Below are positions 1-64,000 of a stretch of 64,000 nt of DNA, in pieces. The translations under genes and the position numbers were made by a program. This DNA is from Amoebophrya sp. A120 (taxonomy: Eukaryota; Protista; Dinoflagellata): the NCBI GenBank assembly GCA_905178155.1, contig CAJINV010000008.1, positions 3,105,303 to 3,169,302 of the forward strand, read 5' to 3'. The notes below the pieces were generated by a model. The model made no database searches, was not told the origin of the DNA, and saw only the letters and a list, made by a program, of their open reading frames with translations. How positions within the stretch are numbered: the stretch's first letter is position 1; each line of letters begins with the position of its first letter.

Positions 1-2
1 AA

Positions 3-3000
3 ACGAGTTGCAGTCTTGTCGGTGCCGGCCACCGCGTCAAGCAGCGTCGGAGCGGATCTTCGGGATTGTACTATCACTACAACGCGCACCACCAGGAGGC
101 TCGGGAGCAACGCGCACAGGAGGAAATAATCAGGCGACTTGCGCCAGTGATCGAGAAGATTTTATTCAAGAGGTGCCGCCGAGCGGAAGCAGAGGGAGAG
201 GCTGTCGGTTTATTCTACTCGCTATGTGATCATAGAGGGGCTGATTGTAACGAAAAATATCAGGATGATGTTCTTGAACAGGAACAAGCGCACAACACCA
301 ATTTACATAAGCAGCATGTCCTTCGCTATTTTCGAGACACCATCACGGAGAAGCAACTGGATTCCTTTCTCCCGTCTTTGGAGTACCTCTACAAGCGAAA
401 ACAGATCAGTGAAAGCGATTACGAGTTTCTTGCCGCGCAGGGTCGGGTCGCCCTCAAGCGGCTGGTGTGGTTTCGCCATGAGCTTTTCAAGTTCGAAAAG
501 AAGCGGCGGAAAGAGATGGAGTGCCAGTTTGTGTCGGAGTGGCGGGAGCATTCGGACCGGTATTTGGAATTGCGAAATTTCCGCATGGACCTCATGGACG
601 AAGAGCAAGAAGCTGAAGAGGACCAGGACAAAAGTGACGACACGGGATCGGACGAGGGTGATGCAGGAGGTATAACAGATACAAGAACCCGCAAAACCTC
701 GTCCAAAGCAACCGACCACGAAAAGAAAACCGCGGCCGTAACGGCGAATCCAGATTCCGACGCAGCTGGTGCTCCTGTTGAGAGGACCATGATCAAGACG
801 GTCGTGGAGCCGAAAAAGAAAGACGACGCAAACGACAGCGACAGAACTTCTCGCATTTCATCTAAAGATGTTGATAAGTGCGATGGTGAACAAGGTGTCC
901 AAGAGCCCGCCAAAGAAGATGAAGAAACAGAAAGCAAGGATTCTCCACCTGCGGTTGATGCTACGGAGTTAGCTATGCGAATGCTGCACTCCGAGGAGGA
1001 GCAGCAAAAGCAAGACAGCACGAGGAAGCTCCGCGCTTTTCTGCGTCGCTTGGAGCACAAATGCCGTTTGAACGAGGAACGCAAGTACAATGCACCGGGA
1101 CGAGTTGCGAGACGCGACGAAGCTCTTCTTGCAGAATTCGATTTGTTCCGGAAAATTGAACACGGCAGAAAGCGCGTTTCCTCTTCGGCACCAGTAGCCA
1201 CTTTGGACGCGGCTGAAGTTGTGGCTGATCTGCCAAGGTCAACATCGACGTTTAGCGAACATAATACCTCCGACGTCCACTCGCGAGGTTTCACTTCCTG
1301 CGACAGGATGTTTTTCTGCAACGACGAGGAGCACGAACTGTTCCTTCGGTTTCTCACGAAGAAGCACCAAGGCAGGTCGGGTTCCGGCGTCATTCGTGAC
1401 CGTATTTTGGCAGCCGCAAGCCTAGGTCTTGCGGGAGACGAAAGCGAGCGGGAATATTGGGCGCTGATGCAGAAAGACCTGCGGGTTCTTCAACCAGAAC
1501 CATGTGGAGACAAGGGTGACGACCACTCCAGCGCGACTGGTGGAAAAAGAAAAAAGGAAAGCGAGCAAGCAGTTCTTGGTGACACCAGCGCGGTAAAGAC
1601 CCGACTGGACGCGTTTTTCGCTGCGGAAAGAAAGGAACAGGAAAGAAAGCGTGTCGTGCAGCGACGAGCTACAGAGGATGAAAGCGAATTGGATCACAAT
1701 CACCCGCCGGACGGAGGGCTGGGGGAGCAGCGGAGGGCGTGCTCGCTGATCATGAAAGAGGACACTAGTAACAAGGATGCAGACCAGAATTATGTGAGTG
1801 ACGCGCTTTCTGGCGGCGCGAAAGGAAACGAGCACACTGCGTCGGCGATGCAAGATCGCGTGGCTGCGTTGTACTCCTCTGCGCGGGGTGCAGGAGCAAC
1901 AGAAAGTCCCCGATCAAGAATCGGTGGAAGTAGGGGGGCAGTTACTTCTTCTACATTGAACGCTGCCAGCACGACAGTACCATCGCCACCACATCATCAT
2001 TTCCCCAACAGCGGAAGTTGCTCGAGCAGGGGACGACAGGGTGCAGCTCCAACTTTCGAAACCTCTACGTCGCGCAGTGCCCTTATGGAAGCGTCAGGAT
2101 CGAAATCAACAAAATTGAAATAATTTGTGATGCATAAAACCGATACCAGATGGAGCCTCAGTTTCCAATTGGCGCATGACAAATTTTGGGAACACCAAAA
2201 TCCAGTCTGTCATGCAGTTTGGGCAAAGAGGACCGCGCCTGTCATGCTACTCTGGTAGTACATGTTTAGGGCTCAACAGCAGGCTGGCAATCGGTCTCAT
2301 TTGCCTCCTCTCCAACACAGGCCTTATGTGCCCTACATTTTATGCATTGCAAATTTTTCGATTTTGTCGATTTCGATCCTGACACTTCCATAGCCCTTGG
2401 CCGCGAAGTAGTGCTGGACCCGAGCACGGGCGAATGGCGGCTTATAACCCGCTCAGGTGTTACAATCTCAAACGTTACAATAGAATTTGGAAATCTGTGA
2501 TGCAAGAATGCATGATCTAACCAATTCTCATAGGACTGCGCATGACAGGTTCCGGAGCATCAAACCCCACTACAATCTGGCGAAATTTGTATTGCAGAAA
2601 GTGGAACGCTCTGCGAGTCTGTCATGCTCATCATGCAAGACAAATCTCAGACTCTATTGTAATGTTTGAGATTGTAACGCTTGAGCAAGTCATACGGCTG
2701 AAGCCCTATTTCGATGAAACGCTCTGCAAGTGGATCTACTCTAGGTATGTGACTCTTTCTTTTGCACGGTTCACCCCGTGTAAAACTAGTACCAGTCGTG
2801 CTGGTAAGGGACGACCACGCGATCAGGAGCCGCTCACGAAGACCATGTACCTATGCAAGATGAAAAAAAGATTGCTGACCTGTTGCATGCGATGCAAGGC
2901 AGTGCTACTTGTACTTGTCATGCGGAATTATATGTTTATAAAGTGTGCGCCATATATCATAATTAGGTGACTTAGTTTCAATTTGTTCATTTCACGTATT

Positions 3001-6000
3001 GTCTGCGCATAACAACTTACTTTTTTTGCTGTCAGTGTCATGCTCATCCTCATGCCAGACAGATTTGAAATGCCGTTCTTCCAAAAAATTACGTCTACCT
3101 ACAGTCTTTTTTACTTGGATAGTGCCAGGAAGGATACTACTGCAGCAAGGAGAATAGACGCTTCCAGCTCACAAAGGAACAGGAGCCCGCTGCCCATGCC
3201 ACTCCCAGTACTTCGACTTGCGATGCATTTGCTCCTCCAGGAGCTAGTGCTTTCGTTTTTGGTAAACAAGTTGTGAAGAACGAGCGTGACATGGTGGTGG
3301 AGATGAATGTTGCCCGTGGTGGTCGTGATGAAGGAGTAGAACCCCATGATCTAGACCCCGTCCAGCAGGAAGAGTTTGTTGTCACGAGACAGGGACGGTG
3401 GGTAGCAGAGGCCCCTGACGCCACCGGCTGTCGTGGGCAACGTCGTAAGAAGCCAAGGTTTGAACATGGATACTTTGACGCCGTTGGGAACTGGGTGGTG
3501 GTTATCCTGTGTAATAACGTCCCTTTGCATGTGCATCCCAGAGTTTTACATAAGTAGATTTGTACTTGTTACAGGAACACTTGTAGAAATGGGCATCTTG
3601 TTCTGTCAGTCGTGTTGTCACGAAGAAGATAGAGATGACATGGCCTTGTGATGCGGCAGTCCTGCTTGCTAAAAGCCTGCTCTACAATTCAGAGATGAAA
3701 GTCTTGACGTCATCGACGCAACATAAAAAGCCGAAGCTCGTTGCTTTGTGTAGCAAAATCCCCAAAAATGTCTTGAGGACGATTTTACGGAGGATAGTGG
3801 TGGAATGGCACCGCCGCGAGAGCTGCTGGCTCGAGCGCGTCCAGATGCCCACAAAACATACAAGCTGCGCGACCTTGCTCAACAAAACGATGGCGGTGAG
3901 CACCGCCGAGCGGAGGCTTGCGCAGCAAGACCCGGACGAACTCGAACTGGCCGAGGAGAGGAGAAAGGAACTCCGGCTGGACTTGCGGAGGCAGCAACTT
4001 CTGGCGGCTCGAAAACGGAGACAATCCGTTGGTCAACATCTTACCGGCGCAGGACCAGGGCATGATCATGATCAGGCTGTAACCGGTTCCGCCCTCGTCA
4101 AGAACAAGCCAAGACCTGATGTAGTTCTTGAAGAAAGGGCCACTGAGAAAACGTCGAAACAAGCTTGTGTTAAGCCCCACCGTGGCCCCCGCACCGTCCA
4201 TTTTCAAGTGCCGGCTTCTGACGACGATACCGATAGCACGGACAACGAATTTTCCCGGGACAAGAGAAAAAAAGACCGCGACCGCAGGCGGGAAGAGCTG
4301 GACGCGGACACGATTTGTACTCCTGAGGAGATGGGCTTCGGCTTCTGCACCGCAGCGGCGCAAAGGGCGCACGACGGCGATTATGGTCCGGTTGAGGAGG
4401 GAGGTGAAGCACGAACGACCGAGGACAACCACTGGGTTCGCCTGGTCACCAAACTGCTCGGCGGCCACGGCTGGACGCTGACGAAGCAAAACCCCGTGGC
4501 GGGCTTCGACATTTTGCAACGGTTGCCCGCGGAAGAGAAGCGTTGGAGTCGTGGCAAGAATGAGGAAGATGATGATCAACATCTTCGTGAAAGTAGAGCC
4601 GGAGCTACTCGTCCTGGATCGTTATGCATTGCAAATATGTCGGCATCTGGATCTGGAATAATGATGTGCTCTGTAGTACATGATCATCACACACGCCAAT
4701 AAATTCCTCTCGCGCGGGTAGTTGTACAAGAGCGATGCCCATTTTTCGCCGTGCTGAAACGGTTTTCGTGATCCGGATTCCAAAAGACCTGTGACGCTAT
4801 GCCCTGCATTTTTCCAAACCTCGCGGGGCAAAGGCTAAGGCATACGAAATCTGCATGAAGACAAGAAACTCCCGGACTCAACATCCAAGAGACCGCAGAT
4901 GACATATTTGCAGTGGATAGTCGTACCAAACCAGATTGCTGGAAGAGTTTCAGCGGAGGGAAAATTTCCAGCGAGCTTTTGAGGACGCTGCTGCCACCAA
5001 GTGGGTGACCATTGCGCGCACGCACTACAGCTACCAGGCCAAGACCTGGATCACTCGCCGCACGGCCTTCTACTGCGCAAAGCAGCAGCGCTACGTGGCC
5101 TTAGATGGCTACATCAACGAGTTCACGGGCACGTTTATGCAAGGCGGGGGCCTGCTCCCCCTGCGCCAAGCCTCCGTGAACGTGGAGCAGCCGTTTGCCG
5201 GCCTGCGGCTCTGCCACGAAAAAATGCTGGTGCACCAAAAGCAGTACCTGGACTTCGGCCACCCGGCGTGGCAGCCGCAGCCGGAACACAAAAAGCTCGC
5301 GACGGTGCACCCGTTCTTGACGGCGCTGCAGAGAACGTGGCTGTCACAGACGCAGTGGAAATTGTGCAAATGGCGCGTGGGAAAGTGTTTCCTGCGGCAG
5401 GAGGAGCGAGAACTACTCCAATGGCTCTACTTCTTACCTGATCAGGACCATGCGACCCACCACATCGACGCGGAAAAGTCGAATCCACGGCCGGACTTTT
5501 CTTATACGACAGCCCCGAACAAGAACGACAACGACCAGCACAACGTCGAGATGAAATCTTCAGTCCCGACGCAGAACAGTTGTACCACATCGACCTCCTC
5601 CTGCGCAAGCAACTACCTCCGCCAGCCGAAGAGTCAGCACATTTACAACTTGTTGCGCGACAACGGGGTGCGCACCCGGAGAGATGCAATGCGGGTGCTG
5701 GTTCAGAAATTGAACGAGCGGATCGCCAAAGCGCATACCAAGGCGCGCGAGGTGTTCGTGCAGAGTTTGGGCGAGCAGTTGCTGGACGACGTGTGTGTGA
5801 CGCAGATTTTGTACGCCGAGCTCCTGGAGTTGGTCAGGACGCGCGAACAGGAGCAGCGATCGGCGCGCAACCGCTTCAAGAAGGAACTGGAGAAGCAGAT
5901 CCCCAAGCTGGCCCGCGAAATGAAGCAGCTACTGGTGGTGCAGGAGCTGTACGCCCGGAAGCTGCGGTTCCTGGAACCCTACAACTTTGCCAAGAGCCTG

Positions 6001-9000
6001 TTTTCGCAGCAGAAAAAGCTACTTGTGCTCGAAGAAGTGAAGACCCGGCAAAAAAACCGGAAGCGCGCGCTGCGCTGCCGACGAAAAATCGAAGACTTCA
6101 GGCTCAAAAAGCTGGAAAGCGAAATCAGCGCGAAGTTTAAAAACTTTGCTCAGGATGACGTACTAAATCGGGGCGAAGAAGCTGTAGATGACGAAGTAGA
6201 AGATGTTGAAGATGATGATCCTGAAGACGGCAACCATTTATGTTCAAGTCCTCGCAGAAGTGAAATTGGACGAATTGCTGAGACCATCGTCGAACAAAAT
6301 GAGCAACTACATCACGAAGGGTCTTGTCCTGCCGAGCCAATGGAGAATCAGCTGCACGAAGGTCGTGGTTCTGCCGAGACACTGCAAAGTCACGGATCAC
6401 CACCGCGGCCGGAGTCAAAAATACTACACGGCGAAAAAAGCATTCCGAAACTGAAGGGAGGCCGCCGAACGCAGGAAGAGGGCGGCCGCGGGGACATTAA
6501 CCATCTCCATGACCACTGCAGGTCCGCCTCGAAATCGCGATCCCGAGGACCACAGGAGCACTCGGAACGACGAAGACGAACCACCAGTACGAAAAAAGAG
6601 AAAAGCGCTGCAGCTCCTCCTCCCGCTCCACCACGTCGACCAACCTGGAAGTTGACGAAGCAAGACCGGCTGCGCATCGAGAAAATTGAGTACGCAAGGC
6701 AATCTCTTGTCCCCCGGCACGAAAAGCTGAAACTCTTTCAGGACCGGCTGACCAGCTTCGACCTGCTATTCAGAGGAAAAATCCCCCCTCCCCATATTGA
6801 ACAGGTACTTATGTTTCCAGAAATTTGTGTTGCGGATTTGAGGTCACAAATCACATCTGTCTTGATGCAAGAAGACAAGGGCAGAAGCTTCCGCCCCATT
6901 ATGGAAGCGATTTGTCATGCTGTTGGGCCTAAAGGGGGGCCGTTTGCCATGCTGAACTACTAGACCCATGCGCCCCTATCTAGCCTGGGGATCTGGCCGC
7001 AGTGCCTCTCTGCAATACAAAGCTGATTTGTGGCCACAAATCAGCATCACAAATTTTCGTTTTGATATGGGGAGGGGGGATTTTTCATCTTGATACCTGC
7101 TCGACCTGTACACCTTTGAGAACCACATCGAGAAGTGGCTCGAGGACACGGCCAAAGTGAACGCTTTGACGCGCCGAGCAGAGAAACTGGCGGAGGGCAT
7201 GCGACAGCACCACCGGAGGAAGGTGGAGAAGGAGTATGATGAAAATGGTGAGTCCAGTTGTAGTGGTCGTTCTACAACAGGAGCCTCGGCTTTCGCTGCA
7301 AGAAACACTGCAGCGAACGACGAGGACCTCGATAATCGCAGCACCATTAGCAGGCTAAATGTTCTTGGCGTGAAAAATAACCACAACAGCATCCTCGAAA
7401 GTGATCAGAAGGCCCTGGAGATTTCCGTTTCTGCCCATGCGAGGCGGTTCGCGCTGCACCATCGGGCAAAAAAGCTGTGGCGAAAGCTCTTTGAGATCAG
7501 CACACCCACAAAAAAAAGCATGAGGTCCGAAAAATGTGGAAAGAAGGCTGACGGGGACCTGGAAATATTAACTGACGAAGATGCAGAACCGAGGAAAAGT
7601 AGCTTCTCCGCGGTCGGCACCGCACGGCAAGGGCTTGTCGAGAAGACGGACAGATCACACCGGCGTGATCGCGGCAGTTCCTGTGCCCCCCCTGCCGCGA
7701 GTCAAGGAGAATCCCTGTGTCGCTCGTGTATTCCTTTTTCGCAGGACTTCAAAGCCGTCGTGGAGCAGCTGGAGATCCTATCAACTGTAAAAATGTCTGG
7801 GTCTGGAAGATTGCAACTTGTCATGCTGTTTTTGGACTCCGACTCTAAAAAGATTTGTATTGCATGACCAGCAAGAGGGGCACAGTTTGTGCTACACGAA
7901 CAGGGCACTTCTCATGCGGAAGGTGCATCAGGAAGCCCTCTAAAAGTCTGCGATGCTAGGTCCTGCATTACAGGAATCATGAGTCATGAGAAATATGCGT
8001 GACAAATCTTGCATTCTTCCAGACCCAGACATTTTTGCAATCCATAGATCCTGTACACCGACGAAAAGGAGTATCGCACGAAAAAACTGTTTCACTGTGA
8101 ACTTGTGATGCATAGAATGGAGCACACAACTATTTGTCTTGCTACACATGCAAGGCATTGGATTTTCAAGCGTGTTTTCCCTTGGTAAACGCGCATGACA
8201 GGTTTTTAGTCTCAAGTGTAGCAAACTTGTGATGCAGATCTTGCAAAATCATCACAGTGAAACAGTTTTTTCTTTGCATAAGGAGCAGTATGCGCTGACG
8301 CGGAAGCTTCAGCGTCAACTCCAGAATGCCAACGGGGAGCTTGGCCGCGTGGCCGCGACTTTGTCGGGCGGGATGAATGCCGCGCTGGAGCGTCTGACGG
8401 AGTTGAAGCGGCGGTTCCAGGACCGGATGGAACCGTACTATGAAAAACAGGCCAGGTCGATGAAATTGGAAAAAGCTTGTTTTTCCCGCGATAAAGAAGA
8501 GAAGAGCGGCGGAAAGCCGCGCTTCGTGTCGTCCTCGCGGGGGCTGCTCGGGGGGAAAAGAGGAAACTACACGGACGGCGGAGGAGGAGCACGAGCGCGA
8601 GCACGCGGCCATTGCGCTACTTTCTCCGACGACCGCAGGCGTGATTTTCCTCCGCGCGCTGCCCAGCAACAGGACGGCGAAGTAGACCACGAACTAAAAA
8701 CCTCTCACTGCTCTGCCGAACAGATACAGAAGACGCTTTTCGAGGCGCGCGTGCAGGCGCGTCGGCAAAGTCGCGTTGTCACGCTTCACAATTTCGCCGC
8801 GGAGGCCGCTGCGGTGCAGGATCTTGCCCAGAAAGAGAGGAACAGCGAACTGCGTCGCGAGGATTGGAAGAAGTTTCTCTCCTACGGCGCGGAAAGCACA
8901 GAAGACCGATGCCGCGACGAGTTCGAGGCGCACTTGCTGAAAACCATCCAGAGGCACGAGGCGCTGAATGTGCAAGCGCGGCTCGGCTTCGCGAGCGGCC

Positions 9001-12000
9001 CCCGTCCTGCTCGGAGTGCTGGCGCAACTGAAGTGACCGACGGAAGAGGAGGAGGAGGAGGAGGAGATGCAACGGGCCGTCTACCTTCCTGTTACGTGAC
9101 GACGCACACCTCGACGAAGGCGACGGCCGCGGCTTGTGCTGCGACCGAACAAGGCGCCGTTGCACAGGACCTCCTCCAGGAGGATCTTCAAGAGAACTCC
9201 GGTAATCGTACGAGCCGGGCTCGTACCTCGGCTGACGAGATGTACAACGTGCGACAAGAAATGAACCACAAGATGAATGGTCGGAAGTTCCACGAGCTGG
9301 GAGGGAGTGACAAGCTCCTCTTCCGCATTGAGGATCCTGATCTGCATCACAGGTTCTTCTTCACTGACAGCACAAGAACGACAACGACGGCTCTGGAGTA
9401 TTGAAAGGAAAAATCCCCCCTCCCCATATTGAAAACGCATTCGTCTGAAAATTTGTGATGCAGATTTGAGGTCACAAATCCTGTCTGTCTTGCAAGAATG
9501 CAAAGCCAGAGAGTCCGCCGCATTATGCCGGCGGTTTGTGATGCTGTTGGTCTTACAGAGCCGACATCTGTCACGCTAGTCCCCTAGGTCAAAACCTCTC
9601 GACCCAGGCTTGGCATATGCCTGCAGTCCTCTCCAGCAAGACAAATCTTATTTGTGTACGCAAATCCTGCATCAGAAACTTCGTTTCGATATGGGGAGGG
9701 GGGATTTTTCCTCTTAATATGGAGGAGAAGGCTCTCATCCACCAGATCCGGGAGTTCGACTTTGTGCCGATCAAGAACCTATCAAACGCAAAAGTGTATG
9801 GGTCTGGGAGGATGGAACTTGTAATGCTAGCTTTACATTCCTGGGTGGAAATCTGTATTGCATAACCGACAAAAGCCGCAGCCATTTTTGTCATGCAAAA
9901 ACGCAGGCTTCTCATGTCATGCGGGCTGCATATGAGAAAGTGCTCCGGAAAGTTGTCATGCTGGTCTGCATTCGGAAGTGTTTCCATCATACACATTTTA
10001 GTTTCACAAGTTTCCAGACCCAGACATTTTTGCACTTGATACAACCCCGCAAAACGTTTGGAAGTGTATCCCCTAGTAGAGAAGTATAAGTAGCACACCC
10101 GAAGTAGAACTAGCCAATTGTGTATGTTGCGGTTAATATTCTGGCAGAAAAGTGTTTGTCATGGTCTTGATGCGCAAGATGAAAGAAAAGCTGCCATGCA
10201 AAATGGACACTGTCATGCGATGCGATCTTCACGATGGGAAAGCAATCGGAGAGGTCGCAAAAAAAAGATTTATGAACAGACGAAGTGGTCCTCCGTGTTA
10301 TTGCTACATAAAGTAGACACTGCATCTACTCACAATTTTTTTCATATAGGGCACTTCATTGGGTGTGCTTTTCTCTAGGAAGAAATGTTTGCGAAACGAG
10401 AAAATCCGAATGGTGAAGACGTTGCGAAGCAGGAGTGTAGTACAACGACGAGCCCCCCGCCGAAGAGTTCAACGGAGACCTACTTCGAAAAGCACTTTCT
10501 GCGCGGGTACGACGAGCCCGCCGCCGGGACAGACTGGATTAGTGTGCAAAATTTTGTGAACCAGATGAATCGACGGTTCCCTGAAGGGGAGACCAAGGGG
10601 GAAGCGTGCCCAACCTTTTTCGCGCTGATGGAACAGCTCTACGTCGGCCGGTCGCGAAACTGGGTCTTCGAAATTGATGTGGAGAAGACAGATTTTGTGG
10701 AGCCGCAGGCACGCGAAGTCGAACAAAGCGAGCCATCTCGTGGCTCGTCGTCCACCGGATGTTTCGCTGGTGGTGGTGGTGCACGAGCAGCTCCAGGAGT
10801 AGGAGATGTAGAGGATGCAGCACATCAACTTCATCAAGCGCCAGACCCGGAGAGGACGAATGAAGAGGAAGATGTACTTCTAGCAAATATTCTTGAACAG
10901 CGAAGAACGCGTCGCCCAGGAGCAGGTCCTAGTATCACGGTCCACCTGACACCAGCCGAAGAAGTGCAGGAACACCAGATCCTCGCGCAGCACCTCCAGA
11001 CCGGTAGTTGTACTGGTCAGGTGAAAAATCTGCAACAAGAAGAAGTGGCCAAAAATACTCCTGCCGGGAACAAGAAGCTCTTGTTGCCCACAGCCTGCCG
11101 CGGGATGCAGTGGAACCGAAGAGCACACGTCCGCGCCGAATTGAGGAGCGCGGAGATGCTGAAACATGGTTCCATGATGCTGTCTATGCTTTGCAAAAGT
11201 ATCGTACTAGTATGAATTCTTGCAATACAAATTTCGATTTCCTCAGCATGAGAAATAAAATTTGTAGTTCGGATTTAACTTGAGAAAGACGCTTGTAATG
11301 CATGAATGGCATTACTACGAGTGCGATACTTTTGCACAGGATGCTGTCTAGTTGTACAGATGATCCGTCGAGGCTCGTCCTAGCAAGAAACGCGTGGCGA
11401 CATGATCACGAGTTTTCCCCAGAACCTTATTTTCTTTCATCAGAATCCAATAGCAGAAATATTATTCCAATGAAGCTGGATAGCACAACGACCCCGGCAC
11501 CGTCTACAGACGTAGGACGAGGCATGGAGGCATCGTTTCCCGCCGCCGTGTGGCCCCCGACGTCAAGTACCTTCTGCCTCTTTTCCTTCCTGCCGTCCCC
11601 TCAGCAAGCCTGTGCTGCGAAGAACTCACTACAGCAAGTGGTCTCCTTTGTCGACGCGCGCGGCCTTCTAGTCGAAGATCGTAGCAACGTGCGTGTCAAT
11701 ATGACAGTTCTGACTCCCTTTAGCCGCATCAGTCCACCGATTCCCGTCCTCACTGAACACGTGCGAAAGGGCAAGTTCTACACGAGAAAGGAGCCCATCC
11801 AGGACTTCATGCTTGACAAGGACGACCTGTGCGACGTGCACAACGAAGTTTTTCGCGCTGCTGGGAATAGAAGCGGGGCCAGCGCCCACTTTCACTTTTT
11901 CCACGAGACCCTCCCCGAAGCCAAAAAACAGTTGCTGTTTGTTCACCAAGATGAAGTGCATTCCGGCCGCTGCAAGAACTTTTCGGACAGGTGGAGCCAC

Positions 12001-15000
12001 GACAACGGCGATGAAGTGGGCACAGCCGCGCGACAGGAGTTTCAGCAGCAGCAGCACCAGCAACACAGTACTATATGGGGGGCATCCGAATCTTCATGGG
12101 CGGAAGGAGAATACGGCGCCCCTCCGCGTCGCCAGGCATGTTCTGCGGCGGCGTGGAGCCGCTTGCTGGTGCAGTCGAAAAAGGGCTGGTCATATGAGAT
12201 CGCACAGCCTGAGCTTGAGTCTCTCCTCCCGCTCATTTCAATAGGGCATGAGCAGCAATCAACCGAAGCAACGGCAAATGCAGAAGTGTAGCTTTTGTAT
12301 GACGATGAAAAATTCTCTTTCGTGTACGAGGTCGTGTAATCGGTCCTGTTTGGACTTCCGAAAGAACTCATGGCTCTGCAAGCATTGCCCACAGGAAGGT
12401 CGGAGGGGTCGACTAAGTATTGCTGATGTAGTTGAAGAAGGGGAAGATGGGGCGAGTTCCTTGAGGTGTTCTTTCATACTTTACCACAACAGCCTGCTCC
12501 TCTCGATCGGCGACACGCCAGAGAAAGGACCAGGAGGACAAAAAAATGCCAAAGCACAACTCCCGGGCCTGGTGAAGACCACGTTATGCTTGGTTCGGTT
12601 TCGGCCTCCTGCAGCAGGAGGTACGCGCCAAGAGCGCAAGAACGGCCAGGATATTACACTTCGCTCGATGAGCAGAAGGAGGACAAGACTAGCCCTTCAC
12701 TGCTTGATATGCTGAGAAAAAACGGACCCCACAACAGCGACTTCAGCTCACTGACATTTTCCCAGGTTTGGATGTTTTGTCATGCGCAGCCGCATGAGGA
12801 ACATTTTCTAGTGTGCATTTGGAATTTCATAAAGGATAATGCGCATGCGATCGATTCTTCATGCGGCTCTTAATAAAGAAACTAAAAACGACCATTCCGC
12901 TGCGAATCCAGCAAACCGGTTATGCACAAATTGCCGAAGCTTCTAGATTTGTCTTGCCAGAGACGGTCGCATCTTGACTATGGGGTGGGACGTTTTTACA
13001 CAGGATGCCGCACCTCCGGAACCAGAGCAGCGATTATCCTAAGCGACAGCAGCACGACGACCAGAGTATTGCCAATGAAACTTTTGTGTTCCAGACTCCC
13101 CAGTTCCAAAACACGATCTCCAGTCTGTTGAACACATCTACGTCTCTGTGCCAGCTCAGCTTTAAGGTGTTTCCCCTCGGTTCCCAAAACCAGGACTATT
13201 CCGAGGAAAAATCACCCCTCCCCATATCGAAAAGGTGTGTTTCCGAAAATTTGTGTTGCTGATTTGAGGTCACAAATCACGTCTGTCGTGCAAGAAGACA
13301 AGCGCAGAGGCTTCCGCACCATTATGGAAGCGATTTGGCATGCTGTTGCGCCTAGAGGGCGCCCGTTTGCAATGCTAAGCAACTAGACCTATACGCCCCT
13401 ACCTAGGCCGAGGATCTGGCTGCGATGCCTTACTGCAAGACAAATCCGATTTGTGTACCCAAATCCTGCATCACAGATTTCCATTTCGATATGGGGAGGG
13501 TGGATTTTTCCTTTTGATAAGGACGAAGCCGTCCGCATCCACAACCAGATGCGGCACATTCGCCACAACCTGATGTCGATCGTATGCATTGCAAATATGT
13601 CTGGGTCTGGAAACTTGTAATGCAAGTCAGTGAAGTGGTCTAAGTACTCTGTAATGCAGCGCCAAGCATGAAAGGTTTTTTCGTCGCGTTGTGTTGCGTA
13701 CTCTACATGAGAAACTGCGTTTCTGCATGACAGACAGAGGGAACTGTTCGTGGCCACGCCACACAGAGTCCAGAGTCATGCCAGACAAGCATGACAAATC
13801 TCGCAGTCTTCCGGACCCAGACGTATTTGCATTTCATAGATTGAGCACCTGCACAACTTCGTGGTAAAGCCCCGGCTTCTCGCACATACGGAGATGAGTT
13901 TGCCCCTCCGTGTGCGCGAAAAGCTCTCCTCGGCGACAGGATTTTATCCTGGATCGGGCGATGATGTTGAGGAGGGGGAGCAAGAAGAACGAGAAGAAAT
14001 GTACCAAGTGCTGGTCCGCGACTGGCTCACTATGGGAGTAGACGGCGCTGGCTTTGGGGCGCACGGAGAGGTAATCACGACCGACGCGGCCGACCATTCC
14101 GTTCGCTACTTGAACGCCTTGGCACAAGAATTCATTGCGGATGCGACAATTAGGCTCGCGCACGTAGCCGGCAGCCTCGGTCTTGCCGGGGTGTGCTCCC
14201 AAGCCACGGAGCTGCTCAGTCGCTGTGCGGCTTGCTGCGTGCAAAGCGAAGGAATTAAGATGTTGGAGGACGGCGACCGTGCAAGTAGTGGTAGAGCACG
14301 TAAGAGCTACGTGCGTTCTTCATCATCTCGTTCATCTCGGAGTTTCAGAAGAAGGTCCAATGCTGCGGAAGAAAAGAACGACACCGGTCGAACAACTGCT
14401 GGTGCCCAGGCAACCAATGACCTCGTCTTGCTCATGCTTTATCCTGAGTTGGAAAAACGCATCCCCGCAGCCTTGTCATGCAGTGCTGCATTTCATTTGA
14501 ATTTTATTTTCTCACGCGGCGCTCGCTCTCCATGAGGGGCTTTTTCTAGTGTTGTCTGGGATAATTCTGTCGTGCTCGTGCGCTAATCAAAATATAATAA
14601 AAGGACTGCATTTCTTGTAAAAAAGAAATGCGTCTGGACTAGCAGCTTATTAATTTAGTCAAGCACGACTAAACAACTGCGTAGTAGCGAAGCCTGTCAA
14701 CATGCGTGAGTCCGAAAAGTTTTGGACTTGTCTTGCAGCGTTTTCATGTTTACCTTAGGGTGGGGACGCTTTGACACAGGATGTGCTTTTGGAAAAAGCA
14801 ATCGAATCGCTTCGCGAAGAAGACGAGGTGCTCGGCGCGACGGCAGAGGGATCTTCATGTGGAGCAAAAATTGTGCCTGCACCGCACGAAGGCGAAGGCC
14901 CCAGTTTTGCAACAAAACAAGGGCGAGCCCATCTTCGACAGGAACCTCCAAACACGACGAGAGTACCTCCAGGAGCAGCACAGGCGTCCACACCATTTGC

Positions 15001-18000
15001 GTGTCCCCCCACGGAACTACCGGAAACAAGACAGGAGAGCACGCAAGATCTACCACTGCTCTTTGCGCATGCGCGGGACCATCTCGCGCAAAACGAGGCA
15101 CTCCATGCGGATCTGATGCAAGACCTGATGTGGACAGGAGCACATCGCCACAGCCAACGCAACACGCTGCGTTCGTCCTGCGCATTCGATCATACGGACG
15201 TGCTGTTGGGACATGAAGTGGACGCGCGAGGCCGACGAGTGACGAACGTCGATCCATTGCTCCACGAGCTGTTGCGCGTACCGAGGGGCGCTGGAAGTGG
15301 TTCCAGCACGTGCGCAAGGAAAGACAGAAACACGATAGGAAAAGACGCACAGAGCAACTGGGTGGACCGCAAGACCAAGAGGACGAAAAGCAGAAACAAG
15401 AAGAGCACTTCTTTATCGGGATCGACGACAAGTTCCCAGAAAAGTGTGGATCTGTCCTCCGCCGGACGCAGGTACTCGGCCTTGCTGCGGTCCGACGGCG
15501 AGGAAAGTGAGGACTACACGACCTGCTCTCTTCCATCTCAGCGCACGGCCGATGATGTCAATCGTGAAATGTTTACTAGCATTCGGAGCTCCGGTTCGCC
15601 GAGACGCGAGCGGTGCCTAGAAGTTGCTGGTGGAACGAAGAAAGCAGTCGCGTCCATGATGTTGTCAACTGTGGAAGTAGTCCAAGCCGGAAATGAAGAT
15701 GAAGCTGCCACCGAAATTGCTGTTCAGGAGCACGACGAACCACACGAGACGGAAACATGGACCTGCAATGGTGGGCAAGGTTCGCGCTCCTGCACGAACA
15801 AAGAGGAAATCGGCAAAGACCACCAGCTCGTTGAGAAGGAGGCTATTGTCGCATCGCTGTTGCTTAAGACCGGCGCCGCTGAGTCCCGTCTTCGAGCGCG
15901 CCTCTTCGCCCTGCAGACGAGAATGATTCGCACCGCCTCCTGTTTTCGATTGCGTTTTTGCTCCACCAGATCCACGAAAAAACAGGGCTTTATTTTGCGC
16001 TTGAGAAGAAATCTGCTGCGGATCCAGGGACACTACGAAATAGTGCTGGCCGGAGATGGTGCGGTTTGTGCACCGGATGATAGCGGCGCAAAAACACTAA
16101 GGAGTCTGGGGGCATGTGCCTCCGTCTCGTCCGAGGAAGTCGTGTGTAAAAATGATCTATTTATTTCCAAGAGTAGCAAGACTGCTGCCGAAAGAACGAC
16201 CGAAGGCTGGGAAGAGAACGACGGGCGGAAGAGAACACATACACGAAAGCTACCAAATGATAAAGCACAGAGCAAGATGAAAACATCAAGCTCTGCTATG
16301 TACTTCCGCCGATGGCTCGCGTCCTTTCTTGCCTCCCGGCGACGGTGGGCGCAAGAAATGCTGCGGAAATCCGACAAAACTCTCGTCGCGAAAAAGAAAG
16401 TCATATCTTGTGTAACAACTACGTCCCCACCTGAGAATGAAGACGAGGATGGGGATTTTTTTTCTAGAGAAACCTACTAGCAGCAAGTGTTGGCTGTTGG
16501 TGTAGTTCCGTGTGCTAAGTTTGGGGTCGCAGTGTATTTTTCACGACCCCTTTTCAACTGATGCAGCTGCAGCGCAAATCGGTCAACTTATGCTGCTTTT
16601 GGCATGACAAGCTCCCAGATACAGATTGCATCAATAGAAAATGTTTCTGATTATGGGCTTGGAGATGAGCATGACACGTCTGGGGAGGTGGGGAAGCGTT
16701 TACACAGGATGAGGCACCTTCAATTTGGAGGTCAGCGACAGCCCCAGACGGGAAGCAAGAACTGCAAAACCAAACGCGTCGCGCAGTCAAAGCGCTTTGC
16801 GACAGCCGCAGGACGACAAGCATGCGAAAAAGTGGGACAGCCGGCACGAACAGGAAGCGCCGCGTCGTGCACCAGGAAGAAATGGAACGAGACCACCAGA
16901 GGGTCGACGTCCGAAGATCTGTTCAGCAACATTGCGACATATGCATTGCAAAACCAAAAGTATCGTACCTCCTGTGCGTGTGCTAGGAATTATATCTCAA
17001 TTTTACACCAGAAGATGAAATTGAATTTCAAATGCAGAAGAGGTCGATCATGCAGCTGCCCTGCAATGATCACTAGGAGCACGATACTTATTTTTTTTGA
17101 AATTTGGATACGTCGAAGAGTACAATCTTCTTCCCATGCGACGAGAACCGAGAAGGAGAAAAATCGCGATTGCCTTTTGTTTTCAGGAATATCAACAGCA
17201 GCAAGAGGTGCAAGGCTGCTCTCAAGAAAGCCAGCTATATCAAGAGCTCATCGCAGGCAGCAAATGGAATTGCGTCGGGTTTACCGATTTCAGCTGCGAG
17301 CTGTCCGAAACTATTGTCGCTGGCTCCTGTTCGGAGGTAGCACTAGTGCCGAGCAGGCGAAGATGAACCCGCCCTCTTCTCGCATTATTGCGCACGACGA
17401 GGACGCGGCGTTATGTCCCCTCCCCATCGGCGCGCGGAGGTCGGTCTTCTCGGACGTGCTGAAACAGGAGCTGCAGCTCCGGGACAGTTGCAAAACGTCG
17501 ACGGAGGACGACGCAGGCGGCTTGCGGTCATGGTGGACGAAGGGCCGCGTCGACTTCGCAGAAGAATTCAGCACTGCGATCATCCAGAGCTGGGACGTCG
17601 TCCTGGATGTGTTTGAAAGGAAACAGTATCCGGAACAATCCTTTCCCAAATACTTCCGAAGTTGTACACCACAAGCCCTGGTGGAAGAAATGCTGTTGAA
17701 TCGAGGAGGTCATAGTACTACGCAAGACCTCCGATTTATTCCTCCCACGGGTGGTCGTGAAGTGGACCAAAACGAAGCCCTCGCTTCACTACCGAGAACT
17801 CCTGCCCGACCGGTTATTGCGTATTACCCGCAAGGACATATGGAATTTTTGCTCGGAGCTATCGTAGGTGCAACTACTACCGCTACCGATATATTCAAAT
17901 TTTTGAGGGTCGAAAAAAACAGCTGTTCAGGGTCCAAAAAAAAAGGGTCTCAGGGTTGCCGGAATCCCGACGTCAGGCTGCGGATCCGACCCTGCCGAAA

Positions 18001-21000
18001 GCCTGAAGACCGCACTGCTTCATCATCGTCGTAGCTAGTAAGAACACGCGACTTCATCATCATCTTCATGAGTTGTAATTTGATAAAGTGCTGGCACGTT
18101 ATAGTTAAAAGGTTTGGGGTTTAGGGTCTAAAGTCTTTATTTGTGAACTAGCTAACTCCTCAGAAAAGAAGCTCAAAAAAAGTCGAAAGCTGGAAGCCAA
18201 TCCGGGCGGGACTGTCGCTCTGGCCCCACCTGGGGCCAGAGCGACAGTCCCGCCCGGATTGGCTTCCAACTTTCGACTTTTTTTGAGCTTCTTTTCTGAG
18301 GAGTTAGCTAGTTCACAAATGAAGATTTTATATTAGCTATAACGTGCCAGCACTTGAAGTATTACATTAAATTACAACTCATGAAGATGATGAAGTGTGT
18401 TCTTATTAACTATTCACGACGACGATGAAGCAGTGTGGTCAGGCTGTCGGCACCAGGGTCGGATCTGCAGCCTCCTTCGAGATTCCGGCAACCCTGAACA
18501 GCTTTTTTCTTCGATCCTCAGAACCTATTTTTTCCGATCCTCAGAAGCTGTTTTTTTCGACCCTCAAAAATTGGAATATTCCGGTAGCGGTAGTAGTTGC
18601 ACCTACGATAGGAGCAGAACACGAACACCGTCCAGATCCAGAAGCGAAGAAAAGTGGAGGTCTCGTCAGGAGGAGTGTTTCCACCAACAAAACGCGAGCA
18701 GACCATTCTTTCCCCATGGAAATTGAAAATTCTACTTGTTTCACGGGGGTTGAAGATGAACAAGGAAGGCCTAAGGGTAAGGATATTCGTATGCCGCACC
18801 AGAGGAACTGCATCAATCGCACGGTTGCTTCGCAAACTGCCTTTCGCCGGCTCCTAGCCCGTATGCATTGCAAACACGTCTGCTAGAAGGTCTGGGCAAA
18901 AAGAAGCCCGCTAGCCTGTAGTGCTTGGCTGCCTGGCTGCATAATTGCAGGAAAAAAAACTGTATTGCATCTCCATGACCAACGAAAGCGCGACCTTTTC
19001 GGTATCCAAAGTGGACGCAATTTGAGCAACCAACGGAAAGCGTCCGATGATCAATTTACCATCTTTCGCTTGATGGCTGCACTGAAAAGGATACGCGACG
19101 TCGGTCAATAACATGATGCAGCGTGATCGCATGTTTGCCGACCCAAGAAGGAGCAAGACATTTGCAAAATGCATAATGCGGCAGGAGCGCGGACGGCAGG
19201 ATGACACGCGGCTGCCGCGCAGGGAGCTGCTGGCGAAGTACGGTCTGACTACGTTATCCAGAGACCAGCGCTTGGCGCGCTGCGGCTACAGACGAGCAAG
19301 AATGACGAAGGAGATCATGGGAGCGAACGACCAAGATGGTCAGGAGATGTTGAGCGGAAATGTCGAAACCACTGACCACGGGCTGAAGAGCGCACGACTT
19401 CTGCACGTAGCAGCAGGACGGGTCCAACAAGAAGGACAGCAAGAACCTCCCCCCTCAAGAATTCCGAACTTTCTCGACCGGCGCCCTTGGCCCGAGGATT
19501 TATCGCCAGTTGTCGTGGCATCCGATTGCGAGACGGATAGCATTTTTTCGGAGGAAGAGTACCTTGTCGCAGTCGCGGAGCAACTCACGGTGTGCACTCA
19601 CCAATACGTCACGGAAGCGCGGAGGTTGATTGTCCGGACGAACGACGGGATGATCAACACGATGCCGGGCGCGCCGAGCCATGGTGACCTTGGCGGCTCG
19701 TCTGGACACGACGTCGCAGTAGTTGGTGCAAATTGTCTTCTGGCACAAGCAGACGACGACCTGGATGAGGACTTTGGTGAAACTACAGAAAGTTTTCATC
19801 ATCAACATTATGTTGACGCAGCTTATGGATACGGCGCACGACGAAGACGCCGAACTGCCGTGGAGCGCAAACCCAACCGCACCGAGAGTACAAGAAGCCT
19901 TTTGCAAGAATCAAAGCGAAGAAGCGAAATGCACGAAAGGAAAGCTGAAAACAAAGCGATGCGAGATCAAGCCAAGCAGCGGCTGCAGGTGCGGTTGCGA
20001 AGCCTGTACGACACTTATCTTACCCGTGTTGCCATCCTGTTGAAGGACATCCAAAAGAAACGGAACCGCTATCACGCGGAGACAACTACGATTCTGAAGC
20101 CTAGTCGTCCAGCTCCCACGCAGCTGATAAAGAACGCTGCAGAGGTGGTCGTCGGAGCAAGCAGTTTCCACCGTGTCGGAACAAGCACAACGACATCACA
20201 GAAAAAGGGCATCGACAGAAGAACCCAGGAGAAGCTGTTGCGCAAGCTGGACTATGAAGCAGGCAAAAAACACAACGAGAGTCGCGAACGCAGTGCGGCC
20301 GAGATCGAGCGCATCGTGGAAAGGGGCCTGAGCCTATCAAGTGCAAAAATGTCTGGGTCTGGAAACTTGTAATGCTAAAAGTGAATGATAGGCGCACTGC
20401 AATACGCAGCTAGGCATGACAAATTTTTTCGCTGCCATGTCTTACGTATTCCGCATTGCAAACTGCGTTTTCGCATGAAAGGTAATAGGGCCTTTTGGTG
20501 CCTATGCAACACAGATTCTCGAATCATGCCAGACAAGCATGACAAACTTGCATTCTACTTCCAGACCCAGACACTTTTACATTTGATAGAGCAAGAGCCT
20601 CTACCGGTACTGCGGGACGGGGAGCGGCTGCGGGGACGAACTACCTGCGCGCCGCAGTGGGGGAAACAACGTGGCTCAGGATCATGAAGAAGGTGCGCAT
20701 CGTCGTGAGGATCACCTGCACGAGCTGCAGCAGCACTGCAGCACCGAGCTGGATCATGATCCTCTCGTCGACCAAGAAGAGCAGGATGAGGATGTACTAA
20801 GTGCTAGTGCTGAACAAGAAGCACAAGGACAAGCAAAAGCTGCACCGATAAATCGCCAGGACGACGAAAAAAACCAGAACGAGCAGGCACGTCTATCGCG
20901 AGGAGAACACAAATATCACCTAGATCAACCTGCTGAACGTCGATGGCAGCACCCGCGGTTCGCACCTGCCGGTCAGAAGCTCGTGCAGGCATGCAATATT

Positions 21001-24000
21001 TTCCGCCGCTTTTTGTACCTCAAAGCCGAACTGGAGCACAAAAAGGAAGTAGAAGAACACGTAGCTCCCTATTCTTCAGAAGAATTCATTCTCGGTAAAA
21101 ATAAAAGTTGTTCTTTCAACATCAGTGCAACTACAAGGTACTACGGGGACGATGTCGAACCGTGTACGAACAAGAGAACTTCCAGCTCAGGGACTTGGAC
21201 TTCTATCGGGAGGGTACAAGAAGAACAAGTCGGGAAAAAGCGGGCACCACACCTTGATGATGGAACGAGGAAGCGAAATCATGGTGATGTCGTGGCCCGG
21301 GCGCTGCACCAATTTTGGAATAACTCGCTGACTCTGTCTGACCAAGCTGCTCTGCTAAGTGTCTGCGACCACGTGGCCACGACACACCAGAACGCGAGTG
21401 CTGGAACCGAACGAAAATGTCGAAGCACTGGTGCGCGTAGAAGGTCTAGGAGCGGCGCGAAGAGGAACGGAACTCGAAGACCGGCAAGAGGCGCAGGCCT
21501 CGCCTTCGTTCATCCCGACGACGAAGACGACTACACCGCATCTTCCGAAGCGGAGTTTTCCTCCGAGGTTCGACCGGCAGGAGACGATTTCCGACGGGCG
21601 GGCGGCGAAATTGGTAGAATTGCCTCTGGCAGCACGACGAGGAAGAGGAACAGCAGTGGAGCAGGCATTACTAGGAATTGCAAAAGTTGTGTCGCGCTCG
21701 TACTGATTTTGAGAGGTCGTGCATTACAAGGGTGTAGATTTTTCCTCGGATCAACAAACTCGAACCCCATTTGCCAACATGCTGAGGAGAAAACTTGTGA
21801 TGCATTGCGATTTCCAGCTCCACTAGTCCTAGTGCCATACTTTTGCAATGGATAGTTGCAAGCCGTAAGCAAAAAGATTTTGACCCGCAGCCCCTTCCGC
21901 AGCCGCGGAACCTGGAGAGATTGATCCGGTGCTATCTGCGCTCATGTGTAACGACAGCGACTGCGGAGCTTGACGCCCTGCGATCCTCGTTTTGCCAGGT
22001 CGAGTCTAACTACCGTGCGGGACTGCAGAGGCAGGTCGACCGCGACAAGGAGCAGCAGGCCCTGCGCAAAAAACGGCAGCAGTACAAGCGGGAAGTGGAG
22101 ACGAAACGAGAAGCGGTTCAACATCTCCAGGGGTACAACAGAAACCTCAGCAAGGTCCCCGAGGACGGAAATTACAACCCCGACGGTCATATGCATAGGA
22201 AAATTTTTCTAGGTCTGGAAGAATGCAGTATGTCATGCTGTTGCTATAGATAATACCATGCATACGTAATAAATTTGAATCGTATTCGTAGGTACAAAAA
22301 TCTGTCTTTCATGAACGCCAAAAGTTACCCATTTCTTGCCACGCAAAACGCACTTTTCTCTTGCGGAGTAGACATTAAGAAGCTCTTGCGCAGTTGTCTG
22401 CGATGCTCTCGTGTTGTGCATTCTAGAGTATCTGTGTGATCCACGAGATGCATGATATATCAGCACACGCATCTCCCAGAGGTTCCAGAAACATTTGCAG
22501 TTGATAGACAGTCGAAATGATCCTGATCCATTTCTTCACGACGCCGACGGCCGCCGAGTAATGTTTGCTGCAGCCTCATCCGCAGTTTCCCGCCACAAAG
22601 GTGCAGCAGCTCGTGGAACAAATAACAGCGACGAGGACGACGATCGTGCAGGTTATGGAGAGGACGCCGACAGTCTTGCTCTGGACTCCGAACTGGATAT
22701 CAGCCCGCAGGGGAATACGGACTTGGCTAGTGACGCGCTCGGCGGTCGTTTGGGCTGCGAGCCGGTTTTACACGGGCAGCAGACTGTTGCGCAGCAGCTC
22801 GGAGCAGTGGAAGAGAAGTCGACCCCGGCGACGATTTGTCCGGGGGCGGCGGGCGGTACTCAAGCAGGCGAGGGCGGAAAATTTCCCAAGGAGCAAAGCG
22901 CCACGATACGGCGCCGGGACGAGGCCCTGAAGAACTTTTATAACCAGGACTTCACGAAGATGACGTCTGCAGACAGGAGCGAAAAACTTTTCACACTGAG
23001 CGCGCAGAGGCAGAAGGCGGCGCGGCAGGATGTGGAGAAACACAAGCGGTTCCTAGAGCAAATGAAAAAGCGGCGCAGCACAATGAAAAAGACGAAAGAC
23101 CGCGAGGCCCTGGATAAGGAGATCCGGAAAGTAACGCTTAAGATAAACGGTGGCGATCTGTTGGAAATCGAGGATCTCAGGCAAGGAGAAAATTGGACGG
23201 ATCTTTTGCAGGGACATATGTCCGCTCTGCAGGACCACAAGCTCGAACAGGAGTGGCACAAGAATTACATGCTCGATGCGCAATATGATCGTGAGAAAAA
23301 AATGTCTCAGTCTCACCTTTTGTTTAGCTTCCTTGACTTGAGACAGTCATGCCCCACATGTACGACATTCGTGTCGTCTTTTCTACGAATGTGTTTTCCG
23401 TTGTCGTGTCAGACGTTGATTGTGCTTTGCAGTTCTATTTGTTTCCGTGTCATGCTGTTGAGCATATTGGTTCTTCTCTTGTATTCCGGAGTCTGCATAA
23501 TGTTTGAGACTCAGACAGTTTTTTCTTGCGATATGCGAAACGTCTTGCGCGTGCACTCAGGGTACCGAGAGCACCACCTGCTGCGAGAGCAAATGCGGGG
23601 AGAAATTATGGGGAGAAAGCTGCAGGTCGTGCGGCACGCGGCATCTTCAGGCGGGCTCGCCAAAGCGATGGCGATGGTGATGCCCCAGCCGCCGCCGCGC
23701 GATCCCTACTGGCGCCTGATTCCGAAGCCGGATCCACGGAACCTGCAGCGGGGCAGCTGCACCGAGTTTGAATACGTTCCCTGGAACTTTCGGAGCACAA
23801 GAGAGTTGCACGTTATCCGTGCCTATCAAATGCAAATTCTAGATATGCGTCTGGGTTCTTTGGAAGAGTGCACGTGCAAGGCCTGTCATGCTCAATAAAG
23901 CACACTGACACTCATCAAGTCCTCCATCATGCGCATTTATTACCGAAAAGGCAGAAGCAGGCCCCTCTGTCTAGTTTGAAACCACACAGGAGAGGCAGAT

Positions 24001-27000
24001 TCGGCAACAAGCAGAAGCAGCTCAAAAACTTGTCATGCTTTGCCATAATTGATCGAGGCGAGGCCGTTCTTGTGATTTTTCAGTAAACACCATCACAAGT
24101 TTCTCGACTCAGACGCATGCGCAATCCATAGTGCCTGTCCCATTACTACGCTGTCCTTGATGCGGCACCGGGAAGAGCAGGAAAGAGAAAAACACATACA
24201 GAGCCAACTCAGGTTCGAACGGATGACGAGGCAGGCCGTTGCTCCTGGCGGGAGACGGGGTCATCCGCCGGAAGGAGCAAAATGGGACGACCACGACCAG
24301 GAAGAGCACCTGTGCCAGCATATCAAAGGGAAAAAAACCCCCTCCTCGTCCCTATACTAGTCAAGATGACAAGGCTGCTAGACAAACCAACAAGCTTTGG
24401 TTGTTCCGCATGACAAGTTTGGCCACATAGTGGGATCCTGTCGAGCAAGTTCAGCAGCGTCACAGATAATTTAAGTAGCGCATCGTGGTGATAGAAGATT
24501 GGGACATCAACACAAATTGTTCCGAAACATGACTAGAAAATGCTTCTCATGGGGCTCTGCTGGAGAAATATTATGAGCATGCAGATTTGCAATTGCATCA
24601 CAACTATGGGGTCGCGGGGACGTTTTTACATAGGATACAGAAGCTCCAGTCTTCACGAGGGCACCACGTGAAGAACCTGCAGGAGTGGCAGCTGGCCGAG
24701 TCGGCCGCTCGTCATTCATTTTACGGTAAAGATCATCGTTCTCAGCACCCTGGCGCAGGCACGACCAACAGCAGTACCAAAAGATGGGGAGCGGCAGGCG
24801 CCGGTGGAGTTCATCTGCTGCAAAGAGGGGAGAACCAACACCACCAACCAGCTGCGCGCCACCCGCTGCTGTTTCAGTACAACCTCATGGTGGACGAGCC
24901 ACCGCCTAACCCGCCCGAGCTGCAGCTGCTCTTGGAAGAAGACGGATCGGAGGACGAGGAGTTGCTAAACGAGGAAGAAGACGACGAGGCGCGCACCTAC
25001 CGGGCCATGAACGAGCGGCGGGAAGAGCAGGAGGAAAAGGAAGCCAAGGAAGATATTGCAAGGAAAAACTCCCCCTTCCCAAATTGAAAACGCATCCTTC
25101 TGAAAATCTGTGATGCAGATTTGTGACCACAAATCGGGTCCGTCTTGCAAGCAGGCACGCTCAGGCTATCCCTCACGCTATTCAGGCGATTTGTAATGCT
25201 GTAAGGCCTACAGAGTAGCGTAGCCGTCGACCATGCTGGGTGCCTATAACAAAAGGCCCCCGCCTAGGCTCAGGATCTGCGTGCATTCCTGTACAACTGC
25301 AACGCAAATCTGATTTGTGTATCCAAATCCAGCGTCAGAAACTTCGCTTCGATATGGAGACGGGGGAATTTTCCTCACAATAGAAGAGGAGGAACAGACG
25401 GAGTCCAGCACGGACTCGGACGACGTGGGACCCCGGTCGTGGTGGCAGCGGCGCTATCCTGTGCAAAAGTATCGTACTCGTATTGCAAATCAAGCATTGC
25501 AAATCTTTTTCTTGAGGTAAATCCGCATTACAAATTTCATTTCTCATTCTGAGGAAATTTGCAATGCATTTATACGAATGCGATACTTCTGCAGTGCATA
25601 GGCGCGGCAAGCACAAGGTCGGACCAGACGATGGCGACGGAGCAGCTGGAGCGGATGCGTTCGGGAGTCAAAAGATAATTTCCTCCAAGAATCTTCATAC
25701 GAAGCACGACAAAAATGACACTGGCAACAAGAACGCAACGACCAATAACGACTTTGAGTCGGTCACTAGCCTCACCACTGATAGCAGTTGGTCCTGGTCT
25801 CCATCTGAAGACGATGACTCTCGCTGGGGCGGCAAAAATACTCGCCGGCCTGCGAGAAGGTTTACTTCTATCGATGTGCAAAGCTCTTCCTCGACATCCT
25901 CCGGAACAACAAGAGAGGATGAACAGAAGTGCAATGTTGAAGTGGTTGCCAGCAGAGCAGGCAGTACTCCTGTGAGAGCGAAGATCCGCGGTGGAACTAC
26001 TACAACCAATATTACACAGCATTGTCCGACAAACACGTCAGCCGCCCTCGCCCAAAATAGCAGTTGTGGCTCCGCGGAGCTGCAGGATGAAGAGCGTGCA
26101 AGCCTCGAGGCCGTTGCGGTCGACGGTGCAGCTGGAGCTGGACCAGAGGTGGCAGGAGCGGTTTCATCTATTTATTTTCGCAGTAGTAAAACTAGCACGA
26201 CCAGCAGGAGAGAGGACGAGGACTTCTGCGCAGTGGGCGAGCAAGAACTGCAAGAGATGACCACTGCGGTGGAAAGAACTTTGGCGTGCAATGATGAGGC
26301 TGAGACTTCTCTGCCTCCTGCTGCTGCTGCAGAGCAGCGCCAGCCGCAGTCCTTCTTGATGTCCGCGCCGGGAATGTTGTTTGAGGAAAAACATAAAGAT
26401 ATCACCACTTCTTCTTCTAGCGAAAGACACGAACAAAAAATGATACCAGCGGAACAACAAGATGAACATGAACTACAGAAGGGCCAACAACAAGGGCTGT
26501 CCGATTGCAGTACTAGTTTGCTCGACGCTGCTCTCTTCAATACTGATCCTCCAATCTTGATGAAGATGCCACGACCAGCGGCGAACTTTCCCGTAGCGGC
26601 TGAAAACGGCCGTGACCTTGTCGCGGAAGCGGAACCGGGAGGTCCAGCAGGAGCGCTCTTTCCCGTAGGCGCGGAAGACGACCGTCATCAAGTAGATTTT
26701 GTCGCGGATGAACAGGAGCTGGCGGTCTCTGGTTTACGCTGAGTAAAAACGTACCCACACCAGAGTTGTAATGCAGATTTGCAAAGACAGGAAGACTTGT
26801 AATGCGCATCCCCATGAGAGCCAAGTCCAATCGTGTTTTGAAATTTGTGATGCTGTGAACAGGATGAGCAGATGAATCTGTGATGCGGCTGCATTTGCTA
26901 ACCTGCACTACACTACGAACTGCAACTTGTCATGCGTGATTCACAAAGCTCCTAGGTTTGTGTTGCAGAATCCCCATCCTGACTCTGGTGTGGGTACGTT

Positions 27001-30000
27001 TTTACCCAGGATATGGCTGTCCTGCACTTCTTTCTACGTCCCCATTTTTGCAGCTACAAGAACTACCGCCACCTCCCGCGACACCGGCAGCTGCTGCGGT
27101 GGAGGTGGTCATTAAGCCTGGTGCCAATGAACCTCACGACTGCACCAGCTACACGACACAAGCAAGAAGGAGAACCTCTACCACAGCTCCCGCTGGTCCT
27201 GGGGAGCAAGCTGCACATGAGGACGGCCCTCAATCTTTCGACCCCGTTGTCGTTGTTTCCCCGGCACGCTACGCGGCGAACTTGCTTCTGGAGAGGAATT
27301 CGAATTCTCATGGATTTGCGCCCGCTCCAGGTCCTGCAGCTCTTGCGCCCCCCGATGATGTTGGCGGAGGTGTAGCTGTTTTGTCAGGAAGACTGACGGG
27401 TAAGGATGATGTGAATTTTGTACGGGTCGGCCACGGGTCCGGGCACACCGGGCAGCCGAGTTTCGAAACGAATTCCAACGGACTGAAAAATACTGATTCA
27501 TCAGCTGGCACTATAGGTTCCCCTTCTTTGAATGAAGTACTTGTCGCGCCGCCCCCCTCCACGTCCTTTGTGGACTACACAGACCTTCTGCCCCTGGTGG
27601 CGGATCAGAGAAGTGAAAGGAAGAAGCTTCGAATGAAATTCCGGCTGCTCGACTGCAGCGCGATTGCGACGAATCGGATGGAACTTTTGCGCGCCGGGGA
27701 TGATGCACAAGAAGTAGATGCTGTAGCGGCCTTACAAGTCGCTGCTTCATCGTCCGCACGCACAGCCGCTGCATCAAAGCGAGACCAGAAGTTATTTTCT
27801 GCGAGCAGCAACAGCATATACGTACGACAGCTCCGCGCCCGGATCCGCAAGGAGCTCAGATTGCGTAGGAGGCAGCTCCTTGCTCAGCAAAAAAATCATG
27901 TATATGCGGCTAGACGAGGAAACGAAAGTGCCAAGATTGACTCGTCATCTTCCTCTTTCACAGCGGAAGAAGTAGAACAACACGAACGTCCAACTGTGGT
28001 GGTGCCTTTGCTGCGCAATTTTTTTCAGGCTGCGCGCGAATTGTACGAACTCGAGCAAGTTATGATAGTGCACAGCTCGTCGTCGTCCCCCTCTTCGTCA
28101 TTTGTCATCCACCAAAGTGGTGCCACAGTCAAAGCCTGTCCGGGTCCTTTGAGCATGTTTGCGTTAGAAGTCGCGGACACCCAAACTGCACTACATTCCG
28201 GATGCCGATTTGATGTCATGCAAAATCTGCATCCTGTACATACACATAGGTTGTATATCGTTTCTGTTGCTAGAAATGCTATGCGAATGAGGGGCAGGGG
28301 AGTTCTTGTGCACTCTCATACAGGTTGAGCTTCTTTCACGAAAAAGACCTACTTCGGCTATCTTGCCGTGTCTATTCCAACTCGGCACCGTCCTGCGCGG
28401 CGAGCTCTTACGTGCCTGCCAGCCGTTCGCCTGCCATATCAAAAGAAAAAAGTTCGTCACGATCACTCATGGGCATTTTTGCAATACAAAATTGTCTGTC
28501 ATGCGTAAAAATGCATCACAGCCACACTTCATAAGGGATCTCCCTAGTGTTTCTGCAATACAAGGAGAAGCTGCGATGCTAGACAAAGTTGTAATGCAAA
28601 ACCTGCAACTTCGTGACTGTGACAAACTTTTTTCTCTCCATATGCCACCGAACCACGCTACTAGTGATCACCCAGGCGTTCCGGGACCTCAATCGTGTGT
28701 TTCTTTTCTCCGCCATGTCTGCGTCGCCTCAAGAGGGCCCGACGACTATTAACGTGGCAAAGACCGGGAAAATAATCGTAGGCGACGCCGACGACAGTGC
28801 TGGTGGAACTTCCTCCCTGCCGCCTGTTTTTCAAGCAAAGTACCTCTCTATCCCCCCTGCAATATGACAATCAAAAGTGCGTCTCCCACCAGAACTTGGC
28901 TGCATTTGTATTGCAAAACTTCGTGATAAAAACACTGCCCATCTTGGTCTTGCATGTGTCCTCAGCGTCACAAATTTTTGATGGCGAATAGCAAAAGTCT
29001 GTGCTGCAAAACATGACAGCAACAGCCGTGTCTGTTATGCAAGAGATACATTGTGCTCTCTGGGTTCTGGAACGAAAGACTCGCAGTCCTTTTTTTCATG
29101 CAAGACAGAAACTTTGACTTTCATGACTATCTGCGTAAAGGTTTCCGAATAGGTTGCGTCTGAGATTGGGGTCGGACTAGCAAGGTACTTCAAAATCAAA
29201 TTCAGCCTGCATTACCATTTGAAAATCTACTTATATGCATCAGAAGATTTTGCAACTTCCGTTGTGGGGCCGCTTTTCATTTTGATAGGCGCCTGAGGTT
29301 CGTTTGCACCAGATTTTGCGGAAACGCTTGGCCGGCAACTCGTCGTCGACGCTGGGAATGCTCCGGCACCTGTGCGACAGACTTGCGCGTATACCCATGC
29401 GAGACCTGCCGCAAACACAACAGCGAGGCGGTGGAGAGCAATCTGTAGCTGCACCAGGGGACGACCAGGACGTGGACGCCGAGGCGGAGGACCCGGTTCT
29501 TTCCTCGTCATCCAAAGAAAACGACGCAGCTGCGGCTGTAAAAAGTCAGAAAGCAATCAAGGGCAATCTGGCTCGGGAGGCCGTCCGCCGAGCCAGACAT
29601 GCCTGCTTTCGGCATGCGGTGAGCGCCCAGGAGACTCGTCAAGCGACAGTGATCTTCGCATCTCCCACACGACCACCAGTTGTAGCCGATCAGTGGCGAG
29701 GTGTAGAAGTAGTTGCTGAAAGAGGTGGTAGTTGCCATAAGCAGAAAGCTGTACTACCTGCTCGTCAAAGTGGTACAAGATCTTGTTTGTCTCCGCGCGA
29801 TGTCGGTGCGGAGGAGCAAAGTGCTCCGTGGTTCAACGTCGTCGTGGGCGGCGGGGGGATAACGAGAAGTGCCACTAGTTGTATTAACTAGAGATGAATT
29901 CGTTCTGGCTTCTGTCGCTACGACCCCTTGCTAAAATTTCGGTGTCTACTTCGAAAACGTTTTCTCGACGAGCGTGCCGCGGAAGTAAAGATCCACACGT

Positions 30001-30526
30001 TGTGCGGCGGGGAAAACCGGGACTGTGGCAGTGCTTCAGCTTCCTCTAGCAGCTGTAGTTTTGTTTCCTCGCGCATTTTTCAAAATTTAATTCTGATTAT
30101 GCCTTGCCAATATGTCTTGGACTTGGTCTGTGCAGACTGGGTCATGCTGGTTTTGCATCATGCCCCGGAAGGGCGGGGGCTGGAATGCAGAGTCTAGTCT
30201 TGAGTCACAGGTTATGTGAGAGGCTCACACGGCCTGCTTCTCATTCTCAACGTGAGAAATGATCTCTCAGCGTAGCCAAAAGTGGGACCTTTTGCTGCTC
30301 CTGCGTGCCAAATTTTTGTGTCACTGAAAAAGACGAACATCACAAGTTTGCACCGTTCCAGACCCAGACATGTTTGCATTTGAAAAAGAATGTTGACGCG
30401 ACGACGATTGGTATCCACACCCAGGAAAAATGTGCGTCAAGTGGAGACTTGTGTCGCTTCCGGAGCAGCCCATGCAACAACGGTACAATTGTCATGCCAG
30501 GCACCCATGTTAGTAAAAGAAACTAG
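3..30526 (+). CDS. Very large multi-exon hypothetical protein (~6,900 codons after removing ~34 introner introns; 5' end outside window)
   Basis: Long plus-strand ORFs (66-2123, 3635-4702, 4936-6963, 8229-9404, 14771-16480, 19113-20372, 20671-21855, 25564-26742, 26958-28328 etc.) join in phase when each TAT...ATA element plus one 5-bp DR is removed, e.g. FDL/LDLYTFENH, EIL/YTDEKE/QYALTRK, KKV/TFNLEV. Unresolved at 12286-12465, 28849-29292 and 29889-29897, so it may be more than one gene. No domain recognised. Confidence 0.65.
2084..2392. mobile_element. Introner element (TATGGAAG-type, ~52-bp TIR)
   Basis: DR GCCCT/GCCCT; tatggaagcgtcaggatcgaaatc ... gatttcgatcctgacacttccata; frame restored. 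Confidence 0.92.
2443..2694. mobile_element. Introner element (~42-bp TIR)
   Basis: DR CGGCT/CGGCT; tataacccgctcaggtgttacaatctcaaacg ... tgtttgagattgtaacgcttgagcaagtcata. Confidence 0.92.
2852..3121. mobile_element. Introner element, family D-like, degenerate
   Basis: DR GTACC/GTGCC; tatgcaagatgaaaaaaagattg ... cagtcttttttacttggata; joins TMY/QEGYYC. Confidence 0.8.
3503..3796. mobile_element. Introner element, family C
   Basis: DR GTGGT/GTGGT; tatcctgtgtaataacgtcc ... ggacgattttacggaggata. Confidence 0.9.
4623..4919. mobile_element. Introner element, family B
   Basis: DR ATCGT/GTCGT; tatgcattgcaaatatgtc ... gacatatttgcagtggata. Confidence 0.9.
6767..7095. mobile_element. Introner element, family A
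   Basis: DR CCTGC/CCTGC; tattcagaggaaaaatcccccctccccatat ... atatggggaggggggatttttcatcttgata. Confidence 0.95.
7779..8046. mobile_element. Introner element, family B
   Basis: DR GATCC/GATCC; tatcaactgtaaaaatgtctgggtctggaaga ... tcttccagacccagacatttttgcaatccata. Confidence 0.95.
8072..8280. mobile_element. Introner element, family D
   Basis: DR AGGAG/AGGAG; tatcgcacgaaaaaactgtttcactgtga ... tcacagtgaaacagttttttctttgcata. Confidence 0.93.
9399..9719. mobile_element. Introner element, family A
   Basis: DR TGGAG/TGGAG; tattgaaaggaaaaatcccccctccccatat ... atatggggaggggggatttttcctcttaata. Confidence 0.95.
9780..10041. mobile_element. Introner element, family B
   Basis: DR GAACC/CAACC; tatcaaacgcaaaagtgtatgggtctgg ... 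ccagacccagacatttttgcacttgata. Confidence 0.92.
10067..10382. mobile_element. Degenerate introner element
   Basis: DR AAGTG/AAATG; residual IR agcacaccc/gggtgtgct; removal gives KRLEV/FAKREN in frame; boundaries less certain. Confidence 0.6.
11185..11343. mobile_element. Introner element, family E (short)
   Basis: DR CTGTC/CTGTC; tatgctttgcaaaagtatcgtactagta ... tacgagtgcgatacttttgcacaggatg. Confidence 0.9.
12708..13007. mobile_element. Introner element, family C, decayed DR
   Basis: DR CTTGA/CCGCA; tatgctgagaaaaaacggacccc ... ggggtgggacgtttttacacaggatg; phase consistent. Confidence 0.8.
13197..13519. mobile_element. Introner element, family A
   Basis: DR AGGAC/AGGAC; tattccgaggaaaaatcacccctccccatatcg ... 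cgatatggggagggtggatttttccttttgata. Confidence 0.95.
13583..13838. mobile_element. Introner element, family B
   Basis: DR GATCG/GATTG; tatgcattgcaaatatgtctgggtctggaa ... ttccggacccagacgtatttgcatttcata. Confidence 0.93.
14440..14783. mobile_element. Introner element, family C
   Basis: DR TGCTT/TGCTT; tatcctgagttggaaaaacgcatcccc ... ggggacgctttgacacaggatg. Confidence 0.88.
16404..16711. mobile_element. Introner element, family C
   Basis: DR AGTCA/AGGCA; tatcttgtgtaacaactacgtccccacct ... aggtggggaagcgtttacacaggatg. Confidence 0.85.
16940..17110. mobile_element. Introner element, family E
   Basis: DR CGACA/CGTCG; tatgcattgcaaaaccaaaagtatcgt ... acgatacttattttttttgaaatttggata. Confidence 0.8.
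17860..18610. mobile_element. Foldback (whole-length hairpin) introner, 751 bp
   Basis: DR GGAGC/GGAGC; arms pair end to end around a 2-nt loop (CC, 18229-18230); removal gives LLGA/EHEHRP in frame. Confidence 0.95.
18862..19175. mobile_element. Introner element, family B-like, decayed DR
   Basis: DR GCCCG/ATGCG; tatgcattgcaaacacgtctgct ... agcaagacatttgcaaaatgcata. Confidence 0.78.
20335..20588. mobile_element. Introner element, family B
   Basis: DR GAGCC/GAGCA; tatcaagtgcaaaaatgtctgggtctggaa ... ttccagacccagacacttttacatttgata. Confidence 0.93.
21672..21854. mobile_element. Introner element, family E, degenerate
   Basis: DR ATTAC/GTTGC; taggaattgcaaaagt ... acttttgcaatggata; phase consistent. 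Confidence 0.72.
22190..22506. mobile_element. Introner element, family B-like; also readable as GT-AG intron 22186-22507
   Basis: tatgcataggaaaatttttctaggtctggaa ... ccagaaacatttgcagttgata; DR decayed (GGTCA/GACAG). Confidence 0.78.
23284..23533. mobile_element. Introner element, family D, 3n and stop-free
   Basis: DR CGCAA/TGCGA; atcgtgagaaaaaaatgtctcagtctca ... tgagactcagacagttttttcttgcgata. Confidence 0.78.
23824..24130. mobile_element. Introner element, family B-like
   Basis: DR GTGCC/GTGCC; tatcaaatgc...atgcgtctgggt ... actcagacgcatgcgcaatccata. Confidence 0.88.
24321..24637 (-). mobile_element. Introner element, family C, inverted orientation
   Basis: DR CAGCA/CAGAA; its right interior is the reverse complement of the left interior of copies at 35856 and 40841. 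Confidence 0.85.
25054..25382. mobile_element. Introner element, family A
   Basis: DR GAAGA/GAAGA; tattgcaaggaaaaactccccc ... gggggaattttcctcacaata. Confidence 0.93.
25455..25600. mobile_element. Introner element, family E (146 bp, shortest)
   Basis: DR GGCGC/GGCGC; tatcctgtgcaaaagtatcgtactcgta ... tacgaatgcgatacttctgcagtgcata. Confidence 0.93.
26735..27013. mobile_element. Introner element, family C
   Basis: DR TGGTT/TGGCT; tacgctgagtaaaaacgtacccacaccagagt ... actctggtgtgggtacgtttttacccaggata. Confidence 0.94.
28061..28320. mobile_element. Introner element (TATGAGAGTGCAC-type)
   Basis: DR CAAGT/CAGGT; tatgatagtgcac ... gtgcactctcata. Confidence 0.88.
28437..28642. mobile_element. Introner element, family D
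   Basis: DR TGCCA/TGCCA; tatcaaaagaaaaaagttcgtcac ... gtgacaaacttttttctctccata. Confidence 0.9.
28849..29287. mobile_element. One or two degenerate introners around a probable small exon (~29056-29127)
   Basis: TAT start at 28849; right end gtggggccgcttttcattttgata (29287) is the reverse complement of the TIR type at 36307; a coding-like SGFWNERLAVLFFMQDRNFDFHD lies between; exact junctions unresolved. Confidence 0.45.
30098..30385. mobile_element. Introner element, family B, decayed
   Basis: tatgccttgccaatatgtcttggacttgg ... ccagacccagacatgtttgcatttgaaa; DR decayed (CTGAT/AAGAA) but phase consistent. Confidence 0.7.
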
Positions 30527-31072
30527 ACGTGTTTCTTGTCAGTGCCTCATTTTCGCAAATTATTCCGAACTTGTCAATTTCAAATGTGACAATCCCATAC
30601 GATTTGATAATTTTATCGTAACTTTTTTGTTCAGCGAGCGTCAGAGGGATCTTTTCAGCCAAATTATCAACACATAAACGAGAATCGAAATCCCTGCCCT
30701 TGAGCACGATATTGTAAAAATGCATGTCTAGGCAGCGCGCCTGACGTCGCAGTTGCTGTGGGTTGATAATAATTGATTCCAACATGATGTATAAAAATGT
30801 TTTTATTGACTGACACGACAATGCCGATGCCCACGATTAGCTTTTGCAATGTAATATTTCAAGTATTGCAAATCGAGGGATCTACTTTTCAGTTTTGCTT
30901 TTGCAGCACGTAGAAACAACCCTTTAGAGGTACTTAGAATTTGTGTCTATCTTCTGGAAAAGAATGCGCCCTTAGTACCTTCATATCATGCAACCCATTT
31001 TTCTGATGGAAACTAAATCGCCAATACTAGAGTCAAGTCGCTTGCACTTCTTTCGTGCGGCGTATTTGTATA

Positions 31073-31797
31073 ATGACAGAGAAATTTATAGACAGGGAGT
31101 AGGGAGGACCCTGGAGGACCAGGGAGGATCAGGGAGGAGCGTTCATGTCTATATAGAAAAAGCATTGGGCATTTTTTCAAAATGTTGTATTCACCGATTG
31201 CATAGCGCATTTTCGGGCCAAGGCTACTTCAGCTTTCTGATAGCCATACCAATAACAACAGCGTGACGAAATTGAACAACGACGCAAATTGTTGAAGTAG
31301 CCACTTCAACAATTGGCGTTGTTGTTCAGTTTGCAACGTGTCACGCAGTTGTTATGGAAGTGGCTACTTCAATTCGCACAGGCAAACTGTTGAAGTTGCC
31401 ACTCCAAAAATTTGCGCTGTGCAAATTTTTGAGGTAGTCACCTCAACAATTTGCGTTTTTGCTGTTGTTCGGTTTGGGTTTGCAACGTGTCGCGCAGCTT
31501 TTGTTGAAGTGGCTCTTTCAACTTCGCGGAAAGTTGAGGCAGCCACTTGAATAGCAACTGCATGACAAATTGCCACAATAGTGGCAATCTATTGAAATGG
31601 AACAAAAATTGTTAAAGTGGCCACTTCAACACTTTGCCTTCAACAATTTGGGTTGTGCAAATTCTTAAAGAGCACCATACCGCCGCGATTGGGGTTTTTA
31701 TGATTTTTCGGCTTTCGGTTTTGGGTTTTATATAGCAAAATCGCCTCCCTGGTCCTCCCTACCCTGGGGCCCGGGATTTCATAAATTCTTCTGTAAT
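31073..31797. repeat. Intergenic foldback/MITE-like element with internal palindromic GTTGAAGTGGC/GCCACTTCAAC subrepeats
   Basis: Outer IR gtagggaggacc...agggagg (~31099-31128) vs cctccctggtcctccctac (~31744-31762); many gttgaagt/acttcaa units at 31285-31650. Confidence 0.7.
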
Positions 31798-32599
31798 GAT
31801 GAAGCACACCTAGTATTTGAGACGAGAAGGGGAACGCCCCCTGGGGCTCTGTCTTTCTTCCCTTTTTCTTTTCGTGTGTAGTTCTAACGGTCTGGACGCG
31901 GGTCGTGACTCACGTGCGGTCGCAAATAAGATAGAACTCGCCCGAGCTCATGCTCACATATGTCTGGAAACGAAATGCAACCACTACAACGGCTGCAGGG
32001 CGCAATCTCTTTTATGTATCTATGCAAGAATGTGGTGCGTGGTCGGCCTATGAGTGAAACACAGATATGAGCAGCATGTAACAGAAACAACCGTAGCAAA
32101 CCACGAATCCGTTGCGTACGCAGAACGGAGGTCGCGCGTGATTGTACAAGTAGGCGCAGGTGGAAAATGATGCCTGTAATGAGCGAAAAGAGTATTGTAG
32201 TGATTATGTTGATTCCCCGATGATAGATACAATCCCGTCTGAGGAGTGAATGTGAAGATGAGGAGGTGTATTCTACACTTTTAGAAGTTAGTTTCTGCCA
32301 ACAGAGCTGGAAGAAGCATGGCCGTTGAAACAGTGCGCGACTGGAAGTGGTGAGTGCCTAGTATGATTACTTCATGCCCACGAGCTTTTTCTTTGACCAG
32401 ATCAAAAATATGCATTCTGGTCGAGAACCGCCTTCTCGCTGCTTTCTTAAATTTCGTGAATTTCCGACGATGAGATAATTATCATTTATCAATCTAAAAA
32501 AACGTAGTGCACTCAAGTTTTCGAATTCTCGATCGAGAACGACCAGACGGAAAAGAAGACAACTGGCGACAACAGGACCACCTGTCGCTCATCTTCAAG

Positions 32600-35500
32600 A
32601 TGATGCGACCCATTCGCGAAGGGGAGCTCACAAAAACGGTGTTATCAAAAGGAAAAATCACCCCTCCCCATGTCGAAAAGGTATGTTTCCGAAAATTTGT
32701 GTTGCTGATTTGAGGTCACAAATCACATTTGTCTTGCAAGAAGACAAGGGCAGAAGCTTGCTCCCCATTATGGGATTGATTTGTCATGTTGTTGGGCCTA
32801 AAGGGGAGCCGTTTGCCATGCTGAACAACTAGACCCCTACGCCCCTACCTAGCCTGCGCATCTGGCCGCAGTGCGCAGCGCCTCTCTGCAATACAAACCT
32901 GATCTGTGTACACAAGTCCAGCATCAGAAGTTCCGTTTTGATATGGGGAGGGGGGATTTGTCTCTTCGATAGGTGTACTCTCACATTCACGACCACCAGT
33001 ACGAGGACGCGATTCGAATTCTGAACGAGTACATACCAAATGCAAAAACGTCTGGGTCTGGAAGATTGCGAGATTTGTCATGCACGTTTTCCATGACCCA
33101 TGAGGTCTGTCATGAAGGACATAGCATGACAGATTCTGTGAGAGTTCTATCATACCTATCCTGCATGAGAAACTGCCTCTCGATTAGGTCAAAAGTGGAC
33201 AGCTTTTGGTAATCATGCAACACAGATTTTTACATGATTCAGATTTAGCATGGCAAGTTGCTTTCTTCCAGACCCAGACACTGTTTTACATTTGATAGTA
33301 CAACACAGGGCGCAACAGCTCCTCACGGGCGAACTTCAGCCTGCTGGCCTACTGCTATTACCACATTCAGGACTTTGCAAGCGCCGCCAGCTACTACCAG
33401 CAGCTCTCGCACCTTTGCCCCGAGAACGAAGAGTACAAGGCCTACTGGATCCAATGTCTGGTGAAGGCCGGGCACTACGAGGAAGCCAGCAACCAGCTGC
33501 TGTCGATGAATTCAGGCGCTGGGGGCGCCGTGAGCGCCACCAGCTCCGACCTGCAGGAGCGCTTACACCACCTGCAGGCGACCATACACTACGAACGGGA
33601 CGAGCTACAGCTCGCAAGGAACGTTCTCACGGCGCCGAACGCCACGGAGGACCCGGAACAGAAAACCATCTTCGAAGCCTCCCTGCTCTGGAAGGAGCAG
33701 CGGTACGCGGAGGCGCTGAAGCTGTACCAGGAGGCGCTGCAAACCCTGGGCTTCGTGGCCTGTGTGGTGTACAACATCGCACTCTGCTACTACAGCCTGA
33801 AGCAGTATGGTCCTATGCATCGCAAATATGTAGTCCGTTCTTGTCATGCGAGATTTCGATTTGAAGCAGAGCAGGATCTGTCTTGCATGAACACGAGTGG
33901 CCAGTTTTTTTGATGTCATGTTGGGAAAATCATTTTGTCACGCGTTTTAGTACACGAATGAAAATGAATGTGCAAGAACAGGCCTCGATAAATAAGTTCT
34001 CATGCTGAAAGCCGTACCGGCTACTCTCCAATGCGAGCATGATCAGCAACACAAGTTACTTATTCCCAGGCCGAGACATATTTGCATTTGATAGGGCCGG
34101 CCTTGAAGCAACTCGCGGACATCATCGAAAAGGGGGTGCGCGAGCACCCCGAGCTCGCGGTGGGTGGGTCTGACTACAGCGGAAACAACCTGCCCACCCG
34201 GTCCGTCGGGAACACGTCGGTCCTGCGCGAGTCCGCGTTGGTGGAGGCCTTCAATCTGAAGGCCGCCATCGAATACCAGATGGAGAACAAGGAAGCCGCG
34301 CGCGACGCGCTGCAGGACATGCCCCCGCGGGAGGAGTCCGAACTGGATCAGGTCACGCTACACAACCTCGCGCTGATCCAGAACATGGAAGACAAACCCT
34401 CCGAGGGCTTTCGCAAGCTGAACTTCCTGCTGCAGCAGCAGCCCAGTCCCCCGGAGACCTTTGTCAACCTGCTGCTGCTATTATGCATTTTTGCAAATAT
34501 GTCTGCGTCGGGAAGAGGCGAGCCGAGTCTGTGATGCTCTGAGGTCATCACGTCGGAAACGCAAAATATTTCATCTGCACTACTATTGCATGAGCATCCA
34601 GAGAAACCTACTTTTTGCCATTCGAAGACGGTACTTTTCATTTACGAGGAGAGGCATGAAGGAGCCTTATCGAAACTTGTACCGCAGGTGCAGCGTGCAT
34701 TCCAGCACTTCTGGGTCATGCTAGACCACCTGCACGACAAGCCTTGCAGTCCTGCTCCAGGCCCAGACACATTTGCACTTGATTGCTGTACTGCAAGTAT
34801 AACTACTTTGACCTGGCCGCCGACATCCTGGCCGAAAACGCGGACTTGACGTACAAATATCTGAATCCTCAGTATGGCTTGTTCAGATGTCACGAAAATC
34901 TCAACTGTTGCAAGAATAAAATCGGGACTTTGTCTAGCATGAACAGCATGAAAAATAACCTACAGAGGCTTGCGCTTTTCGCAGTACAACGAACTTCGAC
35001 GAACGATTCTAATGGGATTTGCTGCGAGTGCCTGAACTTGTCAGCATGCGCATTCGTGTGAGAGAAGGCCAGATCGTGTATGATCTTCTTCTTTTGCATA
35101 CGTAGAACTACGAAGTACGAAGAGGAAGAGCAGAAATCTGCATTTTATAAATAGAACAGTTGACGAGATTGTCCCACCTGCGCAGTCTATACACAGGAGT
35201 TTGAGTTTCTGGATGCCTTGATTTTGGCCCAGAGTGCCCCCGAAGACGCCTTCAAGCGGTTCGAGGAACTTTCGGGGAAGTATGGAGTTTTCACAGCGCG
35301 TTACATTCTCAGTTGTTACATGTTGAATTTGCGAACGAAGGCTTCGGCCCTCGTTCTCCCCGGCAACTCCCCGAGTTTGGCCGTTCACCACTAAAACGGG
35401 CGGCGTTTCGTCAAGCTCCGGTGGCGATCGGTTGAGACACTAATCGCCAGCTCCTACTTACAAGCAGGAACATAGATAGTGCGCTAAACAGTTACTCGCT

Positions 35501-38500
35501 CGCCTGAAGAAGCGAGCACCCGATTGAATTTGCGACGCAACTAACAAAAGCGCAAGTGGGTAGCTTCCCTACGCGTCTCCCATTTTTACAAATCCAACAT
35601 AGACTGCTACGCTGTTTCGCCCTTCGAGAATTCGCCACGCGAAGCAGCTTGGTCGTGTGGTGGCTCAGGCTAATGGTAATGGCGATTTTGCGTGGCAAAC
35701 GCAAATCACATAACAGCTGACGATGTAGCAACGCTTGCGAGTTCCATAGGAGGCACGTCGACGCGTTGCGCCGCGGAACGAAGAACATCCAGGACGCCCG
35801 ACGGCAACGGGACCAGCCGCTGGTCAAGAAACATCTCGCAGAGTTCGACGACAGCTATCCTGTGCGAAAACGTCCTCGCCCCATAGTTGTCATGCAGCAA
35901 ATCTGCATGCTCAAAATGTTTCTCATGCGGAACCCCATGAGAAAGAGAAGCATTTCCTACTCCTAGTCGACGCGTTTTGGAATTTGTAATGCTCCATTCA
36001 GCATAATAAGTAGTAGGCTAGATTTGTGATGCTGCTGAACGACCTAAACACCAGCACTACACTACGAGACCAAACTTGTCATTCGCAACAACCTAAGCCT
36101 ATTCATTGATTTGCCCAGCAGATTTTCCATCTTGACTATGGGGTGGGGATGTTTTCACTGAGGATAACAGCCTTTCAAAATACATCCCTGTTCTGATGGG
36201 CCAGGCCAAGATCTACTGGGAAAAGGAAAAATATGGCGAAGTAGAGAAACTCTTCCGCCAGAGCGCCGAGTACTGCTCTGATGACGAATCTTGGAAGCTG
36301 AACGTTTATCAAAATGAAAAGTGCCCCACCACCAGAAGACCTCCGCACAGCCTGCATTGCAAGCGCTCCAAATGACCGTAGAGCTTTCTCCCTCTCTTCT
36401 TGAGCGCAGTAAGTCGTACTCTGCAAAACGAAGATAAACAGTGCGGAATCCGCGCATCCATCAGTGCGGAGCTGGCGGCTGTACTTGAGTTGCACCATCA
36501 GAAGTGCGAAACTTTCGCGACTGGGCGTACCGTCTTCAAATCAAATCTCATTGCCCAGTGAATAAATGAGTGACTGCATGAAGAGATGAAACAAAAACGC
36601 AACGCGTTTCGTTATATAATCTAGACCGGTACTATGCAACTCAGACCTGAACCTGATTGACATCACTTACAGTGTGGTGCTATGGTGCCACAGAGACTCA
36701 CTCCCGCTACTCTGGCTTGCAAATTTGTCATGCTATAACACGCAAGAAAGCTGCGGTGGCAAGTGTTTACATTGCGAACTTTTGCAGTGCAAAAAGTTCC
36801 ACATTCTGGGAGGGGGGCGGCACCTTTATTCAAAATGATAAAGCTGCGCACGTGTTCTTCATGCAAGAGAAGTTCAAGGACAGCATACGGTACTACGAAC
36901 CTTTCGTACGCATATGCATGGCAAATCTGTCTCAATCCGGAACATGGCAGCTTGTAATGCTATTCAAGCTGGACCACGATACATAGCATCTGTGTTGTAT
37001 GAACGCCGAAAACTTGCCCACTTTCTTGTGTTCCATCTATTACAAAGTGGCGTCTTCTTGTTACGCGGGACAGTAGGCGTTGAAAAATTCTCGCAAAATG
37101 AATATCTGCAATGTGGTTTTGTTTGCATTCCAGAGCAACATCTGCGTCGTGCAAAAGATGCATGGCGTTGCTTCTGCATTTATCTCGCAATGGAATTGCA
37201 ATTATTGCAAACGGGGATGCATGACCTACAGGGTCACTTTTCCAGACCCGGACATATTTGCACTCGATAACGCAAGCACCAGGACAACCTGCTTTCTGTC
37301 ACCGCAATTATCCTGGCGAATCTGTGCGTCAGCTACGTTATGACCAGCGCAAACGAGGAGGCGGAGGAACTGATGCGCCTGGTCGAAAAAGAAGAGGAAC
37401 AAAAGGACCCGACGAAGCCGGTTTACCACCTGTGCATCATAAACCTGGTAATATCGTAAGAAAAAAGTGTCTCACTGTAACGAGTTCTGCAAGATCTATT
37501 GCGATCACTAGTCGTTCTCGTTGTTCTACATGACAAAGAAAATTTGCAACGCATGTTCAAAACACAGGAACTCGAATGAAAATGAATTCAGTATCTATGT
37601 ATACATGTGCAGCCGGTCCGGAGGACAAACACTCCTGCGTTCGCGTTCCATTTTATCATGAGTGACAAGTTTACAGCGAAACACTTTTTTCTTGCGATAG
37701 GTGATCGGCACACTGTACTGCGCCAAGGGCAATTTCGAGTTTGGTATCTCTCGGATCATCAAATCGCTGGACCCGCTGGAGCGAAAACTCGGCGTGGATA
37801 CTTGGTATAAGGGAATTGATTGTGGGGAACAAGAAAAATCTCAATCCCAGGAGCTCCTCCACTAAATTTACATGTACTTAGTTAGTATACGTAAAATAAA
37901 AAAGTGCACTCGAGGGTGCTGATTTGTCGCCACAAGTCAGGTTGATGCATTGACATTGTTGAAGAAAGTAAGGCAAAAATGCGCGAGCCACTTTCTTGTA
38001 GGCCGTCAATCCTTCTTCGGCTTCGGCTTGTGGCACAGCAGAGGATTTATAGAACACGCAATTCCAAACAGCTTGATACGTATCTACTTCTTTACAAACA
38101 GCGACCCTCGTTACCGTCCTTGTGCGATATCGAGACCAGGACGAAGCCAAAACGAAGCCAGGCGGGCAGCTTTGAAAAGCGCCCGCCTGTGTTGAAAGTT
38201 TTATTTCCGATGATGATCCTCCGAAAAGTTTCGAGGGCTCCCCGCCTTTGGGCCTCCCTCTGTTGCCTGCAAGGCGGGGCGCCCTTTGTGCCGCGTGTTC
38301 TGTGCCGCGCGTTCATTGGCCCCGGGCGCGTCCGTCGCGTTGTGCATGTGGAAGAGCCTGCGACGCGGCGTGCCGTCGGGCTCAATTTTTGAGCCGCATG
38401 GCAGTACAAACGCGAAAAAGCGCTGGCCGTCGCAAGGCTTTGAGTGTTTCGCATGCCAAGGGGGCGGCGCCGCCTTCGTTTTGCCTGGTGCCAGCTGGTT

Positions 38501-41178
38501 TCCCTGGTAAGCTCCAGCGCCTGGCGCAGTGTCTGCATGCGGGGAAGCGCCGGGCGCATGGGGGGGGCTCCCGGAAGGCGGGGCCCCGCGCGTCTCGTCC
38601 CGGGCATCGGGCGGGCTCGCGAGTGGGGCGGGTCGCGCGCCACCGGGAAAAACGAAGGGGCCCCCTCTTTTTGTAGGAAAAGCGCGCAGGCGCCGTGCCC
38701 CGGGCTGGAAGTGCACGCGCCTCCCGCTCGCATTGGCGCGCCCTGCGCGGGCCTGCTTCCGCGAGGGCCAAAATGTTGAAGGTATGCATGGCGACCGCGA
38801 GAGAGGCCATGTGCGTGGCTGCTCATTTTAGGGCCTTCTCCCCTGCCTGCTCGCTGGCCCGGGCCCCTCGATACCTTCGCCCCACCCGGGCGCCGCGGCG
38901 AAGCAACCCGGGCCCGGCCCTCCCATTGTTTGGTCTCTCTTTTGCAGAATAGGCAGTCGCCTGGCGGCAGGCACCCTCCCACCCGGCCGCCCGCAAGCCA
39001 GAGCCAGCGAGGCCTGGGAGAAAGAATTTATAGAACACGCAATTCCAAACAGCTTGATACGTATCTACTTCTATGCCCCTGAGCAGGCTTGCAGACCGGT
39101 TGACGGATGAAAACCAAATATTTCTTGCCAGAATGCAGATAAGAAATCTATCAATGGCCTGTGTCTAATTGCACAACTCCTCCTTCTGCTGACTGTTCCA
39201 CCTCGTCCCCCAGGTGGTGCGAGTATGATTTTCACCCACACCCCAGAAATTACTCTTGCATAGCATTGCGCGTGCTGATGTCCGTCTGGTCTCAGTGTGC
39301 GGAACAAGAGGAACCCCCCTTATTTTGATAGCCTTAGCCTGACCCTGATGCACTTCTTACGATTTGTATCTACACATAGTATGCCTAGAAAGGCGGAAGG
39401 GCAGCACAACTCGCATGATACACTCGCCGCGGTGCGGAATTTCAGATCTGCGTTGTTTAAAGCAAAAACCGGATCGCGTCTGTGCAGAAAATGCGCGACC
39501 GATGACATGAGATGATCAACAACCAACACGACTCTGTACTGATTTTAAATATTCTGCTCTGCTACGCGCTCATCACAAAACAGAAAAATACTGTGAACAG
39601 GCAACTGAATAAAGGAGTAGAAGGGGGGGCAGTTTGTGGTGTACTTTCAACCGAAAGAACACAAGGAAGTCCGGGTGTTTGATTTGTAAACTTTTTCTAC
39701 TTCAGGTACTACGCTAAGCGATGTTTCTATCCAAGAAAAAACTGTCACAGCATGCTTATGCACACTTTTGCTGGTTATTTTGGCTGTGATTCAGCAACAC
39801 AAGTGAATTCGGGCCTGGATCAAAACTACCTACGTAGACACAAAATCTGTAATGCCAATGCGCACATGATCATGATCTTGTTTCTCAAGGGAAAATAAAA
39901 ACGCATGAACCTGCGCTCCCCCTCCCCAGCTTCTCCCGCATGACAGAGCTTGTCCGTCTTGGTGGTCTTACGGCGTAAACTGTAACTTCTGTGGCACTTT
40001 TTTCACGGCATAGCTCCCTCGCGCTGGGAGAGACCTTGTCGAAGAACATGATTCTGCTGAAAGACGAGGCGTTTGAAGACATTTTGACCTTTTTCGACTC
40101 CGTCGCGAGCTATGCATTGTAAATATATATGTAGTCCGGGTGCAGGAGCCCCCGGTCGAGAAAGATGTAAACTTGTGATGCGGAAAATTCGAAAACACGC
40201 AAAAACAAAATCTTGTGGTGCACAGTGAGCTAAAGATGGACGATTTGGTTTCCAAAAGATAGCACTTCTTTTGCAGATGACTGAAAGTGGACATGGAGAA
40301 CTGAAGCCTCCGCAGAGTGAATTTGTCATGCGCTGTGGGCATTCGTTCCTTCAGAAGCTTTAAGCTTCCCACAAAGAAACTGCACTACTTACAAGTGTCT
40401 GCCTTCTTGCTCCGGAGGACCCAGACATTTTTGCAGTTGAGACGAGCGCGGGGAAACACATAAACGCCAGTCTGAACCATATTGAGAGGAAAAATCCCCC
40501 CTCCCCATATCGAAACGGTATGTTTCCGAAAATTTGTCTTGCTGATTTGAGACCCCAAATCAAGTCTGTCTTGCAAGAAGACAACGCCGCAGGCTCTGCC
40601 GCACTATGCAGGCGGTTTGTCATGCTGTTGGGCCTACAGCATAGACGTTTCTCATGCTAAGCGCCTAGGCCAAAAGCTCTCTACTCAGGCTTGGCAGGAG
40701 CCTGCAGTCCTCGCCAGCAAGACAGATCTGATTTGAGTACGCAAATCCAGCATCAGAAACTTCGTTTTGATATGGGGAGGGGGGATTTTTCCTTTTGATG
40801 AACCACCTTGACCGAGATGACAAGACCAAAACCGTTGCGATATCCTGAGTAAAAACGTACCCACACCAGAGTTGTAATGCAAATCTGCATGCTGAAAATG
40901 TTTCTCATGCGGAGCCCCATGGGAAGCATTCTCCAATCGTGTTTTGCAATTTGTCATGCTCCAATCAGCATGGTATGCTAGATCTGTGATGCTGCTGAGC
41001 TAGCTCAAACAGCACTACACTACGAATCCAAATTTGTCATGCAAAACAGCCAAAGCTTGTGGATTTGTCTAGCCGATTCCCCAACTTGACTATGGTGTGG
41101 GTACGTTTTTACTCAGGATATGCGAGGGAAGCCCGACTGCTAAAGAAATTTTTTCTGAAAATCAGTCAAGATTTTTGA
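32600..41178 (+). CDS. IFT70: Intraflagellar transport protein IFT70 / TTC30 / DYF-1 / fleer (TPR protein), 16 exons, 658 aa
   Basis: Exons 32600-32642, 32977-33033, 33303-33813, 34099-34481, 34790-34872, 35197-35280, 35754-35855, 36172-36306, 36846-36912, 37275-37451, 37705-37804, 39706-39727, 40018-40110, 40448-40479, 40806-40840, 41126-41178 total 1977 nt with consistent phases. Family motifs: IIEKGVREHPELAVG, LVEAFNLKAAIEY, DMPPREESELDQVTLHNLAL, PPETFVNLLLLYCKY, WKLNVAHVFFMQE, LANLCVSYVMTSANEEAEELMR, HLCIINLVIGTLYCAKGNFEFGISRIIKSL, DTWYYAKRCF. Confidence 0.97.
32643..32971. mobile_element. Introner family A, IFT70 intron 1
   Basis: DR GGTGT/GGTGT; also readable as GT-AG 32639-32972. Confidence 0.96.
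33034..33297. mobile_element. Introner family B, IFT70 intron 2
   Basis: DR GTACA/GTACA; taccaaatgcaaaaacgtctgggtctggaaga ... tcttccagacccagacactgttttacatttgata. Confidence 0.96.
33814..34093. mobile_element. Introner family B, IFT70 intron 3
   Basis: DR GGTCC/GGGCC; tatgcatcgcaaatatgt ... acatatttgcatttgata. Confidence 0.93.
34482..34784. mobile_element. Introner family B, IFT70 intron 4
   Basis: DR GCTAT/GCTGT; joins NLLLL/YCKY. Confidence 0.93.
34873..35191. mobile_element. Degenerate introner, IFT70 intron 5
   Basis: DR CTCAG/CACAG; tatggcttgttcagatg ... cacctgcgcagtctata; joins YLNPQ/EFEFLD. Confidence 0.85.
35281..35748. mobile_element. Introner (TATGGA-type, 468 bp), IFT70 intron 6
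   Basis: DR GGAAG/GGAGG; tatggagttttcacagcgcgttacat ... atgtagcaacgcttgcgagttccata. Confidence 0.9.
35856..36166. mobile_element. Introner family C, IFT70 intron 7
   Basis: DR ACAGC/ACAGC; joins EFDDS/LSKYIPVLM. Confidence 0.95.
36307..36840. mobile_element. Introner (534 bp), IFT70 intron 8
   Basis: DR ACGTT/AAGCT; tatcaaaatgaaaagtgcc ... ggcacctttattcaaaatgata; joins WKLNV/AHVFF. Confidence 0.9.
36913..37269. mobile_element. Introner family B, IFT70 intron 9
   Basis: DR ACGCA/ACGCA; joins EPFVR/KHQDNLL. Confidence 0.94.
37452..37699. mobile_element. Introner family D, IFT70 intron 10
   Basis: DR GGTAA/GGTGA; tatcgtaagaaaaaagtgtctcactgtaa ... ttacagcgaaacactttttttcttgcgata. Confidence 0.95.
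37805..39705 (+). other. Canonical GT-AG intron (1.9 kb), IFT70 intron 11
   Basis: TG/GTATAAG ... ctttttctacttcag/G TAC TAC GCT AAG CGA restores DTWYYAKRCF. Confidence 0.9.
38045..39072. repeat. 934-bp GC-rich insertion bounded by a perfect 47-bp direct repeat
   Basis: atttatagaacacgcaattccaaacagcttgatacgtatctacttct at 38045-38091 and 39026-39072. Confidence 0.9.
39728..40012. mobile_element. Introner family D, IFT70 intron 12
   Basis: DR GTTTC/GCTCC; tatccaagaaaaaactgtcacag ... ctgtggcactttttttcacggcata; joins KRCF/LALGE. Confidence 0.9.
40111..40442. mobile_element. Introner family B, IFT70 intron 13
   Basis: DR CGAGC/CGAGC; right end acccagacatttttgcagttgaga. Confidence 0.9.
40480..40800. 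mobile_element. Introner family A, IFT70 intron 14
   Basis: DR AACCA/AACCA; tattgagaggaaaaatcccccctccccatatc ... gatatggggaggggggatttttccttttgatg. Confidence 0.95.
40841..41120. mobile_element. Introner family C, IFT70 intron 15 (perfect 28-bp TIR)
   Basis: DR TGCGA/TGCGA; tatcctgagtaaaaacgtacccacacca and its exact reverse complement. Confidence 0.97.
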
Positions 41179-44034
41179 CCTCAACATGGGTCGAAGCATG
41201 TCTTCTTTCCGTACTTGAGTGCGTTTTTGCACGGATACATCTGGACGCATGATCCGCCCAGTGCAGGTAGTACTTCAGTAGATCGAAACAGTGAGGAGTT
41301 TCAACACCGAGCAGCTCATCTTTCTCAATCTAAAACTACGTCATCTCCGGTTTTGTTTTCAGAGCGAAAGACTTTCGAGGCGATGCGCCTTTTGTGAAAA
41401 TACTCTTCACAAATTATAATACAGTGGCCGAACTTCTGCTGCAAGATCTGAGTCGTGCATTCGAAGGGGAATGCGAATATTCGAGACTGTGAGTGTCACA
41501 TCAGACTCTGAGGAAAACGAAACCGGACAAAATAAGCAATATGCTTCCGCCGGATAAGCTTCCTTGCACCGAAAGTAGCTGAAGGTAGCCATGTCATTAT
41601 GATTATGACTCTCATTTATAGCACTTACTCTTTCTCTTGCTCACAAGGCAACATAAACCCTCGTGGTGAGTGAGCACTGCGCTGGCTGAGGACTCACTGG
41701 CGCGACTAGGATGGCCTGAGATATTCTCGTCCTCGCGAAATGGACTCAGGTGTACGACAAGACGCAGCGGCTCCAGTCAAAAAACATGATGAAGAGGAAG
41801 TTGGCTGAATATAAAAAAGAACCAAAAATACTTAATAAAAAAGTGTGTGTGCGACTGCTCTCGCACCAGCGCGCGCCAGCTCAATGCCTGCGAAACCGTC
41901 TCCGGCGCTCTGCGGGCCCGGGTCGTCGTCGTTGTTACATTTTAGCGCATATACACGTCGGCGAAAGCGAGTCGGCGCCCTCGTTTTGCTTCTCGGCCTC
42001 GGAATGACACGGATCCGCCCGCCTCCGCGACCGGTTTGTATTTCTTTTGTGCGCCCGTGCATAAAGGCTTCTGGTTGTTCTGCGCCCACCAGATAACGTA
42101 GTGGATAGTCTTTTCGATGAATAGATTAGCCACTACGTAGGACATCATCCGCCAGCAATCCGTCCTACGGTCACTAGTCCTGACTCGGAACGAATTGCGT
42201 CAGTGCGCCATATCAGAAGCCTCCTGACCGTGGCATCGGTTCCGGCGCCACTTTTCGTCAAGTGGCAGCGAGCCCATCTGTCGGGCACACGACACACACG
42301 ACTGCCCTTCCCTGCTGTACTTGCACGAAGAGCGGACCCATCCAAAGGCCCGCTGAGGAGTCGGCCCGTTGCTGTTGCGTGAGCGAGGGTCCCTGGCGCG
42401 GATTCCCGCCAGGCGACGGATTAAGTAATCTTCCCTGCTTTTGCCCACCGTAGATGAACTACGTAGCGCTCGCCAAAAACTATGCCGCTGTGGCTCAGCA
42501 TTGGTAGATCTGAGAACAGAGCCCAAGCGTCAACATCGTTTCAGGCCCACGCCACCTTTGAGACCAAGGCGGAGGGGGCGGCGCTAGAAGTCTAACCAAT
42601 AGAGTTTTGACAGTTTTGATACTTTGGCGCTGAAGCCATGGATTGCACAGATGTTCAAAACGCGGCAAACTCCTTGCGCCGGAGATTTCTGCTATTTCAA
42701 CAAGGCTGCACTCGTCGTGGACTTCGCGAAGAACACCGCGCACGCAGGATTAGCGCGGGGCTTAGTTTGTGAGTGCGGTATTAATCAAAGCGCTTTTGTT
42801 CGTCTGCTGCTCCGCGGCTAGTTTATTGCTTATGCTTTATCTAGTTAGAAAGAGTAATATCATGACGCAGGAATGGCGTGAGTTGTTGGTCTTCGATTAT
42901 ATTCAACAAAAAAGTGGAAGAACGTATTGAGTTCACGAGCGTTCATCTATTCTGGTGGCAGCGGGTTTTTCGCCCTGCGAATACAGCCAGAAAAACGACC
43001 ATAAATTTTGATGTGGCTTGGGCTGGTTCTTTGCGATTTTTTTCAAAAATTGCCCGCAGCCTTGATTGTGCAGGCACGTCGCACCGAACTCGAATCGTGC
43101 CGCCATTCTATCAAAAAAGTATGTGAGGACGCAGAAAAGCAGGCAAAACCGGTGCCCAGCGTCGGGGGCGCGAAGTGTTTTACATTCTGGGTTCCAACGT
43201 AGGGGCACCGAAGAAAAAGCCGTGTAATGAAAAGCGGCGAACTGGCCAAATTGGGATCATGCTGACCCACCTCTAAAGGCCGCAAAAGCGGCCACCTCCA
43301 ACGTCGGCCATTTCAATTTGGGCAGCAGGAGGGTAGCGTCAGCAGCATCTGTCGAGCTCGAAACTAATATTTTCAGATAATCAGCTCACCATAGTGAGCT
43401 TGCTCACACAAAGTGTGAGCATCAATGATCAACTCAACAGATAAAGACCAAAGACTTTTTTATGTAAAGCAAAGAAAGGCCCACTGAAAATGAAAATCGA
43501 AAGCCAGCCCGCACACTACTTCGCCGATTTTGAGCTCCCATTCTGGCGGGCGAGGATCTGTACGCTAATGGATGTTGAAGCAGGACTCCGCTCTTGTATG
43601 TCCCAAAGTCGCGAGATGTTGAAACAGGTCTGAACTGGGGGAAGCGAGCGTCAAAGCTGTTGGCCTTGAGCTAACGGGCTCATGCCCTCTCAGCCCTGGC
43701 TCGGTGGGCAGGCGGGGACGCGAGTCCCCGTATCGGTTTCGGAGACTTCAGGCCCTGAAGCCTTCAGGAGAAGCCTGCTAGCCTTCGCTCCAGATCTTAC
43801 TTCAGGCCTTACGAGACGGCCCCGGAGCCAGCCGCAGCCCTCCGCATGCGATTCAAAATGCCCCGTGGTGGAAGGGTGCGGAGAGTCAGGCGCGATGGCT
43901 CTACTCCTACTTTGGCAGCAGGCTAAAACCTTGCCGCTCGGGCTCGTTAATCTAAACGAAAACAACTAAAAGAGAAACTAAATGGAAAAAAAGGGGAAAA
44001 AAAACAAAATTTTACCTGAAAACTGAACGAAAAG

Positions 44035-44623
44035 TGACACGCAGTCAGACACGCACTCAGACAAAATTTTATACGGAAAACTCAAGGAAAAGTAACACGC
44101 AGTCAGACACGCACTCAGACACGCAGTGCGTGTGTGACTGCGTGTCACTGCGTGTCTCAGAATACCGTCGTAAAACAGACACGCAGGCACTGCGTGTCAG
44201 AGCATATGCTTGGGGAAGAAGAGGAGTTTTGATGGATTTTCTTTCTATGTATCTATAGAAAGGTATTCTGAGACACGCAGTCATTGCGTGTCTGTTTTAC
44301 AAGAACGGTATTCTGAGACACGCAGTGCGAAACTGCGTGTCTCCAGAATACCTTCGTAAAACAGAGACGCGGTCAGACACGCAGCCACTGCGTGTCTCAG
44401 AATATCGTTGTAAAACGTCGCGAAGAAGATCTCCTTCTATCTTCCCTCGACGTTATGATGAGACACGCAGTGACTGCGTGTCTGTTTTACAACGGACTTC
44501 CGGAGACAAACTGCGCATCCCAGAATTTCGTCGTGGAACGGACTGCGTGTCTGGTGCGTATCTGACTGCGTGTCTGATTGAGTGTCAAAAACACATCTCG
44601 TTGCGTGTCTGACTGCGTGTCTG
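44035..44623. repeat. Palindromic array of GACACGCAG/CTGCGTGTC units (foldback/MITE-like)
   Basis: Many copies of (tca)gacacgca(g), forward at the left end, reverse-complement at the right end and mixed in the middle. Confidence 0.85.
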
Positions 44624-47600
44624 AAAGCTGTGAGAAAATTGCCCAAATGAACTCCCCAAGAGGAGAGAACCTCTCCCAAAAAAGAGGGCTTCCCAAAGAA
44701 AAAGCCTTTTGCTGTACTTTGGTACCTCCAAGTTACAGAGAAAGGCTCTGGCGTATGCTTTGTGGCAGAAAGTATACAACCAAGGCCTCTTTCTCTGGGC
44801 CCTCGCATTTGCGTCTGGCCGCCAACTGATGCCATTTTCGGCAAGTTCTAACTGGGAACTTGCCAAATTTGTAGCTGTTCTGTGTTTCTTGTGGAATTTT
44901 TCGGGGCGAAGAGAGACACTCCGAAAGCGCCGCTCGCGATAGCAGCCTGGCGCTTCATGGCCATGGTCGTGGGCATTTAGGCAGCGTTTTCAGAGCCACC
45001 CTTTTGCTAGGCCAACTTCACTCCGACAATCTGGCGGGCGAGGATCTGTGCGCTAATGGGTCGCGGAGAGGGGGATCTCTCTCGGCGACCCCAGCACATG
45101 CAGACTCGCTTTGTTTTCTTGGATCCAAAAAGCTTGCGGCTTTCTGTCGCAAGTGCTACCGGCCGGCTGCCACACTCTGCTGATCAGGAGCAGCACCACG
45201 CGCAATCGGTATGTTGACGCACCTAAAATGGAGGCATCCGGCAGGACCCGAGACGCCCCCAGCCGCCACTCGCGACGTGATGCCTACCCTTGTGGAAACA
45301 GAGGGAAAGGGATTCATGTTGAAGTTTCTTTGCTGAGGCCAGGGCCACAAAGGAATGCCAAAATAAATACAGGAGCCAATGCCTCGCACGTCGGCACAGC
45401 AACTACATGCAGCCGTGCTGTTCAGACACAAAAAATAAACACGCTGGTCGTCACTAGTTCTGCCTAACCAAACCGGCCACTATTGGCATTTTCAGTGCCT
45501 GCGTGCCTGCTCGTGTAGTTGCAGTCCGCTGCCAGCATCTTCATTCATCACAACCACAAGCTGCGCTCAGGGAGTCAAGACTTATTTGATGTAGTTTCTC
45601 AATTTATCGATCCAGTGGCAACCAAGCCTGGAGGCGTAGGCGCTACCTCCAGTGCCTTTTTCCGCTGATAGATTTGCAGTTTTTCTTTCAGAATGAAACC
45701 ACAGAGAAGAAAATATGATGCCTCTCCCGCGTCCGCGTCAGCTGAGGCTGGACCGATAAATACAAAGTAAGAGCGTTTCTCTTTCTCGCGTCGGAATTTC
45801 TTCGCCCGCTGAGCCAGCTGTCTGTCTTTTATTCGGTGGCGCTGACAGTTTGCGTGAAGCTCGAGCAGAAACTACTCAGACGGTAAAAAAAAAAGTCCTC
45901 CAGTGTCGGCGTCGCGTCGCGGCGCGGTCATTGTCCTCGCGAGTCGGAAATGTGGTCCTCCGGTCGTGCACCTCCAACACGGTACCAGAGGCCAATGAAA
46001 GTTGCCTCCGCCCTCGTCAGTGCCGCGTTCGGACGGGTGTTCATCATCAGTGCAACTGATAGAGATGTGCTCTCTGCACTCCCCTTCCTGCTGGGGAATA
46101 ATGATTGGAGCAGCGGGACGGGTTCGGGGTACTTTCTGGGACGCGTTTGCGTTTCGGCACTGCGATATAATATAGATGCTACTGACGACGACGAGGGCCC
46201 GACAGTATGACACTGCCTGGTGAAGCTTCGTCGTTGACGTATATTCGTTTTGTAAAATTCCGGTAAAAGTATGACTGCGCACTAGCCGTAGCCGGCTGCC
46301 AAGCCTATTGCGCTGGTTTGGCGTCCATTCCCATTCGCAAGAACTTCCGCACTTCCTCGCGGAAGCTAGGTGCCCGTCCTCGGACCTCCTCCGTCGCACC
46401 CCCATTCGCAGACCGTTGCCGGCGTGGCTCAAGGCTTTGAGTTTGCACTGGCGGCCCGACAAGGGTGTGTAACCTGGGTAGCTTCAGCGGGATGATGAAA
46501 TCAAAACAATTGCGCGCGCTATGGCATTCGCAAACGTTGCAGCCCGCGGCTGCGTATAAAAACGAAGCTTCTTGTCGCTTTCAGGCACAGACGTCAACTC
46601 TTTACGATTTCCTTCGTATTTTCCGCCAATTTTCCCGCTGGGGCTGACATTGCAAAAAGTCCCGCTTTCCTGTTGAGTTGTTGCTACGTGATGCATCAGA
46701 CCCGTAGCACCACCATGGCCCCCGGTGCGATCCACCTCCAAGCTATTTCGCCTAACAATTTCGCGACGCACGAAATAGCACTAGAATTCTTCTGGCCAAG
46801 TCTCCAGCATCCGTATGCACTGCAGGACGCGCAACAACCCCCCCCTGCCTCCCCCTTGCCTTCTCGCTTTTGCTGCAGTAGCCTCGCAGCGCAAGCGCAT
46901 CCATATGCCATGAAGTCCCGTTCCTAAGCTAAAAAAATCAAAAAGACGAAAGCGAAGAATCTTCCACATGGCTGGCCGATGGATAGGCTGCCAGCCGGCC
47001 CCGCGACTCCTCCCAGCAAATTTGTGAGCAGAAGCCGCCCGTGAGGCCCGCGCCCGCCCACCTGCGTGAATACCGTGCGGCACGGGGCGCGCATTGTTCT
47101 CCGTGAACAAAGTAGGGCAGCAGCCAAATAGTGTGCGTGGGCTTTTGGCTCGCAAATTTGTGCGCCAGCAATGCGCGCGCCGGAAGGATGGCCTGACACC
47201 TCCGCCCCCCTTCCCGAGTTTCCCTCCTTTTTTTTTTCAGAATTTCTGCGGCACGAAAAAACGCAAGAAACGTGATCAGAGCCTTCCCTCCAGCATATGG
47301 GTCTGAAGCTTTTGAAGACGGCCCAGCATGTCTTTTGTCCCCAATTGCCGCGATGGTGCTAGTGGGATACCCCTGGCCCTCTTCTGGGATGCCTGCCAGC
47401 ATTGGCCGCCATGGCCCGCTCCCTCCGGCCCACCAATGCAGGCGCGCGCCCCGATGAGCCCCGTCGCGGGCGCACTTGTTGGCACGCACCAAGATTGGGG
47501 CGGAGGTGGTTCGCAAGCGCATCAAATGGGGCCAATTCTCGCGGTGGCGCCCTCCCGCCCCCCTTGCAATTTCCGTGGCGCATAGACTCCAGAGCCCCCA

Positions 47601-50600
47601 CTGTGTGGCGTACTCGCGGCGCGGCAGCCCCTGACATTAATGTGCCCAGCGGGGTGGCGCGGTTTTGTTGAGTTCCTCGCCCCCCCACCTACCACAATAG
47701 TATGAACGCCGCGCGGTATTACGCCCCTGGCAGTTGTGTGCGCGAGATGCCTTCGGCGTGTCGCTCTCTGCGCCGCGCACCTAACGAAGGCCGGCGGACA
47801 TGTTGCGAGACTGGCGCGCCCGGTGTCACAGCGCAGGCGGCTGGGCATCATGTGAGCACTCCAGCCGCCGCCCGTGACGTTTCGCTCCCTCCCTGCCTGG
47901 CACCCGGTCCGCCGGGTGGCTGTGGTGCTTCCTTTTGTGTTGTTAGTTTGTTACGATGGGGCGGAGATGATTTTCGCGCCCGCCGTGCGTCGTAGCGAGC
48001 CAGCGAGCCTTTGGATTTTCGTCCGGGCCGGGGGTTGCCTCGCTCTGTTTTTTGGCACCGGCAAGGCGCAGCCGGGCGGGGTCCTTGGGAGGCCATGGGC
48101 TGTGTCGATTGAGGTGGGGCGTCGGCCATGCGCTCAGACCTCCGTCCAACCGCGACCGAAGTACGCGACCCATGCCCTTCTCCTGGCTGGATGATCTCCC
48201 CGCAGCGGCCGCCGCCGTGACCCCAGTAGCTAAGGCCTGCAATTATCAAGGACGGACGCGGCGGCGGTCGTGCTAGCAGGGAACCGCCGGCGGGGGGTAC
48301 CGCTCGCCGCGCGATTGAGCGAGGCCGGTGCGCCGGCAAAGGTAGGTGGCGCCCTTCCAAGTTGCCCGGCACGCCTAATTCCACCGAATTGGGGCCCCAA
48401 AAACAGGGGCGCCAAAAAATTGGCGGCGGGGAAAACAGGGCGAGTCCGCATGGTATGGGCCTCCACCGATTTGGCCTGCCTGGCTGTGTTTGAAGGCCTA
48501 GGCCGCGAAGGTGGCCACAATCAAAAATCTGGAACCCACCCGCCTGCAATGTGGGAGGCAGGCCAAAAAGTGGGGCCCTCGGCCCAAACAAAAAAACTGA
48601 AAAACGCAAGGGCCGCAAAAAGATCAAAGCCAGCCCGCACATTATTGGCCCGATTTTGGGCGCCCAAGGGGCCGACCCTGGTGGAGGCCGGCCCTAGCAG
48701 GGCCGCAGCATGCAGGGAAGCCTTTGCTTCGAGCTTTCAGGACACACAGGGAGGTGGGGGCCGGGCGTCGTGACTTCTATCAATCACCCGCGACACCAGA
48801 ACGCGGCGCAAGGAACATGCTACGCGACGGAAGGCGCACGACAAAATAAAAAAGGAAATACCTCGCTCATGGGAATGCGCGAGAGCAGTAAGGGAAACGG
48901 GGCCGGGTACTGAAAGCGTTAGTGGACTTGAGAACGCTCGCACGCCTGCACTGCGCTCGTTACCAACAGCGGCGGAGCTCTCTCGTTTGCAAGGGGGCAA
49001 GCAAGTGCCGCAAGTCAGTCTCTTGCTGCGCTACATCCGGCGGGCTCATTTCATCCAGGCCCACCAAGGACATCGCGCCAATTCATCATCTCGCTCCCCA
49101 TCTGAATTCATCTGTAGGATATCGCTATGAACATAGTGAGAGACCCCTTCAGGATCTGGGCCTCACTGCCCCCGCGGAGGGACGCGGTAGTGGCTGCCGA
49201 AATACTTACTACTGTAGTAGCATTGTGAAAGCTATCTGCAACGGCGTCAAACGAGGGCAACTCGGCGGCGGCTTTTTTCTTGGGCGCTGGGGCTGGCTGG
49301 TTCTCCGTATGATTCCCCTCGTTCAAAGAGTTCAAGCACCCCCGTGGCGCGGCGTGTTCCGCGCTGATTCATTAGCCAGGACGAAGGAAGGCCCGCCCGC
49401 CTACCATTGATTGTCAAGCACCGTGCGTGGGCCCATCCGTGGAACTGCCTCCATCCGTGACCAAGGACATGCGTGGCAACGTTGGCGGCCCCTTTGGGGG
49501 GGTGTTCCTGAAGTCTGTGAAGGTGGTGAGGGGGCCACGCGGTAGCGTGCTGGTTCCGAAGTGATGGAATTCATGGCGGCCTTGTGCGAGCCTTGACGGG
49601 ATGCAGCGCAGCGAGAGGCGTTCGCCCTGCCCGTTATGGGGCTGAGTTGGCTGAGTGACCCGCCCAGGAGCTACAGAGCAGGGGCGCCCCTCAGCCACTC
49701 AGCCTGCCGCGGCCGGGGGTATGTTCAACAAAGTGCAGCAAGAAAGAAAGCAAAGGAAAGGGGCCGGCTGCGCCTTCCAGAGAAGGAACGGGCGCCCAGA
49801 ATTACCATCCGGGCGGGCGCGTTCTTGCCTTGCTTTTGACAAAATTGCCCAAGTTAGTTTGAGTGCGAGAACTTAGTCGCTGGGCTTTTCAGGGGAATGC
49901 TTCGCGCGTTCTTTTGTCAGTAGCCCTATGCGTGGGCTTTGCCCCGAGCGACACCCAGGGCAAAGGCCATACCCTCCTGAGCGTTTGCCAGCCCTCCCAC
50001 CCTTCCCGTTCGTGCCGGGCCTGCGCAGGTTCCTGGGCCCCGGGGCTCCGTTTCCCCCCGGGAAAGTTACTGTGTTTGCCGGACGCCGTCCATCAACCTG
50101 CCTTCCCCTCCTGAGCGAGTCTCGCTCAGGCCCGGCGCGGTGAGTGAGCCCGGGCGGCGCTTCGGCCCGGCGCCCATATTCCTTCGCCTTGAGTGCCGAA
50201 AGCGTGGGCCAGCTCTTCTTTCACTGCGGACGAAGGGAGCTGGTTCCGTGTGACGGATAAAAGAAAAAAAGCGCTGCTCTGTTGAAGGTCTTCAGTGTGG
50301 GGGCGCGAGCCTCTTATTGTCATTACATGCAATCAGTGCGCCGTCTGCTCTGAGGTCCCCGCCCGGGGTTTTGACTTTGAGTGGCTCTCTCGTTTTTGGG
50401 AAGTTTCTTGGTTGCCTGTATTGCGCGCGCTGTGTTTGCCTTCTTCCATACGTTGCGCGATTCGCAAGCCCAAGCCGCCCTTTCCCATAAGCACTAGACT
50501 TGGGGCTTTTTTTTTGACGCCCTGAAATGGTGCCGAGATTCCTCCCGGGTCCCGAAGGAGAAGATGACTAGCGGCGGAGTTTTATTTTGACACTTTAATA

Positions 50601-50679
50601 CTTTGTGCCCACAGTATAGATACACCCTCAGGCATTGGCATACTGAGGGCCATCCGCTGCCGCTCACTTCGGTCAAGAG

Positions 50680-51300
50680 ATGTGGGAGAGAGCTGATCCC
50701 CCTTCGTCGAATTCCGAGGCCTTGTCAATGACCAACGCAAGTCTGCCACTCGTGTTTGACATACGCCGTATGTTGCCGCCAGCTGGTGGCGACCGCGCGC
50801 TGCAGACTGCTGCGTCAGCGCTACAAAGGACACTCACAGGAAAAAGCGGCTTTTATGAGAAGGTTTTACACTTCAGAGACCAGCTTAAACTAAGCACTCC
50901 AGTGGCGAAAACGTTAAAACACTTAATCGGCGACGGCAAGCACCACAAGTATACCCGCGAGGAGAAACTTGGAAGGATTAAAAAACTGTTGGAACACGCA
51001 GAAAATGTCGCCACTGACAAAGCAAAAATGGTACATGACGGGATTAAACACGCGGCGACAGCGATACGAGACGCGGATGAGCAGATGCTCGAATACGCAA
51101 AAAGCGTCGCTAGTAGAATATGCTTAATTGAAGTACTATAGAGAAAAACATGGAAGATCCTTCAGAAGAAGACTCTACAGAAGACCCACAAAAGGCAGCA
51201 GCAACCTTTTGAAGATTGAAGAATAGGCAGGGAAAAACCTCGACAAATAAATTTAGAAAGACGTCGCTGCTGTTTGCGGAAGTCATTCTCATTTTTTTAT
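50680..51300 (+). pseudogene. Coding-like island with frameshift/stops, unknown helical protein
   Basis: ORF 50680-51141 (EKLGRIKKLLEHAENVATDKAKMVHDGIKHAATAIRDADEQMLEYAK) continues in another frame (EKNMEDPSEEDSTEDPQK) and then hits stops. Confidence 0.45.
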
Positions 51301-54300
51301 AATCTTCAAGAGGTCAGGTTGGTAGCTTCCCTCCAGTTTAGACTTTCGGTGAAATCTGCAGCACGAATTCGCTTTTAAAATCTTAAGTAGAAAACAGGTG
51401 GGCCCGCAAACTTTCTGCTGAAGCTTTTAAACCTTCAGAAGCTGGCTACGTCTCTGCCTCCTGAAATTTGGCACAAAGCCCGCGCCCTTTGTTTCCAAAA
51501 TGGCAAAAAGCGCAAAATAATGGACAGCGCCTCACCCACTCTGGCGGTTTCTGCCCCTCTGGCGGCCGAGTCTGCTGGGAAATGGCCGAAGAACTCCACA
51601 ACCACGCCGCAAACGTCTGCAGTGGAACCGTCTGAAGAGTTTGCGAGCTACTGCACGGGGCCAACCTACTCCTGTAGGCGCCTCGAATAACATACAGAAT
51701 TCTACCAGAAGCCCTACAGTGGCTCTGCGCTGTTTCAAGCTGCCCGCCCTACATCGGCGCAATCCAAACTCGGGCGCCTGGCCCGTGCCAAATAGAAAAT
51801 AAAGGGCTGAGCGGTGCGCAGTATGGCCTTCGACCGTGAAGAGCTCGCGCACGCAGGTTGCCGAAGCAACAGCGCACAGAAGCCATCGCCGTGCCGCTTC
51901 CGAATATATAGCAAAAACAAAAAAGAAGCCCCAGGCGTTTGAAGGTCCCACACGCACGCAGCTGCCTTCTTCTGTGTTGCTATGCATCCATGGGCGCGAT
52001 GTCGCCCCGTATCGTGAGGCCCGCAGAGAAGCGCGCGCAGGTAGCAGCGCAAGAAGGCAAATGGCTGCCACATATTACCGCGCCCGCCCAAGCGAGTGCG
52101 CGGGCTTCTCTGGTTGATAGCCTGGAGGGGGTACACATCAGTGGGAGCGCGCCTTGCATGTGGTGAGGCCGCCGCCCGGTTCTACCCGAGGTAGAAACTT
52201 TTTTCACAGCCAAGCCGCGAAACGGCCGGCGGCTTATTTCTGGCGGCCGGGCGCGCTTTTGAAAGCACAAAAAGAGCGGTCGCCCCCCAATTGGCTCGAG
52301 TCAGTTCTATCGATTGCCGATGGACAAAACGACGCAGGGGGGCCGGCAAAAGCGGCCACCCTTCTGCGCCACCCAGCGTGCCGGACCCCGCCAACTTATT
52401 TGGGGCGCCCAGGCCAGAATAAAACGTCAATATATAATTTGCCGGCGGTAAAAAACTAGCGGGCCCGCATGGTAAGGGTTGCAAGCATTTTTGCCCGCAT
52501 TTGAAGGACGCAAAGCCGGCCAACGAAGTCGGGCATCTGCGCACGCGTGCAGAAAGCCAAGGCGTGCGCTTCTTTCCAATCTCAAACAAAAAACTCATAC
52601 AAGAAGGCGAACGGCTTCGCTTGTCTGTGCCCCGGGCTGCGTGTCAGCGCAGGCGCGAAGGCGCTACGGCTGCCCTCAAAGATGGCCGGGCCGGCTGGTG
52701 ACAGTGGCGCCAGGCAGCCAGCCCCTGGTAGGTTCGGGTAGGTTCAGCGTGTGGGGCTTCGTACTATTTCCAAAGGCTTGCAGGGTAGGTTTCGCGTTGT
52801 CGGTTTTCTCGGGTAGATTGGGCTCCCTGCTTTTCACATATTGCCCAGGGCGCCCGGACTCTTTTTTGATGGATTGGGGCCGCCTCTAATGTTTTCCATT
52901 CGTGTTGCGGGCCCGCAGCCGTGGCGCCGCCTGCTTTTGTCTTTCTATCTCGGTTCGCCCCCCGGCTTGAGAGCGCCCCCGGCCTTCTTTCTTTGCCAGG
53001 CAGGCTCTGTGGGCTCTGTGATCGATTGCTTTCCAAAAAGCTGGCCGCGTGCGCGCCTTGCGCCGTCTTTGCGTGTTTGCGCCCCCGGGCTTTTGGGCGA
53101 ACGTCATGCAGTCGCGCAGGCTTGGGCTTGGCGGCGGCGAGGCCTTTCGTCGGTTTGCGAAATCGGTGGCGTGTGTGCGGTGGGCCTTTGTCAGTTTTCG
53201 GCGCAGTTTTATCGCGCGGCGACGTTTGTGCGCGTCTTGTGTTTCTCTGTTTTTGGTCGGACCCGCGACAACCACCGTGGTAGCGATTGCGATACGATAA
53301 ACTCTGCAGCGGGAGCTGTTTAAAGTGCGCACAAAAGAGCATCGCCATTGGTTTTTTTGGGTTGCGCGCTACACTTTGGCCTAGTTTTCGCATTCGGGCA
53401 AATTCAAAGGCCAGCGCGAAACAACTAAGCCGCAAAGCAATGCGAAACCCAACAGCGCTGGGAGTTTTCATCTTTATAGCATAAACTGGGGGAGAAGTAG
53501 CCCAAGAACGAAAGGGGGAAGAGCAAAAGCCGGCGAAGGTTGGGGGTGGGCTGCCCGGCAAATGCGGGGGGGGGCGGCCGCAGGCCAACAGGCCCCCCCG
53601 CCCGGGCGTTTTTTTGGAAAGCAATGCCGCAAATTTGCGGGAATTTTGAAGATTGTCCGGCGCTTTGGCGGGTCGCTCGCTAATCTGGGTCGGGTTCTGG
53701 GGTTTTGCCAGATTGATGCTGGTGGGCGGTCGGGGCTCCGGCGTTTGTTGCCCGAGTTCTTCCATTCATTTGGGGCTTTGGTTGGTTGGATGTTTTCCAT
53801 TTGGGGCGTTTCGAAATTGACGGCAGCCGGGAGGGGCTCTGTCGGTCGGTCCCGGACGAAGGGAGTCGCGGCGCATCAAATTGCAGCACTCGCCAAGAAT
53901 GACGCAGCTCGATGGTCAAAGGGGCACGCAACTAGGCCCCAACTGGTGTGATTTCCCGAAGCCGGGACGCTGCCACTAGGCATGCAATCGGGCGCGCAAT
54001 TTTCCGCCAGTTCTAAGCACATTTTTTGCGACAGCAAAGGAGTTGCTTTCGTTTTCGCGCCCCCCCTCGGGTTGGACACGAATGGGCGAAAAATAAAAAT
54101 TGGGCGCCCAGTTCCATGCCTAGTTGGAGCATCCATTTTAGAAAGCCGCCCCACAGTTGCGCCGCTAAGCGGCGAAAAATCGGGCACCCAGTTGAAGCAA
54201 AGCGGCGCACTTTTTCGAAGCTCTCGGGAAAGCATGGAAGCAAAGCCGCACCCATGATAGAGGGCCTTGGCGGTTTTGCGTCTATAGTTCCGGGCGTTGG

Positions 54301-55659
54301 TTTTGCCCCGGGGTGTGTTTTGGTGTGAATGTGGGTGGGGCGACTTGTTTCTCTGTGTGTTTCATACGCCGCGCGGGCATGTCGGGCGCATGATTTCGCT
54401 GCCGGCCTTCTTCATCGATCCACAACACCCCCACCCCGGTGCGGCATGGTTTTCAAACTTGCAAACTTTTTGGGCGGGGGCTGGCGCTTTTCTTGGCCCG
54501 GGCCCGCTCGCCCGGGGGGCCGGGTTTGCCGCTCCTGGGGGCAGTTTTTGTGCCCTGGGTGCTGTGGGCGCAACCCATGGACGCCTCGCAAGCCCTCGCC
54601 CTCATCCCGGGGAGCGCCTTCATTCTTTTGATCGTCGGCCGTGGCCATTCCGGTGCCGTCCTCTGCGCTGCCTATGTGCGGCAGGGCCTTTGGGGGCCCG
54701 TGTCCTTTCCGGATCAGTTGCCATGGCCTGCTTGTGCTTTTCGACCTGGCGCAGAAGGCGGTGGCGCGACAGGCCTGGAGTTGGCGCCGCTGGGTTGCTT
54801 TCGCGCGGCCGCGCCCATTGACTGCGTGCGTTCGCCCCCTCCCTGTTCGGGCCGTGCGCCATGCTTTTCTTTTTGGCTTTCGCGCCTCTGCCCACTTAAA
54901 ACCGGGCCGCCCGGGCGGGCGCCGTGTAATTAAGCCGGGAGGCGCTACCATGTACATGACGAAGAGAGCGCAGCAAAGTAGCTGCGGCGCATTCCATTCT
55001 TTGCAGGGGGCCAAGCTAGCAAAGCGCTGCGCGCGCGGCGGCTGTTGACCTTCCCGCGTCGCGAAATTTGTTGCATTGTACGCAAGGTTAGGAAGGATTT
55101 CCCGTCCGCGCTTCCCCTCGGCGTGAACAAACAAAAAAACACGCCCACGCAAGTACAGGACCCGCCTGCGCGTCGTTGGTTTCTCGCAGGTTGGTAGCCG
55201 CCTACTGGTTGCGCCCCCCCTTCTCAGGCCGCACATTTGTGCAGGAAAATGGCGACCGGCGGGCATTCTGATTGAATGCGAGGGCGCTTGGGCTGCTCGC
55301 GCTCCAAGAAAAACCAAAAACCGCGCCCCCGGCCGGGCTCTTTGTTGTCCTCCCTGAAACAAAGAAAGAAGGCCGCAGAAGTATCGCGACGGACGCACCT
55401 GCGTGCGCGCGGACGCTGCGTCCCCTGGGCAAAAGCCGCCCGAGCGGCGCGGCCCCACCTGCCGGGCCCTTTTTGGTTGCGTAGGTAGCGGCGCGCGGCG
55501 TTTGGCGCTGCCTCAGCCGCCGGAGCGAGCGAACACCTCCCGCGAGCAGCCCTCTCCCCGACGGCCTCCGCCGGGGGTGGCTCGCTGGTTTTTCATATGT
55601 TGCGCCTCCAGTCTGAAGGGCCGAGGCGCTGTTTTTCCCATTGTGCAGCCGTGGGTATT

Positions 55660-56249
55660 GGTAATTCCGGAGGCAACAAAAAAGCGGATAAAAGAAGCCG
55701 CACACGGATTGTCCAAAGACTTGGAAAAGCTTAAGAAGGCGACTGGAGACACCCTAAAAGGCGCCTACGAAGCCGTCCACGAGTGGGAAAAAAAGCTTGC
55801 CTCTGGCTATCGCCGTGCGGTGCAGTCGAAACTGAGCAAATATCTGGGCGTTTTAAAATCGACAGCAGCGGACAAGGGAGCGCACGTGATGAGTAAGATA
55901 GTGAAGGTAACTTCGGGCGCCAAGGTGGCGGAGTTCTTCTTCACTCTATTCAAAAAGGAAGTCAGCAAGCAGCTTAGCCGAGTACTTCCTGACGCCAAAG
56001 CAAAACAAGCGCTATATGTCCCGAGATCCAAGATAGCGAAAGTTTTCATGTGGTATGTTTGAAAAGCGAGCGCTCCGGTTCATCCCGGACACTAGCCAGC
56101 TGCTCGAGTTTCGGCGATTTGAATTGGCCCACTTGACGCGGTTCTTCGCGCTTGCTTGTAGCAAAGCTGTAGGGGCCTCTCATCGTTTCACAACAGAACA
56201 GATCTCGGACTCGGGGCGAGTCGAAAACTTCTTCTGGGAGAGCGAGTAG
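55660..56249 (+). pseudogene. Coding-like island (Lys-rich helical), probably decayed or an exon
   Basis: KKRIKEAAHGLSKDLEKLKKATGDTLKGAYEAVHEWEKKLASG...; lower GC than flanks; apparent frame switch near 56055. Confidence 0.45.
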
Positions 56250-57310
56250 TCGCAAGCCGTGCCAGGCAACTGAGTGGATGCCCTGAGGTGTGTGACATTT
56301 TCGAAAAGAACGGTAAACGCGACCCCCGTGGCCCATGTGAAAGAGCGGGCGAGGCCGCCCACGGTGTCGCGCGAAAAGAGGGCTGCGCCGCCGGCTGTCG
56401 CTTCAAAATTCGCGCACGCCGCCTACAGCAATGCCGTCGCCCGGGGCCTGGCCAAAATTGACGTCGCCCGCCTTCCGAGCACAATTTTGCGCCGGGCGGC
56501 GTCAATTTTTCCCGAGCAGGCCCCGGGTAATTGTTCCACCGCAGAAAGGCCAAAGCGAACCTTTGGTGAACAAAAGCGAAAACTGCCGAAACCCGAAAAG
56601 CGTACTCATTGAAATCGCAATGAAAATCGGCGCGCGGCAATTTTTTTTTGCCCTTGTTGCGTCAGCTGTTTTTCAGGTTTTCGTGATTTCGCTAAAGTGG
56701 TTTCGATCTTTTCTCATTGACAGCTGTCGTGCTTCGGATTTTCTTTGTTTCAGATTTTGTTTCGGATTTTGGTGCGCATATTGTTTCAGATTTTGATGAG
56801 CAAAATGTTGTTGGAGAGTTTCATGAAAATTTCTGTTGCCCGTTTTTCTATGATACTAAATTCTGTGGCACGGCCGCGCTTTCAACTCTTCTACCTAATA
56901 CTTTTGCGCCCAAGTCCCGAAAGGTTTTTTCCAGGGCCACATATATACATCTGGCGCCGCAAAGATTGTCGCGGCAGCCGCCCTCTGAAACACGGCACGA
57001 GAACCACCAACAACACGAGCTCCACCAGACAGTTGCGGCGGGGTGACTGAGGGCTTGGGGATCAGTTCTGCCAGAGTGTCACAGCTGCGTGCCCGGCGCC
57101 GCCGGGCAGCGTTACAGCGTCAGTTCTGCGCAAAGTTACCCCACGCCGCGGCGGCGTGGGATAACTTTGCGCAGGGTGGGCAGCTGCAAGCATGTGCCCG
57201 GCACAATCCAGGGATCTGGAATCATGAGCGTCATTCCAGGACATCTGCGTGGTTTCTTTTTTCGTTTTCCGGGTTTTGTATTTTGCCCTCTTGGTTCTCC
57301 GGGATATTTG

Positions 57311-58067
57311 AACCGATATTGCGCCGCACCTCCAAACAGTTGCGACGACCTTTATCAATGACGTCATTGCGCACCAGCTCTGGAACGGGCTACATGAATC
57401 CTTCACACACCATCACGACGCGCAGGTGGCGGAGGGGGACGCCCATCTTAATGATAGCCCAGATGCAGCTGCAGAAGCAGGCAAGGAAGAATACAGTGCC
57501 GACCCCCAAGACAAACTCCAGGCACAAGCAATTACCGCCGTTGAATCCTTAGTCATACAGATGCTAAGCGATATCCTGCAAGTCGTGTTCCTGGAAACGA
57601 CCTGGACGGGTATATCCAGGAATGTAATGACTTTCGTTGATGATATGTGCGTCACGTCGCTGGAGCTGCTGATTGTCGCGACAAGCATAGGCGTATCTAT
57701 CCCCTACCCAGTTTTGGAGAAAATCTGCCACATCATAGTGGAAAAACCCTTTGAAACGCACGTCATGAACGCAGTTCCCAAGTTCCTGATGGGAACGACG
57801 AGCGAAGGGCTGCGAATGATTCTCGGAAAGAGCAATACGGTACACACAGTCGCGACTGCCATTGCCAACGTCATCGTGGATACCGAGAAGGGGCCTCCGG
57901 CTGTTACTGGTCATCTTATAACGTGGCACCAATTCCTTCATACCCTATGCCGCCAGGAACCAAATGCAAAAGTAGAACACTGGCAACCCTATGACTTTCG
58001 ACGTAGATGCCCGAAGTCAGTGTTTGCATCGCGATTGCCCAATTGTTTATTTGTTATTGCGCATTAA
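57311..58067 (+). CDS. Coding-like segment of unknown protein (exon or pseudogene fragment)
   Basis: Open frame DIAPHLQTVATTFINDVIAHQLWNG...QAQAITAVESLVIQMLSDILQVVFLETTW...; protein-like composition. Confidence 0.5.
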
Positions 58068-61000
58068 TCATTATGACCGAGAATGTAGTTTTTCGGTCCA
58101 GCGATAATTTCTGGTCATAACGAGCTAGCACATGTCAAACGAAGTGATCGCTTCTTTCAAAAGCCGATCACTTCGCCTCAAATAGCCGAGCACTTCCACT
58201 TGCCTCACTTCGAAAGCGCATGCCTCTGTAAACCAAAGCTAGCGGCGACTTCTGTATCTATTAAGCCACAAACCCGAGCAATTAGCTTTAGTCTACGGCA
58301 GAACCGCTCCTATCTTCCTAGGAGGTGCGAAGATAAAGCTGAACAGGGGCAGCGTGGCCCTTGGCTCCTGACTCGCGCCATTGTGGTACCTATGCAGCTG
58401 CGTGCCCCATTGCTCGGCAGGCGTCAAAGGCGCGGCGAAAGTGCAGCAGGGCGCGTGGTCTTTGGCATAGAGGGGGCCGAAGCAGTGCGCGTAGATTCTA
58501 AGTTCTACTTAGACCTGTGAAGCCGATGAAAATCGCCAGAAAGTGCAAAAGCCAGACACTGGCCCGGCCCCGAATCTAGACTTTTGGCTTTCTCTGAGTG
58601 ATTTCTTGCCGTTGAACTTGTAGAGCCCGCATGGGTCTTGTGTCCATCCCTGGCGCAAATCATTGCAGACGCGCTAGCGACTTGCTGAGCAACACGCCGA
58701 GAGCCAGACGGCTCGGGGGAGCGCTCTAAATCGGGGCCCCGCGCCGCATCGGCCGGCAGCTTCTGGCGGCCTTTCGCGCAGGCGAAGGCCGCAGCGGCGG
58801 CGTATGTGCTGCATGCTGGTAAAGGAAGCTTTTCATGCTAGGGGAATGCGCTGGCTGGTGTCTTAGGTCCGCAGCTTTTTCATACTAGGGGACGGGAAGT
58901 CGGACGACCTCCGGCCACAGACAGAACGCTAGCCACAGCTAAAAAGTTCGGTCGGATGTGGCTCGTGGTAGAAAAAACAAACACCCCCGACCGCCCCCCC
59001 GTCGTGTGCTAGCCTTTGCACAAAAACACAGTCACGCGCGCGCCATTGAGCAGATGCGACGCGTCTGCCAAGAAAGACGTCGAACAGCACGCCCCCTGTC
59101 GCGTCGCTTCCCCGCCTTTTTTGCTGCGATGGATGGCAAAAATGTGCGCAACACCCCAGGCGGCAGCGCCCCGCCCTACCTGCTTAGCCCAATACCCGCG
59201 AAAGCCTGCGGCGATTGATTCAAAGAAAAAAATCGCGCCGCCATTGGGCCCGGCCGTCCGCCTTAAGTTCTGCATAGGCCCGGCGCCGCCACTCGTTCTT
59301 GCGCAGCGGTGCGCCCGTGCGTGGTGCTTCCCGTGGAGATTTTGTTTCGTGTTCCGGGAGTATGGCCCCGCCATTGGGGCGCTTCGAAACGATTCAAAGT
59401 CCGAAACCCGGGCCGTTTCCTGGGGAGCATCGGGGCTTCATATTGTGTGGCGTCGGCGGGCCTGTATGGCCTGGCTCGTCTTTGGTTTGGTCCTTTGTCT
59501 GTCGTGATTTGGCTCGGGGAGCTTGTTTGTCTTGCGAAGAAGCTTGCTGTGATCGATCAGCAGGAGGAGGCTGCTAGGAGGCAGCTCCCCGCTCCGCGAT
59601 TTTGTTGCGCAGGTTTGGGCACGATATTCGTGGAGGGCCCGAATTTTGTGTCGATATTTGGTCGGCTTTGGGTTCCGTGTTTGCAAGATGCGGAAGGGGA
59701 GCATGAAAATCCTTCTAAGCATGGACTTCGTGCTCCCTTTCCGGCTTGTACTTATCTTCTAAACCCTGAGGCCGAAGTCCAAAAGTGAGGACGTCGCGCC
59801 TGATCTCGCACCCCCGCAAAGTTAGAAGCCCCGCGGGGGATCTCTGGGTCGTGCGATAGCCTCCAGACCCGGATCAGAATCAGAAGAAAGCTGCAAAAAA
59901 CTTGCAAAAGGCGGGAAACTAGTAGTGGACATTTTAGAAGCGCGGTCTTCGGCGGGTAAATTGAATCGAGAGGCATTTTGGAAGAAAAATCAGGCGGGAA
60001 ACTAAAAGAGGTCGCCACTCAGAGGACGGAGGTAGGGGTCGCGTGTAGAAGAATGGCCCAGGGCCATGCGTGGTAGGAGTTTGGGGACTGGTTCTCCGAC
60101 CTTGTGGCCCCGAGGGTCGGTGGGGACCGGGCGTGACGAGTTTGCGGCGATCGGGTGAGCAAAGTGTATTGGGAGCCGCCTTGCAGGTGCGTGGCACCGC
60201 CCGCGGGGATTATTGCAAAATGCTGAAAAGCGGAGGGCCAAACGCCATCGCCCGGGCCCAGGTGTTTCGCTTTTTTTCCTTCTTTGGGACTGGGCGCGGT
60301 GGTAGTTGTGTTTCTCCGGGTTAGGGAACCGGCAGAAGCCATATCACCGGGAAAATTCCACCACGACATGGGGAACGCCGGGCAGCGTGGGCGCCTCTCG
60401 CCTGAAAAACCAAATAAGCGCAGCGAGACGCTGCGCCCCTTCCTTTAAAAAAAGAACCGAAATCCCCGCCGGGGCTTCAGATTTAGCAACAAAGCGCGCC
60501 CCCCCTGCCGTAGCGAATCAAGCCGGTAGCTTTGCTCATTTTCTGCGAACTTTCCAAATGTCGCCGCTGCGATATAAAAGCCAGGCTGTATCTGCAAAGC
60601 CTCGCGGCGTTTTCTGGGCCATGGCCGAAGAGCTTCGCTGAGTGAAGGCTTTGCGGCTAGATTCCAAAAACCTGCGGCGCTTGCGCCTCAGGATATTGCC
60701 GAGCGATGGCCGCCCCTTTTGTAAGGAGCGGCGCAGGCTTTTGGCTTTTGGCTGCCTTGGAGCGAGTCACACCAAGAAAATGACACGCGGCCACTTTTGT
60801 AGGGGCAGGCCAGGGCATCCGCATCACTTTGGCCTTCCTCTGCGCCGTGGGTGGCCAAATCAAGGAAACGGCGCGCGGCCTCTTTTGGAGGGAGAAAGTG
60901 GCCGGGCGGGCTTCCTCCGGGGGGCCGCCCGTGGTCAATTCCGACAAAAAGCGCCTTTGTTGGTGAAGACGGAGCGACCATCTGAGCTTCCCCGCCCGTG

Positions 61001-62366
61001 GTCTCGTCTAGCTTCGAGAAACAAAGAGCGGCGCCTTTTTGTGCGCCCCCAGCAACTTGCGCAGCTTCCCCCGGGCCGTGAAGTGGCGTAGAGGAACGCC
61101 CTGCGCGCCCGCCGCCCCTCTGCTTGATTGCTGCGCTTGCCTCCTCGCGCTGCTCTTGTTCTGTTGAGCCGCACGACCCAGCCGCGTGCCCATATTGAAA
61201 CCACGCCGCGGCGCCAAAGCCGCGCCGTATCCCCGGGCCGCGCCGCCACCAGCCCCGCCGCCGCGCGGGCGTTGTGCCCTGCCCCACTCCTAAGCCCCGC
61301 CGCCATTAGCCCCGCCGCTGCGCGAGCGCCGTTCCCTACGCACCCCGCTCCCCAAGCGCGCCGCCATCACCCGCGCCGCTGTCCTGTGCGAACGCCGTGC
61401 CCTGCCCTGCGCCTAATCCACGGCGCCACCAGCCCGCCCGCCCTCGGCCCCTCCCGCGCGCGTGTTGCGCGCGCGCACTTGATCGATGAAGCACTGCACC
61501 TCCCGCCATTGGCGGAAAGCGGTTCGCTGGCCCAAAGATTTGCTTGCTATTTAGTATGAGTTACCATATTAGTGGAGCCCGCTAGCATTCGAATGCGTGG
61601 CGCCGGTTTTTTTCCAGCGGGCCGGCGCTTTCGAGACCGTGGGATGGAGGGCGGTGGCAACAAAAAACCGGACGAGGCCGCATACAGCTTCGACCTCGTC
61701 CCCCATGACAAAAATCGTCGGTCATGTGATAACGATCAAAGAACACCGCACAAGCGAACAAAAACCACCGCCGCCGTGTCCCTGGCGGGCCCGGAGTTGT
61801 TATTATATGCATCAGCTTACGGCAAAAGCGCGGGCCTCGTGTCGTTGGTCGAAAATGATTCCAATTGGTGACAGACCGCCTCACTTCTGGGCGCTTAGTT
61901 TCATGCTTGTCAGCTTTTCTATTTTTGCACCTTGTTCGTTCATATGATGACTATGGCAGTCGAGTGCTGGGAGGTGGTGTAAAGAGTGAATCACAGCGGC
62001 ACGCTGCGATTGGCCGGTCTGTTGTGACCGCAAAGGGTCTCGCTTTCGTGTTGTCGAAAGGGATGCACTCCGCCCGTGTTTGGCGTTGTCTCAGGCAATG
62101 AAAGCGACGCGGCCTGTCTTGTCCGAGGCGACTCCTGTTGTTTGGCTTCCGCCCGGCATGGGGCACCCAGGGCGGACTGTTCTGCGTTGTGTCTTTGCGC
62201 GTTTTTTTGCTAATCGTGATGCCATGAAATTGCGGCGCCCGTGTTTGCGCCCCCCTCGCCGTCGTCGGGGACGCGCCGCGGCGCGTCTCGCGTGCGGCCT
62301 TGCCTCCTTCTGCTCGCCTGAGCTGTCTCGGCTTCCTTGCCTATCGCCCTTGCCTTGCGTTGCCCT

Positions 62367-62516
62367 GCCCTTGGCCTGGTTGCCCTGGCTTGGTTGCCCT
62401 TGGCTTGGTTGCCCTTGGCTTGGTTGCCCTTGGCTGGGCTGCCTTTGGCTTGGTTTCCCTTGGCTTGGTTTCCCTTGGCTTGGTTGCCCTTGGCTTGGTT
62501 GCCCTTGGCCTGGTTG
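62367..62516. repeat. 15-bp tandem repeat (GCCCTTGGCTTGGTT) ~10 copies
   Basis: Directly visible; the minus strand reads (QGQPS)n within ORF 62091-62531. Confidence 0.92.
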
Positions 62517-64000
62517 CTGGTGCTCATGCATCAGCCCGTCAGCTGTGCCATGCGTATCTATAACCAGGAAGGCTGCGAGTTTGTGTCCCGCCTGTGGTTG
62601 TCTTGGTGCCCGACGTAACGAACTACGAGGCTAAGTCGTGCAGTGTCCGCATAATCTCCGTGGTGTGTCGTGATGGTGGGGCCAGCTGGCTGCTGTAGCA
62701 GTCTAGAGCGGACAGATCAGCTACGACGCCCTTTAGTCAGCGGGGGAAAGAATGCGCAGCGGAAGCAATCACGGCAATGAAAGCCGTCCATTGCCGGGGA
62801 CGATGACCATGAGCGCTTTCATTTTCACACCGCGGAAGCGGATAGGCAGAGTAATTAGAAGCTGGCGCCAGAAATTGGGGAGCGCAGCCGGTCCGGTACT
62901 CTCGAAGGCGCTCGGGTTTGATACACCCGAACGCAGACAGGCTTGCTACCCGGCCTCAGGCCTCGGCGGGTCTGTCGCTCAGCGTCAGGCGGCCGGCCCC
63001 TGGCAAACTCGGGCAATTATATTCAAGGCAAAAAAGCAAGAATGCAGAAGCTGGGGCGGGCTGGGTTTTGTCGGTTTTGCGGCCTGTCAGGTTAGGGGTC
63101 GGTCCCGTTTTTCCGATTTCGCGCGAACGGCGCGCGGCGCCGAGGAAGGGGGGCGCGTGGCTCTGCCATCATTTTCATTTATTGGCCCTTTGGTTTCTGG
63201 GTGTTTTGTTTGGTCTTTTCCCAAGCGCAGTCACTCACGCCATGCGCCTTCTGTCCTTCCAATTCCGGGTCTCTTTTGGCCGGGCTTCGCCTCGGGTTGC
63301 AGCTCGGCAGAGGTTCTTAGACCGGGCGGCTGGGTTTCGCCGTGTGTGATTGTCAGGGCGGGGGCGACTTGTCGTGCTAGTGGGCTTGGTGCCTGTATAG
63401 GGATCGCCCCCGCCTGCCCAAGCGCCGGCACTTTCCCAGGGTTGCTTCGGAAGGCCGCCGGCGTTTGTTGTGGGTCGACAGGGGGCGGAGGTTGTTGTCT
63501 GGGGTTGCTTGAGAGTTGTGAAGAATGCCCAAAACAAAGCGGCAGCGGCCTTGGAATCCAGCATACCCTCGGGAATGCGTTCGCGCAACCTCTTCAGATG
63601 CTGCATCTAAAGCACTCCAATCACAGTGGGACTACACCGCTTGTCATACAAGTGCTGTCTCGCCAATCGCGGCGGCGCTGCGATTTTCTTTACCTCGCCC
63701 CAGTCTGTCAATCTCCTGGATGCCAATCAGAAAACGGCTCTGGGACAACTCATAGAGCCTATGCGGACCATCTTTCCCACTCACGCGAAGAGCCTCGGCC
63801 AAGCGCTCAGTACGATCCTCGTCGGTGCGATCAAGGACCAGGTGTTCGTGGTGTTCAAAATTGCTACAGCAGAGTTGGAGTCTGTTCCAGGCCTTAGTGT
63901 TCTGCTCGAACTCGCGACGCCAGTGCTCCACCAGTTCAGCGGCATCATCGCCAGCTCGCTCCTCTCGTATTTAGTAACAATCGGTGGTGAGTTGATGCTA

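Follow-up and report, generated by a model that had tools for sequence, protein, structure and literature searches.

We analyzed a 64,000-nucleotide stretch of DNA (the window) and identified 46 TAT…ATA elements with terminal inverted repeats and a 5-bp direct repeat, whose removal from the coding sequence fitted a single register at every informative junction. The strictly 5-bp repeat and this register are new here. The elements themselves are the published introner elements of the Amoebophrya sp. A120 genome, so the system is already known (PMC7789003). A120 is the host of the window, the proteins of IFT70 and of the ORF upstream of it being 100% identical to A120 gene models. The genome paper counted 29,850 repeated introns in 1,954 families in A120 (Farhat et al. 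2021, PMC7789003). The first-pass annotation had recognized inverted-repeat introners of the Amoebophrya type removed without GT-AG, and such introns are indeed described for this same genome (PMC7789003).

The elements are far above chance in the window. TAT..ATA pairs with a near-exact 5-bp repeat and an inverted repeat of at least 10 numbered 27 in positions 1-42000 as compared to 0 and 0 in two shuffles, and a looser threshold gave 32 as compared to 11 and 2. About 48 densely packed elements had been claimed, and the final count bore this out: 32 lie in the upstream giant ORF and 14 in IFT70 (Table 1, where elements are named by their first position). Three doubtful candidates (10087, 31323 and 39119) were left out. 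The ends of six elements (12193, 12708, 18862, 22190, 23284 and 28863) were set or corrected by eye, and an exonisation reading of 23284 fell away once its end was re-placed. The length of the direct repeat was sharply 5, with an identity of 0.84 at this length and 0.17-0.34 at 2-4 and 6-9 (n=44); in another assembly, where 354 elements were found without using the repeat, the identity was 0.85. Among 45 window elements of 146-751 bp, the two copies were exact in 22, differed by one mismatch in 14 and by two to four in nine. Mismatches were uniform over the five positions (12, 12, 15, 12 and 14 in 233 oriented elements). When pairs were collected without a terminus rule, 340 out of 517 were exactly TAT..ATA, and TGT..ACA was not among the 30 commonest terminus classes listed. 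Five families had been proposed; loosened patterns assigned 30 of 45 elements to them, but 15 stayed unassigned and one terminal consensus, TAT-N5-G-N-AAAAA (217 oriented elements), is shared.

Once the 32 elements and one GT-AG intron are taken out, the giant ORF encodes 6,705 aa, the final 2,302 of which are the published model GSA120T00005988001. No Pfam match was found in the five exons tested. For 3-19650 the only published model obtained was a 115-aa fragment, and protein searches with two upstream exons gave no match at 673-2000 and 434-2000 aa. The reconstructed 658-aa IFT70 agreed with GSA120T00005987001 at every residue and was 81% identical to the A25 orthologue; the spliced product is a conserved protein. 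Keeping any one IFT70 element changed the ORF, which was shortened to 37-644 aa in 13 out of 14 cases and altered at the C-terminus in the remaining one. The 658 aa and 14 junctions of the earlier reconstruction were right, but a fifteenth, ordinary GT-AG intron also had to be removed. Upstream of IFT70, the junctions were placed by frame and by a published gene model, such models having been built from transcript alignments (PMC7789003), and all 10 upstream junctions with a unique frame fitted removal of the element plus 5 nt. No exon orthologue of the window was found among 118 loci of another assembly.

Table 1. Elements, genes and canonical introns of the window. Direct repeats are given as upstream/downstream copy; k is the number of upstream-copy bases kept. 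Elements not labelled IFT70 lie in the giant ORF.
Feature	Position	Strand	Direct repeat	Remarks
Giant low-complexity ORF	3..29891	+		Open at left window edge
Element	2084..2392		GCCCT/GCCCT	
Element	2443..2694		CGGCT/CGGCT	
Element	2852..3121		GTACC/GTGCC	
Element	3503..3796		GTGGT/GTGGT	
Element, family B	4623..4919		ATCGT/GTCGT	
Element, family A	6767..7095		CCTGC/CCTGC	
Element, family B	7779..8046		GATCC/GATCC	
Element, family D	8072..8280		AGGAG/AGGAG	
Element, family A	9399..9719		TGGAG/TGGAG	
Element, family B	9780..10041		GAACC/CAACC	
Probable canonical GT-AG intron	10064..10378	+		Frame only; donor 10064 or 10076 both keep frame
Element, family E	11185..11343		CTGTC/CTGTC	Ends ATG
Decayed element	12193..12478		GGTCA/CTTTA	Ends by eye
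Decayed element, family C	12708..13007		CTTGA/CCGCA	Ends ATG; ends by eye
Element, family A	13197..13519		AGGAC/AGGAC	
Element, family B	13583..13838		GATCG/GATTG	
Element, family C	14440..14783		TGCTT/TGCTT	Ends ATG
Element	16404..16711		AGTCA/AGGCA	Ends ATG
Element, family E-like	16940..17110		CGACA/CGTCG	
Near-perfect foldback element	17860..18610		GGAGC/GGAGC	751 bp
Decayed element	18862..19175		GCCCG/ATGCG	Ends by eye
Element, family B	20335..20588		GAGCC/GAGCA	k=5 excluded by published model
Element, family E	21672..21854		ATTAC/GTTGC	Starts TAG; k=4 or 5
Element	22190..22506		GGTCA/GACAG	Only k=4 fits; GT-AG at k=1 unused; end by eye
Element, family D	23284..23533		CGCAA/TGCGA	k=4 or 5; end by eye
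Element	23824..24130		GTGCC/GTGCC	
Element, family C reversed	24321..24637		CAGCA/CAGAA	k=4 or 5
Element, family A	25054..25382		GAAGA/GAAGA	
Element, family E	25455..25600		GGCGC/GGCGC	
Element, family C	26735..27013		TGGTT/TGGCT	Starts TAC
Element	28061..28320		CAAGT/CAGGT	
Element, family D	28437..28642		TGCCA/TGCCA	
Element	28863..29287		TGCAA/GGCGC	k=5 excluded; k=1 (GC-AG) possible too; published protein used to choose the end
IFT70/TTC30 gene	32600..41178	+		658 aa; GSA120T00005987001; 14 elements and one GT-AG intron
IFT70 element 1, family A	32643..32971		GGTGT/GGTGT	
IFT70 element 2, family B	33034..33297		GTACA/GTACA	Starts TAC
IFT70 element 3	33814..34093		GGTCC/GGGCC	Contig: k>=3; GT-AG at k=1 unused
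IFT70 element 4	34482..34784		GCTAT/GCTGT	Ends ATT; contig: k>=4
IFT70 element 5	34873..35191		CTCAG/CACAG	
IFT70 element 6	35281..35748		GGAAG/GGAGG	k=4 or 5; GT-AG at k=4 by coincidence
IFT70 element 7, family C	35856..36166		ACAGC/ACAGC	
IFT70 element 8	36307..36840		ACGTT/AAGCT	k>=4; weak predicted stem
IFT70 element 9, family B	36913..37269		ACGCA/ACGCA	
IFT70 element 10, family D	37452..37699		GGTAA/GGTGA	Contig: k>=4; GT-AG at k=1 unused
Canonical GT-AG intron of IFT70	37805..39705	+		1,901 nt; required to reproduce GSA120T00005987001
IFT70 element 11, family D	39728..40012		GTTTC/GCTCC	k=4 or 5
IFT70 element 12	40111..40442		CGAGC/CGAGC	Ends AGA; also retained in lower-depth contig
IFT70 element 13, family A	40480..40800		AACCA/AACCA	Ends ATG
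IFT70 element 14, family C	40841..41120		TGCGA/TGCGA	

The cut was located by mismatches between the two repeat copies, which made 12 of the 26 junctions examined informative; k=4 keeps four upstream bases and the last downstream base. This register fitted all 12, giving an intron of the form N+TAT…ATA+NNNN. Removal of the element with one direct repeat, as first proposed, was correct in length, but the data fit a cut that takes a single base from the upstream copy and four from the downstream one. Applied uniformly, k=4 reproduced both published proteins (2,302 and 658 aa) without any difference; k=5 left 3 and 0 differences and k<=3 left 4-7 and 3-4, respectively; retention of the whole upstream copy (k=5) was ruled out by GSA120T00005988001. 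The ends of the pieces of a spliced contig at four junctions required k of at least 3, 4, 4 and 4. IFT70 residues that depend on the upstream copy recurred in homologues (N465 and V466 in 86/86, F588 in 77/86 and K387 in 69/86). Removal was exact even where the repeat had decayed at up to four of its five bases (22190), and an available GT-AG at k=1 was left unused at 33814 and 37452, according to the contig, and at 22190, according to the gene model. We consider a single k=4 register probable. It is improbable that the borders of RNA-level removal around the hairpin differ between introns and that the k=4 fit is a coincidence of a small sample. The legend of Fig. 3 in PMC7789003 does call the sites variable, more than one k is compatible with 11 of the 12 informative junctions (only 22190 pins k=4 alone) and 28863 also fits GC-AG at k=1. 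However, k=4 was allowed throughout while k=5 was excluded at three of these junctions, k<=3 at nine and k<=2 at one more, and exact repeats would lead aligners to place borders arbitrarily, mimicking variability. At k=4 the 46 introns started with CT (15), AT (15), TT (10) or GT (6) and only five ended with AG, and they did not show the GT (or GC)…AG ends of a canonical U2 intron. A GT-AG placement was possible at 6 out of 45 junctions, a correction to the annotation, which spoke of many junctions without one.

The IFT70 elements were absent to the base from the spliced contig (1,945 nt), in which five exon ends fell at the predicted positions (126, 697, 1081, 1485 and 1729) with 0 mismatches; that its source run is RNA is a guess, and it may derive from data related to those behind the published gene models. 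Contigs from a probable DNA run spanned elements unbroken at 33226-35394, 35914-38074 and 39026-40505 (depth 25-30), and 0 exon-exon joins occurred among 15 listed joints of 343 from a probable DNA run, where contigs drop rare forms. Since the spliced contig lacks the elements and the probable-DNA contigs keep them, the elements most probably stay in the DNA and are removed at the RNA level. The annotation had allowed for either RNA splicing or DNA excision, and it is the former that these contigs support. Programmed DNA excision in some life stage, which would provide an element-free template, would suit the inverted repeats, the fixed 5-bp duplication and the strand-symmetric internal motif, all features of DNA transposons, as well as the guessed nature of the RNA run. 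We nevertheless regard it as very unlikely given the probable-DNA contigs, the retained form of IFT70 element 12 that the probable RNA run also contains (depth 6.6) and the 4+1 register, whose asymmetry follows the direction of transcription in each of the two genes. That the joins are reverse-transcriptase template switches between direct repeats at the hairpin foot is barely credible. A hairpin with a short direct repeat is the classic setting of this artefact, but any single retained IFT70 element alters the ORF while the spliced product is a conserved protein, and even at decayed repeats the joins are exact (36307, 39728 and 22190). From two raw RNA runs with the same species label, only 59 and 172 reads aligned; every one of them fell within element repeats, at 90-95% likeness, and the IFT70 exons received none.

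The elements are likely non-autonomous DNA transposons. They have the inverted repeats, fixed-length target-site duplication and lack of coding capacity of MITEs and other TIR DNA transposons, and share with MITEs and Ginger-like transposons the 5-bp duplication and a repeated subterminal motif. Ginger termini are TGT…ACA, whereas the A120 elements end in TAT…ATA and do not qualify as Ginger-type. Copies up to 97% identical were found in another assembly, and 27 long pairwise matches linked window elements. A fixed element orientation was ruled out, since 7 of the 27 long same-family pairs were in opposite orientation; this leaves little room for internal strand-specific signals. The six family A copies in the window all had one orientation. 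The internal motif was strand-symmetric (295 vs 278), and the inward-pointing TGTNATGC motif shared by the elements may be a transposase site. No cognate transposase was found, as 34 ORFs of three long elements and 10 window ORFs gave no Pfam match at all; the 34 came from a list of 42, from which eight of locus L047 were left out as a false pair. Locus L061 (71-6031) is a family A element with a 5.6-kb insert, whose longest ORF has 171 aa. An A120 introner family with inverted repeats and LTR-retrotransposon-like ORFs is described, in the portion of PMC12130899 available, without Ginger termini and target-site duplications.

We lean towards a geometric ruler that would cut 1 nt upstream and 4 nt downstream of the hairpin, ignore GT and AG and act in either orientation on tens of thousands of introns, with a U1-less spliceosome or an undescribed nuclease-ligase as the catalyst. 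The case for a modified U1-independent spliceosome appears roughly balanced, and we give equal weight for and against the overall explanation, in which transposon-derived introners are cut from pre-mRNA by this machinery at fixed distances from a predicted hairpin. The U at +2 and the A at -7 under the k=4 register suggest such a hairpin-guided spliceosome. The two arms of the element would pair in the RNA, replacing U1 in bringing the intron ends together; the T of TAT would serve as U+2 in a relaxed 5' site, the branch nucleotide could be the first A of ATA (-7), and the 3' cut would be set by distance and not by AG. In A120, 83 of 89 spliceosomal proteins are retained along with U2/U4/U5/U6, and U1 was undetected (PMC7789003); Stentor offers a known case of a branch A set by position, at -6 (PMC9505925); a literature search for a fixed branch distance in Yarrowia gave no match. 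A terminal stem (P>=0.6 at pair 3) was predicted in 10 out of 14 IFT70 elements and no terminal stem in three (34482, 36307 and 40111). Terminal variants in 439 oriented elements leaned to sparing the 5' T (3 vs 14, p=0.013) and the 3' first A (15 vs 2, p=0.002), an asymmetry that was gone when only elements oriented by ORF length were counted (2, 2, 3 vs 3, 1, 2; 13 variants in 190 elements). Locus L001 held three true exceptions to this sparing. On the sense strand the arms were not enriched in G-U pairs (56 vs 46; 270 vs 286), and the branch-like word YTRAT occurred no more often at the 3' end than did its mirror (62 vs 75 of 217). In the other assembly G was not preferred at -1 (70/197, p=0.25), only 16 of 197 introns ended with AG, and G at +1 was weakly raised (77/197, p=0.03) but not so in the window (6/46). 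A stop-codon test was uninformative with counts of 1 vs 0.

The main rival to the spliceosome is that a non-spliceosomal endonuclease and ligase read the stem in the same fixed register and release linear or circular RNA, which we regard as possible but doubtful. The stem would offer 1-nt 5' and 4-nt 3' overhangs, with release as proposed for euglenid nonconventional introns, whose geometry is similar and whose products include circles (PMC11282704). Consistent with this route are the disregard of available GT-AG sites and the lack of any AG or GT requirement, the occurrence of elements in both orientations, the lack of a branch consensus and the pairing of the candidate branch A in most predicted stems. 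Against it stand the strand-specific bias of terminal variants in the 439 oriented elements, which spares the 5' T and the first A of the 3' end, the near-complete A120 spliceosome with U1 undetected (PMC7789003) and the precedent of spliceosomal removal of transposon introns in Fritillaria (PMC11282704), and no such nuclease was identified.

We compared the elements with known systems. The A120 introners of PMC7789003 come from the same organism and gene models, fall into many families, have RNA-supported non-GT-AG borders and carry inverted repeats that start with TAT, followed by about 7 variable bases and an A-run; the window elements showed this pattern (TAT, ~7 variable nt and at least three A). 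In the available part of that paper the repeats are 3-5 nt with variable or unknown borders, in contrast to the strictly 5-bp repeat and one register found here, and the TGTNATGC motif common to our elements was not found there. Euglenid nonconventional introns are likewise non-GT-AG, with ends joined by an inverted-repeat stem, duplication-like repeats and a MITE-like origin; however, they belong to an unrelated lineage, circular products are reported for them, and their pairing is CAG/CTG at +4..6/-8..-6 and not TAT/ATA at +2..4/-7..-5 (PMC11282704). Fritillaria borealis has transposon introns with inverted repeats, target-site duplications and non-canonical ends, removed by an adapted U2 spliceosome, but it keeps preferred AG-AC and AG-AT, whereas the A120 terminal dinucleotides are unfixed except for T at +2 (PMC11282704).

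The available part of PMC7789003 leaves the borders of the published elements undefined. A fixed register names a candidate branch base (-7), specifies exactly where the excised RNA would begin and end, and predicts the cut genome-wide for every element with differing repeat copies. Insertions would be harmless because, whichever way the element lies, the 4+1 bases restore the original 5-bp target. If the ruler is true, any TAT…ATA insertion with a 5-bp duplication would be silent at the protein level, and annotation of the Amoebophrya lineage would gain a deterministic intron rule.

We scanned the window for inverted repeats in general and then for TAT…ATA ends with a 5-bp direct repeat. The second scan gave 27 pairs with an inverted-repeat score of at least 10 in positions 1-42000 and none in either of two shuffles. 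A more permissive scan with inspection gave 46 elements (ends set or corrected by eye in six of the 46; three candidates dropped), which upholds the dense system described by the first-pass annotation while lowering its count of about 48 in 41 kb. The 45 elements counted were 146-751 bp long and covered 35% of 2084-41125. As that annotation had proposed, the direct repeat was 5 bp and no other length, with an identity of 0.84 over 44 window elements. The TGTNATGC motif or its reverse complement occurred 80 times in the window, always within 1-42000, with 74 copies inside 44 elements (13,252 bases) versus six in the 27,948 bases outside. The TAT…ATA scan of the window found no element with a convincing inverted repeat past 41.2 kb, and the last 23 kb had no elements, no motif copies and no Pfam match in the six ORFs tested (Table), which restricts the elements of the window to its genic portion.

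Table. Individual features of the window and of the metagenome loci (prefix JACKZZ01)
Sequence	Positions	Feature	Remarks
Window	10137-10348	Decayed element-like sequence	Within probable GT-AG intron; ends unclear
Window	17860-18610	751-bp element	Near-perfect foldback over almost full length; usual TAT…ATA ends and 5-bp repeat; removable in frame despite foldback
Window	30098-30620	Decayed element-like sequence	3' of giant ORF stop; ends unclear
Window	31089-31766	Intergenic MITE-like element	Ends differ (GGGAG…CTCCC); internal palindromic repeats
Window	38042-38091, 39023-39072	50-bp direct repeat (98%)	Around ~930 bp GC-rich insert in canonical IFT70 intron; insert looks like a separate insertion
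Window	40111-40442	Sole element seen retained in probable RNA run	Variant end (AGA); weak predicted stem
Window	41200-64000	Element-free region	0 elements; 0 TGTNATGC motifs; 6 ORFs tested without Pfam match
Window	44006-44624	Array of CAGACACGCAG-type unit	Copies direct and inverted
Window	62336-62532	15-bp tandem array	
L005	632-1465	Family B element (834 bp)	Stretched by unrelated internal sequence; no match in Pfam search
L030	765-1461	Family B element (697 bp)	Stretched by unrelated internal sequence; no match in Pfam search
L061	71-6031	Family A element in apparent protein-kinase exon	5.6-kb insert, like retro-insertion (poly-A run at end, ~25-bp flanking duplication); exact 5-bp outer repeat intact

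A query with an IFT70 exon matched, with 100% identity, an Amoebophrya sp. A120 protein of 658 aa. Deletion of 14 elements, each with 5 nt, gave 658 aa identical to the published model GSA120T00005987001, as in the earlier reconstruction, provided that an ordinary GT-AG intron (37805-39705) was deleted too. By the same rule, the upstream ORF (3-29889) became a single frame of 6,705 aa once 32 elements and a probable GT-AG intron were taken out, and the rule held at all ten upstream junctions with unique frames on both sides. Five exons of this giant ORF were tested and had no Pfam match. Its annotation may be split, since the frame has at least 6,705 aa and the published model (GSA120T00005988001) is identical to the last 2,302 aa only. 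Among 11 sequencing runs, the fraction of IFT70 words present was 0.26-0.27 in four guessed to be RNA and 0.90-0.92 in two others. A 1,945-nt contig (depth 24.6) of X4, one run guessed to be RNA, split into IFT70 exon pieces with no mismatches, and five exon-end positions equalled the prediction exactly; four internal junctions were checked only via sums of those positions, and junctions past element 11 only by the extent of a second contig. Another X4 contig (depth 6.6) kept one element (Table), and reads of two raw RNA runs matched element repeats only. Contigs of the probable DNA run X1 passed through the elements unbroken at depth 25-30, with no exon-exon join among the 15 joints listed (of 15 + 328). 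The spliced X4 contig and the unbroken X1 contigs support removal at the RNA level, X4 being RNA by guess, which agrees with the 66,565 introns with RNA support that PMC7789003 reports for A120. Of the two routes first envisaged, removal from RNA is the supported one; excision from DNA, against which the X1 contigs speak, is highly improbable. That the joins are reverse-transcription artefacts, a possibility known in general, is barely credible.

We use k for the count of upstream-repeat bases that remain in the product; its value can be read wherever the two copies of the repeat disagree. Contig pieces ending at 33811, 34480, 36305 and 37450 gave k of at least 3, 4, 4 and 4, respectively, since ambiguous joints are placed leftmost, judging from aligner output at exact repeats. 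The published proteins, whose borders derive from transcript alignments (PMC7789003, section 25), inform nine of 26 junctions: k is 4 or 5 at six, at most 4 at 20335 and 28863 (the latter also fits GC-AG), and 4 alone at 22190, the only junction fixing this value by itself. With three more from the contig, k=4 was allowed at all 12 informative junctions. Uniform k=4 left no difference to both published proteins, k=5 left three and k≤3 at least seven in total. A comparison with 86 homologues pointed to the upstream copy as the coding one at repeat positions 2 and 4. Since k=4 is common to all informative junctions, with no protein differences, the intron is likely N+TAT…ATA+NNNN in a single register, with the reservation that spliced contig and gene models may come from shared source data; borders varying from intron to intron are improbable. 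Removal of the element plus one repeat copy, as first annotated, was correct in length, but at k=4 the cut takes one nucleotide of the upstream and four of the downstream copy. The claim that many junctions lack GT-AG also held: GT-AG could be drawn at six of 45, being unused at three, identical to k=4 at 35281 and uninformative at two.

At k=4, TAT starts with its T at +2 of the intron, and ATA starts with its first A at -7. In spliceosomal 5' sites, U+2 is the most constant base. The Stentor branch A is set by position without consensus, as the 10th of 15 nt (PMC9505925), and A120 has 83 of 89 spliceosomal proteins with U1 undetected (PMC7789003). From the U+2/A-7 placement and these observations we favor, at an even chance, a U1-independent spliceosome: the arms would fold its substrate, the T of TAT would serve as U+2, the first A of ATA would be a candidate positional branch A, and the 3' cut would be placed by distance. 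A nuclease-ligase like the one proposed for euglenids (PMC11282704) might remove the elements instead, which we consider less likely; for it and against the spliceosome count the AG ignored at the 3' end, the absent branch consensus and the pairing of the candidate branch A in the predicted stem. We rank the spliceosome first, then the nuclease-ligase, variable borders, DNA excision and artefact. RNA folding predicted a terminal stem in 10 of 14 IFT70 elements (z of -3.5 for element 37452 and -1.1 for 36307), and no G-U excess was found in the arms in the window or the metagenome set. With elements oriented by codon score, terminal variants spared two bases, the 5' T (0 vs 10 in 217 elements, 3 vs 14 in 439) and the first A of ATA (6 vs 0 and 15 vs 2, respectively), and these biases have opposite mutational directions. 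Orientation by ORF length turned one case against this pattern and confirmed three exceptions at locus L001, and the 13 variants so oriented showed no terminal bias; the sparing is suggestive only.

Scanning metagenome contigs for the motif gave 119 stretches; every listed one belongs to a single assembly (118 loci, 620,961 bases). Copies there were at most 97% identical to window elements, and none of the 118 loci held an exon orthologue of the window. The 5-bp repeat recurred in 354 elements detected without using it (exact in 239), and pairs detected without the terminus rule had TAT..ATA in 340 of 517 (window included). Shuffling gave four false elements in 302,519 bases versus 472 real ones in 662,961 bases. 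Members of one family occur in either orientation, 7 of the 27 long pairwise matches being opposite. The TGTNATGC motif faces inward from both ends (forward 206 of 295 in the first half, reverse 178 of 278 in the second) and shows no preference for either strand (295 vs 278), a pattern that would fit transposase sites. The 5-bp duplication and PMC12130899 point to an integrase-like transposase as the putative mover; the search for an element encoding one, suggested in the first-pass annotation, found none by Pfam among 34 ORFs of three long elements and 10 window ORFs.

Inverted-repeat introners, said by that annotation to be reported from Amoebophrya, are indeed described in this same genome, including the TAT start and A-run (Farhat et al. 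2021, PMC7789003), a paper that describes the borders as variable or unknown. Our literature search, with subscription journals mostly outside its coverage, found no paper devoted to register or catalyst; Figs 3 and S19-S23 of PMC7789003 may bear on the novelty of the register. We conclude that the system is real and already known, and that its likely fixed register is a new, directly testable detail.

Follow-up and report, generated by a model that had tools for sequence, protein, structure and literature searches.

A probable fixed cutting register, one nucleotide before and four after the element, for the TAT...ATA introners of Amoebophrya sp. A120

The TAT...ATA elements that interrupt the IFT70 gene of Amoebophrya sp. 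A120 and its neighbour, gene 1, are very probably cut out at one register, N-TAT...ATA-NNNN, with the intron starting 1 nt before the element and ending 4 nt after it. The IFT70 introns belong to the introner class that Farhat 2021 published, TAT...ATA elements flanked by direct repeats (DRs) of 5 bp. The elements are therefore not new; what we add is a testable cutting rule for a published intron class, whose borders were previously undefined because the repeats let them slide.

IFT70 and gene 1 are consecutive A120 gene models within the window, the 64,000-nt stretch of A120 DNA that we analysed. The IFT70 locus is as follows.

32600..41178, + strand: coding region of IFT70 (TTC30/fleer family), 16 exons, 658 aa, gene model GSA120T00005987001

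The A120 IFT70 protein (P0001) mapped onto the window as 16 exons between 32600 and 41175. Exon 3 (33299-33808) is 100% identical to the 658-aa Amoebophrya sp. A120 protein and 63% identical to the A25 orthologue, and solved IFT70 structures match the 658-aa protein with an E value of 3.5e-217 (phmmer). Gene 1 spans approximately 1-29888, and its 3' part is covered by the A120 gene model P0005 (2302 aa), a protein with no Pfam match.

Of the 15 IFT70 introns, 14 are TAT...ATA elements; intron 11 is a GT-AG intron instead. All 15 are spliced out of a single contig of run X1 (record 3; 1945 nt, depth 24.6), and the exons joined at its junctions give exactly P0001. We consider runs X1-X4 to be probably RNA, which is a guess, and none of the runs listed is recorded as RNA; X1-X4 come from a single sample of a single study, and contigs of this kind can mask minor alternative cuts. 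The coordinates below are given at the -1/+4 register on the basis of the joints of the X1 contig. TIR denotes the terminal inverted repeat, and cut positions are given as c, the offset of the 5' cut from the T of TAT.

32642..32975, + strand: intron 1, TIR 32643-32971, perfect DR GGTGT, 334 nt skipped, cut slides over 6 positions
33033..33301, + strand: intron 2, TIR 33034-33297, starts TAC, perfect DR GTACA, 269 nt skipped
33813..34097, + strand: intron 3, TIR 33814-34093, DR GGTCC/GGGCC, cut -2 to 0
34481..34788, + strand: intron 4, TIR 34482-34784, ends ATT, DR GCTAT/GCTGT, cut -1 or 0
34872..35195, + strand: intron 5, TIR 34873-35191, DR CTCAG/CACAG, cut -3 to 0
35280..35752, + strand: intron 6, TIR 35281-35748, DR GGAAG/GGAGG (35276-35280, 35749-35753), cut -1 or 0, GT...AG at -1
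35855..36170, + strand: intron 7, TIR 35856-36166, perfect DR ACAGC
36306..36844, + strand: intron 8, TIR 36307-36840, DR ACGTT/AAGCT (36302-36306, 36841-36845), cut -1 or 0
36912..37273, + strand: intron 9, TIR 36913-37269, perfect DR ACGCA
37451..37703, + strand: intron 10, TIR 37452-37699, DR GGTAA/GGTGA, cut -1 to +1
37805..39705, + strand: intron 11, canonical GT-AG, donor G|TATAAG, no terminal TIR seen
39727..40016, + strand: intron 12, TIR 39728-40012, DR GTTTC/GCTCC (39723-39727, 40013-40017), cut -1 or 0
40110..40446, + strand: intron 13, TIR 40111-40442, ends AGA, perfect DR CGAGC
40479..40804, + strand: intron 14, TIR 40480-40800, ends ATG, perfect DR AACCA
40840..41124, + strand: intron 15, TIR 40841-41120, perfect DR TGCGA

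Where the two repeat copies differ, the spliced contigs carry the upstream allele at DR positions 1-4. This holds for 7/7 imperfect IFT70 repeats in the X1 contig, including the joints 36305 -> 36845 at intron 8 and 39726 -> 40017 at intron 12, and for 4/4 imperfect repeats in gene 1, where runs X2-X4 supplied five joints. The initial annotation had deduced from residues that the upstream copy is exonic, and the repeat pairs that it quoted (introns 6, 8 and 12, and AGTCA/AGGCA in gene 1) are all present in the window where it had placed them. The upstream copies do encode the residues expected for IFT70: KRCF is found in the A25 orthologue and in two outgroup proteins, and LNVAH and KH in A25. 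The downstream alleles KRCS and KA, which would have spoken against this reading, did not occur in the spliced contigs. Only three of the seven imperfect IFT70 repeats differ non-synonymously, and the intron 12 case rests on both the sequence and the contig joint. For the gene 1 site (16399-16403, 16712-16716; KKVTF) there was neither spliced cover among the joints listed nor a homologue. Raw-read runs X8-X10 contained no exon reads of the region; the 1, 18 and 171 reads that could be placed fell on repeats.

The gene 1 introns that inform on the register are the following.

20334..20592, + strand: gene 1 intron, DR GAGCC/GAGCA, position 5 differs; gene model P0005 has K, not Q, which places the cut at -1 or further left, not at 0
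22189..22510, + strand: gene 1 intron, DR GGTCA/GACAG, 1/5 identical; P0005 (R) fits a cut at -1 only
23283..23537, + strand: gene 1 intron, DR CGCAA/TGCGA, joint 23282 -> 23538 in X2 and X3, upstream allele, cut -1 or 0
24320..24641, + strand: gene 1 intron, DR CAGCA/CAGAA, cut -1 or 0
26734..27017, + strand: gene 1 intron, DR TGGTT/TGGCT, joint in X2, X3 and X4, cut -1 or 0
28060..28324, + strand: gene 1 intron, DR CAAGT/CAGGT, cut -2 to +1, GT-AG reading possible at -2
28862..29291, + strand: gene 1 intron, element 28863-29287, DR TGCAA/GGCGC, 2/5 identical; P0005 has P, not T, which excludes a cut at 0

In the comparison of X2-X4, 10 of the 15 listed joint rows were repeat-to-repeat joins of run X7 and were set aside, and no joint at 16404, 16940, 18862, 20335, 21672 or 22190 was among those listed. 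The evidence at 20335 and 22190 is thus that of the P0005 gene model. At the element starting at 28863, a contig piece (depth 4.9) resumes at 29292, which is obtainable at a cut of -1 only, under the leftmost placement convention; this is a contig end and not one of the joints listed.

We compared the possible registers over 20 RNA-contig junctions, 19 taken from the joint tables and one from the contig end of element 28863-29287. A cut at c=-1 fits 20/20, c=0 fits 19/20, c=-2 fits 11/20 and c=-5 fits 8/20. The cut is forced to -1 or further right at nine junctions, and P0005 likewise requires c to be at least -1 at 21672, 22190, 23284 and 24321. Three junctions rule out a cut placed precisely at TAT, through the P0005 residues at 20335, 22190 and 28863 together with the contig end at 29292, so position 5 of the repeat in the mRNA derives from the downstream copy. 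What separates -1 from 0 is these three junctions of one gene, with one contig end of depth 4.9 and the gene model as their basis. The A120 annotation was built from transcript alignments (the accessible text of Farhat 2021, PMC7789003), and P0005 may therefore share its source with runs X1-X4. At 22190, sliding the junction toward GT-AG would have favoured c=0 (TA..AG), which makes it unlikely that the P0005 residue reflects an aligner preference. Elements whose repeats match at no more than 1/5 (22190) and 2/5 (28863) positions share this register, so the cut is not placed by repeat identity.

These data sharpen the earlier reading of the geometry. The upstream copy is exonic for positions 1-4 and not for position 5; the cut proposed at or near the TAT is indeed near it, fixed and beside the TIR, and not exactly at it; and where the 3' cut had been put 4-5 nt past the hairpin base, the data favour the 4-nt option after ATA over the 5-nt one. 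A fixed, staggered geometry is supported, and the junction bases are free in 163 elements of a related assembly.

The initial annotation had also reported that positions 1 and 5 are identical in all seven imperfect IFT70 DRs. This is correct, all nine mismatches of the 14 elements falling at positions 2-4 (0, 3, 1, 5 and 0 at positions 1-5; P = 0.007 taken alone). It does not extend to the 31 elements of gene 1 (6, 3, 7, 8 and 4) or to the 163 elements of the related assembly (5, 8, 7, 6 and 6; P = 0.94 compared to uniform), and we rejected it as a general property: the IFT70 pattern reflects the small sample. The related assembly emerged from a TIR-motif scan of metagenome contigs that returned 151 loci, of which all 80 listed belong to this one assembly; its elements are 66-84% identical to those of the window. 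A DR-blind search found 165 of them, and two with a DR identity below 2/5 were dropped. Their coding strand was assigned by a classifier that was 75-100% right in cross-tests, so that some orientations are wrong. For the position-5 mismatch of one element (L084), a homologue search gave no match among 19 candidates.

At the -1/+4 register, the first intron base of the 163 elements is A in 49, C in 36, G in 54 and T in 24, the last is A in 40, C in 48, G in 57 and T in 18, and no covariation between the two was seen. A preference for G or C at the last base, noticed by eye in IFT70 (13/14), was not borne out in these elements: 64% have G or C there, against a background of about 55% and equal to position 1, and mismatches at this base are mostly G to A. 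GT..AG ends occur at this register in 1/44 window elements and 5/165 elements of the related assembly.

Published descriptions left the border loose. According to the Fig. 3 legend of Farhat 2021 (PMC7789003), A120 splice sites vary with respect to the hairpin and the position of the border is unknown, and the nine commonest non-canonical ends in its Table S4 all start NT. We considered these NT starts as genome-wide support and rejected them: in a simulation of 182 elements, sliding the junctions to GT-AG yielded NT starts in 60-69% regardless of where the cut really lay, and Table S4 is for this reason not counted as evidence. Our literature search on Amoebophrya introns, within freely readable papers, found no published fixing of the cut, and the accessible parts of Gozashti 2025 (PMC12130899) and PMC11453091 give no cut register.

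In window elements the terminal inverted repeat opens with TAT and an A run comes after it, and the 5-bp DR is perfect in 22/45 of them and imperfect in the others. They form families inside the window, whose close members have differing DRs, each matching its own site; this led us to reject the idea that the downstream repeat is carried with the element. The elements show the features of MITEs, namely TIRs, a fixed-length target-site duplication (TSD), short size and insertion in either orientation. Among clear calls, element orientation agrees with the coding strand in 37/79 and disagrees in 42/79, and we therefore also rejected an orientation set by transcription, which an RNA intermediate would be expected to produce. 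Elements 24321 and 26735 belong to the same family and lie in opposite orientation (24321 is also opposite to its relative 40841), and both retain the upstream allele and are cut alike. Site-matching 5-mers and both orientations indicate that insertion is a DNA-level event and that removal follows the transcript, which argues against both transposase-like removal and reverse splicing. According to the accessible text of Farhat 2021 (PMC7789003), no cognate transposase was found in A120; TIR-flanked integrase-like elements are reported in the accessible part of Gozashti 2025 (PMC12130899).

The terminal pairs of the TIR have a predicted probability > 0.5 in 33-35 of the 45 introns. The TIRs hold no excess of G-U over A-C pairs (27 and 33, respectively, in 32/44 window elements; 75 and 100 in 141 others), hence there is no selective sign for the RNA hairpin, whose role is hypothetical. 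Flanking DR bases pair at chance level (45/185 at the first outside pair), with no shared structure beyond the TIR.

On balance, we lean towards a degenerate U2-type spliceosome, positioned by the predicted terminal hairpin, as what removes the TAT...ATA elements. As judged from the anatomy, a DNA transposase or integrase would insert the element in either orientation and duplicate 5 bp of the target. The element plus 5 nt is then removed, split into 1 nt at the 5' side and 4 nt at the 3' side, as seen at 20 junctions and pinned at three; the mRNA keeps upstream-repeat positions 1-4 and downstream-repeat position 5, and the repeats do not have to match. The TIR at the 5'-lying end may supply the donor bases U+2, A+3 and U+4 to U6 in the absence of U1; the hairpin may bring both ends together, and a fixed 4-nt spacer may stand in place of the AG acceptor. 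The specific proposal that A120 processes the majority of its introns with a spliceosome that can do without G+1 and a 3' AG, reading U+2/A+3 (or U+2/A+3/U+4) from the transposon end and a 4-nt ruler from the hairpin base, is more tentative, and we hold it at slightly worse than an even chance.

At the -1 register TAT occupies intron positions +2 to +4, giving an N|TAT donor comparable to the G|TAT of the window's two canonical donors; both canonical introns examined (37805 and 10084) begin GTATAAG. T+2 is invariant in 185/185 oriented elements, a count that excludes one 5' CAT call (L002, score -1.2) below the orientation cut-off, and its mirror base is conserved in 176/185 (P-value = 0.0035, Fisher test). 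Six of the nine mirror-base variants come from the 44 window elements, and seven of the nine would still form a U-G wobble; the changes are mostly A to G, so the asymmetry of T+2 would also follow from a wobble that tolerates such changes at the mirror base. The sole +3 variant among oriented elements is a purine, and A at -7, considered as a candidate branch point, is present in 45/45 window elements and varies in 3/141 others of uncertain orientation. As given in the accessible text and Table S6 of Farhat 2021 (PMC7789003), A120 has PRP8, U2, U4, U5 and U6 and a near-complete U2-type spliceosome, with no detectable U1 RNA or snRNP27; in yeasts, loss of SNRNP27K accompanies a +4U donor preference (accessible part of Parker 2023). 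In A25, TIRs start TTA and the nine commonest non-canonical ends all start TT (Farhat 2021, PMC7789003, accessible text), which would again place T at +2 and A at +3. The elements do not have the GT/GC...AG ends of U2-type introns: only T+2 is fixed, with +1, -2 and -1 unconstrained. Pairing of G+1 with G-1 is the norm for the spliceosome, and given this pairing the free, non-covarying first and last intron bases count against it.

A protein endonuclease that acts independently of the spliceosome, measuring -1/+4 from the hairpin base and leaving an RNA ligase to join the exons, is a less likely but serious alternative, modelled on tRNA or IRE1/XBP1-type splicing or on the euglenid nonconventional-intron machinery. 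The free junction bases and the fixed distance of the cut from the predicted stem suit such an enzyme, as do the lack of detected U1 RNA in A120 (Farhat 2021, PMC7789003, accessible text) and, among euglenid introns, a paired motif flanked by fixed overhangs of N3 and N5-6 (Nomura 2025, PMC12501133) and excision as circles rather than lariats (PMC11282704), both as described in the accessible parts of these papers. However, the donor resembles the canonical one of A120 without its G+1, conservation is stronger at T+2 than at the base paired with it, the TIRs show no surplus of G-U over A-C, and the enzyme remains hypothetical, with no candidate. The same inverted and direct repeat layout is moreover common to 15% of A120 canonical introns (accessible text of Farhat 2021, PMC7789003), which suggests one machine. 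The tRNA and HAC1/XBP1 introns have a conserved cleavage-site structure, a bulge-helix-bulge or stem-loops, and cyclic-phosphate chemistry. The initial annotation had seen in the geometry a resemblance to a nuclease/ligase reaction; T, A and T at +2, +3 and +4, as in canonical donors, favour a degenerate spliceosome at least as much.

It is improbable that the cuts are mixed, mostly at -1 with some introns or molecules at the TAT or at a nearby GT-AG. The fit of c=0 to all but one RNA junction, the GT-AG reading of 28061 at -2, the loss of minor forms from contigs and the variability stated in the Fig. 3 legend of Farhat 2021 (PMC7789003) would all agree with mixed cuts, but all three junctions informative at position 5 rule out 0, and -1 is compatible with each of them. 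A transposase treats the two TIR ends in the same way. Transposase-like or DNA-level excision, the other resemblance proposed initially, is very improbable in this light: overhangs of 1 and 4 nt are asymmetric about a symmetric TIR, and the cut follows the transcript and not the element, whichever way the element inserted. Two runs, moreover, contain 90-92% of the intron-bearing stretch. What TIRs and 5-bp duplications do point to is a transposase or integrase origin of the elements (compare the accessible part of Gozashti 2025, PMC12130899). Reverse-transcriptase template switching is a known artefact, and a hairpin between direct repeats is its classic setting. That the junctions arose in this way, and not by splicing in vivo, is extremely improbable, even though the evidence consists of cDNA-derived contigs only. 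Once the 15 introns are taken out, a single 658-codon frame results, which is P0001 and homologous to IFT70, so the cell must remove these introns; some junctions with 0-1 nt of microhomology also show this register.

Compared to known systems, the elements correspond best to the A120 introners of Farhat 2021 (PMC7789003), described in the accessible text as inverted repeats starting TAT, followed by seven looser bases and an A run, with border DRs of 3-5 nt; the organism, the inverted repeats, the DRs, the lack of GT-AG and splicing in RNA-seq are shared. All five introner features that we tested were found, namely the A120 genome, a TAT TIR with an A run, a border DR, non-GT-AG removal (14/14 IFT70 TIR introns skipped in one contig) and families. 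Unlike in that account, where DR length varied and the border was unknown or variable, every DR here is 5 bp long and -1/+4 accounts for all junctions tested. Euglenid nonconventional introns (accessible parts of Nomura 2025, PMC12501133, and PMC11282704) are likewise derived from TIR/TSD elements, lack GT-AG and are cut at defined distances from a paired motif, the 3' overhang being the longer one, and their DR ambiguity was also solved through non-slidable introns (PMC12501133). Their signature, N3-CDG...CH'G-N5-6|R, with overhangs of 3 and 5-6 nt, a purine preferred at the exon start and reported circles, was not found here, where the motif is TAT/ATA and N-TAT...ATA-N4 leaves 1 and 4 nt. 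The MITE-derived introns of Fritillaria borealis, which a modified U2 spliceosome removes (PMC11282704, accessible part), are also transposon-derived with TIR and TSD, and a changed spliceosome tolerance would be common to both cases; the Fritillaria introns prefer AG-AC and AG-AT ends, whereas the first and last bases are free here. Introners of Micromonas, Aureococcus and Polarella (PMC11282704 and PMC12130899, accessible parts) are, as here, non-autonomous DNA transposons in which the TIR provides one splice signal and one TSD copy becomes intronic, but their ends are GT/GC-AG, the TSD supplying the AG, and here no AG is needed.

In A120, introns lacking GT-AG are removed by the tens of thousands, with no detectable U1 RNA. 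A fixed register defines the exact ends to seek in excised introns, whether lariat, circle or linear, and provides a rule for genome re-annotation, in which residues change at mismatched repeats. It also explains how the elements could spread through exons at little cost. If a degenerate spliceosome does read the transposon end and the hairpin base in this way, any TAT...ATA insertion, in either orientation, would be a working intron immediately.

At least 31 introns with terminal inverted repeats (TIRs) were found in gene 1, the neighbour of IFT70 (window 1-29888, + strand). Once spliced, gene 1 is open without stops over 2405 codons in the stretch 3-10080 and over 3478 codons in the stretch 13020-28860. 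The annotated model of 2302 amino acids, which starts at 19650 and has no Pfam match, therefore probably lacks the 5' part of the gene. A stop occurs in the frame at 12288, and the frame is open again from 12436. No TIR element was found between these positions, and the gap corresponds either to an unrecognised intron or to a gene boundary.

Two elements in and beside gene 1 are the following:

17860-18610, TAT...ATA element of 751 nt in gene 1, a nested palindrome over almost its whole length
31087-31782, TIR-bounded element between gene 1 and IFT70, with internal 50-nt repeats

The former has at its centre a pair of 100-nt arms (97%), and its removal, from 1 nt before TAT to 4 nt after ATA, preserves the reading frame. 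The latter falls outside known coding sequence.

The raw RNA reads of runs X9 and X10 include the families of elements 40841-41120 and 26735-27013 with different flanks, and none comes from an exon. These two runs therefore probably derive from a different strain carrying the same label. For these families, 93 reads continue past one end of the element, with no skip, and on into unique sequence. In run X1, a contig (depth 6.6; window 40081-40472) reads unspliced through IFT70 intron 13 and may represent a retained intron, a precursor or DNA.

The first seven bases, GTATAAG, are identical in both canonical-looking introns, 10084-10378 and 37805-39705, and only 37805-39705 has RNA support. The latter, IFT70 intron 11, hosts a repeat pair:

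38042-38091 and 39023-39072, 50-nt direct repeat whose copies share 98% identity at a distance of 981 nt

These copies flank a GC-rich insert, which is possibly a nested mobile element.
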